IMG/VR virus record: IMGVR_UViG_3300022932_000014
Coordinates: 93,638-143,127 of that record
Origin: a virus
Strand: one strand, 5' to 3'
Length of the DNA: 49,490 nt
In this document: positions 1 through 49,490 of the stretch, one piece after another
Layout: each line of letters opens with the position of its first letter
Position numbering within the stretch: the stretch's first letter is position 1
Program-made: the position numbers and the translations under genes
The notes under the pieces: generated by a model
Told to the model about the DNA's origin: nothing
The model's input: the letters and a program-made list of their open reading frames with translations, nothing else
The model's database searches: none

Positions 1-63
1 AATTGATACTGCTAAAAGAATTTCATCTTTATATTCTACATATAAAAAATACTTTACCTAATC

Positions 64-95
64 TTTGTTTAATTAAAATAATAGTTGTAATTTTG
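64..95 (+). promoter_or_regulatory. Bacteroidota-type housekeeping promoter (-33 TTTG / -7 TAATTTTG)
   Basis: TTTG 64-67, 20-nt spacer, TAATTTTG 88-95; matches the Bacteroidota TTTG...TAnnTTTG consensus. Confidence 0.75.
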
Positions 96-161
96 TAACT
101 GTTTCAAGGAAGATTTGTTTTTTATTTCTTTTTCCGCGAAATTTAATAAAAATATAGAATT

Positions 162-491
162 ATGCAGAAAGAAACTATAATAATTGACACCATATCTTTA
201 AAGGAAGACACTCTTTTCGGCGAAATAAATCAAGTTATTAGTTATCTAAATAGTATAAAGTCTCGGTATAAAAATGGAGAAAGTATTTATTTAAATCAAG
301 AGTGGTCTGGCTATGAAGACAATTATTTTGAAATTGTAGTTGAGAGACAAGAAACTGATGAAGAGTGTTTAGCGAGAGAAGAAGAAGCCGAACGTGAAAA
401 AAGACGGGGAGAAAAAAGAAAGGAAGCCGAAGAATGTAAAAGAAAAAAGGGTATTCAACAAAAGATAGATGAATTAAAGAAACAATTATGA
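162..491 (+). CDS. hypothetical protein with charged coiled-coil C-terminus
   Basis: ORF after promoter; ATGA overlap with next gene. Confidence 0.75.
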   Translation: MQKETIIIDTISLKEDTLFGEINQVISYLNSIKSRYKNGESIYLNQEWSGYEDNYFEIVVERQETDEECLAREEEAEREKRRGEKRKEAEECKRKKGIQQKIDELKKQL

Positions 492-673
492 AAGGAATAT
501 TTGTAAACTTCAATTTAGAAAACGAAGATTGGACAGACGAAGAATACGAAAATCAAGAAGATAGAGAAATATTTATCCCTATTGCAATTTTGAGAGATTA
601 CATCGGAGAAGCTCTTAATCTGGATAGAAAAGAAAGTGTAGATAATATTTGGCAAATAAAAGAAGTACAATGA
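488..673 (+). CDS. hypothetical protein
   Basis: overlapping stop/start in operon. Confidence 0.65.
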   Translation: MKGIFVNFNLENEDWTDEEYENQEDREIFIPIAILRDYIGEALNLDRKESVDNIWQIKEVQ

Positions 674-882
674 CAACATACAAAATTATAAAAAGTCCTC
701 CATATGATAAAGATGCTCCTAATACTTATTGGATTAAAAGAGAATTTAAACTGTTTGGTTTTACTTTTTCTTGCGGAGTAATAGGTGATTATAAAATGGA
801 TGACGACTACGGATATATGGGGCAAATGCCTTTCTTTGACAGAGAGTCAGCCGAAAAAAGATTAGAAATTTTAAAACAATAA
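670..882 (+). CDS. hypothetical protein
   Basis: ORF track 649-882; ATG at 670 (ATGA overlap) is the more likely start. Confidence 0.65.
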   Translation: MTTYKIIKSPPYDKDAPNTYWIKREFKLFGFTFSCGVIGDYKMDDDYGYMGQMPFFDRESAEKRLEILKQ

Positions 883-885
883 AAT

Positions 886-1125
886 ATGTATAGTCAGGAT
901 GGAGCTTTAGTGCTTAAAGACGGAGTTGTATTATCTACAGTTGAAATAGTAGATTTGTTAAACAGGTTACAGAAAGTATCAGATAAGTGGGATAAATTAG
1001 ATGAAGAAATTAGTAAATTTTATAATGAGCCGACCTATGATGCTGAAAATGACTGTGAATTTGAAGAGGAAGGAGATTTAATAGGAATTGGAGAGCTTGC
1101 TGCTGAATATTTCGGGTATTTATAA
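886..1125 (+). CDS. hypothetical protein
   Basis: tightly packed ORF. Confidence 0.7.
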   Translation: MYSQDGALVLKDGVVLSTVEIVDLLNRLQKVSDKWDKLDEEISKFYNEPTYDAENDCEFEEEGDLIGIGELAAEYFGYL

Positions 1126-1142
1126 ACTTAAAAACAAATAAA

Positions 1143-1394
1143 ATGAAAATAATTGAAACACACTATTACAACAATTCAGATCATGATGACGCTTCAAGTG
1201 TAGAAATAGAATTGATAACAGATGAAGGAGTACATAATTTATCTCTGGGAGAATCTGAACCTGAAGATAACTATCTGTTTAGAGATTTAAATGATGTTTA
1301 TTTTATATCTGATTTAATTCAGAAAGCTTATGAAGCGGGAAAAAGAGGAGAAGAATTTGAATATGAATTAATAGAAGATAAAGATAATGAATAA
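1143..1394 (+). CDS. hypothetical acidic protein
   Basis: tightly packed ORF. Confidence 0.7.
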   Translation: MKIIETHYYNNSDHDDASSVEIELITDEGVHNLSLGESEPEDNYLFRDLNDVYFISDLIQKAYEAGKRGEEFEYELIEDKDNE

Positions 1395-1719
1395 AACATT
1401 TGAAAAACAAAGTACGATTAGTTTAGATTCAAGTCATCATTTGACAAGTGACGGAGATAATGGGATAGTTTTAACTTTTCATGAAATAAGAGAGCGAGAA
1501 AAATTAGAAACAAAGAACGGTAAAAAAGTAAAGTCAGGTAAGACAGAAGAGTATTTATATGAAGGAAAACTTTATTTTACGAGAATTTGTCAGGCATTAA
1601 CCTATTTCGTAGATAAAACTCAAAATGAATCAAAAACATTAGAAGAGTTATTAGAAAAAGTAGATTATAATACTAAACTTTTAGAGAGTCTAGACAGAGA
1701 ATTTAAGCAGTTTGATTAA
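1387..1719 (+). CDS. hypothetical protein
   Basis: overlaps previous stop. Confidence 0.7.
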   Translation: MNKTFEKQSTISLDSSHHLTSDGDNGIVLTFHEIREREKLETKNGKKVKSGKTEEYLYEGKLYFTRICQALTYFVDKTQNESKTLEELLEKVDYNTKLLESLDREFKQFD

Positions 1720-1729
1720 AATTAAGTAG

Positions 1730-1761
1730 TTTGTATAAGTAGTATTATATTCTTATATTTG
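1730..1761 (+). promoter_or_regulatory. promoter upstream of RNR operon
   Basis: TTTG 1730-1733, 20-nt spacer, TATATTTG 1754-1761. Confidence 0.75.
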
Positions 1762-1766
1762 CATTC

Positions 1767-1800
1767 AAGACAGTGGATAGTTTTCTGCTGTCTTTTTTAT
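1767..1800 (+). terminator. intrinsic terminator-like hairpin
   Basis: AAGACAGTGGA 1767-1777 pairs with TCTGCTGTCTT 1784-1794 (with G-U pairs), then T tract. Confidence 0.65.
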
Positions 1801-1827
1801 TCGCCGAAATTTAAAAATTATAAATAA

Positions 1828-2814
1828 ATGAGTATTTTCGAAAAAACATTACATATTGATCCAAAATATCAATATTTAGAAAAGTATGTAAACATTATGT
1901 ATAGAGGATTTTGGACACCCGCTAAATATGAAAAATTAATTAAAGAAGTAGATGCACCTTATTTCTTTAATATTTTACCCAAATTAGATCAAGAAGTTAT
2001 CTCCAGATGCATTTTAGCAGTTTCTTTGGTGGAAGATAAAGTTAAGACTTACTGGAGTACACTGGCCTTAGATATACCCCAAACTATAGTAGGAGATGTT
2101 GGGGGTCTTTTTGGGCAGAGTGAAGTGACTCATCGACGTTCTTATCATGCGTTAGCTAATGCTTTGAATATAAATACAGATGATGTTCTTAAACATGATG
2201 CTTTAAAAGGCAGAATAGATTATTTAGCAAAATATTTAGAAAATGATCCTAAAATAATAGGTAAAAAAAGAATATTAAAAAAATTAGTATTATTTACTTC
2301 TCTCGTAGAAAGGTGCAGTCTTTTTACTCAATTTTATATCCTTATGTCTTATGCAATGAATAATAAAGGACTTAAGACTATTTCTGCCTTACAAGAATCC
2401 ACAGCTAAAGAGGAAGACATACACTATAAATTCGGTATAGACATTATTAATGAAATCAAAAACGAACTTCCACAAATCTGGGATGAGTATTTAGTGGAAT
2501 TAATTACCGATAATATAAATATTGCCTACACAGCAGAATTGAATCTAATAGATTGGTTTTTTGAAAATGGTACTCCTGAACACTTAACAAAAATAGAAGT
2601 TGTTAATTTTTTAAATTATAATTTTGCTATAGTGGCAAAAGACTTGAATTTAGATTTAGATTTTAAAGTAGATGATAAAATATACGAAAGTAAAAATGCT
2701 TGGTTTAAAAGAAAAGTGTTTATAACAACAGAACCAGATTTTTTTGATAATGCTGTAGGAGGATATGCCTCTGACGACGAAGAAACAGAAATAACAGATA
2801 TAGAATGGAATTAA
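1828..2814 (+). CDS. nrdB: ribonucleotide reductase class I beta subunit (class Id/NrdBi-like)
   Basis: ferritin-like ligands SLVEDKVKTYW, SEVTHRRSY (radical Tyr position), LVERCSLFTQF, EEDIH; C-terminal DFF...Y tail. Confidence 0.95.
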   Translation: MSIFEKTLHIDPKYQYLEKYVNIMYRGFWTPAKYEKLIKEVDAPYFFNILPKLDQEVISRCILAVSLVEDKVKTYWSTLALDIPQTIVGDVGGLFGQSEVTHRRSYHALANALNINTDDVLKHDALKGRIDYLAKYLENDPKIIGKKRILKKLVLFTSLVERCSLFTQFYILMSYAMNNKGLKTISALQESTAKEEDIHYKFGIDIINEIKNELPQIWDEYLVELITDNINIAYTAELNLIDWFFENGTPEHLTKIEVVNFLNYNFAIVAKDLNLDLDFKVDDKIYESKNAWFKRKVFITTEPDFFDNAVGGYASDDEETEITDIEWN

Positions 2815-4505
2815 AATTTTTACAAAAACCTCAGTTAGAATTTCTTAAAGATGGTTACTTAGAGCCAGGTGAAACAGCAAATGAACGGTTCTCAGCTATT
2901 ATTAAAAGAGTTAAACACTATGAACCTCTTTATTCAGAAGGACTAGCAGAGAGACTTTCTTACATGATTGAAAAGAATATATTAAGTTTATCCACACCAG
3001 CAATAGCTAACTTTGGGCGAGAAAAAAAAGATACAGCAAATACCACTAATCTCCCAGCATCATGTAATATAATTACAGTGGGAGACTCTATATCAGACAT
3101 ATATAATTCCATTGCACAAGTAGCCATGCTTTCTAAATTAGGCGCAGGAGTAGGCTCTGATTTTCAAATGGTGGCACAAAAAGATACAAAACTTAGAGAA
3201 GGGTTTTATTCTAATTCAAAACTAGATTGGATAGAAGATTCTGTGAGAACGGCTCAAAAAGTTAGTCAATCCAGTACCCGAAGAGGTTATAATACTCCTT
3301 TTATATCTATAGATGATAATGATTTTGAAGAGTTATTAAAAAGAGTTGATAAAACAAACCCAGATAAAAATGATCCTTTAGTAAACAACACTATAGGTAT
3401 TATTTTACCTGAAGGATTTTGGGAAAGACTTAGAAATAAAGATGAAAAATTACAAGATAGGTGGCTGAAAGTTTTAAAATTCAGACAAAAAGTTGGTAAG
3501 ATTTATCTAGGTGATGTAGAGAACATGAATAAAAACAGTTCTCCTGTGTATAAAAAATTGGGTTTAAAAGTAGCTACAACTAATATTTGCACAGAATTTT
3601 TACAGCCTTTATTTACAGACATGACTTCCGTTTGTGTGATATCCGCTTTAAATTTGATATATTGGGATGAAATTAAGGAAAACCCGCAAATGATTAAGGA
3701 TGCTTTCATGTTCTTAGATATTTTAAATGAGGAGTATATACTTTTAAGTAAAGGAGTACCTTTCTTAGAGAAAGCTAGAAAAGCTGCAAAAAACAAGAGA
3801 GATGTAGGATTAGGTACATTAGGTTTTCACGAACTCTTACAACTTAAAAATTATAGTTTTGGAGATATCTACAGTAGAAAATTAAATAAGGAAATATACT
3901 CTACAATTAGAAAGTACGGAGAAGAGATTACTTACGAAATGGGAGGTAAGTTAGGTTCTCCCCAATTAGCAAAAGAAGCAGGTATGCAACGTAGAAACTG
4001 TTCTCTTATGATGATTGCTCCAAATAAGTCGACTTCTTTTATTTCTGGTGCAACTTCCTTAGGAATTGAGCCTTTTATGAGTAATGTGTTTGTAAAGACA
4101 TTGGCTAAAATACAATATGTTTTTAAAAACCCGCACTTAGAAAAATTATTAGAGAGAAAAGACAAAAACACAAAGGAGGTTTGGGAGAGTATTGAAGATA
4201 ATAATGGATCAGTGCAACATTTAGAATTTTTAGAAGATTTTGAAAAAGATATTTTTAAAACCTTTTCTGAAATATCTCCGAAAGATATAATTGATTTGGC
4301 AGCCGACAGACAAGAATTTATAGATATGGGGCAAAGTCTAAATCTAGTCTTTAGAAAGAACTATACAATTAAAGACTTACACGAGATTCATAAATATGCT
4401 TTTGAAAAAGGATTAAAAACTCTGTATTACGCTTACCCTTCAGCACATGCTTCTTTAGAAAAAGAGGGAGAGAAATGGGACACTTGTTCTATGTGTGCAG
4501 ATTAA
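2805..4505 (+). CDS. nrdA: ribonucleotide reductase class I alpha subunit, short, no ATP cone
   Basis: ASCN, TNICTE (NxCxE finger loop), APNKSTS, GIEP, GLKTLYY, C-terminal CSMC. Confidence 0.95.
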   Translation: MELKFLQKPQLEFLKDGYLEPGETANERFSAIIKRVKHYEPLYSEGLAERLSYMIEKNILSLSTPAIANFGREKKDTANTTNLPASCNIITVGDSISDIYNSIAQVAMLSKLGAGVGSDFQMVAQKDTKLREGFYSNSKLDWIEDSVRTAQKVSQSSTRRGYNTPFISIDDNDFEELLKRVDKTNPDKNDPLVNNTIGIILPEGFWERLRNKDEKLQDRWLKVLKFRQKVGKIYLGDVENMNKNSSPVYKKLGLKVATTNICTEFLQPLFTDMTSVCVISALNLIYWDEIKENPQMIKDAFMFLDILNEEYILLSKGVPFLEKARKAAKNKRDVGLGTLGFHELLQLKNYSFGDIYSRKLNKEIYSTIRKYGEEITYEMGGKLGSPQLAKEAGMQRRNCSLMMIAPNKSTSFISGATSLGIEPFMSNVFVKTLAKIQYVFKNPHLEKLLERKDKNTKEVWESIEDNNGSVQHLEFLEDFEKDIFKTFSEISPKDIIDLAADRQEFIDMGQSLNLVFRKNYTIKDLHEIHKYAFEKGLKTLYYAYPSAHASLEKEGEKWDTCSMCAD

Positions 4506-4512
4506 ACCAACC

Positions 4513-4546
4513 AAATCCCCCAATAAAACGGGGGATTTTTTATTTT
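4513..4546 (+). terminator. intrinsic terminator after RNR operon
   Basis: AAATCCCCC 4513-4521 / GGGGGATTT 4530-4538, then T tract. Confidence 0.85.
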
Positions 4547-4569
4547 ATATAAAGTTTTTACAAAAAAGC

Positions 4570-4600
4570 TTGCGGGTTAAATAAATTAATTGTAAGTTTG
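4570..4600 (+). promoter_or_regulatory. promoter
   Basis: TTG 4570-4572, 20-nt spacer, TAAGTTTG 4593-4600. Confidence 0.75.
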
Positions 4601-4620
4601 CAATAATAAAAATAAGAAAT

Positions 4621-4818
4621 ATGAAAATAATAGTTTTACATGATTATGGAAACAGTAAAGAAATAACCATCTTTGTTGATAATATTTGCACATTAAAAGA
4701 AAGTAATAATGGGACTTATGTAAGCATGGCATCTGGTGAAACAGATTTTGTATCTGAAAATAAGAGTTATATAATTAAAGAAATAAAAAACTTTGCTGTT
4801 AACTTAGATACATTTTAA
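4621..4818 (+). CDS. hypothetical protein
   Basis: first ORF after promoter. Confidence 0.7.
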   Translation: MKIIVLHDYGNSKEITIFVDNICTLKESNNGTYVSMASGETDFVSENKSYIIKEIKNFAVNLDTF

Positions 4819-4926
4819 ATGACAGATCAAGAACAACGAAAAGCAAATATCACTTTCATTAAAACAGTTTTTGTAACATTAATCATATTAGGAATTATAA
4901 TTTGGCGCATAAATACAGTAAAATAA
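4819..4926 (+). CDS. small single-pass membrane protein (35 aa)
   Basis: read by hand: MTDQEQRKANITFIKTVFVTLIILGIIIWRINTVK; abuts previous stop. Confidence 0.5.
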   Translation: MTDQEQRKANITFIKTVFVTLIILGIIIWRINTVK

Positions 4927-5096
4927 CGAAAGAATCTGTTTTAAATTTATTTTTGCGCGAAAAACAAGTAATAAACAGAAATTATATAGCAAAACAATTA
5001 AACTGTTCTGTATATAGTGTAAGAATAGCCTTAGAGCAATTAAAAGACGATAATAAAATTAAATTAAGTAATCATGGATATATTAAAAACAATTAA
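4902..5096 (+). CDS. putative small winged-HTH DNA-binding protein
   Basis: TTG start; INRNYIAKQLNCSVYSVRIALEQLKDDNKI has an HTH pattern. Confidence 0.5.
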   Translation: MAHKYSKITKESVLNLFLREKQVINRNYIAKQLNCSVYSVRIALEQLKDDNKIKLSNHGYIKNN

Positions 5097-5778
5097 ATAT
5101 TACAATAATCGGCCTGTATTAGTTTTACAAAAACATGAAGTAGCTGATTTTTATCAAATACTCGTAGATATCGAAATACAAGATATTGATTTAGATCATA
5201 TCGCAGAATCTTTCAGAGGTTGTGATGCTTGTATGGTTGGTCATAAATCTACATGTTATTGCGACGAATCAGTTGCAAAAGCCTATGATGTTGTAGAGCG
5301 AATTATCGAGGATTATAAAATAAAAGATTCGCAATTATTTTATGTTCCAGCTAAAGATTTAAAAGATGCTCCTTTCGAATGGAGAGAAAACAAAGGTCTT
5401 GTTGATAAAATTAAAGGAAATAAAGATGTTCTTAATGGACTGATTGATATTGTTGCCGAAAATAAGAGCTTGATTAAGCAACAAGAAAAACAATTGTCTG
5501 ACAACAAAGAAGAAATTCGTAAAATGGATGCTATCGTAGAGAACAGAAAAGCACTAACAGAAATAGTAATTAAAGATTACGATAAACTTACTTATGATAT
5601 TAAGGAACTAGAGTCACAAAAGAATTTAATTATTGTTGGATCAGAGGTTAAAATTGAATACTCAGAGTATGAAAAACTACTAAAACGGGATGAAATACTC
5701 TCTGCTTTGGAAATTGGTGGAGTTGATAATTGGGAATGGTATGATGAATCACTTAAAGGTATAAATGATGAAGAATAA
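5074..5778 (+). CDS. hypothetical coiled-coil protein
   Basis: 234 aa; heptad-rich centre, C-terminal GVDNWEWY motif common in phage proteins. Confidence 0.8.
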   Translation: MDILKTIKYYNNRPVLVLQKHEVADFYQILVDIEIQDIDLDHIAESFRGCDACMVGHKSTCYCDESVAKAYDVVERIIEDYKIKDSQLFYVPAKDLKDAPFEWRENKGLVDKIKGNKDVLNGLIDIVAENKSLIKQQEKQLSDNKEEIRKMDAIVENRKALTEIVIKDYDKLTYDIKELESQKNLIIVGSEVKIEYSEYEKLLKRDEILSALEIGGVDNWEWYDESLKGINDEE

Positions 5779-6049
5779 TACAAGAGAATTAAGTGAATTA
5801 GGTCAAGAGATAAGTTATGGTAAAACAGTTTTACATCAGATAGCTATAGAACTAGGGCTGTTGAAAAATGATAATTTTAGTTTCCAATACGATTTTTATG
5901 AGAGGAGAGACAGTTACGTAATTGATTCTCCGCAGAATGACTTTATAATTTCTGTTCCCAAAAATACAGCCGATTTAGAGAGGTTTCCATTCAGAGTAGT
6001 AAAGAAATTAAAAGAACACGGATTTGATATTGGTAATTTAACATTATAA
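5765..6049 (+). CDS. hypothetical protein
   Basis: overlapping operon ORF. Confidence 0.7.
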   Translation: MMKNNTRELSELGQEISYGKTVLHQIAIELGLLKNDNFSFQYDFYERRDSYVIDSPQNDFIISVPKNTADLERFPFRVVKKLKEHGFDIGNLTL

Positions 6050-6053
6050 AAAA

Positions 6054-6107
6054 ATGAAATACAACGAATTAGAACCATTAGTTATTCAATGGGCAAAAGA
6101 TAAATGA
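6054..6107 (+). pseudogene. 17-codon remnant resembling the N-terminus of a MazG-like protein
   Basis: MKYNELEPLVIQWAKDK*; resembles the (V)xxWAxxK/R start of phage MazG-like proteins; its TGA overlaps the HNH start codon. Confidence 0.5.
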
Positions 6108-6805
6108 TATTTACAGAAGAGGATTTAGAAATAGAAGAGTGGAAAGATCTAATTGGTTATGATTATAACTACCAAATTTCAAATATGGGTAGATTTAAAA
6201 TATTAACGGCTTTCCATAAAAGTAAAATTGGATCGATAACAACAGGTTTCTTTGATGTTAAAGGGTATTTAAGAGTTTCTGTAAAAATGAACGGTCGTTC
6301 TCTGACTAAAAAGGTACACAGACTTGTTGCCGAGTATTTTGATGAGGACTTTTTAGAAAATTTAACTGTTAACCACAAAGACTTTGATAAAACTAATAAT
6401 AAGAAAACAAATTTAGAAATGATGTCTTCCGCCGAAAATGCTATTGACTTCATAACAAAAATTAAAAAGTTTCAAACTTATAGTCAAGTCATAGGTGTGT
6501 GTTACCATAAACAAATTAATAAATGGGTGGCTAGAATAAATTTAAATGGGAGTAGGAAAAGTATTGGGGTTTTTAATACAAAAACAGAAGCTGAAGAAGC
6601 TATTAAAAATTTTGAAAATTATAGTATAAAAGAAGGTAAGGGTGTAAGTAATAAAAATAAAAGAAAATACTCTAAAGAAGATTTAAATAATATAAAAAGT
6701 TGTATTGAAGATATAGGTTTTACAAAAACAAGAATATTATTTAGTATTGGAACTAGTACATTAAAATTAATAGAAAATGATAAATATTTTGACGAAAGAA
6801 ATTAA
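6104..6805 (+). CDS. NUMOD4-HNH-AP2 homing endonuclease
   Basis: EEWKDLIGY..YQISNMGR (NUMOD4); VHRLVA..VNHKDFDKTNN..NLE (HNH); GVCYHKQINKWVARI..IGVF..EA (AP2). Confidence 0.9.
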   Translation: MIFTEEDLEIEEWKDLIGYDYNYQISNMGRFKILTAFHKSKIGSITTGFFDVKGYLRVSVKMNGRSLTKKVHRLVAEYFDEDFLENLTVNHKDFDKTNNKKTNLEMMSSAENAIDFITKIKKFQTYSQVIGVCYHKQINKWVARINLNGSRKSIGVFNTKTEAEEAIKNFENYSIKEGKGVSNKNKRKYSKEDLNNIKSCIEDIGFTKTRILFSIGTSTLKLIENDKYFDERN

Positions 6806-7151
6806 TAATTTAAGAGATATTTGTTATAAGGCCTCTTTCGACGCAGGGTGGCACACAAACTTAGAAACAGGAGAATTATTAGAAAGAAACAAGGCTGAAA
6901 TGCTATGTTTAATTCATAGTGAAATTTCAGAAGCTATGGAAGGTGAAAGAAAGGGATTAGTGGACGATCATTTACCTGATAGACCGATGGCCGAAGTGGA
7001 ATTAGCGGATGCTGTTATTCGAATTATGGATTATGCAGGAAGATGGGGATATGATATTGGAGGAGCGCTTGTAGCAAAAATGGACTACAATAAAAATCGT
7101 AAAGATCATAAACTAGAGAATAGGATTAAAGATGGCGGTAAAAAGTTTTAA
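6777..7151 (+). CDS. MazG-like nucleotide pyrophosphohydrolase
   Basis: LIHSEISEAMEG...EVELADAVIRIMD all-alpha NTP-PPase acidic motif; AKMDYN. Confidence 0.85.
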   Translation: MINILTKEINNLRDICYKASFDAGWHTNLETGELLERNKAEMLCLIHSEISEAMEGERKGLVDDHLPDRPMAEVELADAVIRIMDYAGRWGYDIGGALVAKMDYNKNRKDHKLENRIKDGGKKF

Positions 7152-7154
7152 TAA

Positions 7155-7292
7155 AAAGTGGAGAGTTAGGAATAAAACAATATATGTTTACACTAGAGAA
7201 ATACAAAAAGAAGTGTTTGATACTTATGGAGCGGAAGTTCCTTTTTTACATGGTTTATTACCCAAAGGAAAATTTTTATAACTCTCCACTTT
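7155..7292. repeat. 14-bp perfect inverted repeat enclosing 110 bp
   Basis: AAAGTGGAGAGTTA 7155-7168 / TAACTCTCCACTTT 7279-7292. Confidence 0.6.
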
Positions 7293-7344
7293 ACTTTGAA
7301 ATGTATCACCCTAATTTAGAAATTGAGAAATAAATAAAAGAATT

Positions 7345-7599
7345 ATGATTTATAAAATAACAAAAATAGCCGATGTGGAAAATCCATATCACGAGAATTC
7401 CGACTTTGGATTTAGCAAACCGTTTCATTTAGGAGAATACACAAAAGAGCCAGAAGTAGGAGAAAGATTTAATTTATATCCTATTGATTTTCAGAACAGA
7501 GGTATTTCAACATCCCCTGTTGCTGAGATAATTGATGAAAAGACTTTTAAAACACTTAATTCAGTGTATACTTATGAACCTTATTTAGAAGAGCTATGA
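7345..7599 (+). CDS. hypothetical protein
   Basis: ORF; PEVGERF..TSPV..TLNSVY pattern seen in phage hypotheticals. Confidence 0.75.
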   Translation: MIYKITKIADVENPYHENSDFGFSKPFHLGEYTKEPEVGERFNLYPIDFQNRGISTSPVAEIIDEKTFKTLNSVYTYEPYLEEL

Positions 7600-7931
7600 A
7601 AGAGGTAAGAATAAACCCAGAGTACGTAACACATATTAAGATTACACCAGCTGTTAATAGCGGTTTTGTGTGGCGAGATAAAGTAGAGAAAAGAGGCTTA
7701 TTTGGCCGAGATAAAAGTATACAAGAAGGGTATTACAGTAAATTTGGCTATAGATTAGATGTTGAAAATTGGAAATATCTTAATATTATTGATAATGTTG
7801 TTTGGTATCAGCCTTTTTTAGAAGTTTTTTGCGGCGAAACTTTAGTCTATAGTGCCCACTACGAAACGACAGAAGAAATTAGAGAACTTTGTCAAAGAGA
7901 GTTTCCATATATAAATGTTATTTTATCATGA
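7596..7931 (+). CDS. hypothetical protein
   Basis: ATGA overlaps on both sides. Confidence 0.75.
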   Translation: MKEVRINPEYVTHIKITPAVNSGFVWRDKVEKRGLFGRDKSIQEGYYSKFGYRLDVENWKYLNIIDNVVWYQPFLEVFCGETLVYSAHYETTEEIRELCQREFPYINVILS

Positions 7932-8308
7932 GTTACACAGAACTACACACAGGTAAATTAAGACCTCTTGTAATTGAGATGTCAATAGAAGAATTCATAA
8001 ATTGGGTAGAGACCAAAGAAGGTTTTGAAATCGAGGATTTAGAATATCTCTTAGAAGAAGAGTATCAATTCTTCCAAGTTAGAGATAAAAATAAGGAGTA
8101 TAAGAAATCTATGTACATTAAATATGTTTACAATAAGGGCGCTTTATATGAAGTTATAGAACACTCTGGAGAAAGAGAAGTAGATTTCCTTGATATCACA
8201 ACTAAAAATGAAGATGGTACTGTGAGTTTCACTTATTTGTTTTATAATGGAGGAACTTGTTTTTCAGAGCTTTTAGAAGAGGGACTGGATAAAATAGAAA
8301 AGCAATGA
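7928..8308 (+). CDS. hypothetical protein
   Basis: ORF track 7889-8308; ATG 7928 (MSYTELHTGK) preferred because of ATGA overlap. Confidence 0.75.
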   Translation: MSYTELHTGKLRPLVIEMSIEEFINWVETKEGFEIEDLEYLLEEEYQFFQVRDKNKEYKKSMYIKYVYNKGALYEVIEHSGEREVDFLDITTKNEDGTVSFTYLFYNGGTCFSELLEEGLDKIEKQ

Positions 8309-8907
8309 GTTATATAAATTATGAAGTAATGACTTCAAAGCATTTATCTCTTTATGAACTAGGAGTATTACAGCTCATCAAGCAAAACAGAATAGAGGAT
8401 TTAAGCACAGAAATTGAGTTTTCGGTAACCAACACTGAAATTATAAAGAAATGGTCTGAGGTTGGCTATATTGAAGTAATTAAAGGTAAAAAAGATCAAT
8501 CATTATATCAAAAACTCCGTACAACAAAATTAGGTAATGATATTTTAGATGATGTTGGCACTCCTGAGGTAACAGAAGAACAATTAAGAATGAGGGACTA
8601 TTTAATAGAGATGTATCTAAATCATGAAGATACTGAGCGGGTAATAGGTAATAAAAAATCTATTGCGTCTTACATAAGTATATTGCAACATCATCTTGGG
8701 ATTAGTATTTATCAGTTTTTTTATCTTTGTGAATACTTTTTGGCGGAATACCCCTATACAAAAAAATTGGAGAACCTCTTTTGGGATAAGAACAAGCACA
8801 GGTATAAAGAATTCAAAAATAACATTCAAGATGCTACTATTTACCAATTTTATGAGCAACATCAAAAAGATATTGAAAATTATTGGAGACAAAAAATTAA
8901 AACATAA
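8305..8907 (+). CDS. hypothetical protein, possible replication accessory factor
   Basis: 200 aa immediately upstream of helicase; function inferred from position only. Confidence 0.7.
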   Translation: MSYINYEVMTSKHLSLYELGVLQLIKQNRIEDLSTEIEFSVTNTEIIKKWSEVGYIEVIKGKKDQSLYQKLRTTKLGNDILDDVGTPEVTEEQLRMRDYLIEMYLNHEDTERVIGNKKSIASYISILQHHLGISIYQFFYLCEYFLAEYPYTKKLENLFWDKNKHRYKEFKNNIQDATIYQFYEQHQKDIENYWRQKIKT

Positions 8908-8913
8908 TAATAA

Positions 8914-10023
8914 ATGATTAGATCCTCGAAAGAAACCACGAAAGAAACTTTTAAAAATATCAAAGATGGTCAATCGGGAGTTTATAAACCGTTAAAGACT
9001 AGATTCGCACATTTAAATGATATATGTCACGGAGGATTAACTAAGCAAAAAATTTACTCACTTGGCGCATTATCAAGCTTCGGTAAAAGCCATGTACTCA
9101 GACAAATAGAGGCCGACATATTTGATGAGAAACTAAATCCAGGAGCAAAAGAAACAGTTGTTTTATGTAAAGTGGATTGGGAGATGAATAAAGAGGAAAT
9201 GGTTCTGGCCAGAGTTCATGAAAAAACTGGAAAACCATATGACTACTTAATGTTTGAGACTCCAGATGAAGAAACTAAAAAAGCTTTTAATGAAGTTTAT
9301 TTAGAATTAGAATCTGATCATATTTTTGAAACTTTTGACACTTATAAACCTGATAAATTTTATGAGGATGTTAGAGCTTTCACAGATCAACATCAGGATA
9401 AAAAACAAATTGTTTTAACTATTGATAATATAAATTTAGTGGACACTGAGAATTCAGATGAATCTAAAGCAATTGCTCGGTTAATTACTCACATTATTAA
9501 ATTAAAAAGAGAGGTCAAAAACTTAACTGTACTGATCCTTTGTCAATTAAATCGCGATCTCAAGGAAAGGCTTTTAAATCCAAAAGAACATTTTCCACGA
9601 ACAACCGATTTCTATTATAGTTCTAAAATAGAGCACGCTTCAGATGTACAGATAGTTTTACACAATCCTTTCTTACTTGGTATAGATGAGTATGGAGCAG
9701 TTAATACAGAACGATACGCTTATTTAGATAAATATTTGGTTCCTAAAAATAAGTACTCCTGTTTTAAAACGCAGGGATTAGTATTCTTCCATTATGTTAA
9801 AGTACGTCTTAAAAACGGATTGAAGGATTTTAGGGATTTATATATTGAAGAAGTGTATAAACCAGACGAAGCTAAAGATAACACACCGAAACCAAGTTTT
9901 TCTACAACTACATTACCATCATTCAATACTGTTGATTTCACTGTAGAGAAGCCGTTACCTCAGATTTCACTTAATGATGCTTTTGGAGTTTCTAATAAAG
10001 ATGATTCAAATTCTCCTTTTTAA
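8914..10023 (+). CDS. DnaB-like (SF4) replicative helicase
   Basis: Walker A GALSSFGKS, DWEM, Walker B LTIDNI, H3 motif LCQLNR, D-F-YYSSKIEHASD. Confidence 0.88.
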   Translation: MIRSSKETTKETFKNIKDGQSGVYKPLKTRFAHLNDICHGGLTKQKIYSLGALSSFGKSHVLRQIEADIFDEKLNPGAKETVVLCKVDWEMNKEEMVLARVHEKTGKPYDYLMFETPDEETKKAFNEVYLELESDHIFETFDTYKPDKFYEDVRAFTDQHQDKKQIVLTIDNINLVDTENSDESKAIARLITHIIKLKREVKNLTVLILCQLNRDLKERLLNPKEHFPRTTDFYYSSKIEHASDVQIVLHNPFLLGIDEYGAVNTERYAYLDKYLVPKNKYSCFKTQGLVFFHYVKVRLKNGLKDFRDLYIEEVYKPDEAKDNTPKPSFSTTTLPSFNTVDFTVEKPLPQISLNDAFGVSNKDDSNSPF

Positions 10024-10060
10024 ACTTTTTTCGCGCGAAAACAAACTAAAAAATAAAACT

Positions 10061-10291
10061 ATGAAAAAATTACTATTACTAATAACACTACTTTCAGTAC
10101 TATCTTGTAAAAAAGCAGTTACACTCGAAGAAAGTAAGATTGACATTCAAAAAGAAAAAGTAATCAGGATCAATGGCAGGGAATGGTATTTGACAACTGC
10201 CTCTGATGGACATGAGTATATTGATAATTCAGGTTATCATGATTATATGTGCATGCATTATGTAGACTGTAAAAAATGTGCTAAAAATTAA
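10061..10291 (+). CDS. putative lipoprotein
   Basis: start re-set to ATG 10061: MKKLLLLITLLSVLSC lipobox; C-terminal HxxxCxxC. Confidence 0.7.
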   Translation: MKKLLLLITLLSVLSCKKAVTLEESKIDIQKEKVIRINGREWYLTTASDGHEYIDNSGYHDYMCMHYVDCKKCAKN

Positions 10292-10316
10292 ATACAGACA
10301 ATTAAAATAAAACATT

Positions 10317-10517
10317 ATGTACACACTAACAAACGAAGAACTAGAGCAGTTTCTAATAGAAACAGATTCCTTTTATGATTGCCCAGATGAAGATTCTAAA
10401 CAAAGAATGAGGGATTCATATAGAAAGGTAGAAGCAGAAAGTAATCAGCAGATAGTTGAAGCTGGAGGTTTTACAAAATGGTATGAGAGTGGGAGAGGTA
10501 GATTATTAAGTATCTAA
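10317..10517 (+). CDS. hypothetical protein
   Basis: ORF. Confidence 0.65.
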   Translation: MYTLTNEELEQFLIETDSFYDCPDEDSKQRMRDSYRKVEAESNQQIVEAGGFTKWYESGRGRLLSI

Positions 10518-10527
10518 GATTAAAACT

Positions 10528-10680
10528 ATGAGTCCAGAAGATAAAAAAGCTATGTTAGCAAGAAAAACAACTTTCATTAAAAATATGCCTAGATATACTT
10601 CTTGTAAATCAGCATATAAGAAAGGGTTTCAAGATGCATTAGAATATTATAGTAACAAAGTAAATGATAATGTAAAATGA
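10528..10680 (+). CDS. hypothetical protein (50 aa)
   Basis: read by hand: MSPEDKKAML...; ATGA overlap with next ORF. Confidence 0.5.
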   Translation: MSPEDKKAMLARKTTFIKNMPRYTSCKSAYKKGFQDALEYYSNKVNDNVK

Positions 10681-10847
10681 AATACATACAACTAAAAACA
10701 AAAGAACAGTTTAAAGAAACAATGACTCAGTATAACAGTAAATGGAAGTTATATATGTGGGATTATTTTAAAGAGAATACATGTTATATTCCAGATGAAA
10801 ATTGTTTTATAAGTTTAGATAAAGCTATTCCACTTTTCGGGAATTAA
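10677..10847 (+). CDS. hypothetical protein (56 aa)
   Basis: read by hand: MKYIQLKTKEQF...WDYFKENTCY. Confidence 0.55.
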   Translation: MKYIQLKTKEQFKETMTQYNSKWKLYMWDYFKENTCYIPDENCFISLDKAIPLFGN

Positions 10848-10928
10848 ATTGATTATTACATATTTTTAGTTTAACTGTGTTTTTATTTCTTTTCCGCCGA
10901 AATTAAGGCTTACTCTAAAATTAAGTTG

Positions 10929-10960
10929 TTTGGTGAATGGGTATTATTTTTGTATATTTA
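10929..10960 (+). promoter_or_regulatory. promoter driving non-coding region
   Basis: TTTG 10929-10932, 20-nt spacer, TATATTTA 10953-10960 (variant -7 box). Confidence 0.6.
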
Positions 10961-10984
10961 CAGCTTTAAAATACGAAATACGCA

Positions 10985-11106
10985 GATTTTATCCTTCACC
11001 TCTAAAATCGTCTAAAATAATAAGATAATCTCTTAGCAATAAAGACTAATAGAATGAGAAGTGTGAAGGCTCCTTATCTATTAGTCTTTTGCGTTAGGAG
11101 ATTTTT
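10985..11106 (+). promoter_or_regulatory. two-hairpin kissing-loop leader (copy 1)
   Basis: hairpin 1 GATTTTA/TAAAATC with loop CCTTCAC 10993-10999; hairpin 2 with 13-bp perfect stem 11041-11053/11077-11089 and loop GTGAAGG 11063-11069; T tract. Confidence 0.65.
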
Positions 11107-11118
11107 GTATTTTTAAAT

Positions 11119-11425
11119 AGGCGGTACAGAAGTGTATCACATCCTAGAGAGCGAAAGTTAGTATAGGATCAGAAGTCGGGTTGTAATTCTCAAATAGAGA
11201 ATGAGTTGTCCCCGATAGCCGAAAAAATTGCTTATATATAAGTTAGTGGGTACATTTAGACAAGATACGATGAAATGGGTAAATCTTGCAGTACGTTAGG
11301 TGAACGAGGAAATAATACACCCTCAACGAACGGCACTTAGCTAAAGTTATAAGTTAAAATCGCCACTAAGTGATTGGATGGTCAAGGGACGTAAAAGTTC
11401 TTAAAGGGGATTCTTATGCTCGAAA
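11119..11425 (+). ncRNA. candidate structured non-coding RNA of unknown class
   Basis: no ORF in track; about 38% GC by hand count of 11161-11400; at least 8 helices including a GAAA tetraloop and multiple G-U pairs. Confidence 0.55.
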
Positions 11426-11680
11426 ATTACTTTATTAATTGTATTATTATTTACTTCTTGTGCTTTACTTTTTTGGCGGAATAATTAAAATAACTGTTTT
11501 TGACATTCTTTACCTACAGAGTTTCCGCCGCTATAATTAATAGCACATATTTATTTAACAGTTTTGCCAATCTTCGCGCGTAAAAGAGTAAAGAACAGTT
11601 GAAAAAAGAAACGGAAGTTAATATAAAGTCACTGTTAGAAGCCCTAATTATACCCAATTTAAAAATAATTTCAAATTTAA

Positions 11681-11711
11681 TTAGGATATATAAAAATAAT
11701 GATTACATTTG
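11681..11711 (+). promoter_or_regulatory. promoter
   Basis: TACATTTG 11704-11711; degenerate -33 (TTAG). Confidence 0.55.
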
Positions 11712-11731
11712 TAAAATAAAATAATAAAAAT

Positions 11732-12106
11732 ATGAAAGAAAGATTAATAAATTTTAAAACAGCAAAATTAGCTGATAAGAAAGGTTCTGGTAAAATTCAC
11801 TTTATATCTCACGATAATTTTTCGTTTATTAGAGGTGAAAAAGAATATAAAAGGCCATCTCAATCCTTGCTTCAAAAATGGCTCAGAGATGAATTTAATA
11901 TTATAGTTGAGGCTATCTCTCATTACGACTCCACACAATTACCCCTTTCAAAAACAAATATAGTAAAACCTATTGGATGGTTTGCTTGGAATTATTATGA
12001 TAATAATTTTTCACCAGAACAAGCACCTAAGTTCAGTACTTATGAAAAAGCACTGGAGTTCGGATTACAAGAAGGATTGAAATTAATTCAGACAAAAGAA
12101 AATTAA
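11732..12106 (+). CDS. hypothetical protein, paralog family A
   Basis: TAKLA..KG, QSLLQKWLRD, YEKALEFGL motifs shared with 12593 and 15200 ORFs. Confidence 0.8.
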   Translation: MKERLINFKTAKLADKKGSGKIHFISHDNFSFIRGEKEYKRPSQSLLQKWLRDEFNIIVEAISHYDSTQLPLSKTNIVKPIGWFAWNYYDNNFSPEQAPKFSTYEKALEFGLQEGLKLIQTKEN

Positions 12107-12116
12107 AACATCGATT

Positions 12117-12287
12117 ATGAAAAATAAAATAATAACATATAAACAAAAAGGGAAAACAATCTGTGGTCAATATTTAGCTCAAATTGATATTGGCGAAGAC
12201 TCTCAAATTATTATTGTATCCAATAAATTAAAGGACAGAAACATTCTTTTCACTGAGATTAAAAATACTGTTAAGAAACTAATCTAA
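12117..12287 (+). CDS. hypothetical protein (56 aa)
   Basis: read by hand: MKNKIITYKQKGKTICG... Confidence 0.5.
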   Translation: MKNKIITYKQKGKTICGQYLAQIDIGEDSQIIIVSNKLKDRNILFTEIKNTVKKLI

Positions 12288-12334
12288 TTTGCCGCAAAAA
12301 AGATTAAAACAGTAGAAAATAATCAACAAAAAGC

Positions 12335-12365
12335 TTGTAGGAATCAAAAGTAATACTTAGATTTG
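12335..12365 (+). promoter_or_regulatory. promoter
   Basis: TTG 12335-12337, 20-nt spacer, TAGATTTG 12358-12365. Confidence 0.75.
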
Positions 12366-12383
12366 CTGAAATAAAACTAATAA

Positions 12384-12596
12384 ATGGAAACAATAGAAGA
12401 AAAACTCAGAATCTATTGGGAGCGCCGAAAAAACTGTGAAAAAGGAAAACATAAATTAAAAGACAACAGTTTCGGTATTACTTGGTGTGTGACTTGCGGA
12501 TATTTATCTAATAAACCTGCTCCCATAACAGCATTTAAAAACAGTAATCTATTACAACCTGAGGATCAATTAATTTGGCCAAATAAAATAATATGA
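12384..12596 (+). CDS. hypothetical protein, possible Zn ribbon
   Basis: C....H and CxxC. Confidence 0.7.
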   Translation: METIEEKLRIYWERRKNCEKGKHKLKDNSFGITWCVTCGYLSNKPAPITAFKNSNLLQPEDQLIWPNKII

Positions 12597-12928
12597 AAGA
12601 AATTTGTAAACTAGCGCACGAAAAAGGATTTAAAGCAAAAGCATTAAGTACTGATTGGACTCTTAAAGATTATAATGGTAAAAACTCTGGTTTTAAGATA
12701 AGTGACACATGTGATTATCTATTACTTTGTGAGATTCAGAAGTGGATAGCAGATGAGTTTGAAATTTATATTCAAGTTTTCTATCATAAAAGTAGTAAAT
12801 TCGAAGTAATGGTAGTTAATTCTTCTGATAATGTGATAAGTACAGAGTTATTTGGAGAAATGTTTATCAGTTATGAAGAAGCTTTAATGGCGGGGATAAA
12901 ACAAACATTAGAAAATGACACAAAATAA
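12593..12928 (+). CDS. hypothetical protein, paralog family A
   Basis: CKLAHEKGF, IQKWIAD, YEEALMAGI. Confidence 0.75.
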   Translation: MKEICKLAHEKGFKAKALSTDWTLKDYNGKNSGFKISDTCDYLLLCEIQKWIADEFEIYIQVFYHKSSKFEVMVVNSSDNVISTELFGEMFISYEEALMAGIKQTLENDTK

Positions 12929-12993
12929 CACTTTCTTACAAGACTCCAAAGAACACGAAGCAAACTTCAATATAAACAAAAATATTTATTGCA

Positions 12994-13173
12994 ATGAAAT
13001 ACGAACTACAAGATAGATATCCAGGATGTCCAGATTATTTCAAAAAAGGAACAGTTTTAATTAGGTACTCACCTATTTTTGGATTTAGTTATTATTCCGA
13101 TATTTATGATAATTTTAGAATCGCCTCGAAAATAGTAGAAAACGAGCCACTTTGGTTTAAAAATTTAGAATAA
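12994..13173 (+). CDS. hypothetical protein (59 aa)
   Basis: read by hand: MKYELQDRYPG...VENEPLWF. Confidence 0.55.
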   Translation: MKYELQDRYPGCPDYFKKGTVLIRYSPIFGFSYYSDIYDNFRIASKIVENEPLWFKNLE

Positions 13174-13174
13174 T

Positions 13175-13420
13175 ATGGATACAGGAGCATATATGCAAAA
13201 CCAAATGGATAATCAAATCGAGGCAGGAATAAGAATGAAAGATGCTTTTGATGAGTGGATTTTTGAAGCTTGTAATTATAAAGCGATCAACAGTAGAAAA
13301 GATGTACACGACTTATTTCCAATAGTAGATTTAACAGATGCTAAACTATCATTTTTAGATGGTATGTCGGCGGAAGAATATTCAAAAACAAATTTAAAAT
13401 TATGCCAAGAACAGACATAG
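13175..13420 (+). CDS. hypothetical protein
   Basis: ORF. Confidence 0.7.
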   Translation: MDTGAYMQNQMDNQIEAGIRMKDAFDEWIFEACNYKAINSRKDVHDLFPIVDLTDAKLSFLDGMSAEEYSKTNLKLCQEQT

Positions 13421-13971
13421 ATTTCAGCAAACATATTTTATATGAAACACACTACACTAATCCTATCACAGGACATAATCTAGATGTGTGGGAATTAAAA
13501 GTACCAAATACAATGTGGTATAGAGTTATTTTCATTAATTCTTGCGGTGTTTTAACAATTGATGGCGATTATGGCCGTTTTAGTTTTTCTAGAGAATTTC
13601 ATCCATCGAAGGAAGGTCGGGTAAGTGATGGGTATTGGCTAGAAAAGATGAGAAGAGATAATTCTTTAACTTATGATGAATATGATTCAGAGGCCACGGA
13701 AAAAGAAATACAAGAATTAATTGATACAGGACTCCAAGAATATGGTTATGAAGGAGAGGATTTAAAAAAGTTAAAAAGGCAGTTAACCGATTTATTAGAT
13801 TATGTTGACGATAAAATAGCATATCAGTATCATGCTTTTAGAGGAGACATAGATTGAGAATATGAAATGATTCCTTATTGTAAACAACAAAATATTCAAT
13901 TAGACATTTGTTTTGATGCATTTGATTGGATTTGCCAAAAAATGAAAGAAGATGAAAACAAAACTGCTTAG
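13402..13971 (+). pseudogene. hypothetical protein interrupted by in-frame TGA at 13855-13857
   Basis: frame stays open for 37 more codons (EYEMIPYCKQQNIQLDICFDAFDWICQKMKEDENKTA), fills the gap and overlaps the next start. Confidence 0.6.
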
Positions 13972-14266
13972 AAAAATACGTAAAAGATACGAGATAAATT
14001 ACTATCCTAATGGTTATGATTTTGGAAGTGGGTATGATACTAATACAGAATGTGTAGCATTAATAGATACAGGATTTTGGACTTTTAAAGCGAGTCCTAT
14101 TATACACAGAGTATTTCTTGTTGGAGGAACCAGTAAAGAATATGGTTTTAAAGAATGTTTAAACCAATTAAATAATATCATAATAAATAAATATGACTAC
14201 TATGGAACTCGCCGCAATAAAAAACTAGAAAAGAAAGAGGAAAAGCTATGGCACGTTATAAAGTAA
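13952..14266 (+). CDS. hypothetical protein
   Basis: ORF (MKTKLLRKIRKRY). Confidence 0.75.
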   Translation: MKTKLLRKIRKRYEINYYPNGYDFGSGYDTNTECVALIDTGFWTFKASPIIHRVFLVGGTSKEYGFKECLNQLNNIIINKYDYYGTRRNKKLEKKEEKLWHVIK

Positions 14267-14436
14267 CAACAGAACTAAAAACACCTCTCTGGAAGAAACT
14301 GCTTAGATGGATGAGGATGTATCCTAAAATGGAAACTTTTGAACTTATATTTCATGATGCTTGGGTAGATTCATTTACTAAAAATCATATATTAGTGTCA
14401 AATGGCGCGGAAATAAAAATAATAAAGAAATTATAA
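14248..14436 (+). CDS. hypothetical protein
   Basis: overlapping operon ORF. Confidence 0.65.
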   Translation: MARYKVTTELKTPLWKKLLRWMRMYPKMETFELIFHDAWVDSFTKNHILVSNGAEIKIIKKL

Positions 14437-14885
14437 TGGAAAACAAAATACTAGAATTCGTAAGAGAGTTTAACGCAGGATTAGAAAACAGTAATGAGTA
14501 TAACAGCCTCCAATATCAAAATGATGGATATCAAGAAGGAATTCTGTTACCACACATTTATGCTTGGAATGATGACGAGGGAGAAGAGCATTTTAGACAA
14601 AAAGCTTTGAGTAGTTTAGTTCGTCAGTTAGATTTGTTACAAAGTGTTGCAAAAGAACTGTTAGAAGTTGAGATTACTGAGTTTTTCGCGGAAAAGAAAA
14701 AACTAATGAAAGAGAAATTTCCACAAGCAAATCTAAAATATTTTAAAGAAGCTACATTAGAATACAGTATATTAATATCTGGACTATACAATGTAGAATT
14801 AATAGAACAATTCGGTGAAACTGTAGAAGAAGATTTTCAATACCTTTTTGAAGGTTTAAAAATTTCAGACATATCTTATATTTAG
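14436..14885 (+). CDS. hypothetical protein
   Basis: TAATG overlap. Confidence 0.75.
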   Translation: MENKILEFVREFNAGLENSNEYNSLQYQNDGYQEGILLPHIYAWNDDEGEEHFRQKALSSLVRQLDLLQSVAKELLEVEITEFFAEKKKLMKEKFPQANLKYFKEATLEYSILISGLYNVELIEQFGETVEEDFQYLFEGLKISDISYI

Positions 14886-14888
14886 TTT

Positions 14889-15026
14889 ATGAAAGAATGG
14901 TGGCAAACAGTAAATAAAGAAGATCCATATTTATGCAAACTTTACAGTAATATGTTTGGTACAGCAGAACAAAGAATCGCACAATTGTATATAATTAGGA
15001 AAGGATTTAATTTTGAAAAGAAATAA
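14889..15026 (+). CDS. hypothetical protein (45 aa)
   Basis: read by hand: MKEWWQTVNK... Confidence 0.5.
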   Translation: MKEWWQTVNKEDPYLCKLYSNMFGTAEQRIAQLYIIRKGFNFEKK

Positions 15027-15027
15027 T

Positions 15028-15171
15028 ATGAAAGACTCACAAATACAATTACTTATATTAGCAATAATAGGAATATCTTTTCTAATATTTGGTATCGACG
15101 CTATAATAGTCTCAGGTATTATATTAATTGTAATTCAAGTATTAGCTTGGCTTGTAGATGCTTTTATGTAA
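15028..15171 (+). CDS. small membrane protein (47 aa)
   Basis: read by hand: two hydrophobic segments. Confidence 0.55.
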   Translation: MKDSQIQLLILAIIGISFLIFGIDAIIVSGIILIVIQVLAWLVDAFM

Positions 15172-15199
15172 TTCGGCGAAATAAAAACTAAAAACAGAG

Positions 15200-15658
15200 A
15201 TGAAAGAACAACACATATCCTACGAAACAGCAAAACTATGTAAAGAATTAGGTATAGACTTACCTCACACTCATTACTATATTTATCCATTTAGACCAGC
15301 ATTCAAAGCTGATGGAGAATTAAAGAAAAATGCAGTTCCTGACGATTACCATGACACAATGCTTCAGGTAGTAAGGACAAGGAAAAATCAACCTCAAATT
15401 GCTCCTGCTTATACTCAAAGTTTATTGAAAAAATGGCTGAGAGAAACACATAATATTGGAGTTGAATCATATCACGATTATGATCCTAAAGATAAAGGAT
15501 CTCAATTTTATACAAGTTGGGGATATTACAATGAAAAGACAATCAATGGAACTAGAAATGTAAATGGTTGGTATGATGAGTATAATAACTGGAAGAAATA
15601 TGAAGATGCTTTGGAGTTCGGTTTGATTGAAGCTTTGAAAATGGTAAAAATTAAATAA
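15200..15658 (+). CDS. hypothetical protein, paralog family A
   Basis: SYETAKLCKELG, TQSLLKKWLRE, YEDALEFGL. Confidence 0.8.
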   Translation: MKEQHISYETAKLCKELGIDLPHTHYYIYPFRPAFKADGELKKNAVPDDYHDTMLQVVRTRKNQPQIAPAYTQSLLKKWLRETHNIGVESYHDYDPKDKGSQFYTSWGYYNEKTINGTRNVNGWYDEYNNWKKYEDALEFGLIEALKMVKIK

Positions 15659-15663
15659 AAAAT

Positions 15664-15981
15664 ATGTATTCTAGAATTTATGATAAAGAAACAGGGTATC
15701 AAGTAAGATTTTATAACAAACATACAAAAGAAAACATTTGGAAATTTTGCAAAGATAAAAAAGAAGCTCTTAAAAAAGCAAATGAAATAGATATTGAGTA
15801 TCATAAGACTTATAAGAATGAGTTACCAAAAGGTATAACTATGGATATTTCAAATAATAGGTTTAGATTTCATATATGGAATAGTCCAGACCAGCAAAAT
15901 CATATAATATCTAGCAAATCATTATCTAAAGTAATTGATTCAAGAAATTACATACTTATTAACACTTATGGAACTATTTAG
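15664..15981 (+). CDS. putative stand-alone AP2-like DNA-binding protein
   Basis: two beta-beta-beta-helix-like repeats; LPKGI...RFRFHI resembles LPLGI...YMVRI of the AP2 domain in the 37356-38111 endonuclease. Confidence 0.45.
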   Translation: MYSRIYDKETGYQVRFYNKHTKENIWKFCKDKKEALKKANEIDIEYHKTYKNELPKGITMDISNNRFRFHIWNSPDQQNHIISSKSLSKVIDSRNYILINTYGTI

Positions 15982-16281
15982 ATGAAAGATTTAGAAGAGT
16001 GGGCAAGCGAAGAACTAAGGCAATCCGCCGCGAAAAAAGAATTAGACAAAGATTTTGTAAATTTAATGATCCTAGGAATACCAACAGCTTATAAATTTGA
16101 TAAAGATGGAAATATGAGTAAGATAGAAGTCTTTGAATTTAGAGATAATTCAACACGAATGTTTGAAGTAACCATTGGTGATTTTAGTGTTAAACGTAAT
16201 CCAGACGAAACAGAAGAACAGTTTAAAACAAGATTGCAAATAGAGTTGGACAATAACGGATTTGATGTAGAAGTGGTTTAA
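15982..16281 (+). CDS. hypothetical protein
   Basis: ORF. Confidence 0.7.
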   Translation: MKDLEEWASEELRQSAAKKELDKDFVNLMILGIPTAYKFDKDGNMSKIEVFEFRDNSTRMFEVTIGDFSVKRNPDETEEQFKTRLQIELDNNGFDVEVV

Positions 16282-16306
16282 ATCGGCGGATAAAAAATGA
16301 GAACAA

Positions 16307-16576
16307 ATGAGTAAATTCGACGAAAGAACGGTAATAGTGCTTGACAATAGTAATTACATATCAAGCTACGCAGAAAAATGTCCATTTAAAGCCATCGTAA
16401 CAGATGTTTATGAAAATGAAATACAAGTTAAATCTGTAGAGACAGATAAAGAATACGAGCTCTATTATAGTCAGATTTTGGAAACTATGGAAATAGATGA
16501 AATTAAATTTATGCTTAGTGGAGGAGAGTATGGTATGTGGGAATATGAGAGAACAAAATCGCCGCAAAAAAGATGA
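16307..16576 (+). CDS. hypothetical protein
   Basis: ORF. Confidence 0.7.
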   Translation: MSKFDERTVIVLDNSNYISSYAEKCPFKAIVTDVYENEIQVKSVETDKEYELYYSQILETMEIDEIKFMLSGGEYGMWEYERTKSPQKR

Positions 16577-16803
16577 TAACAGAAGAAAAAATTTACAAAG
16601 AACTCTCAGAAATAAGAGGAAGAATAATAGTAGGCCTAATGCATAAAGCTTACTTAGCAACAGAATACCAAAAAGAAAAACCAGAAGATCTACATCAAAC
16701 AGTTTCTTATATTTCTGACAAAACTAAATGGGATTATTGCGGAATAAGTTCTAAAGAAGATTTGATTAAATTGGAGCTATTAGAGAAATTAATTAAACAG
16801 TGA
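16573..16803 (+). CDS. hypothetical protein
   Basis: ATGA overlap. Confidence 0.7.
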   Translation: MITEEKIYKELSEIRGRIIVGLMHKAYLATEYQKEKPEDLHQTVSYISDKTKWDYCGISSKEDLIKLELLEKLIKQ

Positions 16804-16804
16804 T

Positions 16805-17050
16805 ATGAAAGAATTGGAAAACAGTTTAATAAACTTCTTAACATCATTAGGAGTTAAACCAAGTGTAAAGAAGAAGAAAATAGTAAGACAACCTTCTGAA
16901 ATGGAGTTAATGATTGATCTTAAAAATAATGAACTAATCATTGATGAATATTTACAAGGATTTTCTACAGAAGAAATTTGTTTAAAGAATAATATTTCGT
17001 TTAAAAATGTAGATAAAATTATTGATTGTTATAATTATTTGTATAATTGA
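16805..17050 (+). CDS. hypothetical protein with possible C-terminal HTH
   Basis: YLQGFSTEEICLKNNISFKNVDKII. Confidence 0.6.
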   Translation: MKELENSLINFLTSLGVKPSVKKKKIVRQPSEMELMIDLKNNELIIDEYLQGFSTEEICLKNNISFKNVDKIIDCYNYLYN

Positions 17051-17112
17051 TGTGAATTTCGCGGGAAAAAGAGTAATCAAAGAACGAAAGTTCAAGACAG
17101 AAAAATTAGATT

Positions 17113-19221
17113 ATGGAAGATAAGAAGGTAGAAGAAAACAAAGAACAAATAATATTCTTAACTTATGATATTGAAACTTTTCTAAGTATCTTCTGTGTTG
17201 TATTTAAATACCAAGGAAGGTATAAAACATTCGAAATAAGCGAGAGAAAAGATCAATATGAAGAACTAATAGCTTTTCTAAAAGAAGGTGCTTTAAAACG
17301 CTGGTTTTTCGTCGGATTCAATAATTGCCGATTTGATGCACAAGTTCTTCAATGGTTAATGGAAGCTAAAGATTCATTTAAAAAATTGACAGGTAAAACT
17401 AAAGCAAAACATATCATGGAATTTGCTCAATCTGTTATTGAAAAAATAAATAGAAAGGAATTCCCTCCTTATCAAGAATCTAAATTATCTTGTCAACAAT
17501 TAGATTTATTTTTACAGAACCACTACAATAACCGAGCAAGATCAACCAGCTTAAAGTGGATCGAGTACTCCATGAACTGGAAAAAAGTTCAAGATTTACC
17601 TTATAAATTTGATGAAGTTCTTGAAATAGATAAATTTGACGATATTATTCTTTATTGTCATAATGACGTAGATGCAACAGAAGAATTTTTCAAGAAATCA
17701 GAAAAATTAGTTGAATTAAGATTTACTCAACAGATGGAGAATCCTCATCTAGAATTATTTAATAAATCAGATAGTAGTATTGGAGAAGCATTATTTTTAG
17801 ATTTGATGTCTGAGAAATTAGATATTGAAAAAAGTAAACTAAAGAAAATGCAAACTCGCCGTAAAACAATTGAATTAAAAGATATAATTCTTCCTTATAT
17901 TAAATTTGAAACACCTGAATTCAATTCTGTTTTAGACTTTTTTAAAGAACAAATTATTACCGAAGATACTAAAGATGCTTTTAAACATTTAATGATATTC
18001 GATGAAGGTGACTATTTCTATGGTTTAGGGGGACTCCATTTTGCAAGAGGAAATTCTATATTTAATTCAAATGAAAAAGAAATTGTACTTTCAATAGATT
18101 TTGCAAGTTTTTACCCAAATATCTCGATCAAAAATAGATTTTACCCAGAACATTTATCTGAAGCTTTTTGCGTATTATATGAAGAATTGTTTGAAAAACG
18201 TAAATTAATTCCTAAATCAAACCCTCAAAATACTGCAATTAAGTTACTTTTAAATGCGGCTTTTGGTAAAGGAGGCGATGAATACAGTTTTCTTTACGAT
18301 AAATTATTTCAAATGGCTATCACAGTAAATGGTCAGTTAATACTTTCAATGCTCTGTGAACAGCTCTCTAAAATAGAAGGTGTTAAGATTGTAATGGCAA
18401 ATACAGATGGTCTTGAATTAATTGTACCTAAAGATAAGAAAAGAGAAGTATATAATACCTGCGTATCAATTGAAAATCTAACTGAATTACAATTAGAATA
18501 TTCAGTTTATGATAAATTGTTTACCCGCGATATAAATAATTACCTGGGAATTGATACAAATGGTAAATTAAAAATGAAGGGTGCCTTTGAAATTGATGTA
18601 GAAATGCATAAAAATCGTAGTCAGAGAATTGTACAAATTGCAGTTATGAGATATTTTATCCACAATGTGCCAGTAGAAGAAACAGTTAAAAATCATTTAT
18701 CAGTAGGTAATTACGGTAAAATAGAGAATCAAGGAATATATGATTTTTGTATTGGTAAAAAGATACAAAGTAATCAAAATTATACATTAGAAGATAATCA
18801 GGAAAATATTATAAAAAACATCAATGATAAAGTAATTAGATTTTATGTTTCAAATAATGGTGATAATTTGCGAAAAAATTATAACGATGGTCGAAAAGAA
18901 ATAACTGTTGGTGGAAGTAAGATAACAATGTTCATGGATTATTATGATTCTAAAAATTATGAAATTGATTATGATTACTATATAAATCAAGCATTTAGAA
19001 TTATTCATAGTGTGGATGGAACAGAGGAAAGATTAGAAGCTGAAAGGAAAGCCTTAATTGAACAGAAGAAAAAAGAAAGAGAAGAAGAAAATTATATTAA
19101 ATTCTGTATAGATAAAATTCCAACTCAGCTTCAATATTCAAATTATAATAGAGAATGGTTGCAAGAGAAATACGGAATCCCTGCGGAAATAAAACCTTCT
19201 AAAACAAAAATTAAAGAATGA
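17113..19221 (+). CDS. polB: family B DNA polymerase with 3'-5' exonuclease
   Basis: ExoI YDIET, ExoII GFNN..FD, ExoIII YCHNDV; Pol A DFASFYP, Pol B KLLLNAAFGK, Pol C NTDG; KGAF. Confidence 0.93.
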   Translation: MEDKKVEENKEQIIFLTYDIETFLSIFCVVFKYQGRYKTFEISERKDQYEELIAFLKEGALKRWFFVGFNNCRFDAQVLQWLMEAKDSFKKLTGKTKAKHIMEFAQSVIEKINRKEFPPYQESKLSCQQLDLFLQNHYNNRARSTSLKWIEYSMNWKKVQDLPYKFDEVLEIDKFDDIILYCHNDVDATEEFFKKSEKLVELRFTQQMENPHLELFNKSDSSIGEALFLDLMSEKLDIEKSKLKKMQTRRKTIELKDIILPYIKFETPEFNSVLDFFKEQIITEDTKDAFKHLMIFDEGDYFYGLGGLHFARGNSIFNSNEKEIVLSIDFASFYPNISIKNRFYPEHLSEAFCVLYEELFEKRKLIPKSNPQNTAIKLLLNAAFGKGGDEYSFLYDKLFQMAITVNGQLILSMLCEQLSKIEGVKIVMANTDGLELIVPKDKKREVYNTCVSIENLTELQLEYSVYDKLFTRDINNYLGIDTNGKLKMKGAFEIDVEMHKNRSQRIVQIAVMRYFIHNVPVEETVKNHLSVGNYGKIENQGIYDFCIGKKIQSNQNYTLEDNQENIIKNINDKVIRFYVSNNGDNLRKNYNDGRKEITVGGSKITMFMDYYDSKNYEIDYDYYINQAFRIIHSVDGTEERLEAERKALIEQKKKEREEENYIKFCIDKIPTQLQYSNYNREWLQEKYGIPAEIKPSKTKIKE

Positions 19222-19925
19222 TAACAAACGAACAAAAACAAGTAATGTTAAGTGGAATTTTAGGAGATGGTCACTTAATTAAAAATGGGGGAGGAGCAAT
19301 GAGTTTTTCTTGTCAACATAAAGAGTATATGGAATTTAAAAAATCTCTTTTAGGGGACTTAGCTACTGATGTAAAAGTAGTGAATAATAATGGTTACAAA
19401 AAAGGTACAATATATACTTTGAGATGTAAATCAAACCAATATGGTAAGTTTTTACTTAAATGCGGATTTGATGATATAATGGAAGAAATGGATGATTTAG
19501 GTATCGGAATGTGGTTGGTAGATGATGGTAGCCGTCATAAAAAAGATAACTTTTATAATATTAATACACACGCTATTGATAGAAATATAGAAGAAGAGAT
19601 TTTAATTCCCCACTTGAATAAAAGAAACATATTTCCTAAAGTTTTAACCGAGACTAAAAAAGATGGTAGAATTTTCTCTTATCTTTATATTTCAAAATGG
19701 CAAGGTGCCATGGAGTTATCTAGAATGATACGTAATTTAAATTTAAAATGTTATGATTATAAAGTAGCACCCATTGAATTAGAAGAGGCTTATTTTTTAT
19801 ATAAAGATTTAGAAGAGTTCAAATCTAAAACCACACAAGGTAAGACTAATTTCATAAAAAAGTATTTAAATATAGGATATAAAGATTTCATGCATAAGAA
19901 CATTACTAGTATAGATAAGAAATAA
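19218..19925 (+). CDS. LAGLIDADG homing endonuclease (double motif)
   Basis: MLSGILGDGHL and GIGMWLVDDGS; ATGA-coupled to polB. Confidence 0.85.
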   Translation: MITNEQKQVMLSGILGDGHLIKNGGGAMSFSCQHKEYMEFKKSLLGDLATDVKVVNNNGYKKGTIYTLRCKSNQYGKFLLKCGFDDIMEEMDDLGIGMWLVDDGSRHKKDNFYNINTHAIDRNIEEEILIPHLNKRNIFPKVLTETKKDGRIFSYLYISKWQGAMELSRMIRNLNLKCYDYKVAPIELEEAYFLYKDLEEFKSKTTQGKTNFIKKYLNIGYKDFMHKNITSIDKK

Positions 19926-19937
19926 ATCCTTCTTTAC

Positions 19938-19968
19938 TTGCACAGTAAATTAATATCATTTATATTTG
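19938..19968 (+). promoter_or_regulatory. promoter
   Basis: TTG 19938-19940, 20-nt spacer, TATATTTG 19961-19968. Confidence 0.75.
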
Positions 19969-19980
19969 CATTAAAATTAA

Positions 19981-20009
19981 CTGTTTTTTCACTCTTTTTG
20001 CGCGAAAAA
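19981..20009 (+). repeat. representative copy of the dispersed YTGTTTT-N-TTTT-[GC]5-6-AAA motif
   Basis: CTGTTTTTTCACTCTTTTTGCGCGAAAAA; more than 20 similar copies in both orientations (see findings). Confidence 0.8.
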
Positions 20010-20028
20010 CTAATAAAATAACATCAAA

Positions 20029-20439
20029 ATGAAAGAATTAGAAAACAAAATTAGAGAAGTTTTACCAAGATTACAAGAAGTGAAAAGAGGCCAAAGATTC
20101 CTGTCCCCTTATTATGGTATTATCACTGCAACAAATATCACAGATCACGGAAACAATAAATACTCTGTGTACGGTTTTGACGAAGATCAAGGGCTTCCTA
20201 GAGATAATTATTATCCAAAAGACTTAGAATTATTAGGTTTTGAGATTAAATTAAATGATGTTTTAGAGTTCTTAAATATATTTTTTATTACAGATCAAAG
20301 TGCTTCCAATGTAGTTAAATTATTTAATGGTTCAGAAAAAGCCAAAATCAAGAAGACCCTGATTGATAACTGGGATTTATCTTCTATTCTACTTAGAGAT
20401 CAAAGTAATAGTATTAAAGACTTATTAAATAGTTTCTAG
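20029..20439 (+). CDS. hypothetical protein
   Basis: first ORF after promoter. Confidence 0.75.
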   Translation: MKELENKIREVLPRLQEVKRGQRFLSPYYGIITATNITDHGNNKYSVYGFDEDQGLPRDNYYPKDLELLGFEIKLNDVLEFLNIFFITDQSASNVVKLFNGSEKAKIKKTLIDNWDLSSILLRDQSNSIKDLLNSF

Positions 20440-20442
20440 ATC

Positions 20443-20718
20443 ATGAAAGAAAAAATAGAACAAAGATTAGCTGGCTACAAAGAAGAAAAAGAAGCTTGGG
20501 TAACTAAACAAAAACAATATCGTTGGTCAGCTAAAGAAAAAGAAGAGGGCTCTACTACTTATGGTTATTATCAGGAACAGGAAGTTATGTATACTAATAA
20601 GATAGTGGAGTTGGAGTGGGTTTTAGAACTGTTTTCTAACTCTTTTTCCGCGAAACCTCAATTTAATGCGCCAAATAAGGACGGAGTATATAAAAGAAAT
20701 GATTCATTTGATATGTAA
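20443..20718 (+). CDS. hypothetical protein
   Basis: ORF. Confidence 0.7.
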   Translation: MKEKIEQRLAGYKEEKEAWVTKQKQYRWSAKEKEEGSTTYGYYQEQEVMYTNKIVELEWVLELFSNSFSAKPQFNAPNKDGVYKRNDSFDM

Positions 20719-20721
20719 ATT

Positions 20722-20970
20722 ATGAAAGAGCTAATTGAAAATTGGTGTAAGAGAAATCACCTTAGAAATTTAAAATTTACAGATAACAAAAAATTTGCAA
20801 TTGTAGATGGAGACTCTACAAATTTATTAATTTTAATAAAAGACAAAGACTGGCAAAAACCTAATGAAGAGGATGAAAATCTTATTTATAGAAAAGCTTA
20901 CAGAACTGGTAAAAGGCAAATATGGTATGTTGAATTAAAGGATGGAGAATTAGAGTGGTCATTATTTTAA
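20722..20970 (+). CDS. hypothetical protein
   Basis: ORF. Confidence 0.7.
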   Translation: MKELIENWCKRNHLRNLKFTDNKKFAIVDGDSTNLLILIKDKDWQKPNEEDENLIYRKAYRTGKRQIWYVELKDGELEWSLF

Positions 20971-20980
20971 AATAAAAGAT

Positions 20981-21154
20981 ATGAAAGTAGATAGTATTAT
21001 TTCGAATTGGTTGAAGAAAAATAGAGAGTTAAAAAAGAAATGTTTACATGATACTTGTAGATCTTGTAATGGAAAAGGTATAAAAGAAAACGGGTCAGAG
21101 TGTTTTCATTTTATTAGTTGCCCTTGTAGCAAATGTTCACCAAGTTATTTTTAA
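20981..21154 (+). CDS. small Cys-rich protein (57 aa)
   Basis: read by hand: CLHDTCRSCNGKG..CFHFISCPCSKC. Confidence 0.65.
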   Translation: MKVDSIISNWLKKNRELKKKCLHDTCRSCNGKGIKENGSECFHFISCPCSKCSPSYF

Positions 21155-21157
21155 ATT

Positions 21158-21469
21158 ATGAAATACGTTGAAAGCTATTGGGCAGAAGAATTACCAAACG
21201 GAGTTATTCATTTATTAATCAACTGCACACAAAGAGAAATATATTATCATGCTTTTATGGATAATGAGTTTTTAATTGCGGGGACTAAGAAAGAATATGA
21301 TAAATGGACATCTGAATTTATACTTAAAACAGAAAAGTTTCTACCTAATAATAAAGACGTTATTTATAACATGAGTAGTATGAAGGAAAAAGACCAGCTG
21401 AGTTTTTTCTGGATACCTTTTGAACGTGGGAAATTTAAAAATAGAAAAATTTTAATTAGTAGTAAATAA
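21158..21469 (+). CDS. hypothetical protein
   Basis: ORF. Confidence 0.7.
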   Translation: MKYVESYWAEELPNGVIHLLINCTQREIYYHAFMDNEFLIAGTKKEYDKWTSEFILKTEKFLPNNKDVIYNMSSMKEKDQLSFFWIPFERGKFKNRKILISSK

Positions 21470-21477
21470 TAAAAATT

Positions 21478-21630
21478 ATGTGGGCAAATATATCCGTTTT
21501 TAACTATGACAGTTTTGTAGGCTCTTTTTACGAGCACAGAGATTACCTCCTAACAAAACAAGACATTGTAAAAGCTATAAATAAAGAGTATGGAGAAGGT
21601 AATTGGAACCGTTGGTCTTTAGAATATTAA
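21478..21630 (+). CDS. hypothetical protein (50 aa)
   Basis: read by hand: MWANISVFNY... Confidence 0.5.
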   Translation: MWANISVFNYDSFVGSFYEHRDYLLTKQDIVKAINKEYGEGNWNRWSLEY

Positions 21631-21649
21631 TTAAAACTATAAATAGATA

Positions 21650-21919
21650 ATGGGGATGTTCGATAGTATAATGTTAAGTATAAAATGCCCTTATTGTGAT
21701 AAGGAAACTATAAGAGAGTGTCAGACTAAGAATTTAGATTGTATCTTAAAAATATATAATGAAGGAGATGTAGTTAAAACTGATGAAAAATGGCTTTTTG
21801 CTATTACTGATTGTAAATCTAGTCAATGTGATAGAAGCAATAGAGGAGTGGGGGAGTTTTTTGATTTAAAAATCCGTGTAAAAAATAATAAAATAACAGG
21901 TAAATATAAAATACTATGA
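21650..21919 (+). CDS. putative Zn-ribbon protein
   Basis: MGMFD..CPYC..QTK..C, second CxxxxC. Confidence 0.75.
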   Translation: MGMFDSIMLSIKCPYCDKETIRECQTKNLDCILKIYNEGDVVKTDEKWLFAITDCKSSQCDRSNRGVGEFFDLKIRVKNNKITGKYKIL

Positions 21920-22179
21920 AAGCACTAGACATCTTTTTCCTAACACACGGATTTAACCAAGAGGACTATGTAATTTCTAATTATGATAACACTTGTATTC
22001 GTAATAAAGACTTATTCAAAGCTGGGTATGAAGCTAAAAATGAATTAATTCAGAAACGTATTGACGAGATAACAGCAGAAATAAAAGAGTTATCAGATAG
22101 TTCTATGAAGACAAGTTTTAAACTAACTGCTTTACGCGCCGTGAAAAAAGAACTAAAAAGTTTGTTAGTCTCAGAATAA
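21916..22179 (+). CDS. hypothetical protein
   Basis: ATGA overlap. Confidence 0.7.
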   Translation: MKALDIFFLTHGFNQEDYVISNYDNTCIRNKDLFKAGYEAKNELIQKRIDEITAEIKELSDSSMKTSFKLTALRAVKKELKSLLVSE

Positions 22180-22192
22180 ATACGTAAGTTTA
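22161..22192 (+). promoter_or_regulatory. promoter (variant -7)
   Basis: TTTG 22161-22164, 20-nt spacer, TAAGTTTA 22185-22192. Confidence 0.6.
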
Positions 22193-22207
22193 CAAAAAAT
22201 AAATGAT

Positions 22208-22450
22208 ATGAAAATAAAAGCTTATACAGAAGGGCTAGATATGAAACAGTTTAAACACATTCCTTCAATTAGTGTTTATAACCAGAACTATTATAATGGA
22301 TTTAATAAAGATCTTTTATTTGCTTCGAGTGACGACGATGATACAACAGAATGGTTTTTAGTTGAGTACACTGAATTTAGGTATTTAGGTAATTCTTATA
22401 CTTCTCAAAATGACATTTTAAATTTAATCCATGAAAGCTGTAGAAACTAA
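22208..22450 (+). CDS. hypothetical protein
   Basis: ORF. Confidence 0.7.
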   Translation: MKIKAYTEGLDMKQFKHIPSISVYNQNYYNGFNKDLLFASSDDDDTTEWFLVEYTEFRYLGNSYTSQNDILNLIHESCRN

Positions 22451-22451
22451 T

Positions 22452-22736
22452 ATGAAACTATATTTTAGAAATGAAGATTCAACTAATGTAGAAACTATAG
22501 AAGATATTCTGCATGATGCTAGACTGGATGAATTAATAGAGGTTTCCGTTTTAGAAGCGGATTTGGATAATGGTACATCAGAGTACATTTGGTGTCAATT
22601 ATATGATTGTGTTGAAAGATCTAATTGTAAAAAATCTTTATGCTCTTCTTATGAATCAACATCTGGCAGAGGAAAATGCAAAAACAAAGGTAATTTATAT
22701 TTTCATGGAAATGAAGTAATATTTAAAGTAGGATAA
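22452..22736 (+). CDS. Cys-rich hypothetical protein
   Basis: ORF track 22431-22736; ATG 22452 (MKLYF) plausible; five Cys in C-terminal half. Confidence 0.7.
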   Translation: MKLYFRNEDSTNVETIEDILHDARLDELIEVSVLEADLDNGTSEYIWCQLYDCVERSNCKKSLCSSYESTSGRGKCKNKGNLYFHGNEVIFKVG

Positions 22737-22738
22737 TT

Positions 22739-23011
22739 ATGGCTTTAGGAACACAATTCTCACCAATACTAGAAGAAATAGCAGACGCTCTTTTAGAAAA
22801 TTACGAAAGAAAACCTGAATTCACTTTAGAAGGATTCAAGGCTGCACTCTATATCTTTCAATCTGCTTTGATGGATAAAATGTATACTCTTCAAACAAAT
22901 GAAGACATTCCAAATGAAATTAAAATGGATATGGCTTTGAAGCTTGGAGGAGATTTAAGAGAATTGATTAAAACATATTGTAATATTGATACTCATGAAC
23001 TATACAGTTAA
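22739..23011 (+). CDS. hypothetical protein
   Basis: ORF. Confidence 0.75.
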   Translation: MALGTQFSPILEEIADALLENYERKPEFTLEGFKAALYIFQSALMDKMYTLQTNEDIPNEIKMDMALKLGGDLRELIKTYCNIDTHELYS

Positions 23012-23156
23012 TTGGATATTATTTGCTTTGTTTTTAATTCTTTTCGCGGAAAATAGATTAAGACCCAGGCTATTCAAAACTATATATGGTGATTGGATAA
23101 TCTGGTTTACTTGGCGCGGTAAAAGGAAATTTTATATAATTTTTAAAGCTTAATTT

Positions 23157-23447
23157 ATGAAAACAATTGAATTAAACATAGATTGGACAGAAAGTATGCA
23201 ATTTATAGAACAACAGGAAACTGTTTTCTTAGATGATGGTAGTACAGCGGAAATTTCTATTTTTGCCGAGGTTACTATTTACGATAATGTTCCAATATCA
23301 TTTTACGATGAAAGGCAACAATCTGTAAAAGTAGAAAATTTAGAAATAGAGATTTTGGAACTATGGGATAAAATTGGTGAAAAAATCACATTAGATGATT
23401 CGGCGGAAAAAGAATTAAAACAGCAAATTTTAGAAAACATACAATAA
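23157..23447 (+). CDS. hypothetical acidic protein
   Basis: ORF. Confidence 0.7.
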   Translation: MKTIELNIDWTESMQFIEQQETVFLDDGSTAEISIFAEVTIYDNVPISFYDERQQSVKVENLEIEILELWDKIGEKITLDDSAEKELKQQILENIQ

Positions 23448-23938
23448 TGAAAGGAACTTGTTATAGAGCAGTGGAAAACCAAGATGGTACAATACAACTG
23501 CATGATTTATATATTGATAATGGAACACACTATACTAAACCTTGCTTAGTTTTCACCAAATCTGAGTTTGAAGGTACTTGGGATAATGAAGAGTACTTGA
23601 TTAAGTTTTTTCGCGGAATAAAAAAGAATAAGAAAAAATATATTAAAGAACTAAAACAATTTTGTAAGAGCGAAGACTTTAATTATGGAATTACTTTAAG
23701 AGAGTTGCTAGATATTTATTCAGATAGTAAGAAACTAAATTTTTGGACTAAGAAAGAAAAGGCAATTCTAGAGCATCAAAAACCTAATTTCCATCAATAT
23801 TTAATATCTGTTGGAAGAAGTTTAAACAACTATAGTTATGACCCAATAAAAGTCTTAAATAATGTCCATTATTTTGCCGATTGCTATATTAAGAATATTA
23901 AAGTAAAGGATGCACTTGATAATTTTAGTAAAGTATGA
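23447..23938 (+). CDS. hypothetical protein
   Basis: TAATG overlap. Confidence 0.75.
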   Translation: MKGTCYRAVENQDGTIQLHDLYIDNGTHYTKPCLVFTKSEFEGTWDNEEYLIKFFRGIKKNKKKYIKELKQFCKSEDFNYGITLRELLDIYSDSKKLNFWTKKEKAILEHQKPNFHQYLISVGRSLNNYSYDPIKVLNNVHYFADCYIKNIKVKDALDNFSKV

Positions 23939-24120
23939 GAAATTACTGTAAGAATTGTAAAAATATGGTAGTAATGCACGCTTTTTCTTTTGGGAATTGT
24001 TATAGTTGTCGAGAAGAAATAAGTACACCTCACATTCCAGTTGAAAGGTTATGTTTAAAATGTTCAGAAGAAACAGGATTATGTCAAAGTTGTGGAAATA
24101 AAATAGAAGCAGATGAATAA
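23935..24120 (+). CDS. small Zn-finger protein
   Basis: four CxxC pairs. Confidence 0.75.
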   Translation: MRNYCKNCKNMVVMHAFSFGNCYSCREEISTPHIPVERLCLKCSEETGLCQSCGNKIEADE

Positions 24121-24352
24121 CGACGAAAGATTAGATAAGATTTTGGAAGCTGAGAATACTGTCCTTAAATACCAAGAAAATAATAAATCATTAAAAATTC
24201 CAGACATAAGAAATAAACTATCTCCTATTACTAATATGATTGCTTTATTTGAAAGAGGAGAATATGCTTATATAAAGAATAAAAGTTTGGATGAAGTTAA
24301 AAAGAGTATTAACTATTTAGCACAACGAGAAGTTTATGAAAATATTAAATAA
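24113..24352 (+). CDS. hypothetical protein
   Basis: ORF. Confidence 0.7.
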   Translation: MNNDERLDKILEAENTVLKYQENNKSLKIPDIRNKLSPITNMIALFERGEYAYIKNKSLDEVKKSINYLAQREVYENIK

Positions 24353-24665
24353 AGAGGAATTTTTTAAACTCCCACAAGGAACAGTCTACTCAGAATACGA
24401 TCCGTTAACTTTTCACAGTTTATTCATAAAAGGAGAGCAATTAACAGTTGATTACATAGAGTTAGATTTAGTAGGGAATATTGAGTATAATAATTCAGAT
24501 GAGTATTGTGAAATACTAGAAGAAGCCAAAGAGACTGGAAAATCATTTAAATTAGACTTTGAAAATTATGGAAGAAATGGTATGTATTCAGATGATCAAC
24601 TTTATGCTGTATATGAAAAAGAAGATATTGAAGGACTTATAAATACTTTAAAAGCTTGTTTATAG
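24336..24665 (+). CDS. hypothetical protein
   Basis: LPQGTVYS..R.G...DQLYAVYEKEDI pattern typical of phage hypotheticals. Confidence 0.75.
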   Translation: MKILNKEEFFKLPQGTVYSEYDPLTFHSLFIKGEQLTVDYIELDLVGNIEYNNSDEYCEILEEAKETGKSFKLDFENYGRNGMYSDDQLYAVYEKEDIEGLINTLKACL

Positions 24666-24666
24666 T

Positions 24667-25581
24667 ATGAGTTATTTAGATGAAATAAGTTTTCAGTTTT
24701 TTCCCGCCAACATATGGAAAGCAACTCCTCTGGGTCAACTTACTTTAAGACAGTTTTTAGATGTTCACAGGCAACCAAAAGACTCTACAGTACAAGTTAT
24801 TGAGCAGATTAAAATCGCCGCTAAAAACAATGATTTGAAACTTAAAGATAGTTTAAAACAAAATAATCTTTATTCTTTTGTACCTTCAGTTATACTAGAT
24901 GGTAATGGAAGAGGTCTTGCAAATATTGTTGATTACAATCCTATAATGTTGTGCGAATTTGATAAAATAGATAACGCTTTAGAACTAAAAGAACGGCTGT
25001 TTAATAATTTAAAATCTGTTATTGCTGCCTGGATAAGTCCAAGTGGACGAGGATTAAAGCTATTAATTAGGATTAGGAAACCTACAAGTGTAGAAACTTA
25101 TAAGGAATATTTTTGTGGGCTCGCATATTATCTATCTCAATATGAAGGATTTGATGGAGTCAACTTTAATATTGTCCTACCTCAATTTTTGTCGTATGAT
25201 TATGATATCTTAGTGAGAGAGGATGCAGAAGAATGGATACAACGTGGAAATAAAATTAATTTCTTTGATGTAAATGCGCCAATTGATTTTGATGTACCCA
25301 CAGATATAGATGAAGAACTAGAACAGGAAGTTGTAAAAAGCATACATTTTTTAATAGATCGAATTGAAGACAATGCCCATCCTACACTTTTGGGCATCTC
25401 ATTTTTGATTGGAGGATGGTCGGCTGCAAATTATATAGGGGAAGAATTAGCTTATGATACAATGATAGAGGCAGTTGAAGGTAATGCATATATGAGTAAA
25501 AATACACGAGGATATTGTGCAACGGCCAAACAAATGTTTTTAAAAGGATTAAATCATCCAGCAGAATATAAAAACAAATGA
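24667..25581 (+). CDS. BT4734-like / VirE N-terminal domain protein (putative primase-related)
   Basis: LK....PS, CEFDKI, WISPSGRGLKLLI, FLSYD motifs. Confidence 0.75.
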   Translation: MSYLDEISFQFFPANIWKATPLGQLTLRQFLDVHRQPKDSTVQVIEQIKIAAKNNDLKLKDSLKQNNLYSFVPSVILDGNGRGLANIVDYNPIMLCEFDKIDNALELKERLFNNLKSVIAAWISPSGRGLKLLIRIRKPTSVETYKEYFCGLAYYLSQYEGFDGVNFNIVLPQFLSYDYDILVREDAEEWIQRGNKINFFDVNAPIDFDVPTDIDEELEQEVVKSIHFLIDRIEDNAHPTLLGISFLIGGWSAANYIGEELAYDTMIEAVEGNAYMSKNTRGYCATAKQMFLKGLNHPAEYKNK

Positions 25582-25715
25582 TAAAAAAAGATTTTAAACA
25601 GAAGTATTTTCTTTATTGTCGAGATTGTACAGAACCTCTAATAAGAAAAGTTGAAGAGCAAATTCCGCGGGAAAAGAAAATTGAAATAAAAGATTATGAT
25701 AAAACTACTAAATAA
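25578..25715 (+). CDS. hypothetical protein (45 aa)
   Basis: read by hand; CxxC. Confidence 0.4.
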   Translation: MIKKDFKQKYFLYCRDCTEPLIRKVEEQIPREKKIEIKDYDKTTK

Positions 25716-25944
25716 CAAAACGATTAAATTTTATTTATCAGTAATGCTAAGTGTATTAAAACTATTATACTTAGATGTGCTACTGTTTTTATTTTTAAGT
25801 TTTTTTGGCGCATTTTCCACTAGGCCTTATATAGAATTTGTAAAACAGTATTGGATAAATGATGTTCAACTTCTATATTTCTGGATGAGTTTTGCGTTTA
25901 GTTTATTAGTGAATTATGTTTACTTAAAATCAGAATTAAAATGA
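25696..25944 (+). CDS. membrane protein
   Basis: two hydrophobic segments. Confidence 0.65.
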   Translation: MIKLLNNKTIKFYLSVMLSVLKLLYLDVLLFLFLSFFGAFSTRPYIEFVKQYWINDVQLLYFWMSFAFSLLVNYVYLKSELK

Positions 25945-26066
25945 AAAATAAATTATTGGATTGTATAGTAGATGTGGCTTTAGTCTGTGGAATTGTTTAC
26001 TTAGCTTCTACAGGTAAAGAAGGCTGGGGATGGCTTGTATTAATATTCATTCTTAAAAATTGCTAA
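25941..26066 (+). CDS. small membrane protein (41 aa)
   Basis: read by hand: ...GIVYLASTGKEGWGWLVLIFIL. Confidence 0.6.
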   Translation: MKNKLLDCIVDVALVCGIVYLASTGKEGWGWLVLIFILKNC

Positions 26067-26067
26067 T

Positions 26068-26274
26068 ATGACAAACGAAGAATTATACGCCACTTACATG
26101 CTAGGATTTACAGATGAATTAGATGGAAAGGAGGATATTAAATTTTATTTAAGTGATCACCCACTGAAATCTCCAGCTTATAAGTTAGGCCGTTCGCATG
26201 CTGTCATTGGAGATGATTGCAGAAGTGTAGATTACTTATCCAGAGAAGAAATAATTAAAATGATAAGACAATGA
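26068..26274 (+). CDS. hypothetical protein
   Basis: ORF. Confidence 0.75.
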   Translation: MTNEELYATYMLGFTDELDGKEDIKFYLSDHPLKSPAYKLGRSHAVIGDDCRSVDYLSREEIIKMIRQ

Positions 26275-26825
26275 CATTAAGAGAGGAATTTGAAGATTAC
26301 ATAACTAGTTGGAATAAGCTTTCTGTAGAAACTCTATTTGCGAGTAATAAAGAATATATTAAATAGCTTGAAGATAAATATAATAATTATGAATGCGATT
26401 GTAGCGATAAGTCTCTAGAAGATTACGATGAGTCTGAAATAGTTGATCATTTAAAAAGCGAGAAGTTTGATTTTATAGAAGAAGTGGAGGATCATGAAAT
26501 GATTGAATATTTAGAGTCTACAGGTCACACAATCGTTCATGGAAATTATATTCCTAAAGATGAAGAATTTGTAGACCATAATGATTTGAGCAAATTAGAT
26601 GAAATAAGAACTAAGTTTTTAAACTCTAGTTGGGCGGAAAGAGAAAAAATTTATAATAAAGTAATAAAAGATGAGGGTAGAAAATTAGATGAATTTAGTA
26701 ATTTTGACCTCTTTTACCATTTAGACGACACAGGTTTTGATTTTCTAGATAATATTGATAGTCAAGAAATTATAAGTCATTTAAATGCAGTAGGTTATTA
26801 CGTAATAGAATCTAGTAAATACTAA
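26271..26825 (+). pseudogene. hypothetical protein interrupted by in-frame TAG at 26364-26366
   Basis: ATGA-coupled start 26271; MTLREEFE...EYIK*LEDKY... continues in frame into the 26484-26825 ORF. Confidence 0.65.
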
Positions 26826-26828
26826 ATT

Positions 26829-27074
26829 ATGAAAAGTGATTCACTAATTAAATTAGGTATATTCCAAAAACGGCTAAAGAAAATAGGAATAGGTATTGAA
26901 TTAGGAGCCAATTGGCCGTGGGTTTATGCTACTAGGATTCAAGGAAAACCAGTTACTGAAAAGTACTTGGCAGATTGGGGTTTTACAATAGCTTTTCATA
27001 ATGCGCGCGGAGAAACAAATTTTACAGACACAAAAGAGATTTTTAAATTAATAAGGAAATATGACAACAGATAA
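26829..27074 (+). CDS. hypothetical protein
   Basis: RLKKIGI..NWPWVY..VTEK..GFTIAF. Confidence 0.75.
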   Translation: MKSDSLIKLGIFQKRLKKIGIGIELGANWPWVYATRIQGKPVTEKYLADWGFTIAFHNARGETNFTDTKEIFKLIRKYDNR

Positions 27075-27252
27075 ATTCGAAGAAGATCAAGCAAATATGT
27101 ATGATGGAGAACTTCTAAAGTTAGTTGAAGATAAATTACATCTTCTATGTAAAACGGGCGGAAAAAGTTTAACAATGAGTGTTCCTCCAAGAATAGACGA
27201 TTTTGATATGTTAGTGTGCGAATTAATAAGAAGATATAAACAAGCGTTATGA
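27061..27252 (+). CDS. hypothetical protein
   Basis: overlapping ORF. Confidence 0.7.
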   Translation: MTTDKFEEDQANMYDGELLKLVEDKLHLLCKTGGKSLTMSVPPRIDDFDMLVCELIRRYKQAL

Positions 27253-27449
27253 GTAAAACTAAAGACAAAATAAAAGAGGTTTACCCTAGAGCATATGCTG
27301 AAAAATATCAAAAGAGAAATCCACTAGCTAAAGAATACTATTATTTGATTTGGTCTTCCAGATTAAAAGATGAAAAGGTAAGATTAGGTGAAGGAGATAC
27401 AGAAGCAAAAGCTTGGAAAGATGCTTTAAATTCGGCGGAAAATAAATAA
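27249..27449 (+). CDS. hypothetical protein
   Basis: ATGA overlap. Confidence 0.7.
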   Translation: MSKTKDKIKEVYPRAYAEKYQKRNPLAKEYYYLIWSSRLKDEKVRLGEGDTEAKAWKDALNSAENK

Positions 27450-27457
27450 AAACAGAT

Positions 27458-27634
27458 ATGATTAAACTAAAAGTAGAACAATGGAAAGTTACAGGTAAGT
27501 ATTATTCCACAGAAGAAATAGAAGTAGAGTCTTTAGATAATCTTGAGTCTAAATTAGGCAGAGGTATGGTTTCAACAGTTTATATAATTGAGGAAGATAA
27601 TTTCGAACAGCCTTATAGAGCTTATTTACTATAA
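27458..27634 (+). CDS. hypothetical protein (58 aa)
   Basis: read by hand: MIKLKVEQWKVTGKYY... Confidence 0.55.
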   Translation: MIKLKVEQWKVTGKYYSTEEIEVESLDNLESKLGRGMVSTVYIIEEDNFEQPYRAYLL

Positions 27635-27666
27635 CTCAGCCGAAAAAAGAACTAAAACAAAAATAG

Positions 27667-28917
27667 ATGAATATAGAAAAATTACAACAGCTTTACGAAG
27701 CAGAAGAGACAATTGCAGAGGCTGCTAGAAAATACGCTAAATCAGAAGGAATTGAATACTCGGATTCTTTTAGGAGACAATGTAGTAAGATTTTAAATAA
27801 AGTGAAAGTTGTGGATGGGGATTTAGAAGTCGAAGTAAAAACAGATTCTAATAATTATGAAAATGACAAACTAAAAATAACTAAGGGTTTTACTGCTATA
27901 AATGAATCAGGCCAATTAATGGCAATAGGAGAATATTGCTCTTTTTATGGTTTAGATGTCAACAAAATTAGGAGTTATAAGCTTATAAGCCACACGGGGC
28001 AGCCTTTTTATAACTGCGTATTTTATGAAGAAGTACTAGAACCATTAGTAACAGAAGAAGAGTTAAAGGCTTTGATTGGTGAAGGCCTTTTGGGAATTAA
28101 TAGACAAATTAACCAAACTAAATCTATTGGAAAAACAGGTATCGTTAAAATTGCAGATCTCCATCTAGGGGCTTACGTTGATAATCTAATTAAAACTAAA
28201 AACTTCTCTATAGATATTTTAGCAAATAAACTGTTAGATGCCGCTGATAACATTAATAGTAGAAAATATGCTGATGTTCACATACATATTTTAGGAGATT
28301 TAATTGAGAGTTTTACTGGATTATCACATAAGAATACCTGGAAAGGATTAGACAAAGCTATGGTAGGGGCTGAAGCCGTAAAACTTGTAGTTAAAATCTT
28401 GCATGAGAATTTCTTGTCTAAAATAACTAATTTGAGATATATAAAAGTTGTGGCAGGAAATCATGACAGAATTACCTCAGATAATAAAGAAGATGTTCAA
28501 GGAGGCGCAGCCAATCTTGTTTGTTGGGGACTAGAATTAATCGGCTATGAAGTAGAGTTTAATCCTTTGGTAATAACTCACACTATTGATAATATTTGTC
28601 ATATTTTAACTCATGGACATCACGCTATCAGTAAAAGATCTACAAAACAGTTGTGTTGGGACTATGGTGTCCAAGGTAAGTATAATTTAATATGTGAAGG
28701 TCACTTACACAGCATTATTCAGAAATTAAATATTAATCAACGAGATTCTTACCAAACTATTAAAGATGATGCGGTTGATCATAGAAGAATGAACTTACCT
28801 TCCTTTTTTACGGGCAATTTTTTCAGTGAGTCTTTAGGTTATACCTCTGAAAGTGGATTTGTTATTGTAGAAGATAACGGCAAAGGTGTCCCGAATGTTT
28901 TTTACTATGCAATTTAA
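27667..28917 (+). CDS. calcineurin-like metallophosphoesterase with N-terminal extension
   Basis: IADLHLG, LGDLIE, VAGNHD, THGH, GHLH motifs. Confidence 0.88.
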   Translation: MNIEKLQQLYEAEETIAEAARKYAKSEGIEYSDSFRRQCSKILNKVKVVDGDLEVEVKTDSNNYENDKLKITKGFTAINESGQLMAIGEYCSFYGLDVNKIRSYKLISHTGQPFYNCVFYEEVLEPLVTEEELKALIGEGLLGINRQINQTKSIGKTGIVKIADLHLGAYVDNLIKTKNFSIDILANKLLDAADNINSRKYADVHIHILGDLIESFTGLSHKNTWKGLDKAMVGAEAVKLVVKILHENFLSKITNLRYIKVVAGNHDRITSDNKEDVQGGAANLVCWGLELIGYEVEFNPLVITHTIDNICHILTHGHHAISKRSTKQLCWDYGVQGKYNLICEGHLHSIIQKLNINQRDSYQTIKDDAVDHRRMNLPSFFTGNFFSESLGYTSESGFVIVEDNGKGVPNVFYYAI

Positions 28918-28937
28918 TTATTCAGAAATTAAGTAAT

Positions 28938-28968
28938 TTTGAGGTCTGGATTTAAATGCTTACTTTTG
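28938..28968 (+). promoter_or_regulatory. promoter of endonuclease VII gene
   Basis: TTTG 28938-28941, 19-nt spacer, TACTTTTG 28961-28968. Confidence 0.7.
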
Positions 28969-28972
28969 CTTT

Positions 28973-29081
28973 GTTAACTACTTGATGCAACATTTAGCTA
29001 ACTTAGAAAAATTATATTTTTACCGAAAAGCTTCTTTCATTACCTATTGCATTAGGTGTTTGAGAGGAGTTTTTCATTTTT
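28973..29081 (+). promoter_or_regulatory. two-hairpin kissing-loop leader (copy 2)
   Basis: hairpin 1 GTTAACTA/TAGCTAAC with loop ATGCAA 28985-28990; hairpin 2 29026-29074 with loop TTGCAT 29047-29052; T tract before ATG. Confidence 0.65.
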
Positions 29082-29087
29082 AATAAT

Positions 29088-29654
29088 ATGTGTGAATTAA
29101 AATTTTGCAGAGCTTGTGAAAAAGACAAAGATGTTTTGGAGTTCCATAAAAAACAAGAATATCCTGATGGTAGGTATCCTAGATGTAAAGAGTGTGTCAA
29201 AGCTAAAATATATCTTCCTGAAAAAATTTTTATAATTGAAGGTCAAAAGAAGTGCTCTAAATGTGGAGATATGAAGGATCTTTCATGTTTTGATAAAAGA
29301 GTTAATAGAAAATCAGGTATTCAATCTATGTGTAGACATTGTAGGGCTTCTTATCCTAAAAATAAATATCCTGAACGAATAAGAAATTACGATTTACTAA
29401 AAACTTATGGAATATCATCTGAAGACTTTGAAAATCTTTTAAAATCTCAAAATAATTGTTGTGCTATTTGTAATATAAATCAATATGAATTAAAAGATCG
29501 TAAGAAAAAGTTTTTATGCGTAGACCATTGCCACGAGAGTGGTAATATACGTGGTTTGCTCTGTGATAAGTGCAACAGAGGTATAGGATTACTTGGAGAT
29601 GATGTAAGTAACTTAAAATCAGCTGTTAACTATTTATCCAAATACTCTGTTTAA
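29088..29654 (+). CDS. endonuclease VII-domain (His-Me) endonuclease with N-terminal Zn fingers, probably a homing endonuclease
   Basis: YGISSEDF..LL.SQNNCCAIC, VDHCHESGNIRGLLCDKCNRGIG; two CxxC...CxxC repeats. Confidence 0.88.
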   Translation: MCELKFCRACEKDKDVLEFHKKQEYPDGRYPRCKECVKAKIYLPEKIFIIEGQKKCSKCGDMKDLSCFDKRVNRKSGIQSMCRHCRASYPKNKYPERIRNYDLLKTYGISSEDFENLLKSQNNCCAICNINQYELKDRKKKFLCVDHCHESGNIRGLLCDKCNRGIGLLGDDVSNLKSAVNYLSKYSV

Positions 29655-29663
29655 CTTACTCTC

Positions 29664-29695
29664 AGTGCTCTTTAATTAGGGCACTTTTTGTTTTT
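29664..29695 (+). terminator. intrinsic terminator
   Basis: AGTGCTCT 29664-29671 / AGGGCACT 29678-29685, then T tract. Confidence 0.75.
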
Positions 29696-29725
29696 ACTGT
29701 TTTTTAATCTTTTTTGCCCGAAAAA

Positions 29726-29757
29726 TTTGGTAGTCTAAAAAACAATCCTTAGATTTG
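29726..29757 (+). promoter_or_regulatory. promoter
   Basis: TTTG 29726-29729, 20-nt spacer, TAGATTTG 29750-29757. Confidence 0.75.
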
Positions 29758-29776
29758 TAAAATAAAATTAGAAACT

Positions 29777-29959
29777 ATGAACTATAGAATGTTATTAATT
29801 GAAATGTTGGCTGATTATACAGAAAGATGGAGCGAAGAAGAAAACTCAGATAAAAATAAAGTATATAAAGAAGTTGTAAATGATCTTAGATTGGCTTTAG
29901 AAATTGAGCCAAATCAAATAAGTACTATACAAAATGTAAATAAAATTTTAAACGAGTAA
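29777..29959 (+). CDS. hypothetical protein
   Basis: first ORF after promoter. Confidence 0.7.
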   Translation: MNYRMLLIEMLADYTERWSEEENSDKNKVYKEVVNDLRLALEIEPNQISTIQNVNKILNE

Positions 29960-29960
29960 T

Positions 29961-30266
29961 ATGACAACAGAAGAATTTAAAATAGAATATCCACAATACT
30001 CACATCTGGAAAACGATGCTTTGTGGGATAAAATGATGGAAGTTTTATTACAGTCAGATAATGTTTTAATAGCCGATCCTAATAGAGAAATTATTTATCA
30101 TGAGCCTATTGTTATAAATGGTATGAGCTATAGTGTAGAAGACGAGTACGCAACTGTTTGGTTAAATAATAAAGGTGAAAAAGTTAAGTTGAAAGAACCT
30201 GAATATTTTAAAGGTAGTCCAACAGAGAGTTATAAATGTGAAATTATAGATTTTGGTGAATTATGA
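29961..30266 (+). CDS. hypothetical protein
   Basis: ORF. Confidence 0.7.
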   Translation: MTTEEFKIEYPQYSHLENDALWDKMMEVLLQSDNVLIADPNREIIYHEPIVINGMSYSVEDEYATVWLNNKGEKVKLKEPEYFKGSPTESYKCEIIDFGEL

Positions 30267-30475
30267 AATGGAAACAAATAGAAGAGCAAGATATTTGGTT
30301 ATGCAAAACTCCAATAGGCCAATATGAGATAGTGGGTGGCTATGGTTTCTGTAGTTATTTTAATAATGAGCCTATATCCAGATTTGTAGATTTTGAAACA
30401 GCAAAAGAAGAAGCTAAAATACATTTACTTAAAACCTACTACAGTTTAAAAATATATTTAGAACTAGATGAATAA
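30263..30475 (+). CDS. hypothetical protein
   Basis: ATGA overlap. Confidence 0.7.
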   Translation: MKWKQIEEQDIWLCKTPIGQYEIVGGYGFCSYFNNEPISRFVDFETAKEEAKIHLLKTYYSLKIYLELDE

Positions 30476-30641
30476 AGAAATAGAACGGTACGATCAAATA
30501 GAATATGATGAAGGCATTTGGTATCATATGCTTGATAATAATACAGTCACTTTAGAATTTAGTCAAGATGTGAATTATTCTTTTAAAACTGAGAAATTAA
30601 CACCCGAAGAAATAATGGAAAAATATAATATAAAATTATGA
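30468..30641 (+). CDS. hypothetical protein (57 aa)
   Basis: read by hand; overlaps neighbours. Confidence 0.55.
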   Translation: MNKEIERYDQIEYDEGIWYHMLDNNTVTLEFSQDVNYSFKTEKLTPEEIMEKYNIKL

Positions 30642-30799
30642 AAGAAAAATTAGAAGATTTAATAGACTTAGGTATGACTTATTTAGATGCTAAAATGTTT
30701 ATAAAAAGTATATATTTTGAAGGTTGTGATGATTCTATAGGAGTTAATAAGCCTTTTGATGAAGAAATAGAAAGAACATTTGAACTTAAGTTATTATGA
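30638..30799 (+). CDS. hypothetical protein (53 aa)
   Basis: read by hand; ATGA overlaps on both sides. Confidence 0.55.
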   Translation: MKEKLEDLIDLGMTYLDAKMFIKSIYFEGCDDSIGVNKPFDEEIERTFELKLL

Positions 30800-31323
30800 G
30801 AAATACAATTTTAGCGACCTTAGCAGTTATTCTTGGAGTGACTGCTTTTTCTTGTTTTGCGCCGAAAGTAAAAGACAAAAGGCAACCAAAACTTGATCCA
30901 AGCATCAAAATAGTTAATCTAAGCGGAGAAATAGGTTTAGATACAATAACTTCTATCGGATTATCAGAACTAGGCTTAAAAGACCTTAAAATCATTATTG
31001 TTAGTTTGAGCTTAGAAGAATTAGAAAACAATGAAACTTTAATGGGGTATATTGACCAGGCAGATGGTTATTATTTAATTAAACTAAGAAGTGACTTGTA
31101 TAGAGATTATTATATTACCATTTTAGCCCATGAACTCATTCATCTATATGATATGGAAAAAGGAGATCTTAAATTACTTTATTATGGATTTTTATATAAA
31201 GGTTTAGTATATACTTTTAACACACCCTACTATGATAGAAAATTTGAGGAAACTGCTTTTGATGGTGAGTTTGAATTAGGAATAAAAATAAGATATAAAA
31301 CAACGAATCCCTCTGGCAACTAA
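30796..31323 (+). CDS. putative lipoprotein Zn-metallopeptidase
   Basis: signal peptide ending AFSC; ILAHELIH (HExxH) and downstream FEETAF. Confidence 0.7.
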   Translation: MRNTILATLAVILGVTAFSCFAPKVKDKRQPKLDPSIKIVNLSGEIGLDTITSIGLSELGLKDLKIIIVSLSLEELENNETLMGYIDQADGYYLIKLRSDLYRDYYITILAHELIHLYDMEKGDLKLLYYGFLYKGLVYTFNTPYYDRKFEETAFDGEFELGIKIRYKTTNPSGN

Positions 31324-31340
31324 GCTGGAGGGATTTTTTC
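31306..31340 (+). terminator. terminator at the convergence of the two gene arms
   Basis: AATCCCTCTGGC 31306-31317 / GCTGGAGGGATT 31324-31335, then T tract. Confidence 0.8.
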
Positions 31341-31345
31341 TGCGT

Positions 31346-31534
31346 TTAATTATTTGGTTTTTGAATTCTTTCAAGCTCCTTGCGGAAAACTTCCTCCGCG
31401 TTATATTCGAGCGACATACTCACTTCAATATATTTATCAAGTAATATGCTTACACATTCGTCATATAATAAACTTTTAGTGTTAATACCCAATGACTGCA
31501 TTGTATTTAGATTTTCTTTAGCTTTTTCCGTCAT
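31346..31534 (-). CDS. hypothetical protein
   Basis: ORF track 31346-31543; ATG at 31534 preferred. Confidence 0.6.
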   Translation of the reverse strand: MTEKAKENLNTMQSLGINTKSLLYDECVSILLDKYIEVSMSLEYNAEEVFRKELERIQKPNN

Positions 31535-31784
31535 AATACTCAATTTTAATTAATCCTAACTCTAACCATTCTTCTAATACCTCATAAGTTTTTAGATCAT
31601 AATATTCTCTATATCCTAAAGTATATTTTAAAGAGCCTATTAAAGCGTTTTTTGCTTCTCCTTTTTTCGCCCAGACAAACTTTCCTGAATTCATTACAAG
31701 GAGTTCTTCATTTAGATAGATTCGGTATCCTGGTTTTGAACTTATTTTTAACTGTTCTAACTCTGTTGTTATTTTGTCTTTCAT
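31518..31784 (-). CDS. hypothetical protein
   Basis: ORF. Confidence 0.7.
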   Translation of the reverse strand: MKDKITTELEQLKISSKPGYRIYLNEELLVMNSGKFVWAKKGEAKNALIGSLKYTLGYREYYDLKTYEVLEEWLELGLIKIEYYDGKS

Positions 31785-32185
31785 AATAAGGATTGCAGTA
31801 TTTCTATTTTATTATTTATTCTGTCTAGATCTCTACTTTTAAATATCTGTTCTACCAATGGAAGATTATTTATATTATCTCTTAATTGTTCTAATGTCTG
31901 TAGACTTTCTTTTATTATACTTTTTTGTGCGTCGAATCCAGCTAAATAAGCATTTTCTAAATCGCTTATGCACTCTACTTGTCCTATTCTATCCAAAGCG
32001 TATTTAAGTAAAAACTTATTATGTATAATATTTATTTCTTCATTTGTTAATGGCGCGCCACCCCAAGCTTCTGGTATTCCTAGTTTCTCTACTTCCTCGT
32101 TAAATAAATCTTTATAAAATTTTTGTAACTCAATTAAAGCTTGTAAATTATCAGATAAAGTTAACGATATTGGTTTTATTTCCAT
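31781..32185 (-). CDS. hypothetical protein
   Basis: ORF. Confidence 0.7.
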   Translation of the reverse strand: MEIKPISLTLSDNLQALIELQKFYKDLFNEEVEKLGIPEAWGGAPLTNEEINIIHNKFLLKYALDRIGQVECISDLENAYLAGFDAQKSIIKESLQTLEQLRDNINNLPLVEQIFKSRDLDRINNKIEILQSLL

Positions 32186-32191
32186 AGTTAT

Positions 32192-32347
32192 TTATTTTAG
32201 AAACCATACACCTATTGGATAAAATACAATAAGTAAAATGTTTTTAAAGTTATTAAATTTAACACCGCAAAAATCAGCTATTAAAGCAATAAGAAAACCT
32301 GCTAAAATGTAAAAGAATATTAGATCTATTATCAGTACTGTTATCAT
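32192..32347 (-). CDS. small membrane protein (51 aa)
   Basis: read by hand: MITVLIIDLIFFYILAGFLIALIA... Confidence 0.55.
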   Translation of the reverse strand: MITVLIIDLIFFYILAGFLIALIADFCGVKFNNFKNILLIVFYPIGVWFLK

Positions 32348-32673
32348 ATTTTATAAGGTTTTATTTCTTCACATTTTAATTCATATGTCTTACTACACCA
32401 ATGATTAGCTGGTTTTTGATAGGTATATGTGTATTCAAATTGACCTGTCCATCCTGTTTCATAAGAATAAAGTCCATTATGGTCTTCTCCATATTCTTTA
32501 CCTAAGTGATACAAAACCAAATCTCCTATTTTATTTTCACCATCATCTTTTGTTAGTCGGTCAACTTTATATCTGTACAATTTAAGCCTTTCTAGTTCAT
32601 GATCTTGAAATCCTTTTTTAAGTTCTGTGTATTGATCAGGATATTTTCTTTTTAACCATTTGTTGAATTCCAT
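32344..32673 (-). CDS. hypothetical protein
   Basis: ORF. Confidence 0.7.
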   Translation of the reverse strand: MEFNKWLKRKYPDQYTELKKGFQDHELERLKLYRYKVDRLTKDDGENKIGDLVLYHLGKEYGEDHNGLYSYETGWTGQFEYTYTYQKPANHWCSKTYELKCEEIKPYKI

Positions 32674-33320
32674 TACAATAATTTTACAGTTACTTTTTTC
32701 TCATGTGATCCCCAATTCATTCTTCCTGTCTCATATTTATAATACGATTCTAATTCTATTTTTGGTGTATTAACTTTTTTCGAAAACTTTTTAATTGATT
32801 TTAAAACTTCCGCCTCACATACGTCAATTTTTCTATTTTCGTAATACCAAATAAACCCAAACCCTTTTTCAACCTCAACAGGTTTCTTTTCTGATTGATA
32901 ATTTTTCAAATAAGTACTATCTGTAATTTTCTCTAATTCTCCTAAATATAAATATTGTCGCCCAGAAACAGTCTCATAAACACATCCTCTTTCTAAATCT
33001 TTTTTTCCGAGCGGTTTGATTTTTGCTTGTTCTCCATGCATACCGTATTTTAAGGAAATATCTTTTCTGAATAAACTTGTGATTTGCTCCTTAGTGAATT
33101 CTTCTGCGTCAAAAACTGTATCAAATTCTTCTAAAGTCATATCTTTTAATAGATTCACCCAACCACCAATTGCACCATATCTATATCGGCCATAATGAGA
33201 ATTTTTCTTCACGTCTTTCATGAACATTTCTTTATCCCACAATTGAAAAGATGCCATAATGTTTGTTCTATCTCCGCTTGTAGTACTTGTAAATATGTAT
33301 TTCTTATCTGTTTGTTTCAT
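32673..33320 (-). CDS. hypothetical protein
   Basis: 215-aa ORF. Confidence 0.8.
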   Translation of the reverse strand: MKQTDKKYIFTSTTSGDRTNIMASFQLWDKEMFMKDVKKNSHYGRYRYGAIGGWVNLLKDMTLEEFDTVFDAEEFTKEQITSLFRKDISLKYGMHGEQAKIKPLGKKDLERGCVYETVSGRQYLYLGELEKITDSTYLKNYQSEKKPVEVEKGFGFIWYYENRKIDVCEAEVLKSIKKFSKKVNTPKIELESYYKYETGRMNWGSHEKKVTVKLL

Positions 33321-33534
33321 AACTTACTACTTGTTTACCGTTAATTGTTTCTATTTTACCAACAGCAATATAACTGTTTCTTTCTTTTACTTTGTATTTT
33401 AAGCGGAGCTTCTTTTTTATTTTGTTCCAGAAATTTAAAGGCTCTTCTGGTAAATAATCGTCATATCCAAAGATATATTGAGGCCGCTTATAGTCTTTAC
33501 TCATTTGCCAGATTATTGGTTTATTTTGTATCAT
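33304..33534 (-). CDS. hypothetical protein
   Basis: overlapping ORF. Confidence 0.6.
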   Translation of the reverse strand: MIQNKPIIWQMSKDYKRPQYIFGYDDYLPEEPLNFWNKIKKKLRLKYKVKERNSYIAVGKIETINGKQVVSYETNR

Positions 33535-33706
33535 ATATCTTCATTATTTTAAATACCCCTATGGATTCTTTTTCTGCATATTCTAATAGCTCTTCTTCGG
33601 ATTCAAATTTAATAGCGTCTATATAACTCTTACCGAACCTTATTCCTCTTTTTCCGCTCCAAAGTAGATTAGATAGAATACTTTGTATTAGATATTTCGT
33701 TTTCAT
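33521..33706 (-). CDS. hypothetical protein
   Basis: overlapping ORF. Confidence 0.65.
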   Translation of the reverse strand: MKTKYLIQSILSNLLWSGKRGIRFGKSYIDAIKFESEEELLEYAEKESIGVFKIMKIYDTK

Positions 33707-33872
33707 ATTGTTCTTTATATGTTAATTGTATTTCTTCTAATATGTCCACTGAACTTAGTTCTACACAGTCTTGACAAATTAATATATTGTCATAAAAATC
33801 TGAAGGTTTAAAGTTGAAATATTTTATTAGTTTTCTTTTCGCGCCGATTGGTGTTATTTTAGACTTTTTCAT
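33669..33872 (-). CDS. hypothetical protein
   Basis: overlapping ORF. Confidence 0.55.
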   Translation of the reverse strand: MKKSKITPIGAKRKLIKYFNFKPSDFYDNILICQDCVELSSVDILEEIQLTYKEQYENEISNTKYSI

Positions 33873-34458
33873 GACTTACTTTATAAGTTAATAATCTATC
33901 CATTTGTTTCTGTAGCTTTTCAACTTCATTGTCAATGTTAGTGTTAAATTCCTCAACATTCAAAAGTCTAACCGTTTCTTGTCGTCCATACTCTGAACCT
34001 CTCACAATTTCATAAGCCTCCTGAGTTGTGTATTTACCCGCAAAGATAATATCATCTGAATATCCACCCCTGTTTGCACCCCAATAGCCTCTATAACATC
34101 CCGCCCACACAACAGCTAAATCATTTGGATTAGAAACAGTTAAATCTAAAGCTTTTTGATCACGTTCTTTACACCAAATATGTTTTTCAATGGCATGACG
34201 TTTCATTTCTTTGCCTTCAAATAAAATAGTGTCATGTTCTTTTGCTCTCTGTGCTATAATGTCTGTGTAATAAACTTCTGTATCATCGTATTTGTAGTCT
34301 GCTAATTTCGTAGCGCCTAGATTACGCATTTCTGTTAGGCCTTTACTTCTCGCTTCATTTCGTGTTTCGGCAATTGTGATAACATCATTATAGTGCCAAG
34401 GCTCTTCTAAGTTTTTGACAGATATTTTCCAAGCTTTTTTAATTATTTGTTCTTTCAT
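33859..34458 (-). CDS. hypothetical protein
   Basis: GYWGANRGGYS...AGKYT..EA motif. Confidence 0.8.
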   Translation of the reverse strand: MKEQIIKKAWKISVKNLEEPWHYNDVITIAETRNEARSKGLTEMRNLGATKLADYKYDDTEVYYTDIIAQRAKEHDTILFEGKEMKRHAIEKHIWCKERDQKALDLTVSNPNDLAVVWAGCYRGYWGANRGGYSDDIIFAGKYTTQEAYEIVRGSEYGRQETVRLLNVEEFNTNIDNEVEKLQKQMDRLLTYKVSHEKV

Positions 34459-35273
34459 ATTAAATCTAAAATTGAGTTTCTGTCTTTACCGAAAAATGGT
34501 GTTTCGATAACTTCCCATTTACTTCTTACTACTTCTGTTTTTAATGCTTCTGGATTATCATTCTTATAAAGTTGTCCATTTACATAAGTATTTTTTACAA
34601 TAAAACTCCCCCTCTTTTTAGAAAAGTGCAGATCATTCCAATTATGACCTTTTTGAAAACACATTTCCTGCATGTCATTACCATTCTTTTTGTGAAGTTC
34701 GTTGTGTGAGTATAAAGACTGTGCTAACATAGCAACCGAATTTTTCTCTGCATCTCTTTGTCTCCAAATTAAACAATTTACAACTTCTTCTTTTTCGGGG
34801 ATTTGAAATACGCGGGAATCAAATAATGCCAAAGTCATTCTATCAATGTTAGTGCTTATGAAGGTTTCAATATCAGTACTTTCGCAATCTCCATTCATCA
34901 TATTTCTTAGTGTTCTCAACTGATTAAACTTAGCTGTTGCTATAGAAGCTGAAATGGAAGTCATTTTCTGTACCGAGTAGTCAAACCACGCCGAAGTTTC
35001 AAAAGTGTCATAATCTGTCAGAACCAAAGTGATTTCATCTGATTGAGTATAGCCCATCTTACAACCTTGAATATTTTGACATAAAAATTTAGTAGTTTCC
35101 TGCATATCTTCAATAAGTCCTTCATCAAAAGGTTTATCTAGTCCTTTAGTGTAAGTGTGAAATGCTTTTCCGTCCAACCTAATAATAGTTGGAGTTCTTC
35201 TTGTTAAATATTGTTTACTACGGTTTTCGTAGTTCTCTTTCATTCTTGTTGATAATGCTGTATTGTCTGGCAT
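34455..35273 (-). CDS. tRNA(His) guanylyltransferase Thg1-like protein (3'-5' polymerase)
   Basis: MKENYE, RLDGKAFH, GYTQSDEI, QKMTSISAS, FDSR, WRQRDAEKNS; start re-set to ATG 35273 (MPDNT). Confidence 0.92.
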   Translation of the reverse strand: MPDNTALSTRMKENYENRSKQYLTRRTPTIIRLDGKAFHTYTKGLDKPFDEGLIEDMQETTKFLCQNIQGCKMGYTQSDEITLVLTDYDTFETSAWFDYSVQKMTSISASIATAKFNQLRTLRNMMNGDCESTDIETFISTNIDRMTLALFDSRVFQIPEKEEVVNCLIWRQRDAEKNSVAMLAQSLYSHNELHKKNGNDMQEMCFQKGHNWNDLHFSKKRGSFIVKNTYVNGQLYKNDNPEALKTEVVRSKWEVIETPFFGKDRNSILDLI

Positions 35274-35275
35274 AA

Positions 35276-36244
35276 TTATACTCTGTTTAAAAACCAAATT
35301 CTGGCTTTGTTACTCACTGCTGATTTTACTTTCTTTGCATCAAATTGATTGGCTACAATTGTATCTGTTTCTTCTTTAATAACATCCTTAACCATCCAAC
35401 CTAAGAATTGTCCTGTGCTTTTTTGATCTAAACTAAATCCCATTTCTGTAAGATATTGAATTCCTTGTTCTAACCTGTTTTCAGTTACAGCTAAATCCAC
35501 AAATTCTTTTAGTCCTTCTAGAGATTCGGTATCTACAGCGTTTAGTGTTTTAACTTTTGACGCGCTGTGTTTTTCTCCTTTTGACTTAAATTTAAAATCT
35601 TCATTATCAACACTTGTCCATACAATTCCTTCGCCAATTCCACTAACTCCGAAAAACTTTCCTACTGGACACTCCTCTTCGACAGCCATTGTTAGTTCAA
35701 TAAGTTTATTTTGAGAAAGTTCTGGATTATTAAAATCAATATCCATTTCATAAGTAGGAAATTGTAGTATGTTATAAATATTATTTTCATTATCTTGGAA
35801 ATCAGCTCGTAAATCAATCCACACATCATCTATTTTAATTCCGAATATAATAAACATTTTAGGAAGTCCATTTATAGCCACACCTTTTTGGATATTACCT
35901 CCACACCATTCACCGTAAACTGCAACATATTCATTAAAATTAAATCTCTCTAAAGCACCTATCCAATTTGTATTTAACATTGCTAACATGAATCCAGCGT
36001 TATCCTGTTCTAAAGACAGAACTCTTTCTCTTGATTGAAATTCTATTCTTTCATCGGATTTGTATTTTACTACAGCGGCATTAGTTCCATGAATTTTAAC
36101 TGTCCCTCTAAACTTTATTGTTGGATAGTCGCTTGTGTGAGAGTAAATTGCATTACCACTTTCGTCTTTTCCTTGATAATCATGGTTTTCTTTTACTTTT
36201 CTAATTACATTACGGAATTGTTCAATCGAATTATACTTTTTCAT
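35276..36244 (-). CDS. RNA ligase, Rnl2 family
   Basis: motif I KIHGTN, QSR, motif III YGEWCG, IIIa FIIFGI, IV GEGIV, V FKSKGEKH. Confidence 0.9.
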   Translation of the reverse strand: MKKYNSIEQFRNVIRKVKENHDYQGKDESGNAIYSHTSDYPTIKFRGTVKIHGTNAAVVKYKSDERIEFQSRERVLSLEQDNAGFMLAMLNTNWIGALERFNFNEYVAVYGEWCGGNIQKGVAINGLPKMFIIFGIKIDDVWIDLRADFQDNENNIYNILQFPTYEMDIDFNNPELSQNKLIELTMAVEEECPVGKFFGVSGIGEGIVWTSVDNEDFKFKSKGEKHSASKVKTLNAVDTESLEGLKEFVDLAVTENRLEQGIQYLTEMGFSLDQKSTGQFLGWMVKDVIKEETDTIVANQFDAKKVKSAVSNKARIWFLNRV

Positions 36245-36285
36245 ATTTCTGGTTTTTAATTTTTTATTAATTTCGGCGAAAAAAG

Positions 36286-36465
36286 TTAAACAAAGAGTCT
36301 TTGAGGACAGTTATCACTATGTTCTCCTGTAGTCATATAACAACACATACATTCATTGGAAGGTTGACTGGCCTCCCACAAATCAATTATTTCTTGCTCT
36401 GCGTCAGCTAATGTAATAGTGCCATCATTTAAATTGTCAAATACTTCTCTTATTTCTTTTATCAT
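36286..36465 (-). CDS. hypothetical protein (59 aa)
   Basis: read by hand; CxxC..H...C tail. Confidence 0.55.
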   Translation of the reverse strand: MIKEIREVFDNLNDGTITLADAEQEIIDLWEASQPSNECMCCYMTTGEHSDNCPQRLFV

Positions 36466-36875
36466 AACGTATTTATATCAATTGCTAACCCTTTTTTGAT
36501 TAATCCGTGAATATCGAAATGATGTTTCAATAACAAATTTACCAAATAAAATTCTACACAATCTAAACTTTTGTCTGATTGATATATAGATAAAATAGTA
36601 TCAATGTCATTGCTTACAAATATATCATTCCATATTTGCTCAGTAAGGTCGGATAGTGGCCTTAAAATAGGAAAAACATCACAATAATACATCTCTTCTG
36701 TAACTGTTCGGTCTTCTTCGTAGATCTCGACAAAAACACTATTCAACCCTACTATTTCAAATACTTGTGGAGTAGGATTGTCGTCAAATTCTGTATCTGC
36801 CGTATATTCACCTGCAATGTGGCATTTTAAATCTGTTCCTAGGTACCCTTTAAGGTGTTTTAATTCTAATTTCAT
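36462..36875 (-). CDS. hypothetical protein (common Bacteroidota-phage family)
   Basis: LELKHL..YL, PILRPLSDL, HFDIHGLI..GLAIDINTL. Confidence 0.8.
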   Translation of the reverse strand: MKLELKHLKGYLGTDLKCHIAGEYTADTEFDDNPTPQVFEIVGLNSVFVEIYEEDRTVTEEMYYCDVFPILRPLSDLTEQIWNDIFVSNDIDTILSIYQSDKSLDCVEFYLVNLLLKHHFDIHGLIKKGLAIDINTL

Positions 36876-36993
36876 ATATTTCTAAATTTAAATATAATTT
36901 ATATCTGGCTAATCTATACAGTAGCTCATTATTATAATTTTGTCTTGCTTCCAACATTACATATTTCCACCAAATTCTTTTAATTGCTTTCAT
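36850..36993 (-). CDS. hypothetical protein (47 aa)
   Basis: read by hand: MKAIKRIWWKY... Confidence 0.4.
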   Translation of the reverse strand: MKAIKRIWWKYVMLEARQNYNNELLYRLARYKLYLNLEIYEIRIKTP

Positions 36994-37011
36994 ATTTTCC
37001 GCGAAAAGGAT

Positions 37012-37299
37012 TTAAAAACCAGAAAAAGTTACACTAATAATACCTTTTATATTACTATTAGGTTTAGTAACTTCCAATTTAGCTCCTCCTCCTTGAGTAA
37101 TATTTTTACTTAAATCTAAAAGATAATCTTCTCCTACTTCCTCTTCTTTATCTCCAAAGAAATCCATTAAATGCTTTCTAACAGCTTTAACTACATCTTG
37201 TCTCTTTGGGCAGAATATTGAATTGAAATATTCTTTACCGTCTAACTCTCCATTAATTTCTACAAATGTATTATTTTGTGCTTTGTTTATTCTTTTCAT
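37012..37299 (-). CDS. hypothetical protein
   Basis: first ORF after promoter. Confidence 0.7.
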   Translation of the reverse strand: MKRINKAQNNTFVEINGELDGKEYFNSIFCPKRQDVVKAVRKHLMDFFGDKEEEVGEDYLLDLSKNITQGGGAKLEVTKPNSNIKGIISVTFSGF

Positions 37300-37319
37300 G
37301 TTATATGTTTAATTTTTTG

Positions 37320-37350
37320 TAAATTTAGTTTATTTATTTTTATTGTGCAA
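37320..37350 (-). promoter_or_regulatory. promoter (variant -7) for the minus-arm accessory operon
   Basis: reverse strand TTG 37350-37348, 20-nt spacer, TAAATTTA 37327-37320. Confidence 0.6.
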
Positions 37351-37355
37351 GATAT

Positions 37356-38111
37356 TTACTGAATATTTTCATAATCAACTGTATAATTATACATTGCTTG
37401 GTAAACTTCTGGTTCAATTAAAGGTTTCCATTCGTCTGCTACTCTCTTCATTTTTGCTTCCAAGGCTTGCTTATATACTGAACATGCTTTATTTAAGTCA
37501 CTAAAATTCCCCAGTGAAGGCCTATTTTTTCCTTCACTTATTCTGACCATATATTTTTTACCATTTTTTGTGATTCCTAATGGAAGCTTACTCTTTTTGA
37601 AAGGTTGAGTTTGAAATAAAATATTAATTACTTTAGGAACAAAGCAACAAGTTGATTCAGAGTATACTCTATTTCCTTTAATTAATATATCTTTGTCAAG
37701 CTCCCATCTTTTCATAGTTTCTGGATTATATTTATTTGTCATCCATTCTGCAAAATTTTGAAAGTTATGCCACTTTTTATCAACCTCACACCCTCTATAA
37801 CTAGGATTTTTAATTAGTTCTGCTTCATCATAACATCTACATAATATTTTTCTCCACTTATCATATATTATACTCTTTCTATATGCTCTATATTTTCCAT
37901 AACCTAAATACCCAACTCCATATAAAGTAGGTTGATTGTAGTTCTTTACATTTCCTTTTACTATACTACCAAATTCAACATTGTAATTTATGGTGCCATC
38001 TTGAAATCTAATAGTGCAATCATAGTATCCTTTACAATCAATTATTTCAATCTCTCCATAATGTTTTGTGGGAAATCTTAATCCAATTCTTTCTTCGTGA
38101 TTTATCTTCAT
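37356..38111 (-). CDS. HNH-like homing endonuclease with C-terminal AP2 domain
   Basis: YGVGYLG, W..IL.RCY, WHNFQNFAEW, LDKDIL..GNRVYS..TCCFVP..IN, LPLGI..LGNF; start re-set to ATG 38111 (MKINHEE). Confidence 0.85.
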   Translation of the reverse strand: MKINHEERIGLRFPTKHYGEIEIIDCKGYYDCTIRFQDGTINYNVEFGSIVKGNVKNYNQPTLYGVGYLGYGKYRAYRKSIIYDKWRKILCRCYDEAELIKNPSYRGCEVDKKWHNFQNFAEWMTNKYNPETMKRWELDKDILIKGNRVYSESTCCFVPKVINILFQTQPFKKSKLPLGITKNGKKYMVRISEGKNRPSLGNFSDLNKACSVYKQALEAKMKRVADEWKPLIEPEVYQAMYNYTVDYENIQ

Positions 38112-38117
38112 ATTTTT

Positions 38118-38213
38118 AAAATAAAAACCCACCCAATAGGACGGTTCGAGCGCCTAAAAGGTGGGGTAACAATAATTTCTTTTAAATTAATTAAGCCTCG
38201 AACGAATAATCAA
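38118..38213 (-). promoter_or_regulatory. two-hairpin kissing-loop leader (copy 3)
   Basis: reverse strand: TTGATTA/TAATTAA hairpin with loop GTTCGAG; ACCCCACCT..TAGG / CCTA..GGGTGGGT hairpin with loop CTCGAAC; T tract before ATG. Confidence 0.65.
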
Positions 38214-38218
38214 CGAGG

Positions 38219-38250
38219 CAAATATACAAATTGTTTTTGAATCTACCAAA
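38219..38250 (-). promoter_or_regulatory. promoter of HNH-like gene
   Basis: reverse strand TTTG 38250-38247, 20-nt spacer, TATATTTG 38226-38219. Confidence 0.75.
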
Positions 38251-41200
38251 TTAATTACTATCTTTATTTAAAAATTGCCACATGGGAACTGAGAAAAAAT
38301 CATTTCCTTTTACTTCACTATAATATTTTTTATTTTCATACGCCGTTCCTGGGTCAACTAATTGGTTTAAACTGTTGGAAAATGGTGCGATTTTACCGAC
38401 ACTACTTAAAACTTTACCTTCTTTCCAAGCATTCTCTTCAAGTAGTTTATTTAAGGATAATATTTGATCAAAGGCTTGTAAAGGTTCTTTCGCCACGCTC
38501 CAATACTGGTTAGCTATTCCTAAATTTGAGGAATGAAGTTCCCCCACAAGTCGGTAAGTAAGTAGATTACTCATTTGTAGTGCCCAATTCTTACGTTCGG
38601 GGTCATCATCAGCTAGACCTCTAAGTAGCATTGAGATTAGCATTATGGTATTACAGAAAAGTAAATCAACTCCCAATCTTTTCAAATTAGATTTTCTCAA
38701 TTCTGATAATTCTATTCCCTGAACAACTTCTTCTTTTAAGTTTTGGAGTTCTTGGTTTTCCTCAGGTGTTCTATTAGATATTTGTTCTAATTCATTTATT
38801 CTTGTTTCCTGTTCTGTAAAATTACCATTATATTGATTTTTAAAAGCTTGTATGAATGGCACTCCATTCTGCTTCCATTCTTTAACAATGTCATTCATCA
38901 TTCTATAAATTCCAGAATAAGAACCGCTTTCTAATTGTCTCGACTGAGTGTTAAATCCTTGAGGCTTAAATCTTTCTTCCGCAAGCACCACCATAAACCC
39001 CTTGAACATCATAATGAAATTTAATAGAAAGTTTCGATTTGCGGCCACCTTGTCTTCATGTGATAATTGTAAATCGATTCTTACGTTTAAGTTCTTAACT
39101 TGAATTCTAATATCTTGACTAAGTCTTTCTATCTCTTGTTCTATTGCCTCATCGGAATACTTATTTCCATTATTGTCAACTAATATCTCTTTGAGTCTTT
39201 CTCTATTAAAACTCACTTCCCCGCTATCAGAAACGTCTTGGAAATCATACATAACTGTATTCTCATTAGACCACTTTTCTTTTATCTCAGCATTTGTTAT
39301 TTTTAAGTTGGCTGTTCTTTGATTACGTTGAAAGTCGGTGAATTTGACTACTCGACCATCCACTATTCTAAAATCATTTAAAACTGTTAGCATCCCTTTG
39401 CCGTACAAAGGGTAGTTTACAGATTGATAGAGCAACATTGAACTCTTAGAAAGTAACCTAGGAAAAGCTCCAAATTTAGAACCATATAGACTACCCTCTA
39501 GTTCAAACGCCCCCCAAAATTGACCTATAGAATTAAGCTTAGATTTAGTTCTAACAGAATTTATCTCTGATATAGCATCACCAACTTCTTTGTGGTATAA
39601 AGCGCTACCTCTCTTAAATGAGTCATTGTTTATATATTGCCCTACAATTCTTTCTACTGTCTGTTTTGCTTTAGCTGTGAGCATAGCGGTTGCAGGTATG
39701 ACTATAGAACCCCCCAAACCTTTGAAGCGAAGAAAACTACCTAGTCCTTCCACGACCTTGCCGCCATCTATTTTGCCGACAAAAGGCACATCAATTGTAG
39801 CTGTAGCGGCTTGTTTTATACCGAAGAAATCATTATCCATCGCACTGTCAAGTGCTTTAAATCTATTAGTAGCTGTTCCTATCTTTCCATCGGCATTTGT
39901 TCTTGTAGAAGCTTTGTCTATAATTGCCATAGCATCTCCAAAATATTTTACTCTCGAAGCATAGATATTCGCAGCTTTATTAGTCATAGCAAGCCCGTGA
40001 AAAATATCTTCTGTAATATCTGTTTGGTTTTCTAATCTTGCATAAAAAGGTTTTGGAATACTTTTGTTTGCGGTTCCTAATCTATTATCCCCCTGTATCT
40101 GATCGTCCTCAGTATATGTGGTTATGTTCTCAAAAGCATCTTTTATAGACTGCCCTGACAAACTTTTTAATCCTCCCAAATAGCGTTCAATTCCTTGCTT
40201 TCTGATTTGTGGAGTCAAATAAATATTATAACTTGAATCTCCATCCATTAATGCAATTTGGTCTTTTCTTAGCTTTATTGTAGCTTTATAAACTTCAAAT
40301 AGTTTTTCATTTTTTGTGGCCGAAACATAATTACCTTCATTATCTCTTGTAACTGCACCAAATAAATTATCAAATTCTGTATTTTTATATTTGCTTAATT
40401 TAGGTTGTTGACTTCCCATTCCCGAATTAACAATATAATTTGGGTTCATTTGTGAAGTATCTTCATCTTGAAAACTGTAATTTGGTTTTACTTCTACGTA
40501 TTGGTATTGTCCCTGCTCTAAATTATTCAGGATTTCGCTTACAGGTTTGTCACTATTTAAATCATTTTGAAATTCTACATATCCTTGTGGGGTATATCTT
40601 CTATAATAAGGTAATAGTCTGCTTTCTGCAAAACTTCTTACAAACTGATTTTTAGTTGTAGGTTCAAGTAGATCTTCTTTAGAGAGATTTTGTTCTTCTA
40701 ATTTTCTCATCACAGATTTAGGAAGAGTTTCTCTAAAACCGTTTATGTAACTCTCGACGCTATCTTGCATTTGTTGAGTTGTTTTTCGGTTTTTTGCCGT
40801 CATATTGACTTTAGCTTCTTCCACGATCTTATTAGTTAAAATCTCAAGCTCAACTCCTGCTGTATCTGTTGTATCAAGTCCTAAGTCTAAAAGTCTTTTA
40901 TTCCAAGACTCATTTACTCCCGAAACTCCCTCTACAAGATTTTCAATATCTTCAGAAGTAATATCTGCTGTTAATTCTCTTGCTTCGGCATAAAGTTCTT
41001 CTAAATTCTCTTGAATATCCCTCACTGTTTGTCTGGCCAATTCAGGCATGTTCTCAACATCAGTTTCTGAAGGATTTGAAGATTTAGTATAAATTTTAAT
41101 AATGTTTTTAAGTCTGAAACTATTTGCTTTAATATCTTCTATTAAGTCTTCATTCCCGCCTACATCTTCTAATTTATCTACTAACCCTTTATTATTGCCA

Positions 41201-44200
41201 AAACTATCCCAGAAATCGCTTGAAAAGCCTATTTGAGAGTTTAATTCTAGTGCTTGTATTTGAGTTTGTCTGTCGTCTTTACTTAGAATTAAATCTATGA
41301 AAGATTGTGGTAATTGAGAACTTCCTTCAGGTGTTGTATTATCATAAGAGTTATCTAATTTGTTTAAGTCTAAAGCTTGTCTTGAAGGTGCTGGTAATTC
41401 ATCAATGTCGCCCATAGCCTCAATGATTGTTTTTCCTTCTTCGTTTTGACTATATTTTAAACCTTCTTTTAGATTTCCGAGTTCGTCAACAAACGATTTT
41501 AATTGTTTCCTTTCTAAATTTAAAGTGTTTAACTGTTGTATGTCTTGACCGCTAAGTAAAGTTAAATCTATTTTACCATTAGTGTCTCTCGCTCTTTCTG
41601 TTATTCTTCTTTTGTCGGCGTTAAGCCCTTGAAGAATATTTTGAGTGTTTTTAGAAATATTTAAATTGACAAACTTTTGCTCTAATTCAGCATAATATTC
41701 ATCTTTCATTCGGCGCTCAGACTCATTTTCATTTAGCTTTCTTGTAGCTTCATAAATACTGTCTTTTTGCTCATCTGACCATTCTAATGTCCCTTTACTT
41801 CTTTTATTTAGAATTTCCTCATCTTTAAGTTTAGTGTCTGTGAATACTTTCTTATATTCTTGCAAGAAGTTTTTATCTAACTGTTTTTGATAACCTGCAA
41901 TATCTCTTTCTGACAAGAAATACCCATCTTTAACAAATGTAGAAATAACTTTTTCGTCGAATCCATTATCATAAATAACTTTTTGCCAGTTTTTAATTTG
42001 ATTGTGATCTGCGCGCGATCCTTCAGAAATCATTCCTGTTTTAACAGTTGCAAATAATGACATTAAACTATCGGGGGCGTTCGATAATGTGCCGAAGGTG
42101 CTACCAATCCATGAAATATCATTCTCCGCACTCACTGTCCAACGCATCATAGCCTCTTTTTCTCTGGAACTTAATCCCCTGTCAATTGTAACGGCATTAA
42201 TTTGCTTCTCAATACTTTGTTGTTGAGTTACATCTCTTTGTGCTTTTAAGTTAGATATATTTTGAATTGAGTCTCCAATACTTTTAGATAATGTTTGCCA
42301 AACAGTTAGTTTATTTAAAGTCGTGTCATCCTCTATTAGCTTTTTAATTACGCCTAAAGTGTCTGTTGTTTCCCCTATAAGATTTTTAAAAATCATTACT
42401 TCTTCTTGTGATAAGTCGTAATTTTTTCCTTTATCTTGTGAATCTTTTATCGCGGCGAAAAGTCTATTTACATTATTATCTGCAATTCTGGCCACTGTAG
42501 CTACAGCATGGACTTCTAGTTTATCGTCAAGTTCTTTTTGTACAGCTAAAAGCCTGTTTTTATTGAATTGAGATCCTTGTTGATTTCTTGATAAATCGTC
42601 ATTTTCCCTACTTAAAATATCAATCTGCTTTTTAGTTTCTTCCGCGATTCTCTTAGCGTTGGAAGATTGGTCTAAAGAGTAGAATCTTTTTCTATTGTTA
42701 TCTAAATTATCTAATTGTAGCCCACTAATATCACCTGTATTTAAAATATCTTGAATATCTGCAATAATTCCATTTAAATCAGAAATATATTGTGGTTTAA
42801 AATAAGAAGCAATATCTTGAAAAAACTGTTGGATAAATTGAATTGCGCTATTGAAGAAATTTTGAGTTGTTTCAGAAACAGGCGCTGATTGTTGAACAGC
42901 ATTTAAAGCTATTTTTCCTAAAACTTCTTTACGAACAGCCATTTCAGTTTCTTCTGCGTTGTATTCTCTACTGTAAACTTCTCTATATGTTTGCGAAAAT
43001 TCTTTATATTCTTCAGATTTGTCTATATTTCTTAGTACATTTTCAAGTCTTTCTTGTGGAAGTGCTTCTACTATAAAGTGAATTGTTTCTTCAGTTAAAT
43101 TTTCTAGTGTTTCTGCTCCTGTTTGGAAAGCAATAACTCTTTGTGCAATATCTGCCAAAGCTTCAGCCTGGATAGGTACAGAGTTTCTAATTTGAAATTT
43201 CTCAGTGTAGTTTGTAATCGAAGTCACAGTTACACCCATGTTTTTAAGAAGTTTATATAAAGATAGTTTAATCTCGTCTTCTGTTTTTACAGTTTCTGGT
43301 TGTTCTTCCTCTGAAGTCTCTCTGTATAAAGGTACATTTCTTTTATACTCTCTTTCCGCGAAAATTTCCTCATAGTTTTCATAACGAACTTTAAGTTCAT
43401 CAATTGAGAGTTCATCCAATTCTTGCGCATCAATTATTTGTCTTTCTCCGCTTTTATTGTAAACTACTGTTTTACCTAAATTCTCATTAAGTCTCACAGT
43501 TGTTCCAGAAACTTCAATTCCTAAGCTCCCTAAATTTGTCATTGCAGAATTAGCTAACAAATCTAAAGAAACATTTTTCTTCATTTCGCTTTGGCCTTCA
43601 CTTTGAAGCAAATACTCATTACCTATTCTCACTCTGTTTTCAGACATTGTTCCTTCCAAAATAGATGCTTGTGTAAAGCCATTAACTGAAGATTTATCTA
43701 CGTTTTTAGTTGTAGTTAGAATAGGTGTGAATTTATTATTTGATAAAAATCCTAATTCTATTTTTTGGCCGTCTGTTGCTTCTTTTAACGCGGATTTTAA
43801 TGAGCTAAATTGTTTTCCATTTACATCATGCGTAAATTGAATACCATTTTCATTTATTGAAGGAATACTTACAAAATCTTGAAACTGTTGTAAGTCTTTT
43901 GCTGAGCCTAAAACATGAATTTGATTGCTATTAGGTACAACAATTTCATCCATATTATTATTGGTAGTATAAGATACAATTACGCCATCATATCCTTCAT
44001 TTTCTAATTCTTCGCTGGTTTTAGGAGCTATAATAGTTTTAGAATTTCTATATAAAGGATTGGTTATGTTTAGAATGACATTTTTTACCGCACCTTTTTT
44101 ACCTGTATCCATATTAATTGAATACCCCTCAGCTTTATAGAAATTATCTGTAAAATAGAATCCTTGGCCAAAATCCCCTATAGTTTTATTTCTGTCACTT

Positions 44201-44559
44201 TCTGTACCTATTTGAGTGGCATCAAAGTCTTCAAAATCTCTTTTTGTGCCGTGATAAACCACATCTTTTAATTGGCTTTGAGGGAATATCTGAGATAAAT
44301 ATTCTTGATATTGTTCAGCCGTACCTATTTTAGATAAATCTTGGTTTTGATTATAAATAGAAGAAATCCTAGGTGTAATTTCTTTTACTGTTTTATCTAT
44401 TTTCGGCGAATAAATGTTTTTGTATATTTCTAACGCTTTCTCAGTATTTTCAATAAACGGATTTGAAGCTACACTTATGAAAAGCCTACTTTCATTTCCA
44501 TTTTGATCTAATACTTTTGTTATGAATCCCTCCGAATTTCTATCAACTTTACAAGCCAT
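38251..44559 (-). CDS. giant (2102 aa) putative virion/ejection polyvalent protein with N-terminal ADP-ribosyltransferase-like domain
   Basis: VYHGT, GQGFYFT, LNITNP, GYDGVI, DEIVV (aa ~100-210); degenerate zincin motif LTEETIH; long helical body. Confidence 0.75.
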   Translation of the reverse strand: MACKVDRNSEGFITKVLDQNGNESRLFISVASNPFIENTEKALEIYKNIYSPKIDKTVKEITPRISSIYNQNQDLSKIGTAEQYQEYLSQIFPQSQLKDVVYHGTKRDFEDFDATQIGTESDRNKTIGDFGQGFYFTDNFYKAEGYSINMDTGKKGAVKNVILNITNPLYRNSKTIIAPKTSEELENEGYDGVIVSYTTNNNMDEIVVPNSNQIHVLGSAKDLQQFQDFVSIPSINENGIQFTHDVNGKQFSSLKSALKEATDGQKIELGFLSNNKFTPILTTTKNVDKSSVNGFTQASILEGTMSENRVRIGNEYLLQSEGQSEMKKNVSLDLLANSAMTNLGSLGIEVSGTTVRLNENLGKTVVYNKSGERQIIDAQELDELSIDELKVRYENYEEIFAEREYKRNVPLYRETSEEEQPETVKTEDEIKLSLYKLLKNMGVTVTSITNYTEKFQIRNSVPIQAEALADIAQRVIAFQTGAETLENLTEETIHFIVEALPQERLENVLRNIDKSEEYKEFSQTYREVYSREYNAEETEMAVRKEVLGKIALNAVQQSAPVSETTQNFFNSAIQFIQQFFQDIASYFKPQYISDLNGIIADIQDILNTGDISGLQLDNLDNNRKRFYSLDQSSNAKRIAEETKKQIDILSRENDDLSRNQQGSQFNKNRLLAVQKELDDKLEVHAVATVARIADNNVNRLFAAIKDSQDKGKNYDLSQEEVMIFKNLIGETTDTLGVIKKLIEDDTTLNKLTVWQTLSKSIGDSIQNISNLKAQRDVTQQQSIEKQINAVTIDRGLSSREKEAMMRWTVSAENDISWIGSTFGTLSNAPDSLMSLFATVKTGMISEGSRADHNQIKNWQKVIYDNGFDEKVISTFVKDGYFLSERDIAGYQKQLDKNFLQEYKKVFTDTKLKDEEILNKRSKGTLEWSDEQKDSIYEATRKLNENESERRMKDEYYAELEQKFVNLNISKNTQNILQGLNADKRRITERARDTNGKIDLTLLSGQDIQQLNTLNLERKQLKSFVDELGNLKEGLKYSQNEEGKTIIEAMGDIDELPAPSRQALDLNKLDNSYDNTTPEGSSQLPQSFIDLILSKDDRQTQIQALELNSQIGFSSDFWDSFGNNKGLVDKLEDVGGNEDLIEDIKANSFRLKNIIKIYTKSSNPSETDVENMPELARQTVRDIQENLEELYAEARELTADITSEDIENLVEGVSGVNESWNKRLLDLGLDTTDTAGVELEILTNKIVEEAKVNMTAKNRKTTQQMQDSVESYINGFRETLPKSVMRKLEEQNLSKEDLLEPTTKNQFVRSFAESRLLPYYRRYTPQGYVEFQNDLNSDKPVSEILNNLEQGQYQYVEVKPNYSFQDEDTSQMNPNYIVNSGMGSQQPKLSKYKNTEFDNLFGAVTRDNEGNYVSATKNEKLFEVYKATIKLRKDQIALMDGDSSYNIYLTPQIRKQGIERYLGGLKSLSGQSIKDAFENITTYTEDDQIQGDNRLGTANKSIPKPFYARLENQTDITEDIFHGLAMTNKAANIYASRVKYFGDAMAIIDKASTRTNADGKIGTATNRFKALDSAMDNDFFGIKQAATATIDVPFVGKIDGGKVVEGLGSFLRFKGLGGSIVIPATAMLTAKAKQTVERIVGQYINNDSFKRGSALYHKEVGDAISEINSVRTKSKLNSIGQFWGAFELEGSLYGSKFGAFPRLLSKSSMLLYQSVNYPLYGKGMLTVLNDFRIVDGRVVKFTDFQRNQRTANLKITNAEIKEKWSNENTVMYDFQDVSDSGEVSFNRERLKEILVDNNGNKYSDEAIEQEIERLSQDIRIQVKNLNVRIDLQLSHEDKVAANRNFLLNFIMMFKGFMVVLAEERFKPQGFNTQSRQLESGSYSGIYRMMNDIVKEWKQNGVPFIQAFKNQYNGNFTEQETRINELEQISNRTPEENQELQNLKEEVVQGIELSELRKSNLKRLGVDLLFCNTIMLISMLLRGLADDDPERKNWALQMSNLLTYRLVGELHSSNLGIANQYWSVAKEPLQAFDQILSLNKLLEENAWKEGKVLSSVGKIAPFSNSLNQLVDPGTAYENKKYYSEVKGNDFFSVPMWQFLNKDSN

Positions 44560-44585
44560 AATTTATTTTTAGTTTTTTATTTGTG

Positions 44586-44612
44586 CAAATATACACTTTT
44601 TATTTAGAACAA
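44586..44612 (-). promoter_or_regulatory. possible promoter between the two giant genes
   Basis: reverse strand TATATTTG 44593-44586; TTG only at a 16-nt spacer. Confidence 0.4.

Positions 44613-49490: not shown

Follow-up and report, generated by a model that had tools for sequence, protein, structure and literature searches.

Architecture of the leader RNA

In the window, a stretch of 49,490 nucleotides from the 143-kb genome of an uncultured Bacteroidota phage, two genes for HNH-type homing endonucleases and one ORF-free region are each preceded by a leader. Its parts follow one order: a promoter of the Bacteroidota type, a 5′ hairpin that is short (H1), a linker rich in A and U, a long terminator-like hairpin (H2) and a U tract (Table 1). 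The loops of H1 and H2 are exactly complementary over 7, 6 and 7 nt in copies 1, 2 and 3, respectively. A preliminary description of this DNA had placed the three copies at these positions and had claimed exact loop complementarity for each, and both claims are confirmed. Across the leaders considered below, the Watson-Crick pairing between the two loops spans 6-10 bp, and its sequence, here termed the code, differs from copy to copy. The promoters of copies 1-3 are consensus matches only; the site of copy 1 is conserved in the syntenic relative G008, and that of copy 3 is found there at the same position.

Table 1. Features of the three leaders and of the adjoining genes in the 49,490-nt window.
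Feature	Position	Strand	Details
Copy 1 promoter-like site	10929..10960	+	Pattern match: TTTG (-33) at 10929, 20-nt spacer, TATATTTA; -7 box 10953-10960
Copy 1 H1	10985..11009	+	7-bp A/U stem, 11-nt loop (folding); code CCTTCAC 10993-10999
Copy 1 linker	11010..11026	+	A/U-rich, 17 nt
Copy 1 H2 with U runs	11027..11114	+	Imperfect, ~30 pairs, -31 kcal/mol; hairpin proper 11027-11103; GTGAAGG 11063-11069 in apical loop; U runs 11102-11114
ORF-free region 3′ of copy 1	11119..11730	+	No ORF of 50 aa or more
Copy 2 promoter-like site	28938..28968	+	Pattern match: TTTG ... TACTTTTG; -7 box 28961-28968
Copy 2 H1	28973..29002	+	Code ATGCAA 28985-28990 in loop (folding)
Copy 2 linker	29003..29024	+	22 nt
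Copy 2 H2 with U runs	29025..29081	+	21 pairs, -24 kcal/mol; hairpin proper 29025-29075; 6-nt loop TTGCAT 29047-29052; U runs 29070-29081
Endonuclease VII-type HNH homing endonuclease gene	29088..29654	+	3′ of copy 2; ATG at 29088; 188 aa; Pfam PF02945, E = 5e-19; PHROG endonuclease VII
Copy 3 promoter-like site	38219..38250	-	Pattern match: TTTG ... TATATTTG; -7 box 38226-38219
Copy 3 H1	38186..38214	-	A/U stem; code GTTCGAG 38203-38197
Copy 3 linker	38166..38185	-	20 nt
Copy 3 H2 with U run	38118..38165	-	G/C-rich base, -18 kcal/mol; hairpin proper 38165-38128; CTCGAAC 38150-38144 in loop; U run 38127-38118
HNH-type homing endonuclease gene	37356..38111	-	3′ of copy 3; ATG at 38111; 251 aa; PHROG 953 'HNH endonuclease', E = 6.5e-51; no match in Pfam

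A descriptor scan located a fourth copy elsewhere in the same genome, copies 1-4 being its strongest hits; like copy 1, copy 4 is followed by no ORF. All three window copies possess the sequence hallmarks of an intrinsic terminator, with a stable H2 (-18 to -31 kcal/mol) and an immediate U-rich run in which 5-7 of the next 8 bases are U. A simple terminator scan flagged copy 3 only; H2 of copies 1 and 2 contains bulges, which the scan does not permit. The folding z-scores of copies 1-3 are -5.7, -6.1 and -2.9, respectively. The apical part of H2 in copy 1 may form weak pairs across part of the kissing motif. The minimum-energy fold of H1 in copy 3 is a competing G/C hairpin (CCUCG/CGAGG, 38218-38196, -5.4 to -7.8 kcal/mol) that hides 4 nt of the kissing motif, while the A/U stem that exposes the loop is worth only -1.0 kcal/mol alone; this A/U stem is kept in the homologue L029, with a different code.

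The leaders are grouped in types A, B and D, which are mutually unalignable and conserve the linker only within a type; nhmmer likewise did not align copies 1-3 to one another. In types A and B, H1 starts 4-6 nt past the -7 box (approximately at the transcript start), the linkers measure 19-27 nt, and H2 ends 12-18 nt ahead of the ATG, with the start codon never inside H2. Type D combines an H2 of ~30 pairs with a linker of 7-17 nt. Types A and B, and also copy 1, have a U run after H2; the U tract is poor in some type-D leaders, copy 4 among them. Rfam 15, a check that the preliminary description had proposed, returned no hit that reached the gathering threshold, either for the window or for five homologous loci, with only noise (E > 1) around copy 1 and nothing around copy 4, and no matching RNA class was found in the literature searched. 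A purine-type riboswitch with a loop-loop contact was rejected, as there is no family-wide conserved junction or ligand pocket.

Covariation of the kissing loops in related phages

Seventeen more leaders were found in related IMG/VR phages, 10 of them independently of their loops, by way of synteny, protein homology or an invariant stem. A perfect loop-loop match of 7-10 nt with a different sequence is present in nine of these 10. The preliminary description had read the changing loops of the three copies as covariation and had named homologues without loop complementarity as the observation that would speak against this; the relatives instead bear the covariation out and extend it beyond a single genome.

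Three type-A leaders (L030, L033 and L051), homologues of copy 2 that were found 3′ of the homologue of a 416-aa gene, have 7-nt codes, and the 3′ part of the linker and the start of H2 are nearly invariant across type-A homologues. Both partners have changed in two of the seven type-A kissing pairs, with 96% of cells paired; by this comparison, copy 2 of the window is one predicted kissing base pair (one base per loop) short of its homologues. In type B, L029 and copy 3 differ by two double changes. Loci reached through a helix-turn-helix (HTH) protein have perfect matches of 10 nt (L260), 8 nt (L261) and 9 nt (L263), and L267, which was found via the invariant stem, has a 10-nt match. The H1 stem of copy 1 is conserved in both L261 and the G008 orthologue, each with a different code, that of G008 being a new 7-nt sequence with a matching partner loop. 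The near-identical trio L233, L260 and L267 differ almost exclusively in H1 (15 of 35 columns variable) and the partner loop (5 of 11), with 7 variable columns of 120 elsewhere, and the code is thus far more variable than the surrounding leader sequence; all 10 kissing pairs of the trio are nonetheless paired, four of them having changed on both sides.

These comparisons show, at the level of sequence, that compensatory changes preserve the pairing between the two loops as the code varies. The leader constitutes a genuine RNA class, in which selection on the loop-loop pairing is shown by this covariation across genomes. Controls point the same way. The mean loop match is 7.5 nt between cognate loops (of the same leader) and 3.2 nt between non-cognate loops, and in 1.2 Mb a mirror-repeat control gave 3 hits that passed the context filter, against 10 real hits. 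In all 16 leaders tested, the sense strand folds more stably than the antisense strand, by a mean of 7.8 kcal/mol. That the complementarity arose by chance and was picked out by eye in an A/T-rich genome is scarcely credible: a loose scan does find 83 hairpin pairs with 6-nt loop matches in the genome, and raw scan counts equal the mirror control, but composition-preserving shuffles of the loop windows give P = 0.006, 0.019 and 0.003 for copies 1, 2 and 3, independent homologues retain the pairing with new sequences, and the formal pair counts show covariation, by which this explanation is refuted.

Gene context and cassette exchange

The same architecture precedes genes for HTH proteins of 280-310 aa in the relatives, and conserved DNA without ORFs. 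The ORF-free region that follows copy 1 is 79% identical to the syntenic G008 region over 547 nt, and has a folding z-score of only -1.1. Conversely, many homing endonuclease genes have no leader, including homologues of the copy-3 endonuclease in five relatives. The leader is therefore not endonuclease-specific. The preliminary description had proposed that it limits the expression of toxic selfish genes; copies 2 and 3 do precede endonuclease genes, but the HTH genes and ORF-free DNA show that this link is not exclusive. Its further claim that endonuclease genes with their own promoter carry the leader does not hold in this genome, where one such gene lacks it.

Relatives exchange cassettes that begin with the leader, the swap taking place at the promoter or at H1, and between close relatives the leader moves together with the downstream gene. 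Leaders lie at indel or replacement breakpoints between G000 and G008, whose homology breaks off within H1 of copy 4 and at the -7 box of copy 3. A single genomic site can hold different leader types and different endonuclease families across relatives, and type-A leaders head different endonuclease families. The element is a conserved, sense-strand leader RNA of ~95-125 nt that heads gene cassettes open to exchange in a group of Bacteroidota phages.

Comparison with known RNA elements

Kissing loops are well known from antisense control of plasmids (ColE1 RNA I/II, R1 CopA/CopT and pT181-type attenuation), and comparable contacts are made by the same-strand immunity RNAs of phages P4 (CI) and P1/P7 (c4). 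Loop contacts in these systems span 6-8 nt, and their sequence sets specificity and differs between close relatives; in pT181 and P4, premature termination in a leader depends on the pairing. The present leader resembles them in the length of its contact and in loop sequences that differ between close relatives, and like P4 CI and c4 it has complementary segments on the same transcript whose specificity covaries among relatives. They involve two RNAs, or a processed RNA and separate target sites, whereas here both partners lie in one short RNA, with no antisense promoter or processing site evident. The pRNA of the phi29 family is likewise a phage RNA with two mutually complementary loops whose pairing covaries among relatives (Hao and Kieft 2014, PMC4201828). 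The pRNA loops pair between identical molecules (PMC4201828); unlike the leader, pRNA is part of a packaging motor, contains a three-way junction, makes 4-nt contacts and is neither promoter-proximal nor terminator-linked.

Homing endonuclease genes of T-even phages are associated with 5′ terminators (T4 mobE and segF) and with hairpins that sequester the ribosome-binding site (I-TevI, I-TevII, I-TevIII, segB and Aeh1 mobE) (Edgell, Gibb and Belfort 2010, PMC2988022). As with the leader, these include free-standing endonuclease genes between conserved genes, with their own promoters, that are restrained by 5′ hairpins or terminators. The T-even structures lack a second hairpin and any pairing between loops, their terminators are located within coding sequence and their hairpins hold the ribosome-binding site or an embedded late promoter, whereas the leader keeps the start codon outside H2 and also heads genes other than endonucleases. 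A translational hairpin of the T-even kind was rejected because the ATG lies past H2 by the distance given above and no promoter box was found inside H2.

Promoter/stem-loop (PeSL) cassettes of T4-type phages (Arbiol et al. 2010, PMC2839356; Comeau et al. 2014, PMC4122927) are also repeated promoter and terminator modules bordering accessory genes that are shuffled between close relatives. Their layout is stem-loop, AT-rich region, promoter and start codon (PMC2839356), so that the stem-loop lies 5′ of the promoter and terminates the preceding unit. In the leader the promoter precedes both hairpins, and it was not assigned to the PeSL cassettes on this part order. PeSL elements further have one hairpin of conserved sequence with no kissing partner, where the leader has a variable code.

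Possible functions of the leader

Because the leader separates the downstream unit from a host-type promoter and ends like a terminator, an attenuator and a small RNA released by termination, both put forward in the preliminary description, are reasonable kinds of function. The leader probably sets the expression level of the downstream selfish or accessory gene, and its likeliest role, on a tentative assignment, is attenuation through a terminator, with a small RNA as a second product. On this model, H2 and its U tract would act as an intrinsic terminator at which most transcripts from the cassette promoter, together with read-through from the upstream gene, would stop, freeing a compact small RNA and letting only a dosed fraction of transcripts enter the gene. 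By fixing how the terminator hairpin folds, or the overall geometry of the leader, the kissing contact would set the read-through fraction, and it would also close the small RNA against nucleases. A precedent for partial termination is given by the 5′ terminators of T4 mobE and segF, which stop ~30% of transcripts (PMC2988022). Several features count against this model: a promoter directly 5′ of a strong terminator is an odd design for gene expression, many endonuclease genes do without a leader, and the two copies missed by the simple scan and the poor U tracts of some type-D leaders weaken the case for termination. A purely structural staple would also be expected to be more conserved than its surroundings, not less, and in type D the geometry estimated below is unfavourable to a contact within one leader.

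If the attenuator model is correct, the leaders would constitute a widespread, uncatalogued module of RNA regulation in Bacteroidota phages, carried along with mobile gene cassettes, and would give access to the way in which phages control the dose of homing endonucleases and early regulators where the host lacks Shine-Dalgarno-led translation. They would also represent a collection of orthogonal kissing pairs of natural origin, each joined to a terminator, and possibly an RNA-based specificity system between related phages. The predicted tertiary contact is unusually clear, with perfect covariation and a code evolving more rapidly than the DNA around it. The motif would also help annotation, as a marker of cassette borders and of units transcribed by host RNA polymerase in the genomes of uncultured phages.

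A somewhat unlikely alternative is that the terminated leader acts in trans as a code-addressed RNA, pairing through its two loops with further copies of itself or with nascent leaders of the same code, with cassette-specific feedback, heteroimmunity-like control of the downstream gene or homo-oligomers as the outcome (compare P4 CI, P1/P7 c4 and phi29 pRNA). A hypervariable code with perfect covariation in near-identical leaders is what selection on specificity would be expected to leave, and the code GGTCAAG is common to L029 and L084, leaders that are otherwise unalignable. Long codes have no third partner in their own genomes, which leaves another leader as the only possible one, and phi29 pRNA is a precedent for intermolecular pairing of two complementary loops of one RNA (PMC4201828). 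The long H2 and short linker of type D would, by our estimate, strain a coaxial intramolecular contact and so disfavour it, but the linkers of types A and B permit intramolecular pairing, which should outcompete pairing in trans. Every leader in a genome has a different code, although this is expected by chance anyway. It is doubtful that the loop pair is an address and not a staple, such that leaders would recognise only their own code and mediate trans control or self-assembly among co-infecting relatives. An address of this kind would amount to an RNA-written system of heteroimmunity or exclusion, with rapid code change in both loops together.

It is rather improbable that the leader is a 5′ UTR fold tuning mRNA stability or translation without appreciable termination, with H1 protecting the transcript at its extreme 5′ end and H2 limiting or positioning ribosome entry at the A/U-rich start region in a host that initiates translation without Shine-Dalgarno sequences. 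The spacing of H1 from the -7 box and of H2 from the ATG in types A and B would suit such a role, and in Aeromonas phage 25 a very stable hairpin lies just 5′ of the ribosome-binding site of a seg-type gene (PMC2988022). Such a role does not explain copies 1 and 4, where no ORF follows, nor the U tracts, and the start codon is never within H2.

Very unlikely is a DNA-level element in which the junction of promoter and stem-loop serves as a PeSL-like recombination site for cassette shuffling and the loop complementarity is a by-product. The breaks in G000/G008 homology, the exchange of leader types and endonuclease families at one site, and the presence of type-A leaders before different endonuclease families are consistent with it, as are the PeSL crossovers mapped in or beside the stem-loop (PMC2839356). 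The order of parts, however, is the reverse of that in PeSL, and the compensatory changes are 60 nt apart with invariant sequence between them, which a single crossover cannot yield. The stems, moreover, contain G-U pairs and are stable on the sense strand only, in 16 of 16 leaders.

Architecture of the leaders

The window forms the final 49 kb of a 143,127-bp IMG/VR virus genome and, as the preliminary description had it, contains three leaders of a single architecture. At 3/3 sites a promoter-like box is followed by a short hairpin (H1), an A/U-rich linker of 17-22 nt, a long hairpin (H2) and U runs; by pattern match in the window, the promoters are of the Bacteroidota form (TTTG, ~19-20 nt, TAnnTTTG). 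The loop complementarity described earlier is indeed exact, with the H1 and H2 loops being reverse complements over 7, 6 and 7 nt in copies 1, 2 and 3, respectively. The H1-loop sequence is referred to here as the code, and base pairs between both loops as kissing pairs. Folding z-scores of the three copies are -5.7, -6.1 and -2.9, and shuffling of the loops gives P = 0.006, 0.019 and 0.003. The minimum-energy H1 of copy 3 is a G/C hairpin that hides part of the code motif; the motif is exposed by an A/U stem, which has little stability alone yet is the one conserved in the homologous leader of the related phage contig L029.

The sense strand gives a more stable fold than the antisense strand in all 16 instances tested (mean difference 7.8 kcal/mol), an asymmetry due to G-U pairs in the stems. 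The structure is therefore that of the transcript. Two other readings of the leader were discarded: a leader peptide, for which a 34-codon frame opens at an AUG in the copy-2 code, is lost as a frame in the homologues L030 and L033, and an invertible promoter between inverted repeats is at odds with repeats of merely 6-10 bp that leave the promoter outside.

Positions of leaders and other features in the window and in the whole genome
Feature	Position	Strand	Remarks
Leader copy 1, type D	window 10985-11114	+	
Leader copy 2, type A	window 28973-29081	+	
Leader copy 3, type B	window 38214-38118	-	
Leader copy 4, type D	genome 53,876-53,994		
ORF-free DNA after copy 1	window 11119-11730		
ORF-free DNA after copy 4	genome 53,996-54,530 (L076:1497-2031)		
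NUMOD4-HNH endonuclease gene	window 6104-6805		translationally coupled to upstream ORF, leaderless
LAGLIDADG endonuclease gene	window 19218-19925		translationally coupled to upstream ORF, leaderless
Homologue of copy-3 endonuclease	genome ~12,560-12,720	-	outside window
One-hairpin leader	window 1730-1794		
Ribonucleotide reductase small-subunit gene	window 1828-2814		
Gene for 234-aa protein	window 5074-5778		
~25-nt T-rich motif	window 10878-10905; about 100-130, 11455-11480, 11518-11535, 19985-20012		also in L027, L032, L092, L104, L261

Loop complementarity in independently identified homologues

A loose scan yields many hairpin pairs whose loops match over 6 nt, and three stricter tests were therefore applied; this hairpin-pair scan and a first broad terminator scan were too noisy for use. 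In a descriptor scan of the whole genome with constrained folding, copies 1-3 were the hits that combined a U tail with the strongest H2. The scan also returned copy 4, which has an 8-nt code and a promoter upstream and is followed by ~530 nt without ORFs. A comparison spanning 1.2 Mb from this phage and 13 of its relatives gave 10 context-filtered hits in the real sequences versus 3 in a mirror-repeat control.

The decisive test relied on homologues that were fetched without reference to their loops and that cover all three leader types. Homologues of types A and B were located by their position downstream of homologues of the 416-aa gene that lies upstream of leader sites, and their grouping was confirmed by nhmmer. 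Aligned with copy 2, the type-A leaders of L030, L033 and L051 show a column identity of 81%. Pairing across the seven kissing pairs stands at 96%, and both sides have changed in two of them; copy 2 itself has dropped one base from either loop, the two bases being partners. The type-B leader of L029 aligns with copy 3, both-sided change is seen in two kissing pairs of this type, and L041 keeps 8 of 9 pairs, one of them as G-U. Type-D leaders reached through the downstream helix-turn-helix (HTH) protein show perfect matches of 10, 8 and 9 nt (L260, L261 and L263), and the match in L267, a locus retrieved by way of an invariant H2 segment, is 10 nt long. In G008, a close syntenic relative of 143,064 bp, the orthologue of copy 1 has retained promoter and H1 stem, but its 7-nt code is new, and its partner loop matches that code.

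A perfect match of at least 7 nt is thus kept in nine of ten independently found leaders, and the mean loop match is 7.5 nt within one leader versus 3.2 nt between different leaders. The kissing complementarity, previously proposed to act as covariation, is upheld by these homologues with new sequences: the loop-loop pairing is under selection. MAFFT alignments across the three types are poor.

Cassette borders and a fast-changing code

This genome and G008 are 95% identical in nucleotide sequence as far as the 5′ arm of H1 at the copy-4 site; from there on, G008 has a code of its own and an HTH gene. At the copy-3 site the two genomes remain homologous across the promoter as far as the -7 box, after which G008 has a leader unlike copy 3 and a GIY-YIG gene. 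These breakpoints indicate that the leader is part of an exchanged cassette, with the promoter or H1 as the joint.

The code also changes within otherwise stable leaders. Those of L233 (in G008), L260 and L267 are near-identical (92% column identity), and L233 and L260 share a flanking protein at 98% identity. In this trio 15 of 35 columns vary in H1 and 5 of 11 in the partner loop, against 7 of 120 in the rest; none of the ten kissing pairs is broken in any of the leaders, and four have changed on both sides. A single recombination patch is insufficient to account for these changes, because the 60 nt separating both loops are invariant. A diversity-generating retroelement of the phage was likewise rejected as the source, since the changes show no adenine specificity and nhmmer detects no further copy of a leader. 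One code is common to L029 and L084, whose leaders are otherwise not alignable, and L033 and L051 have another in common. No third copy or further pairing partner of the 8-10-nt codes was found elsewhere in the respective genomes.

Genes and DNA downstream of the leaders

In agreement with the preliminary description of two nuclease families and a non-coding region, copy 2 precedes an Endonuclease VII-type HNH gene (PF02945), copy 3 a PHROG-953 HNH gene, and copy 1 no ORF. The proposed tie between leader and endonuclease genes stands for copies 2 and 3, and types A and B together head at least four endonuclease kinds (EndoVII-HNH, PHROG-953 HNH, NUMOD4-HNH-AP2 and several GIY-YIG), but leaders also precede HTH genes and ORF-free DNA. 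What follows type-D leaders in relatives are genes for HTH proteins 278-310 aa long, whose look-alikes in the Atlas carry HTH_36, HTH_24 and HTH_11; in this genome it is ORF-free DNA (copies 1 and 4).

Nor is the leader something that endonuclease genes need, as several lack it in this genome and in relatives. The two coupled endonuclease genes of the window are leaderless, as had been noted. A homologue of the copy-3 endonuclease at ~12.6 kb, inserted directly after a short relic ORF, has its own promoter and a mere ~20 nt ahead of the ATG, and no leader was found at further homologues in L025, L032, L051, L081 and L233. The nearest homologue of the copy-2 endonuclease (L004/L031) directly follows the 416-aa gene. 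On the 8-kb IMG/VR contig L051 (3651-6229), a leaderless HNH gene, a distant homologue of the 416-aa gene, and a type-A leader with a GIY-YIG gene occur together, an order from which it follows that endonuclease cassettes can stack at the locus.

The ORF-free DNA after copy 1 shares 79% identity over 547 nt with the syntenic G008 region, its opening 25 nt after the leader being nearly identical there, and has a folding z-score of just -1.1. The stretch after copy 4, in whose place G008 has the HTH gene, has z = -5.3 and a GC content of 34% (genome, 31%), and is a candidate non-coding RNA of ~500 nt. Decay of a former gene after copies 1 and 4 was rejected: tblastn with type-D HTH proteins found nothing there or genome-wide.

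Possible modes of action

H2 with its U run would act as a terminator for most transcription arriving from the cassette promoter and from upstream. Termination would free a compact leader RNA and allow a set fraction of transcripts to enter the gene, with the loop contact fixing the fold that determines the read-through fraction. Terminators at the 5′ end of the T4 genes mobE and segF provide a precedent (PMC2988022).

The main rival to such attenuation is that the leader acts in trans in a code-specific manner. A hypervariable code counts against a purely structural role, and the long H2 and short linker of type D would, by our own estimate of the geometry, strain a contact inside one molecule; the trans model is therefore retained. 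The P4 CI and P1/P7 c4 RNAs resemble it. The phi29 pRNA is another system of similar kind (PMC4201828). Lesser rivals are a leader that tunes stability or translation, and a recombination element like the PeSLs (PMC2839356, PMC4122927).

Database and literature searches

Rfam searches at gathering and E-value thresholds gave no family match for the leader, and in the window as a whole Rfam had no hit and ARAGORN detected no tRNA or tmRNA. Among GenBank phages, BLAST with the leaders plus flanking sequence detected no leader homologous to these; the exact type-A core pattern gave, among the matches listed from metagenomes, unrelated coding hits only, and the type-B pattern in IMG/VR recovered L029 again and nothing further. 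Of the two cultured phages inspected, Tenacibaculum phage PTm1 has an HNH gene coupled to a helicase gene without a leader; in Flavobacterium phage FL-1 a GIY-YIG gene is preceded by a promoter and a single terminator-like hairpin, with no loop pairing seen. No paper found in the literature search links homing endonucleases, leaders or terminators to loop-loop or kissing contacts.

Other features of the window and relatives

A recurrent motif of ~25 nt, in which a run rich in T leads into CGCCGAAA or GCGCGAAAA, is found ahead of many genes and in some cases immediately ahead of leaders, and may serve as a transcription signal of the phage itself. The ribonucleotide reductase small-subunit gene is preceded by a promoter-like site that is followed immediately by one terminator-like hairpin and a U run, a one-hairpin leader with no kissing partner. 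Structure scans return numerous false hairpin pairs from a collagen-like GGX-repeat coding sequence in L227 (genome G006, 5100-8600). The C-terminus of the 234-aa protein matches the T7 gp5.9 RecBCD-inhibitor family (PF25708, E = 9e-15).

What the first reader, a model, noticed from the sequence alone, without database searches (positions are those of the whole stretch)
11119..11425. Candidate ~300-nt multi-domain ncRNA in the largest gene-free island
Seen: no ORF in the track; about 38% GC by hand count (11161-11400) versus roughly 17-27% in sampled flanking lines. Helices: GGTACA/TGTATC (11123-11138); ATCCTA/TAGGAT enclosing AGC-GAAA-GTT (11141-11169); TCGGG/CCCGA enclosing ATTCTC/GAGAAT (11176-11215). 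These three are closed by GGC/GCC (11120/11220) into a four-way junction. Further helices: GCTTAT/ATAAGT (11230-11243), CAAGAT/ATCTTG (11261-11288), CGTT/AACG enclosing GAGG/CCTC (11294-11332), CACTTAG/CTAAGTG (11334-11372) and AGGGAC/GTTCTT (11385-11402). These are possibly closed by GGGTA/TGCTC (11248/11421). G-U pairs and the GNRA loop favour the + strand, matching the promoter at 10929-10960 and the kissing-loop leader. Inference: a functional phage RNA, such as a ribozyme-like, protein-sponge or replication-priming transcript. It does not look like tRNA, tmRNA or a group I core to me.
Basis: partly seen in the sequence, partly recalled or inferred. Interest (0 to 1): 0.8.

Follow-up and report, generated by a model that had tools for sequence, protein, structure and literature searches.

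The report
New structured RNA in uncultured phages
The gene-free island holds a real, evolutionarily conserved folded RNA of about 310 nucleotides that matches no described RNA family, sits behind a promoter and leader that in related phages drive a protein gene, and has an unknown job.

Summary
The finding holds. Window 11119-11422 (+ strand) is non-coding in four genetic codes and matches no Rfam family, tRNA or tmRNA. Its single-sequence folding energy is no better than shuffles (z = -0.5). Comparative evidence decides the case. I found nine further copies in uncultured-phage contigs. They fall into three sequence types that are 79-95% identical, with large insertions only at hairpin tips. 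In a two-domain fold of 59 base pairs, 98% of cells pair. Twenty-six pairs show compensatory double changes, against 0-2 in slid controls. Three of its 3' helices are confirmed, one is replaced by a long-range pairing, and three are not supported. Fifty-seven G-U cells place the structure on the + strand. The RNA is single-copy. It was not found in one complete and two partial related phage records, nor in 151 Bacteroidota genomes. It lies behind a conserved promoter and structured leader that in other phages precede a 274-aa winged-helix protein gene. It is followed by a roughly 235-nt non-coding block that is about 97% identical in seven of eight aligned copies. My best reading is a new accessory phage RNA gene acting in trans. 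A role in priming a replication origin is not excluded. Expression could not be tested.

The parts
10880..10969 (+). Conserved promoter-like region with a TAttTTTG box at 10945-10952. It is shared by every RNA-bearing contig and by the protein-cassette contigs L008 and L065.
   Evidence: An nhmmer profile of this region hits all RNA loci plus L008 and L065. Alignment A1. The box is listed. Promoter function is inferred, not shown.
10960..11118 (+). Structured leader. It has a small hairpin (10985-91/11003-09) and a long imperfect hairpin (about 11016-11114) that ends in a U-rich run just before the RNA. The same architecture, with different sequence, precedes the 274-aa gene in L008, L064 and L065.
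   Evidence: Inverted repeat I1. Folds and shuffle z-scores of -2.6 to -6.2 for leaders of RNA-bearing copies, and -1.4 for L008. Leader sequences of L064 and L065. One compensatory T-A to C-G change and several wobble changes between the window and L011, seen by eye in A1.
11119..11221 (+). 5' domain, a four-way junction. P1 is 11120-22/11218-20. P2 is 11123-28/11133-38, with an invariant GAAG loop. P3 is 11141-46/11164-69, with tip AGC-GAAA-GUU in this type. P4 is 11176-80/11211-15, with inner stem 11186-91/11197-202.
   Evidence: Model R2 was built from type A only and finds types B and C at 34-40 bits. It has 20 pairs: 97.9% of cells pair and 10 pairs have changes on both sides, against 0-2 in slid controls. 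Insertions of 30-92 nt fall in the tips of P3 and P4 only.
11230..11422 (+). 3' domain.
- P5, long-range: 11230-36/11348-54
- Pb: 11246-48/11334-36
- Pc: 11250-53/11291-94
- P6: 11259 plus 11261-66 with 11283-89, loop with invariant UGAAA.GGGUA
- P7: 11306-09/11321-24
- Pd: 11362-65/11379-82
- P9: 11385-90/11397-402, invariant GUAAAA loop
- P10: 11406-09/11419-22, weak

Invariant unpaired stretches are UAGGUG, ACG.ACGGC, AAAUCGC and AAAGGGG.
   Evidence: RNAalifold on 8 sequences. Model R1 was built from types A and B and finds type C at 132-135 bits. It has 39 pairs: 98.9% of cells pair and 16 pairs have double changes, against 0-2 in slid controls. Within type A, T-A in the window becomes C-G in L032 at 11247/11335.
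11426..11660 (+). Highly conserved non-coding block that follows the RNA in every copy. It holds an inverted repeat UGGCGGAA/UUCCGCCG (11474-81/11523-30) and four AAC(A/T)GTT-like motifs. A sigma-70-like TTTACC-17-TATAAT lies at 11509-37. It may be a 3' extension of the RNA or a DNA-level regulatory or origin element.
   Evidence: About 97% identical in 7 of 8 aligned copies, while the RNA domains differ by 5-21%. L032 has a type A RNA but a block only roughly 78% identical, as judged from the alignment. One-base indels rule out a shared reading frame. Wobble and compensatory variants occur at 11474/11530, 11480/11524 and 11512-13/11580-81. Overall covariation is weak.

Best explanation
Window 11119-11422 encodes a previously undescribed structured non-coding RNA on the + strand.

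Structure. It has two domains joined by an A-rich linker. The first is a four-way junction of about 100 nt. The second is a multi-branched domain of about 190 nt. Helices are kept by compensatory changes. Loop and junction bases are invariant. Peripheral hairpin tips grow and shrink freely. That is the signature of an RNA that must reach one defined three-dimensional shape.

Expression (inferred). It is probably transcribed from the conserved promoter at about 10945. The transcript would run through a structured leader whose long hairpin and U-run may serve as a processing or attenuation site.

Cassette. The RNA occupies an exchangeable slot 1-2 kb downstream of the DnaB-type helicase gene. 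In other phages the same promoter and leader drive a 274-aa winged-helix protein gene.

Function (inferred). I read it as an accessory phage gene whose product is the RNA itself. It most likely acts in trans by binding a protein or small ligand, or by self-assembly, early or mid infection.

My odds: genuine structured RNA, about 0.85. Trans-acting accessory product rather than an origin or cis element, about 0.5. A specific decoy or sponge role in phage-host conflict, about 0.25. The confidence value given for this explanation (0.6) is for the statement as a whole: a real structured RNA gene that works as an accessory trans-acting product.
For: Shown by tools:
- Non-coding in every code tried and in every homolog.
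- Nine other copies in three sequence types.
- 59 modelled pairs are 98-99% paired, and 26 have changes on both sides, against 0-2 in slid controls.
- An unbiased scan of all column pairs ranks six of the model's helices (P6, P9, P3, Pc, P2, P4) first.
- Models built from a subset of the types recover the other types.
- 57 G-U cells place the fold on the + strand, which is also the strand of all neighbouring genes.
- Insertions fall only at hairpin tips.
- No Rfam family, tRNA or tmRNA matches.
- There is a single copy in the genome.
- It was not found in a complete related phage genome or in two partial related records. It was not found in 151 Bacteroidota genomes.
- The same promoter region precedes the 274-aa ORF in L008 and L065, and the same leader architecture precedes it in L008, L064 and L065.

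Inferred: transcription, trans action and a binding function.
Against: Single-sequence folding energy is no better than shuffles. The conserved fold scores -48 kcal/mol, or -61 when completed, against an MFE of -67.5.

Only three sequence types exist, with seven distinct sequences among the eight aligned copies. The compensatory changes therefore reflect few independent events.

The alignments used for counting were fitted to the model. RNAalifold on a plain MAFFT alignment gives the same 3' helices.

The hairpin plus U-run directly upstream could be a terminator, which would leave the RNA without a proven promoter.

The adjacent conserved block and the position in the replication module are also compatible with an origin function.
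Confidence: 0.6

Rival explanations
1. It is an origin-of-replication module. The structured transcript runs into the conserved block at 11426-11660. There it forms a persistent RNA-DNA hybrid or is processed into a leading-strand primer, as with ColE1 RNA II or the T4 oriF and oriG transcripts. The block would supply the unwinding and protein-binding sites.
For: The island lies in the replication module, about 1.1 kb downstream of the DnaB-like helicase gene. The RNA is always followed by the conserved non-coding block. That block has A/T-rich strand-asymmetric stretches, an inverted repeat and four AAC(A/T)GTT motifs. The alternative occupant of the slot has a weakly predicted winged-helix DNA-binding domain, and that protein is repeatedly linked to DnaB. 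An earlier first-stage note read the island as an origin.
Against: A complete related phage with a 70%-identical helicase lacks both the RNA and an equivalent block. Partial related records also showed neither, and they are weaker evidence. An essential origin would be expected to persist.

Cumulative GC skew turns at about 54 kb and 124 kb, not at the island at 104.7 kb. This is weak evidence, because skew follows gene strand.

L032 combines a type A RNA with a divergent block, so the two parts are separable.

The 274-aa family is absent from this genome. It occurs elsewhere in a sibling genome that also carries the RNA. There is therefore no simple initiator-for-RNA swap.
Confidence: 0.17
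2. It is a cis-acting leader, of riboswitch or attenuator type, that senses a ligand or protein and controls transcription into the downstream genes.
For: The architecture resembles large aptamers, with invariant junctions and variable tips. It lies upstream of genes on the same strand.
Against: The downstream genes differ between copies. They are a phrog_12005 protein here, a Dam-type methyltransferase in L056, and unrelated small ORFs in L057 and L010-L012. About 300 nt separate the RNA from the next start codon, and a conserved TAcaTTTG box lies at 11704-11. No terminator-like expression platform was found.
Confidence: 0.07
3. The structure forms in single-stranded DNA and serves as a priming or initiation signal, like the ssi and sso signals of small phages and plasmids.
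For: Covariation shows only that one strand must fold, and G-T pairs are tolerated in DNA. GCGAAAG-type mini-hairpins are known to be very stable in DNA (my own knowledge). The island sits in the replication module.
Against: A two-domain fold of 300 nt and 59 pairs, with multi-way junctions and many invariant unpaired bases, is far larger than known ssDNA signals (my own knowledge). It lies behind a conserved promoter and leader that elsewhere drive an mRNA. About 19% of 3' domain pairs are G-U.
Confidence: 0.04
4. It is a decayed protein gene or otherwise functionless spacer.
For: Single-sequence folding energy equals that of shuffles. The slot holds a protein gene in relatives.
Against: There is no similarity to the 274-aa protein in any frame. 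No stop-free frame is shared among homologs, and indels are not multiples of three. Substitutions are paired across helices rather than codon-periodic.
Confidence: 0.02

Closest known systems
GOLLD and ROOL RNAs (large ornate non-coding RNAs often carried by phages and prophages; in Rfam)
   Same: Long, multi-junction RNAs that are carried by phages, dispensable for close relatives, of unknown biochemical function, and recognised through covariation. A paper held in the library reports that GOLLD and ROOL form RNA-only multimeric assemblies (bioRxiv 10.1101/2024.12.08.627333, abstract seen).
   Different: No sequence or structure match to any Rfam model. The core here is smaller, about 310 nt. 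No tRNA genes were found anywhere in the window. The hosts and habitat differ. Self-assembly was not tested.
phi29-family pRNA (packaging RNA)
   Same: A phage-encoded, multi-helix RNA that is transcribed early from its own promoter. Its structure is conserved while its sequence drifts, and it works as an RNA product in trans (my own knowledge).
   Different: pRNA is essential and universal in its phage group, and it lies at a genome end. This RNA was not found in one complete and two partial related phage records, and it lies in the replication module. There is no match to the Rfam pRNA model.
ColE1 RNA II and phage T4 oriF/oriG origin transcripts
   Same: A promoter-driven structured transcript that runs into a conserved non-coding DNA segment next to replication genes.
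   Different: No antisense regulator, hybrid-forming G/C tract pair or RNase H site could be identified. The element is absent from relatives that must still replicate. There is no skew inflection at the island.
Large riboswitch aptamers such as cobalamin
   Same: Four-way junction cores, invariant junction bases and variable peripheral stems.
   Different: No Rfam match. There is no conserved downstream gene and no expression platform.

Membership tests
Any Rfam 15 family | Score at or above the family's gathering threshold, or at least a suggestive E-value. | tested here: not met
   There were 0 hits at gathering scores over the whole window. With E up to 10, no hit falls within 11132-11425, and the hits elsewhere in 10800-11750 are 14-21 bits against thresholds of 39-176. 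Nothing hits the RNA in loci that carry types A, B and C.
tRNA / tmRNA | Cloverleaf with acceptor, D, anticodon and T arms, or a tRNA-like domain plus a tag reading frame. | tested here: not met
   ARAGORN finds no gene in the window. The junction spacings of the four-way junction (0, 2, 6 and 2 nt) and its arm lengths do not fit a cloverleaf, read from the R2 structure.
Group I intron | P3-P9 core that matches the intron model, inserted in a host gene whose exons join into one frame. | tested here: not met
   No Intron_gpI hit even at E up to 10. The flanks are a non-coding leader and a non-coding block, not exons.
GOLLD / ROOL / OLE / raiA / HEARO large RNAs | Match to the respective covariance model. 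| tested here: not met
   All of these are Rfam families, and none matched.
RNA-primed origin (ColE1 RNA II type) | The transcript forms a persistent hybrid at the origin and is cut to a primer. The origin is essential in cis. | not testable with these tools
   Only indirect evidence is available. The element was not found in related phage records, and there is no skew turn at the island.
Structured non-coding RNA (generic criterion) | Base pairs kept by compensatory substitutions in homologs, above phylogenetic and positional controls. | tested here: met
   26 of 59 pairs have changes on both sides and 98-99% of cells pair, against 0-2 pairs and 30-49% of cells in slid controls. An unbiased column-pair scan ranks six of the model's helices first.
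Structured non-coding RNA (generic criterion) | Existence of the transcript. | not testable with these tools

The most novel reading that the evidence does not exclude
The roughly 310-nt core, together with the structured leader and the conserved block, forms one ornate phage RNA of about 700 nt (10960-11660). It would have an activity of its own: catalysis, or self-assembly into an RNA-only particle. It would be deployed as an exchangeable accessory cassette in place of a DNA-binding protein. That would make it a new functional class of phage RNA, not merely a new family.
Probability: 0.12. Interest if true: 0.9.

Novelty: new variant of a known kind. Interest (0 to 1): 0.66.

Why it matters
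Few large, intricately folded RNAs are known outside the translation and processing machinery. Those carried by phages, such as GOLLD and ROOL, remain functionally unexplained.

This candidate is compact and well defined. It has a testable two-domain fold and a clear genomic logic: an RNA cassette that sits where related phages carry a protein gene under the same promoter and leader. If it is expressed, it is a tractable system for asking what phages use ornate RNAs for.

It also shows that single-sequence folding energy can miss such RNAs entirely. Here the z-score was -0.5.

Tried and rejected
- Alternative genetic codes (table 4, TAG=Q, TAA=Q) give no credible ORF.
- The island is not a decayed copy of the 274-aa gene: tblastn finds nothing.
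- BLASTN against GenBank phages finds no match. The closest cultured phage DNA polymerase is at most 36% identical.
- The two relatives found through the helicase (L002, L003) have no homolog of the island.
- Looser pattern scans of viral contigs and of the genome collection gave only chance hits. An nhmmer check was negative.
- A scan for the block alone found no new context.
- Contigs carrying more distant homologs of the 66-aa neighbour protein, at 72-77% identity, lack the RNA or are too short to show it.
- Model R1 was not found in 151 Bacteroidota genomes. That run had no positive control.
- The structure of the 274-aa protein gave only weak matches to MarR-like winged-helix domains (E of 4e-3 or weaker, pTM 0.53) and no function.
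- The TTCCGCC 'dispersed motif' occurs 27 times in the genome. It lies mostly antisense to the coding strand and inside genes, so it may reflect coding-strand composition rather than a set of sites.
- By-eye resemblances to the hairpin ribozyme, the sarcin-ricin loop, the B12 box and the tetraloop receptor were dropped. The bases involved are not conserved across the three types, and Rfam gives no hit.

Full report
**Setting**

The window is bases 93638-143127 of a 143,127-bp IMG/VR phage record with 30.6% GC. The finding lies in an 885-nt gap without ORFs (10848-11731). The gap sits about 0.8 kb downstream of a DnaB-like helicase gene (8914-10023) and among small + strand genes. The phage has no close cultured relative: its DNA polymerase is at most 36% identical to any GenBank phage.

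**Checking the observation on the sequence alone**

GC is raised to 35-37% over 11075-11374, against 18-32% in the flanks. No ORF appears under table 11, table 4, TAG=Q or TAA=Q. Rfam gives nothing at gathering thresholds and nothing over the finding at E up to 10. ARAGORN finds no tRNA or tmRNA.

The minimum free energy of 11119-11425 is -67.5 kcal/mol, with z = -0.51 against dinucleotide shuffles. The reverse strand gives z = -0.54.

**Homologs**

- BLASTN against GenBank phages finds nothing.
- Two IMG/VR relatives reached through the helicase (80% and 70% amino-acid identity) have no counterpart of the island.
- The 66-aa protein at 10317-10517 led to three IMG/VR contigs in which the island is conserved at 79-87% nucleotide identity.
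- One metagenome pattern scan, built from invariant loop and junction bases, added four more contigs.
- Exact-protein look-ups added two more, one from ENA and one from Logan.
- Looser patterns, and a scan of 185,579 prokaryote genomes, gave only chance matches.

The copies fall into three sequence types:

| Type | Copies |
|---|---|
| A | window, L034 (same sequence as L056), L032 |
| B | L033, L036, L057 |
| C | L031, L037, L035 |

**The structure**

RNAalifold on a plain MAFFT alignment of the 3' half predicts 37 pairs, 15 of them with compensatory double changes. The count on that alignment is 97.7% of cells paired and 16 pairs with double changes, against 0-2 in slid controls.

I built covariance model R1 for the 3' domain from types A and B. 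I built R2 for the 5' four-way junction from type A alone. R1 finds the unseen type C at 132-135 bits. R2 finds the unseen types B and C at 34-40 bits.

| Domain | Pairs | Cells paired | Pairs with changes on both sides | Same measure in slid controls | Cells paired in slid controls |
|---|---|---|---|---|---|
| 3' domain | 39 | 98.9% | 16 | 0-2 | 30-49% |
| 5' domain | 20 | 97.9% | 10 | 0-2 | 35-47% |

A scan of every column pair, made without reference to the model, ranks P6, P9, P3, Pc, P2 and P4 first, with 2-5 double changes each. Everything else has at most one.

Two closely related type A copies differ by a compensatory T-A to C-G change, 88 nt apart, at 11247/11335. Insertions of 30-92 nt in types B and C fall only in the tips of P3, P4 and Pd. 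Fifty-seven G-U cells would be mismatches on the other strand, where pairing falls to 81% and 91%.

No stop-free frame is shared among the types, and indels are not multiples of three. This rejects the decayed-gene reading.

The four-way junction (P1-P4, 11120-11220) is confirmed helix for helix. CAAGAT/ATCTTG and AGGGAC/GTTCTT are confirmed. GAGG/CCTC is confirmed in types A and B, and type C has a different short hairpin there.

The local GCTTAT/ATAAGT hairpin is better replaced by a long-range helix, 11230-36/11348-54, which closes a multi-branch loop. CACTTAG/CTAAGTG, CGTT/AACG and the closing GGGTA/TGCTC are broken in homologs. Covarying helices Pb, Pc and Pd take their place.

The conserved fold scores -48 kcal/mol, or -61 when completed, against the MFE of -67.5. 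This explains the uninformative z-score.

**Context**

The RNA is single-copy in the genome. It was not found in the complete 131-kb relative G002, in two partial relatives, or in 151 sampled Bacteroidota genomes.

Upstream lies a conserved promoter-like region of about 90 nt (10880-10969). After it comes a leader with a small hairpin, a long imperfect hairpin and a U-run.

In L008 the syntenic slot holds a 274-aa ORF instead of the RNA. That ORF lies behind the same promoter region and shares the first 60-70 nt of leader with the type B copies. In L064 and L065 the same protein family again lies 1-2 kb downstream of a DnaB gene, behind a leader of the same architecture.

The protein belongs to no Pfam or PHROG family. 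Its N-terminal part is weakly predicted to be a MarR-like winged helix. It is absent from this genome. It is present elsewhere in a sibling genome that also carries the RNA, and in G002, which does not. So both occupants are accessory, and neither simply substitutes for the other.

The genes downstream of the RNA differ from copy to copy. This argues against a gene-specific cis-regulator.

**The downstream block**

Window 11426-11660 is about 97% identical in seven of the eight aligned copies, although the RNA domains differ by up to 21%. One-base indels exclude a shared reading frame.

L032 combines a type A RNA with a block only roughly 78% identical, as judged from the alignment. The two parts therefore recombine independently.

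Some variants fit RNA pairing. UGGCGGAA/UUCCGCCG shows U-G, U-A and C-G at its closing pair. Positions 11512-13/11580-81 show four compatible combinations. Overall covariation in the block is weak.

The block also carries four AAC(A/T)GTT motifs and a sigma-70-like hexamer pair. I leave open whether it is a 3' extension of the RNA, a regulatory region or an origin.

**Interpretation**

It is shown that a + strand fold of two domains is under selection. It is inferred that the fold forms in RNA, that the RNA is made from the promoter at about 10945, and that it acts in trans.

The cassette logic is that the same promoter and leader drive either a protein gene or this RNA. Together with the RNA's absence from the related phage records searched, this makes an accessory RNA gene product the best reading.

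The origin-primer reading draws on the replication-module position and the conserved block. Against it stand the element's dispensability in relatives, the lack of a skew turn and the separability of RNA and block. I give it about 0.17. Cis-regulatory, single-stranded-DNA and decayed-gene readings rank lower.

**Comparison with known systems**

No described family matches. In kind it is closest to the large ornate phage-borne RNAs GOLLD and ROOL, and by analogy to phi29 pRNA. I file it as a new family within the known kind 'structured phage non-coding RNA of unknown function'.

Another first-stage reader noted the same stretch as a candidate origin. The scan holds no note of this RNA on other DNA.

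Noticed in passing
window 11426-11660: A non-coding block that is about 97% identical in 7 of 8 aligned copies, while the adjacent RNA differs by 5-21%. L032 carries a divergent version (roughly 78% identical). It holds the inverted repeat GGCGGAA/TTCCGCC, four AAC(A/T)GTT motifs and a TTTACC-17-TATAAT hexamer pair. It could be a regulatory region, an origin or the 3' part of the RNA.
   Followed up: partly
window 10960-11118; L008 2870-3046; L064 and L065 about 3300-3500: A conserved 5' leader architecture: a small hairpin (AGAUUUUAUCC...AAAAUC), a long imperfect hairpin and a U-run directly before the cargo. It precedes either the RNA or the start codon of the 274-aa gene in different phages. 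It may be an attenuator or an RNase III-type processing site.
   Followed up: partly
L008 3047-3871; homologs P0001-P0012; L064 and L065 3501-4337: An unannotated family of proteins, 273-295 aa long, with a weakly predicted N-terminal MarR-like winged helix. In the contigs examined it lies 1-2 kb downstream of a phage DnaB helicase gene. It is absent from this genome and present at other positions in two related genomes.
   Followed up: partly
window 8914-10517 versus L010, L011, L012: Sharp mosaicism. The helicase is only 27-36% identical in amino acids to those of the RNA-bearing relatives. The small proteins next to it are far more conserved: 10317-10517 at 89-98%, and 9974-10291 at 96% in L012. 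Recombination breakpoints therefore lie within 100-300 nt.
   Followed up: no
whole genome (27 sites); window 6427, 8742, 10892, 11475, 11523 and others: TTCCGCC is about tenfold over-represented in the window: 11 observed against 0.9 expected. In the whole genome most copies lie inside genes and antisense to the coding strand, so GGCGGAA sits on the coding strand. The enrichment may therefore be compositional rather than a set of binding sites.
   Followed up: partly
genome about 54 kb and about 124 kb (window about 30.5-31.7 kb): Cumulative GC skew has its minimum near 54 kb and its maximum near 124 kb. Both coincide with switches of gene strand. These are the only skew-based candidates for replication or transcription boundaries.
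   Followed up: no
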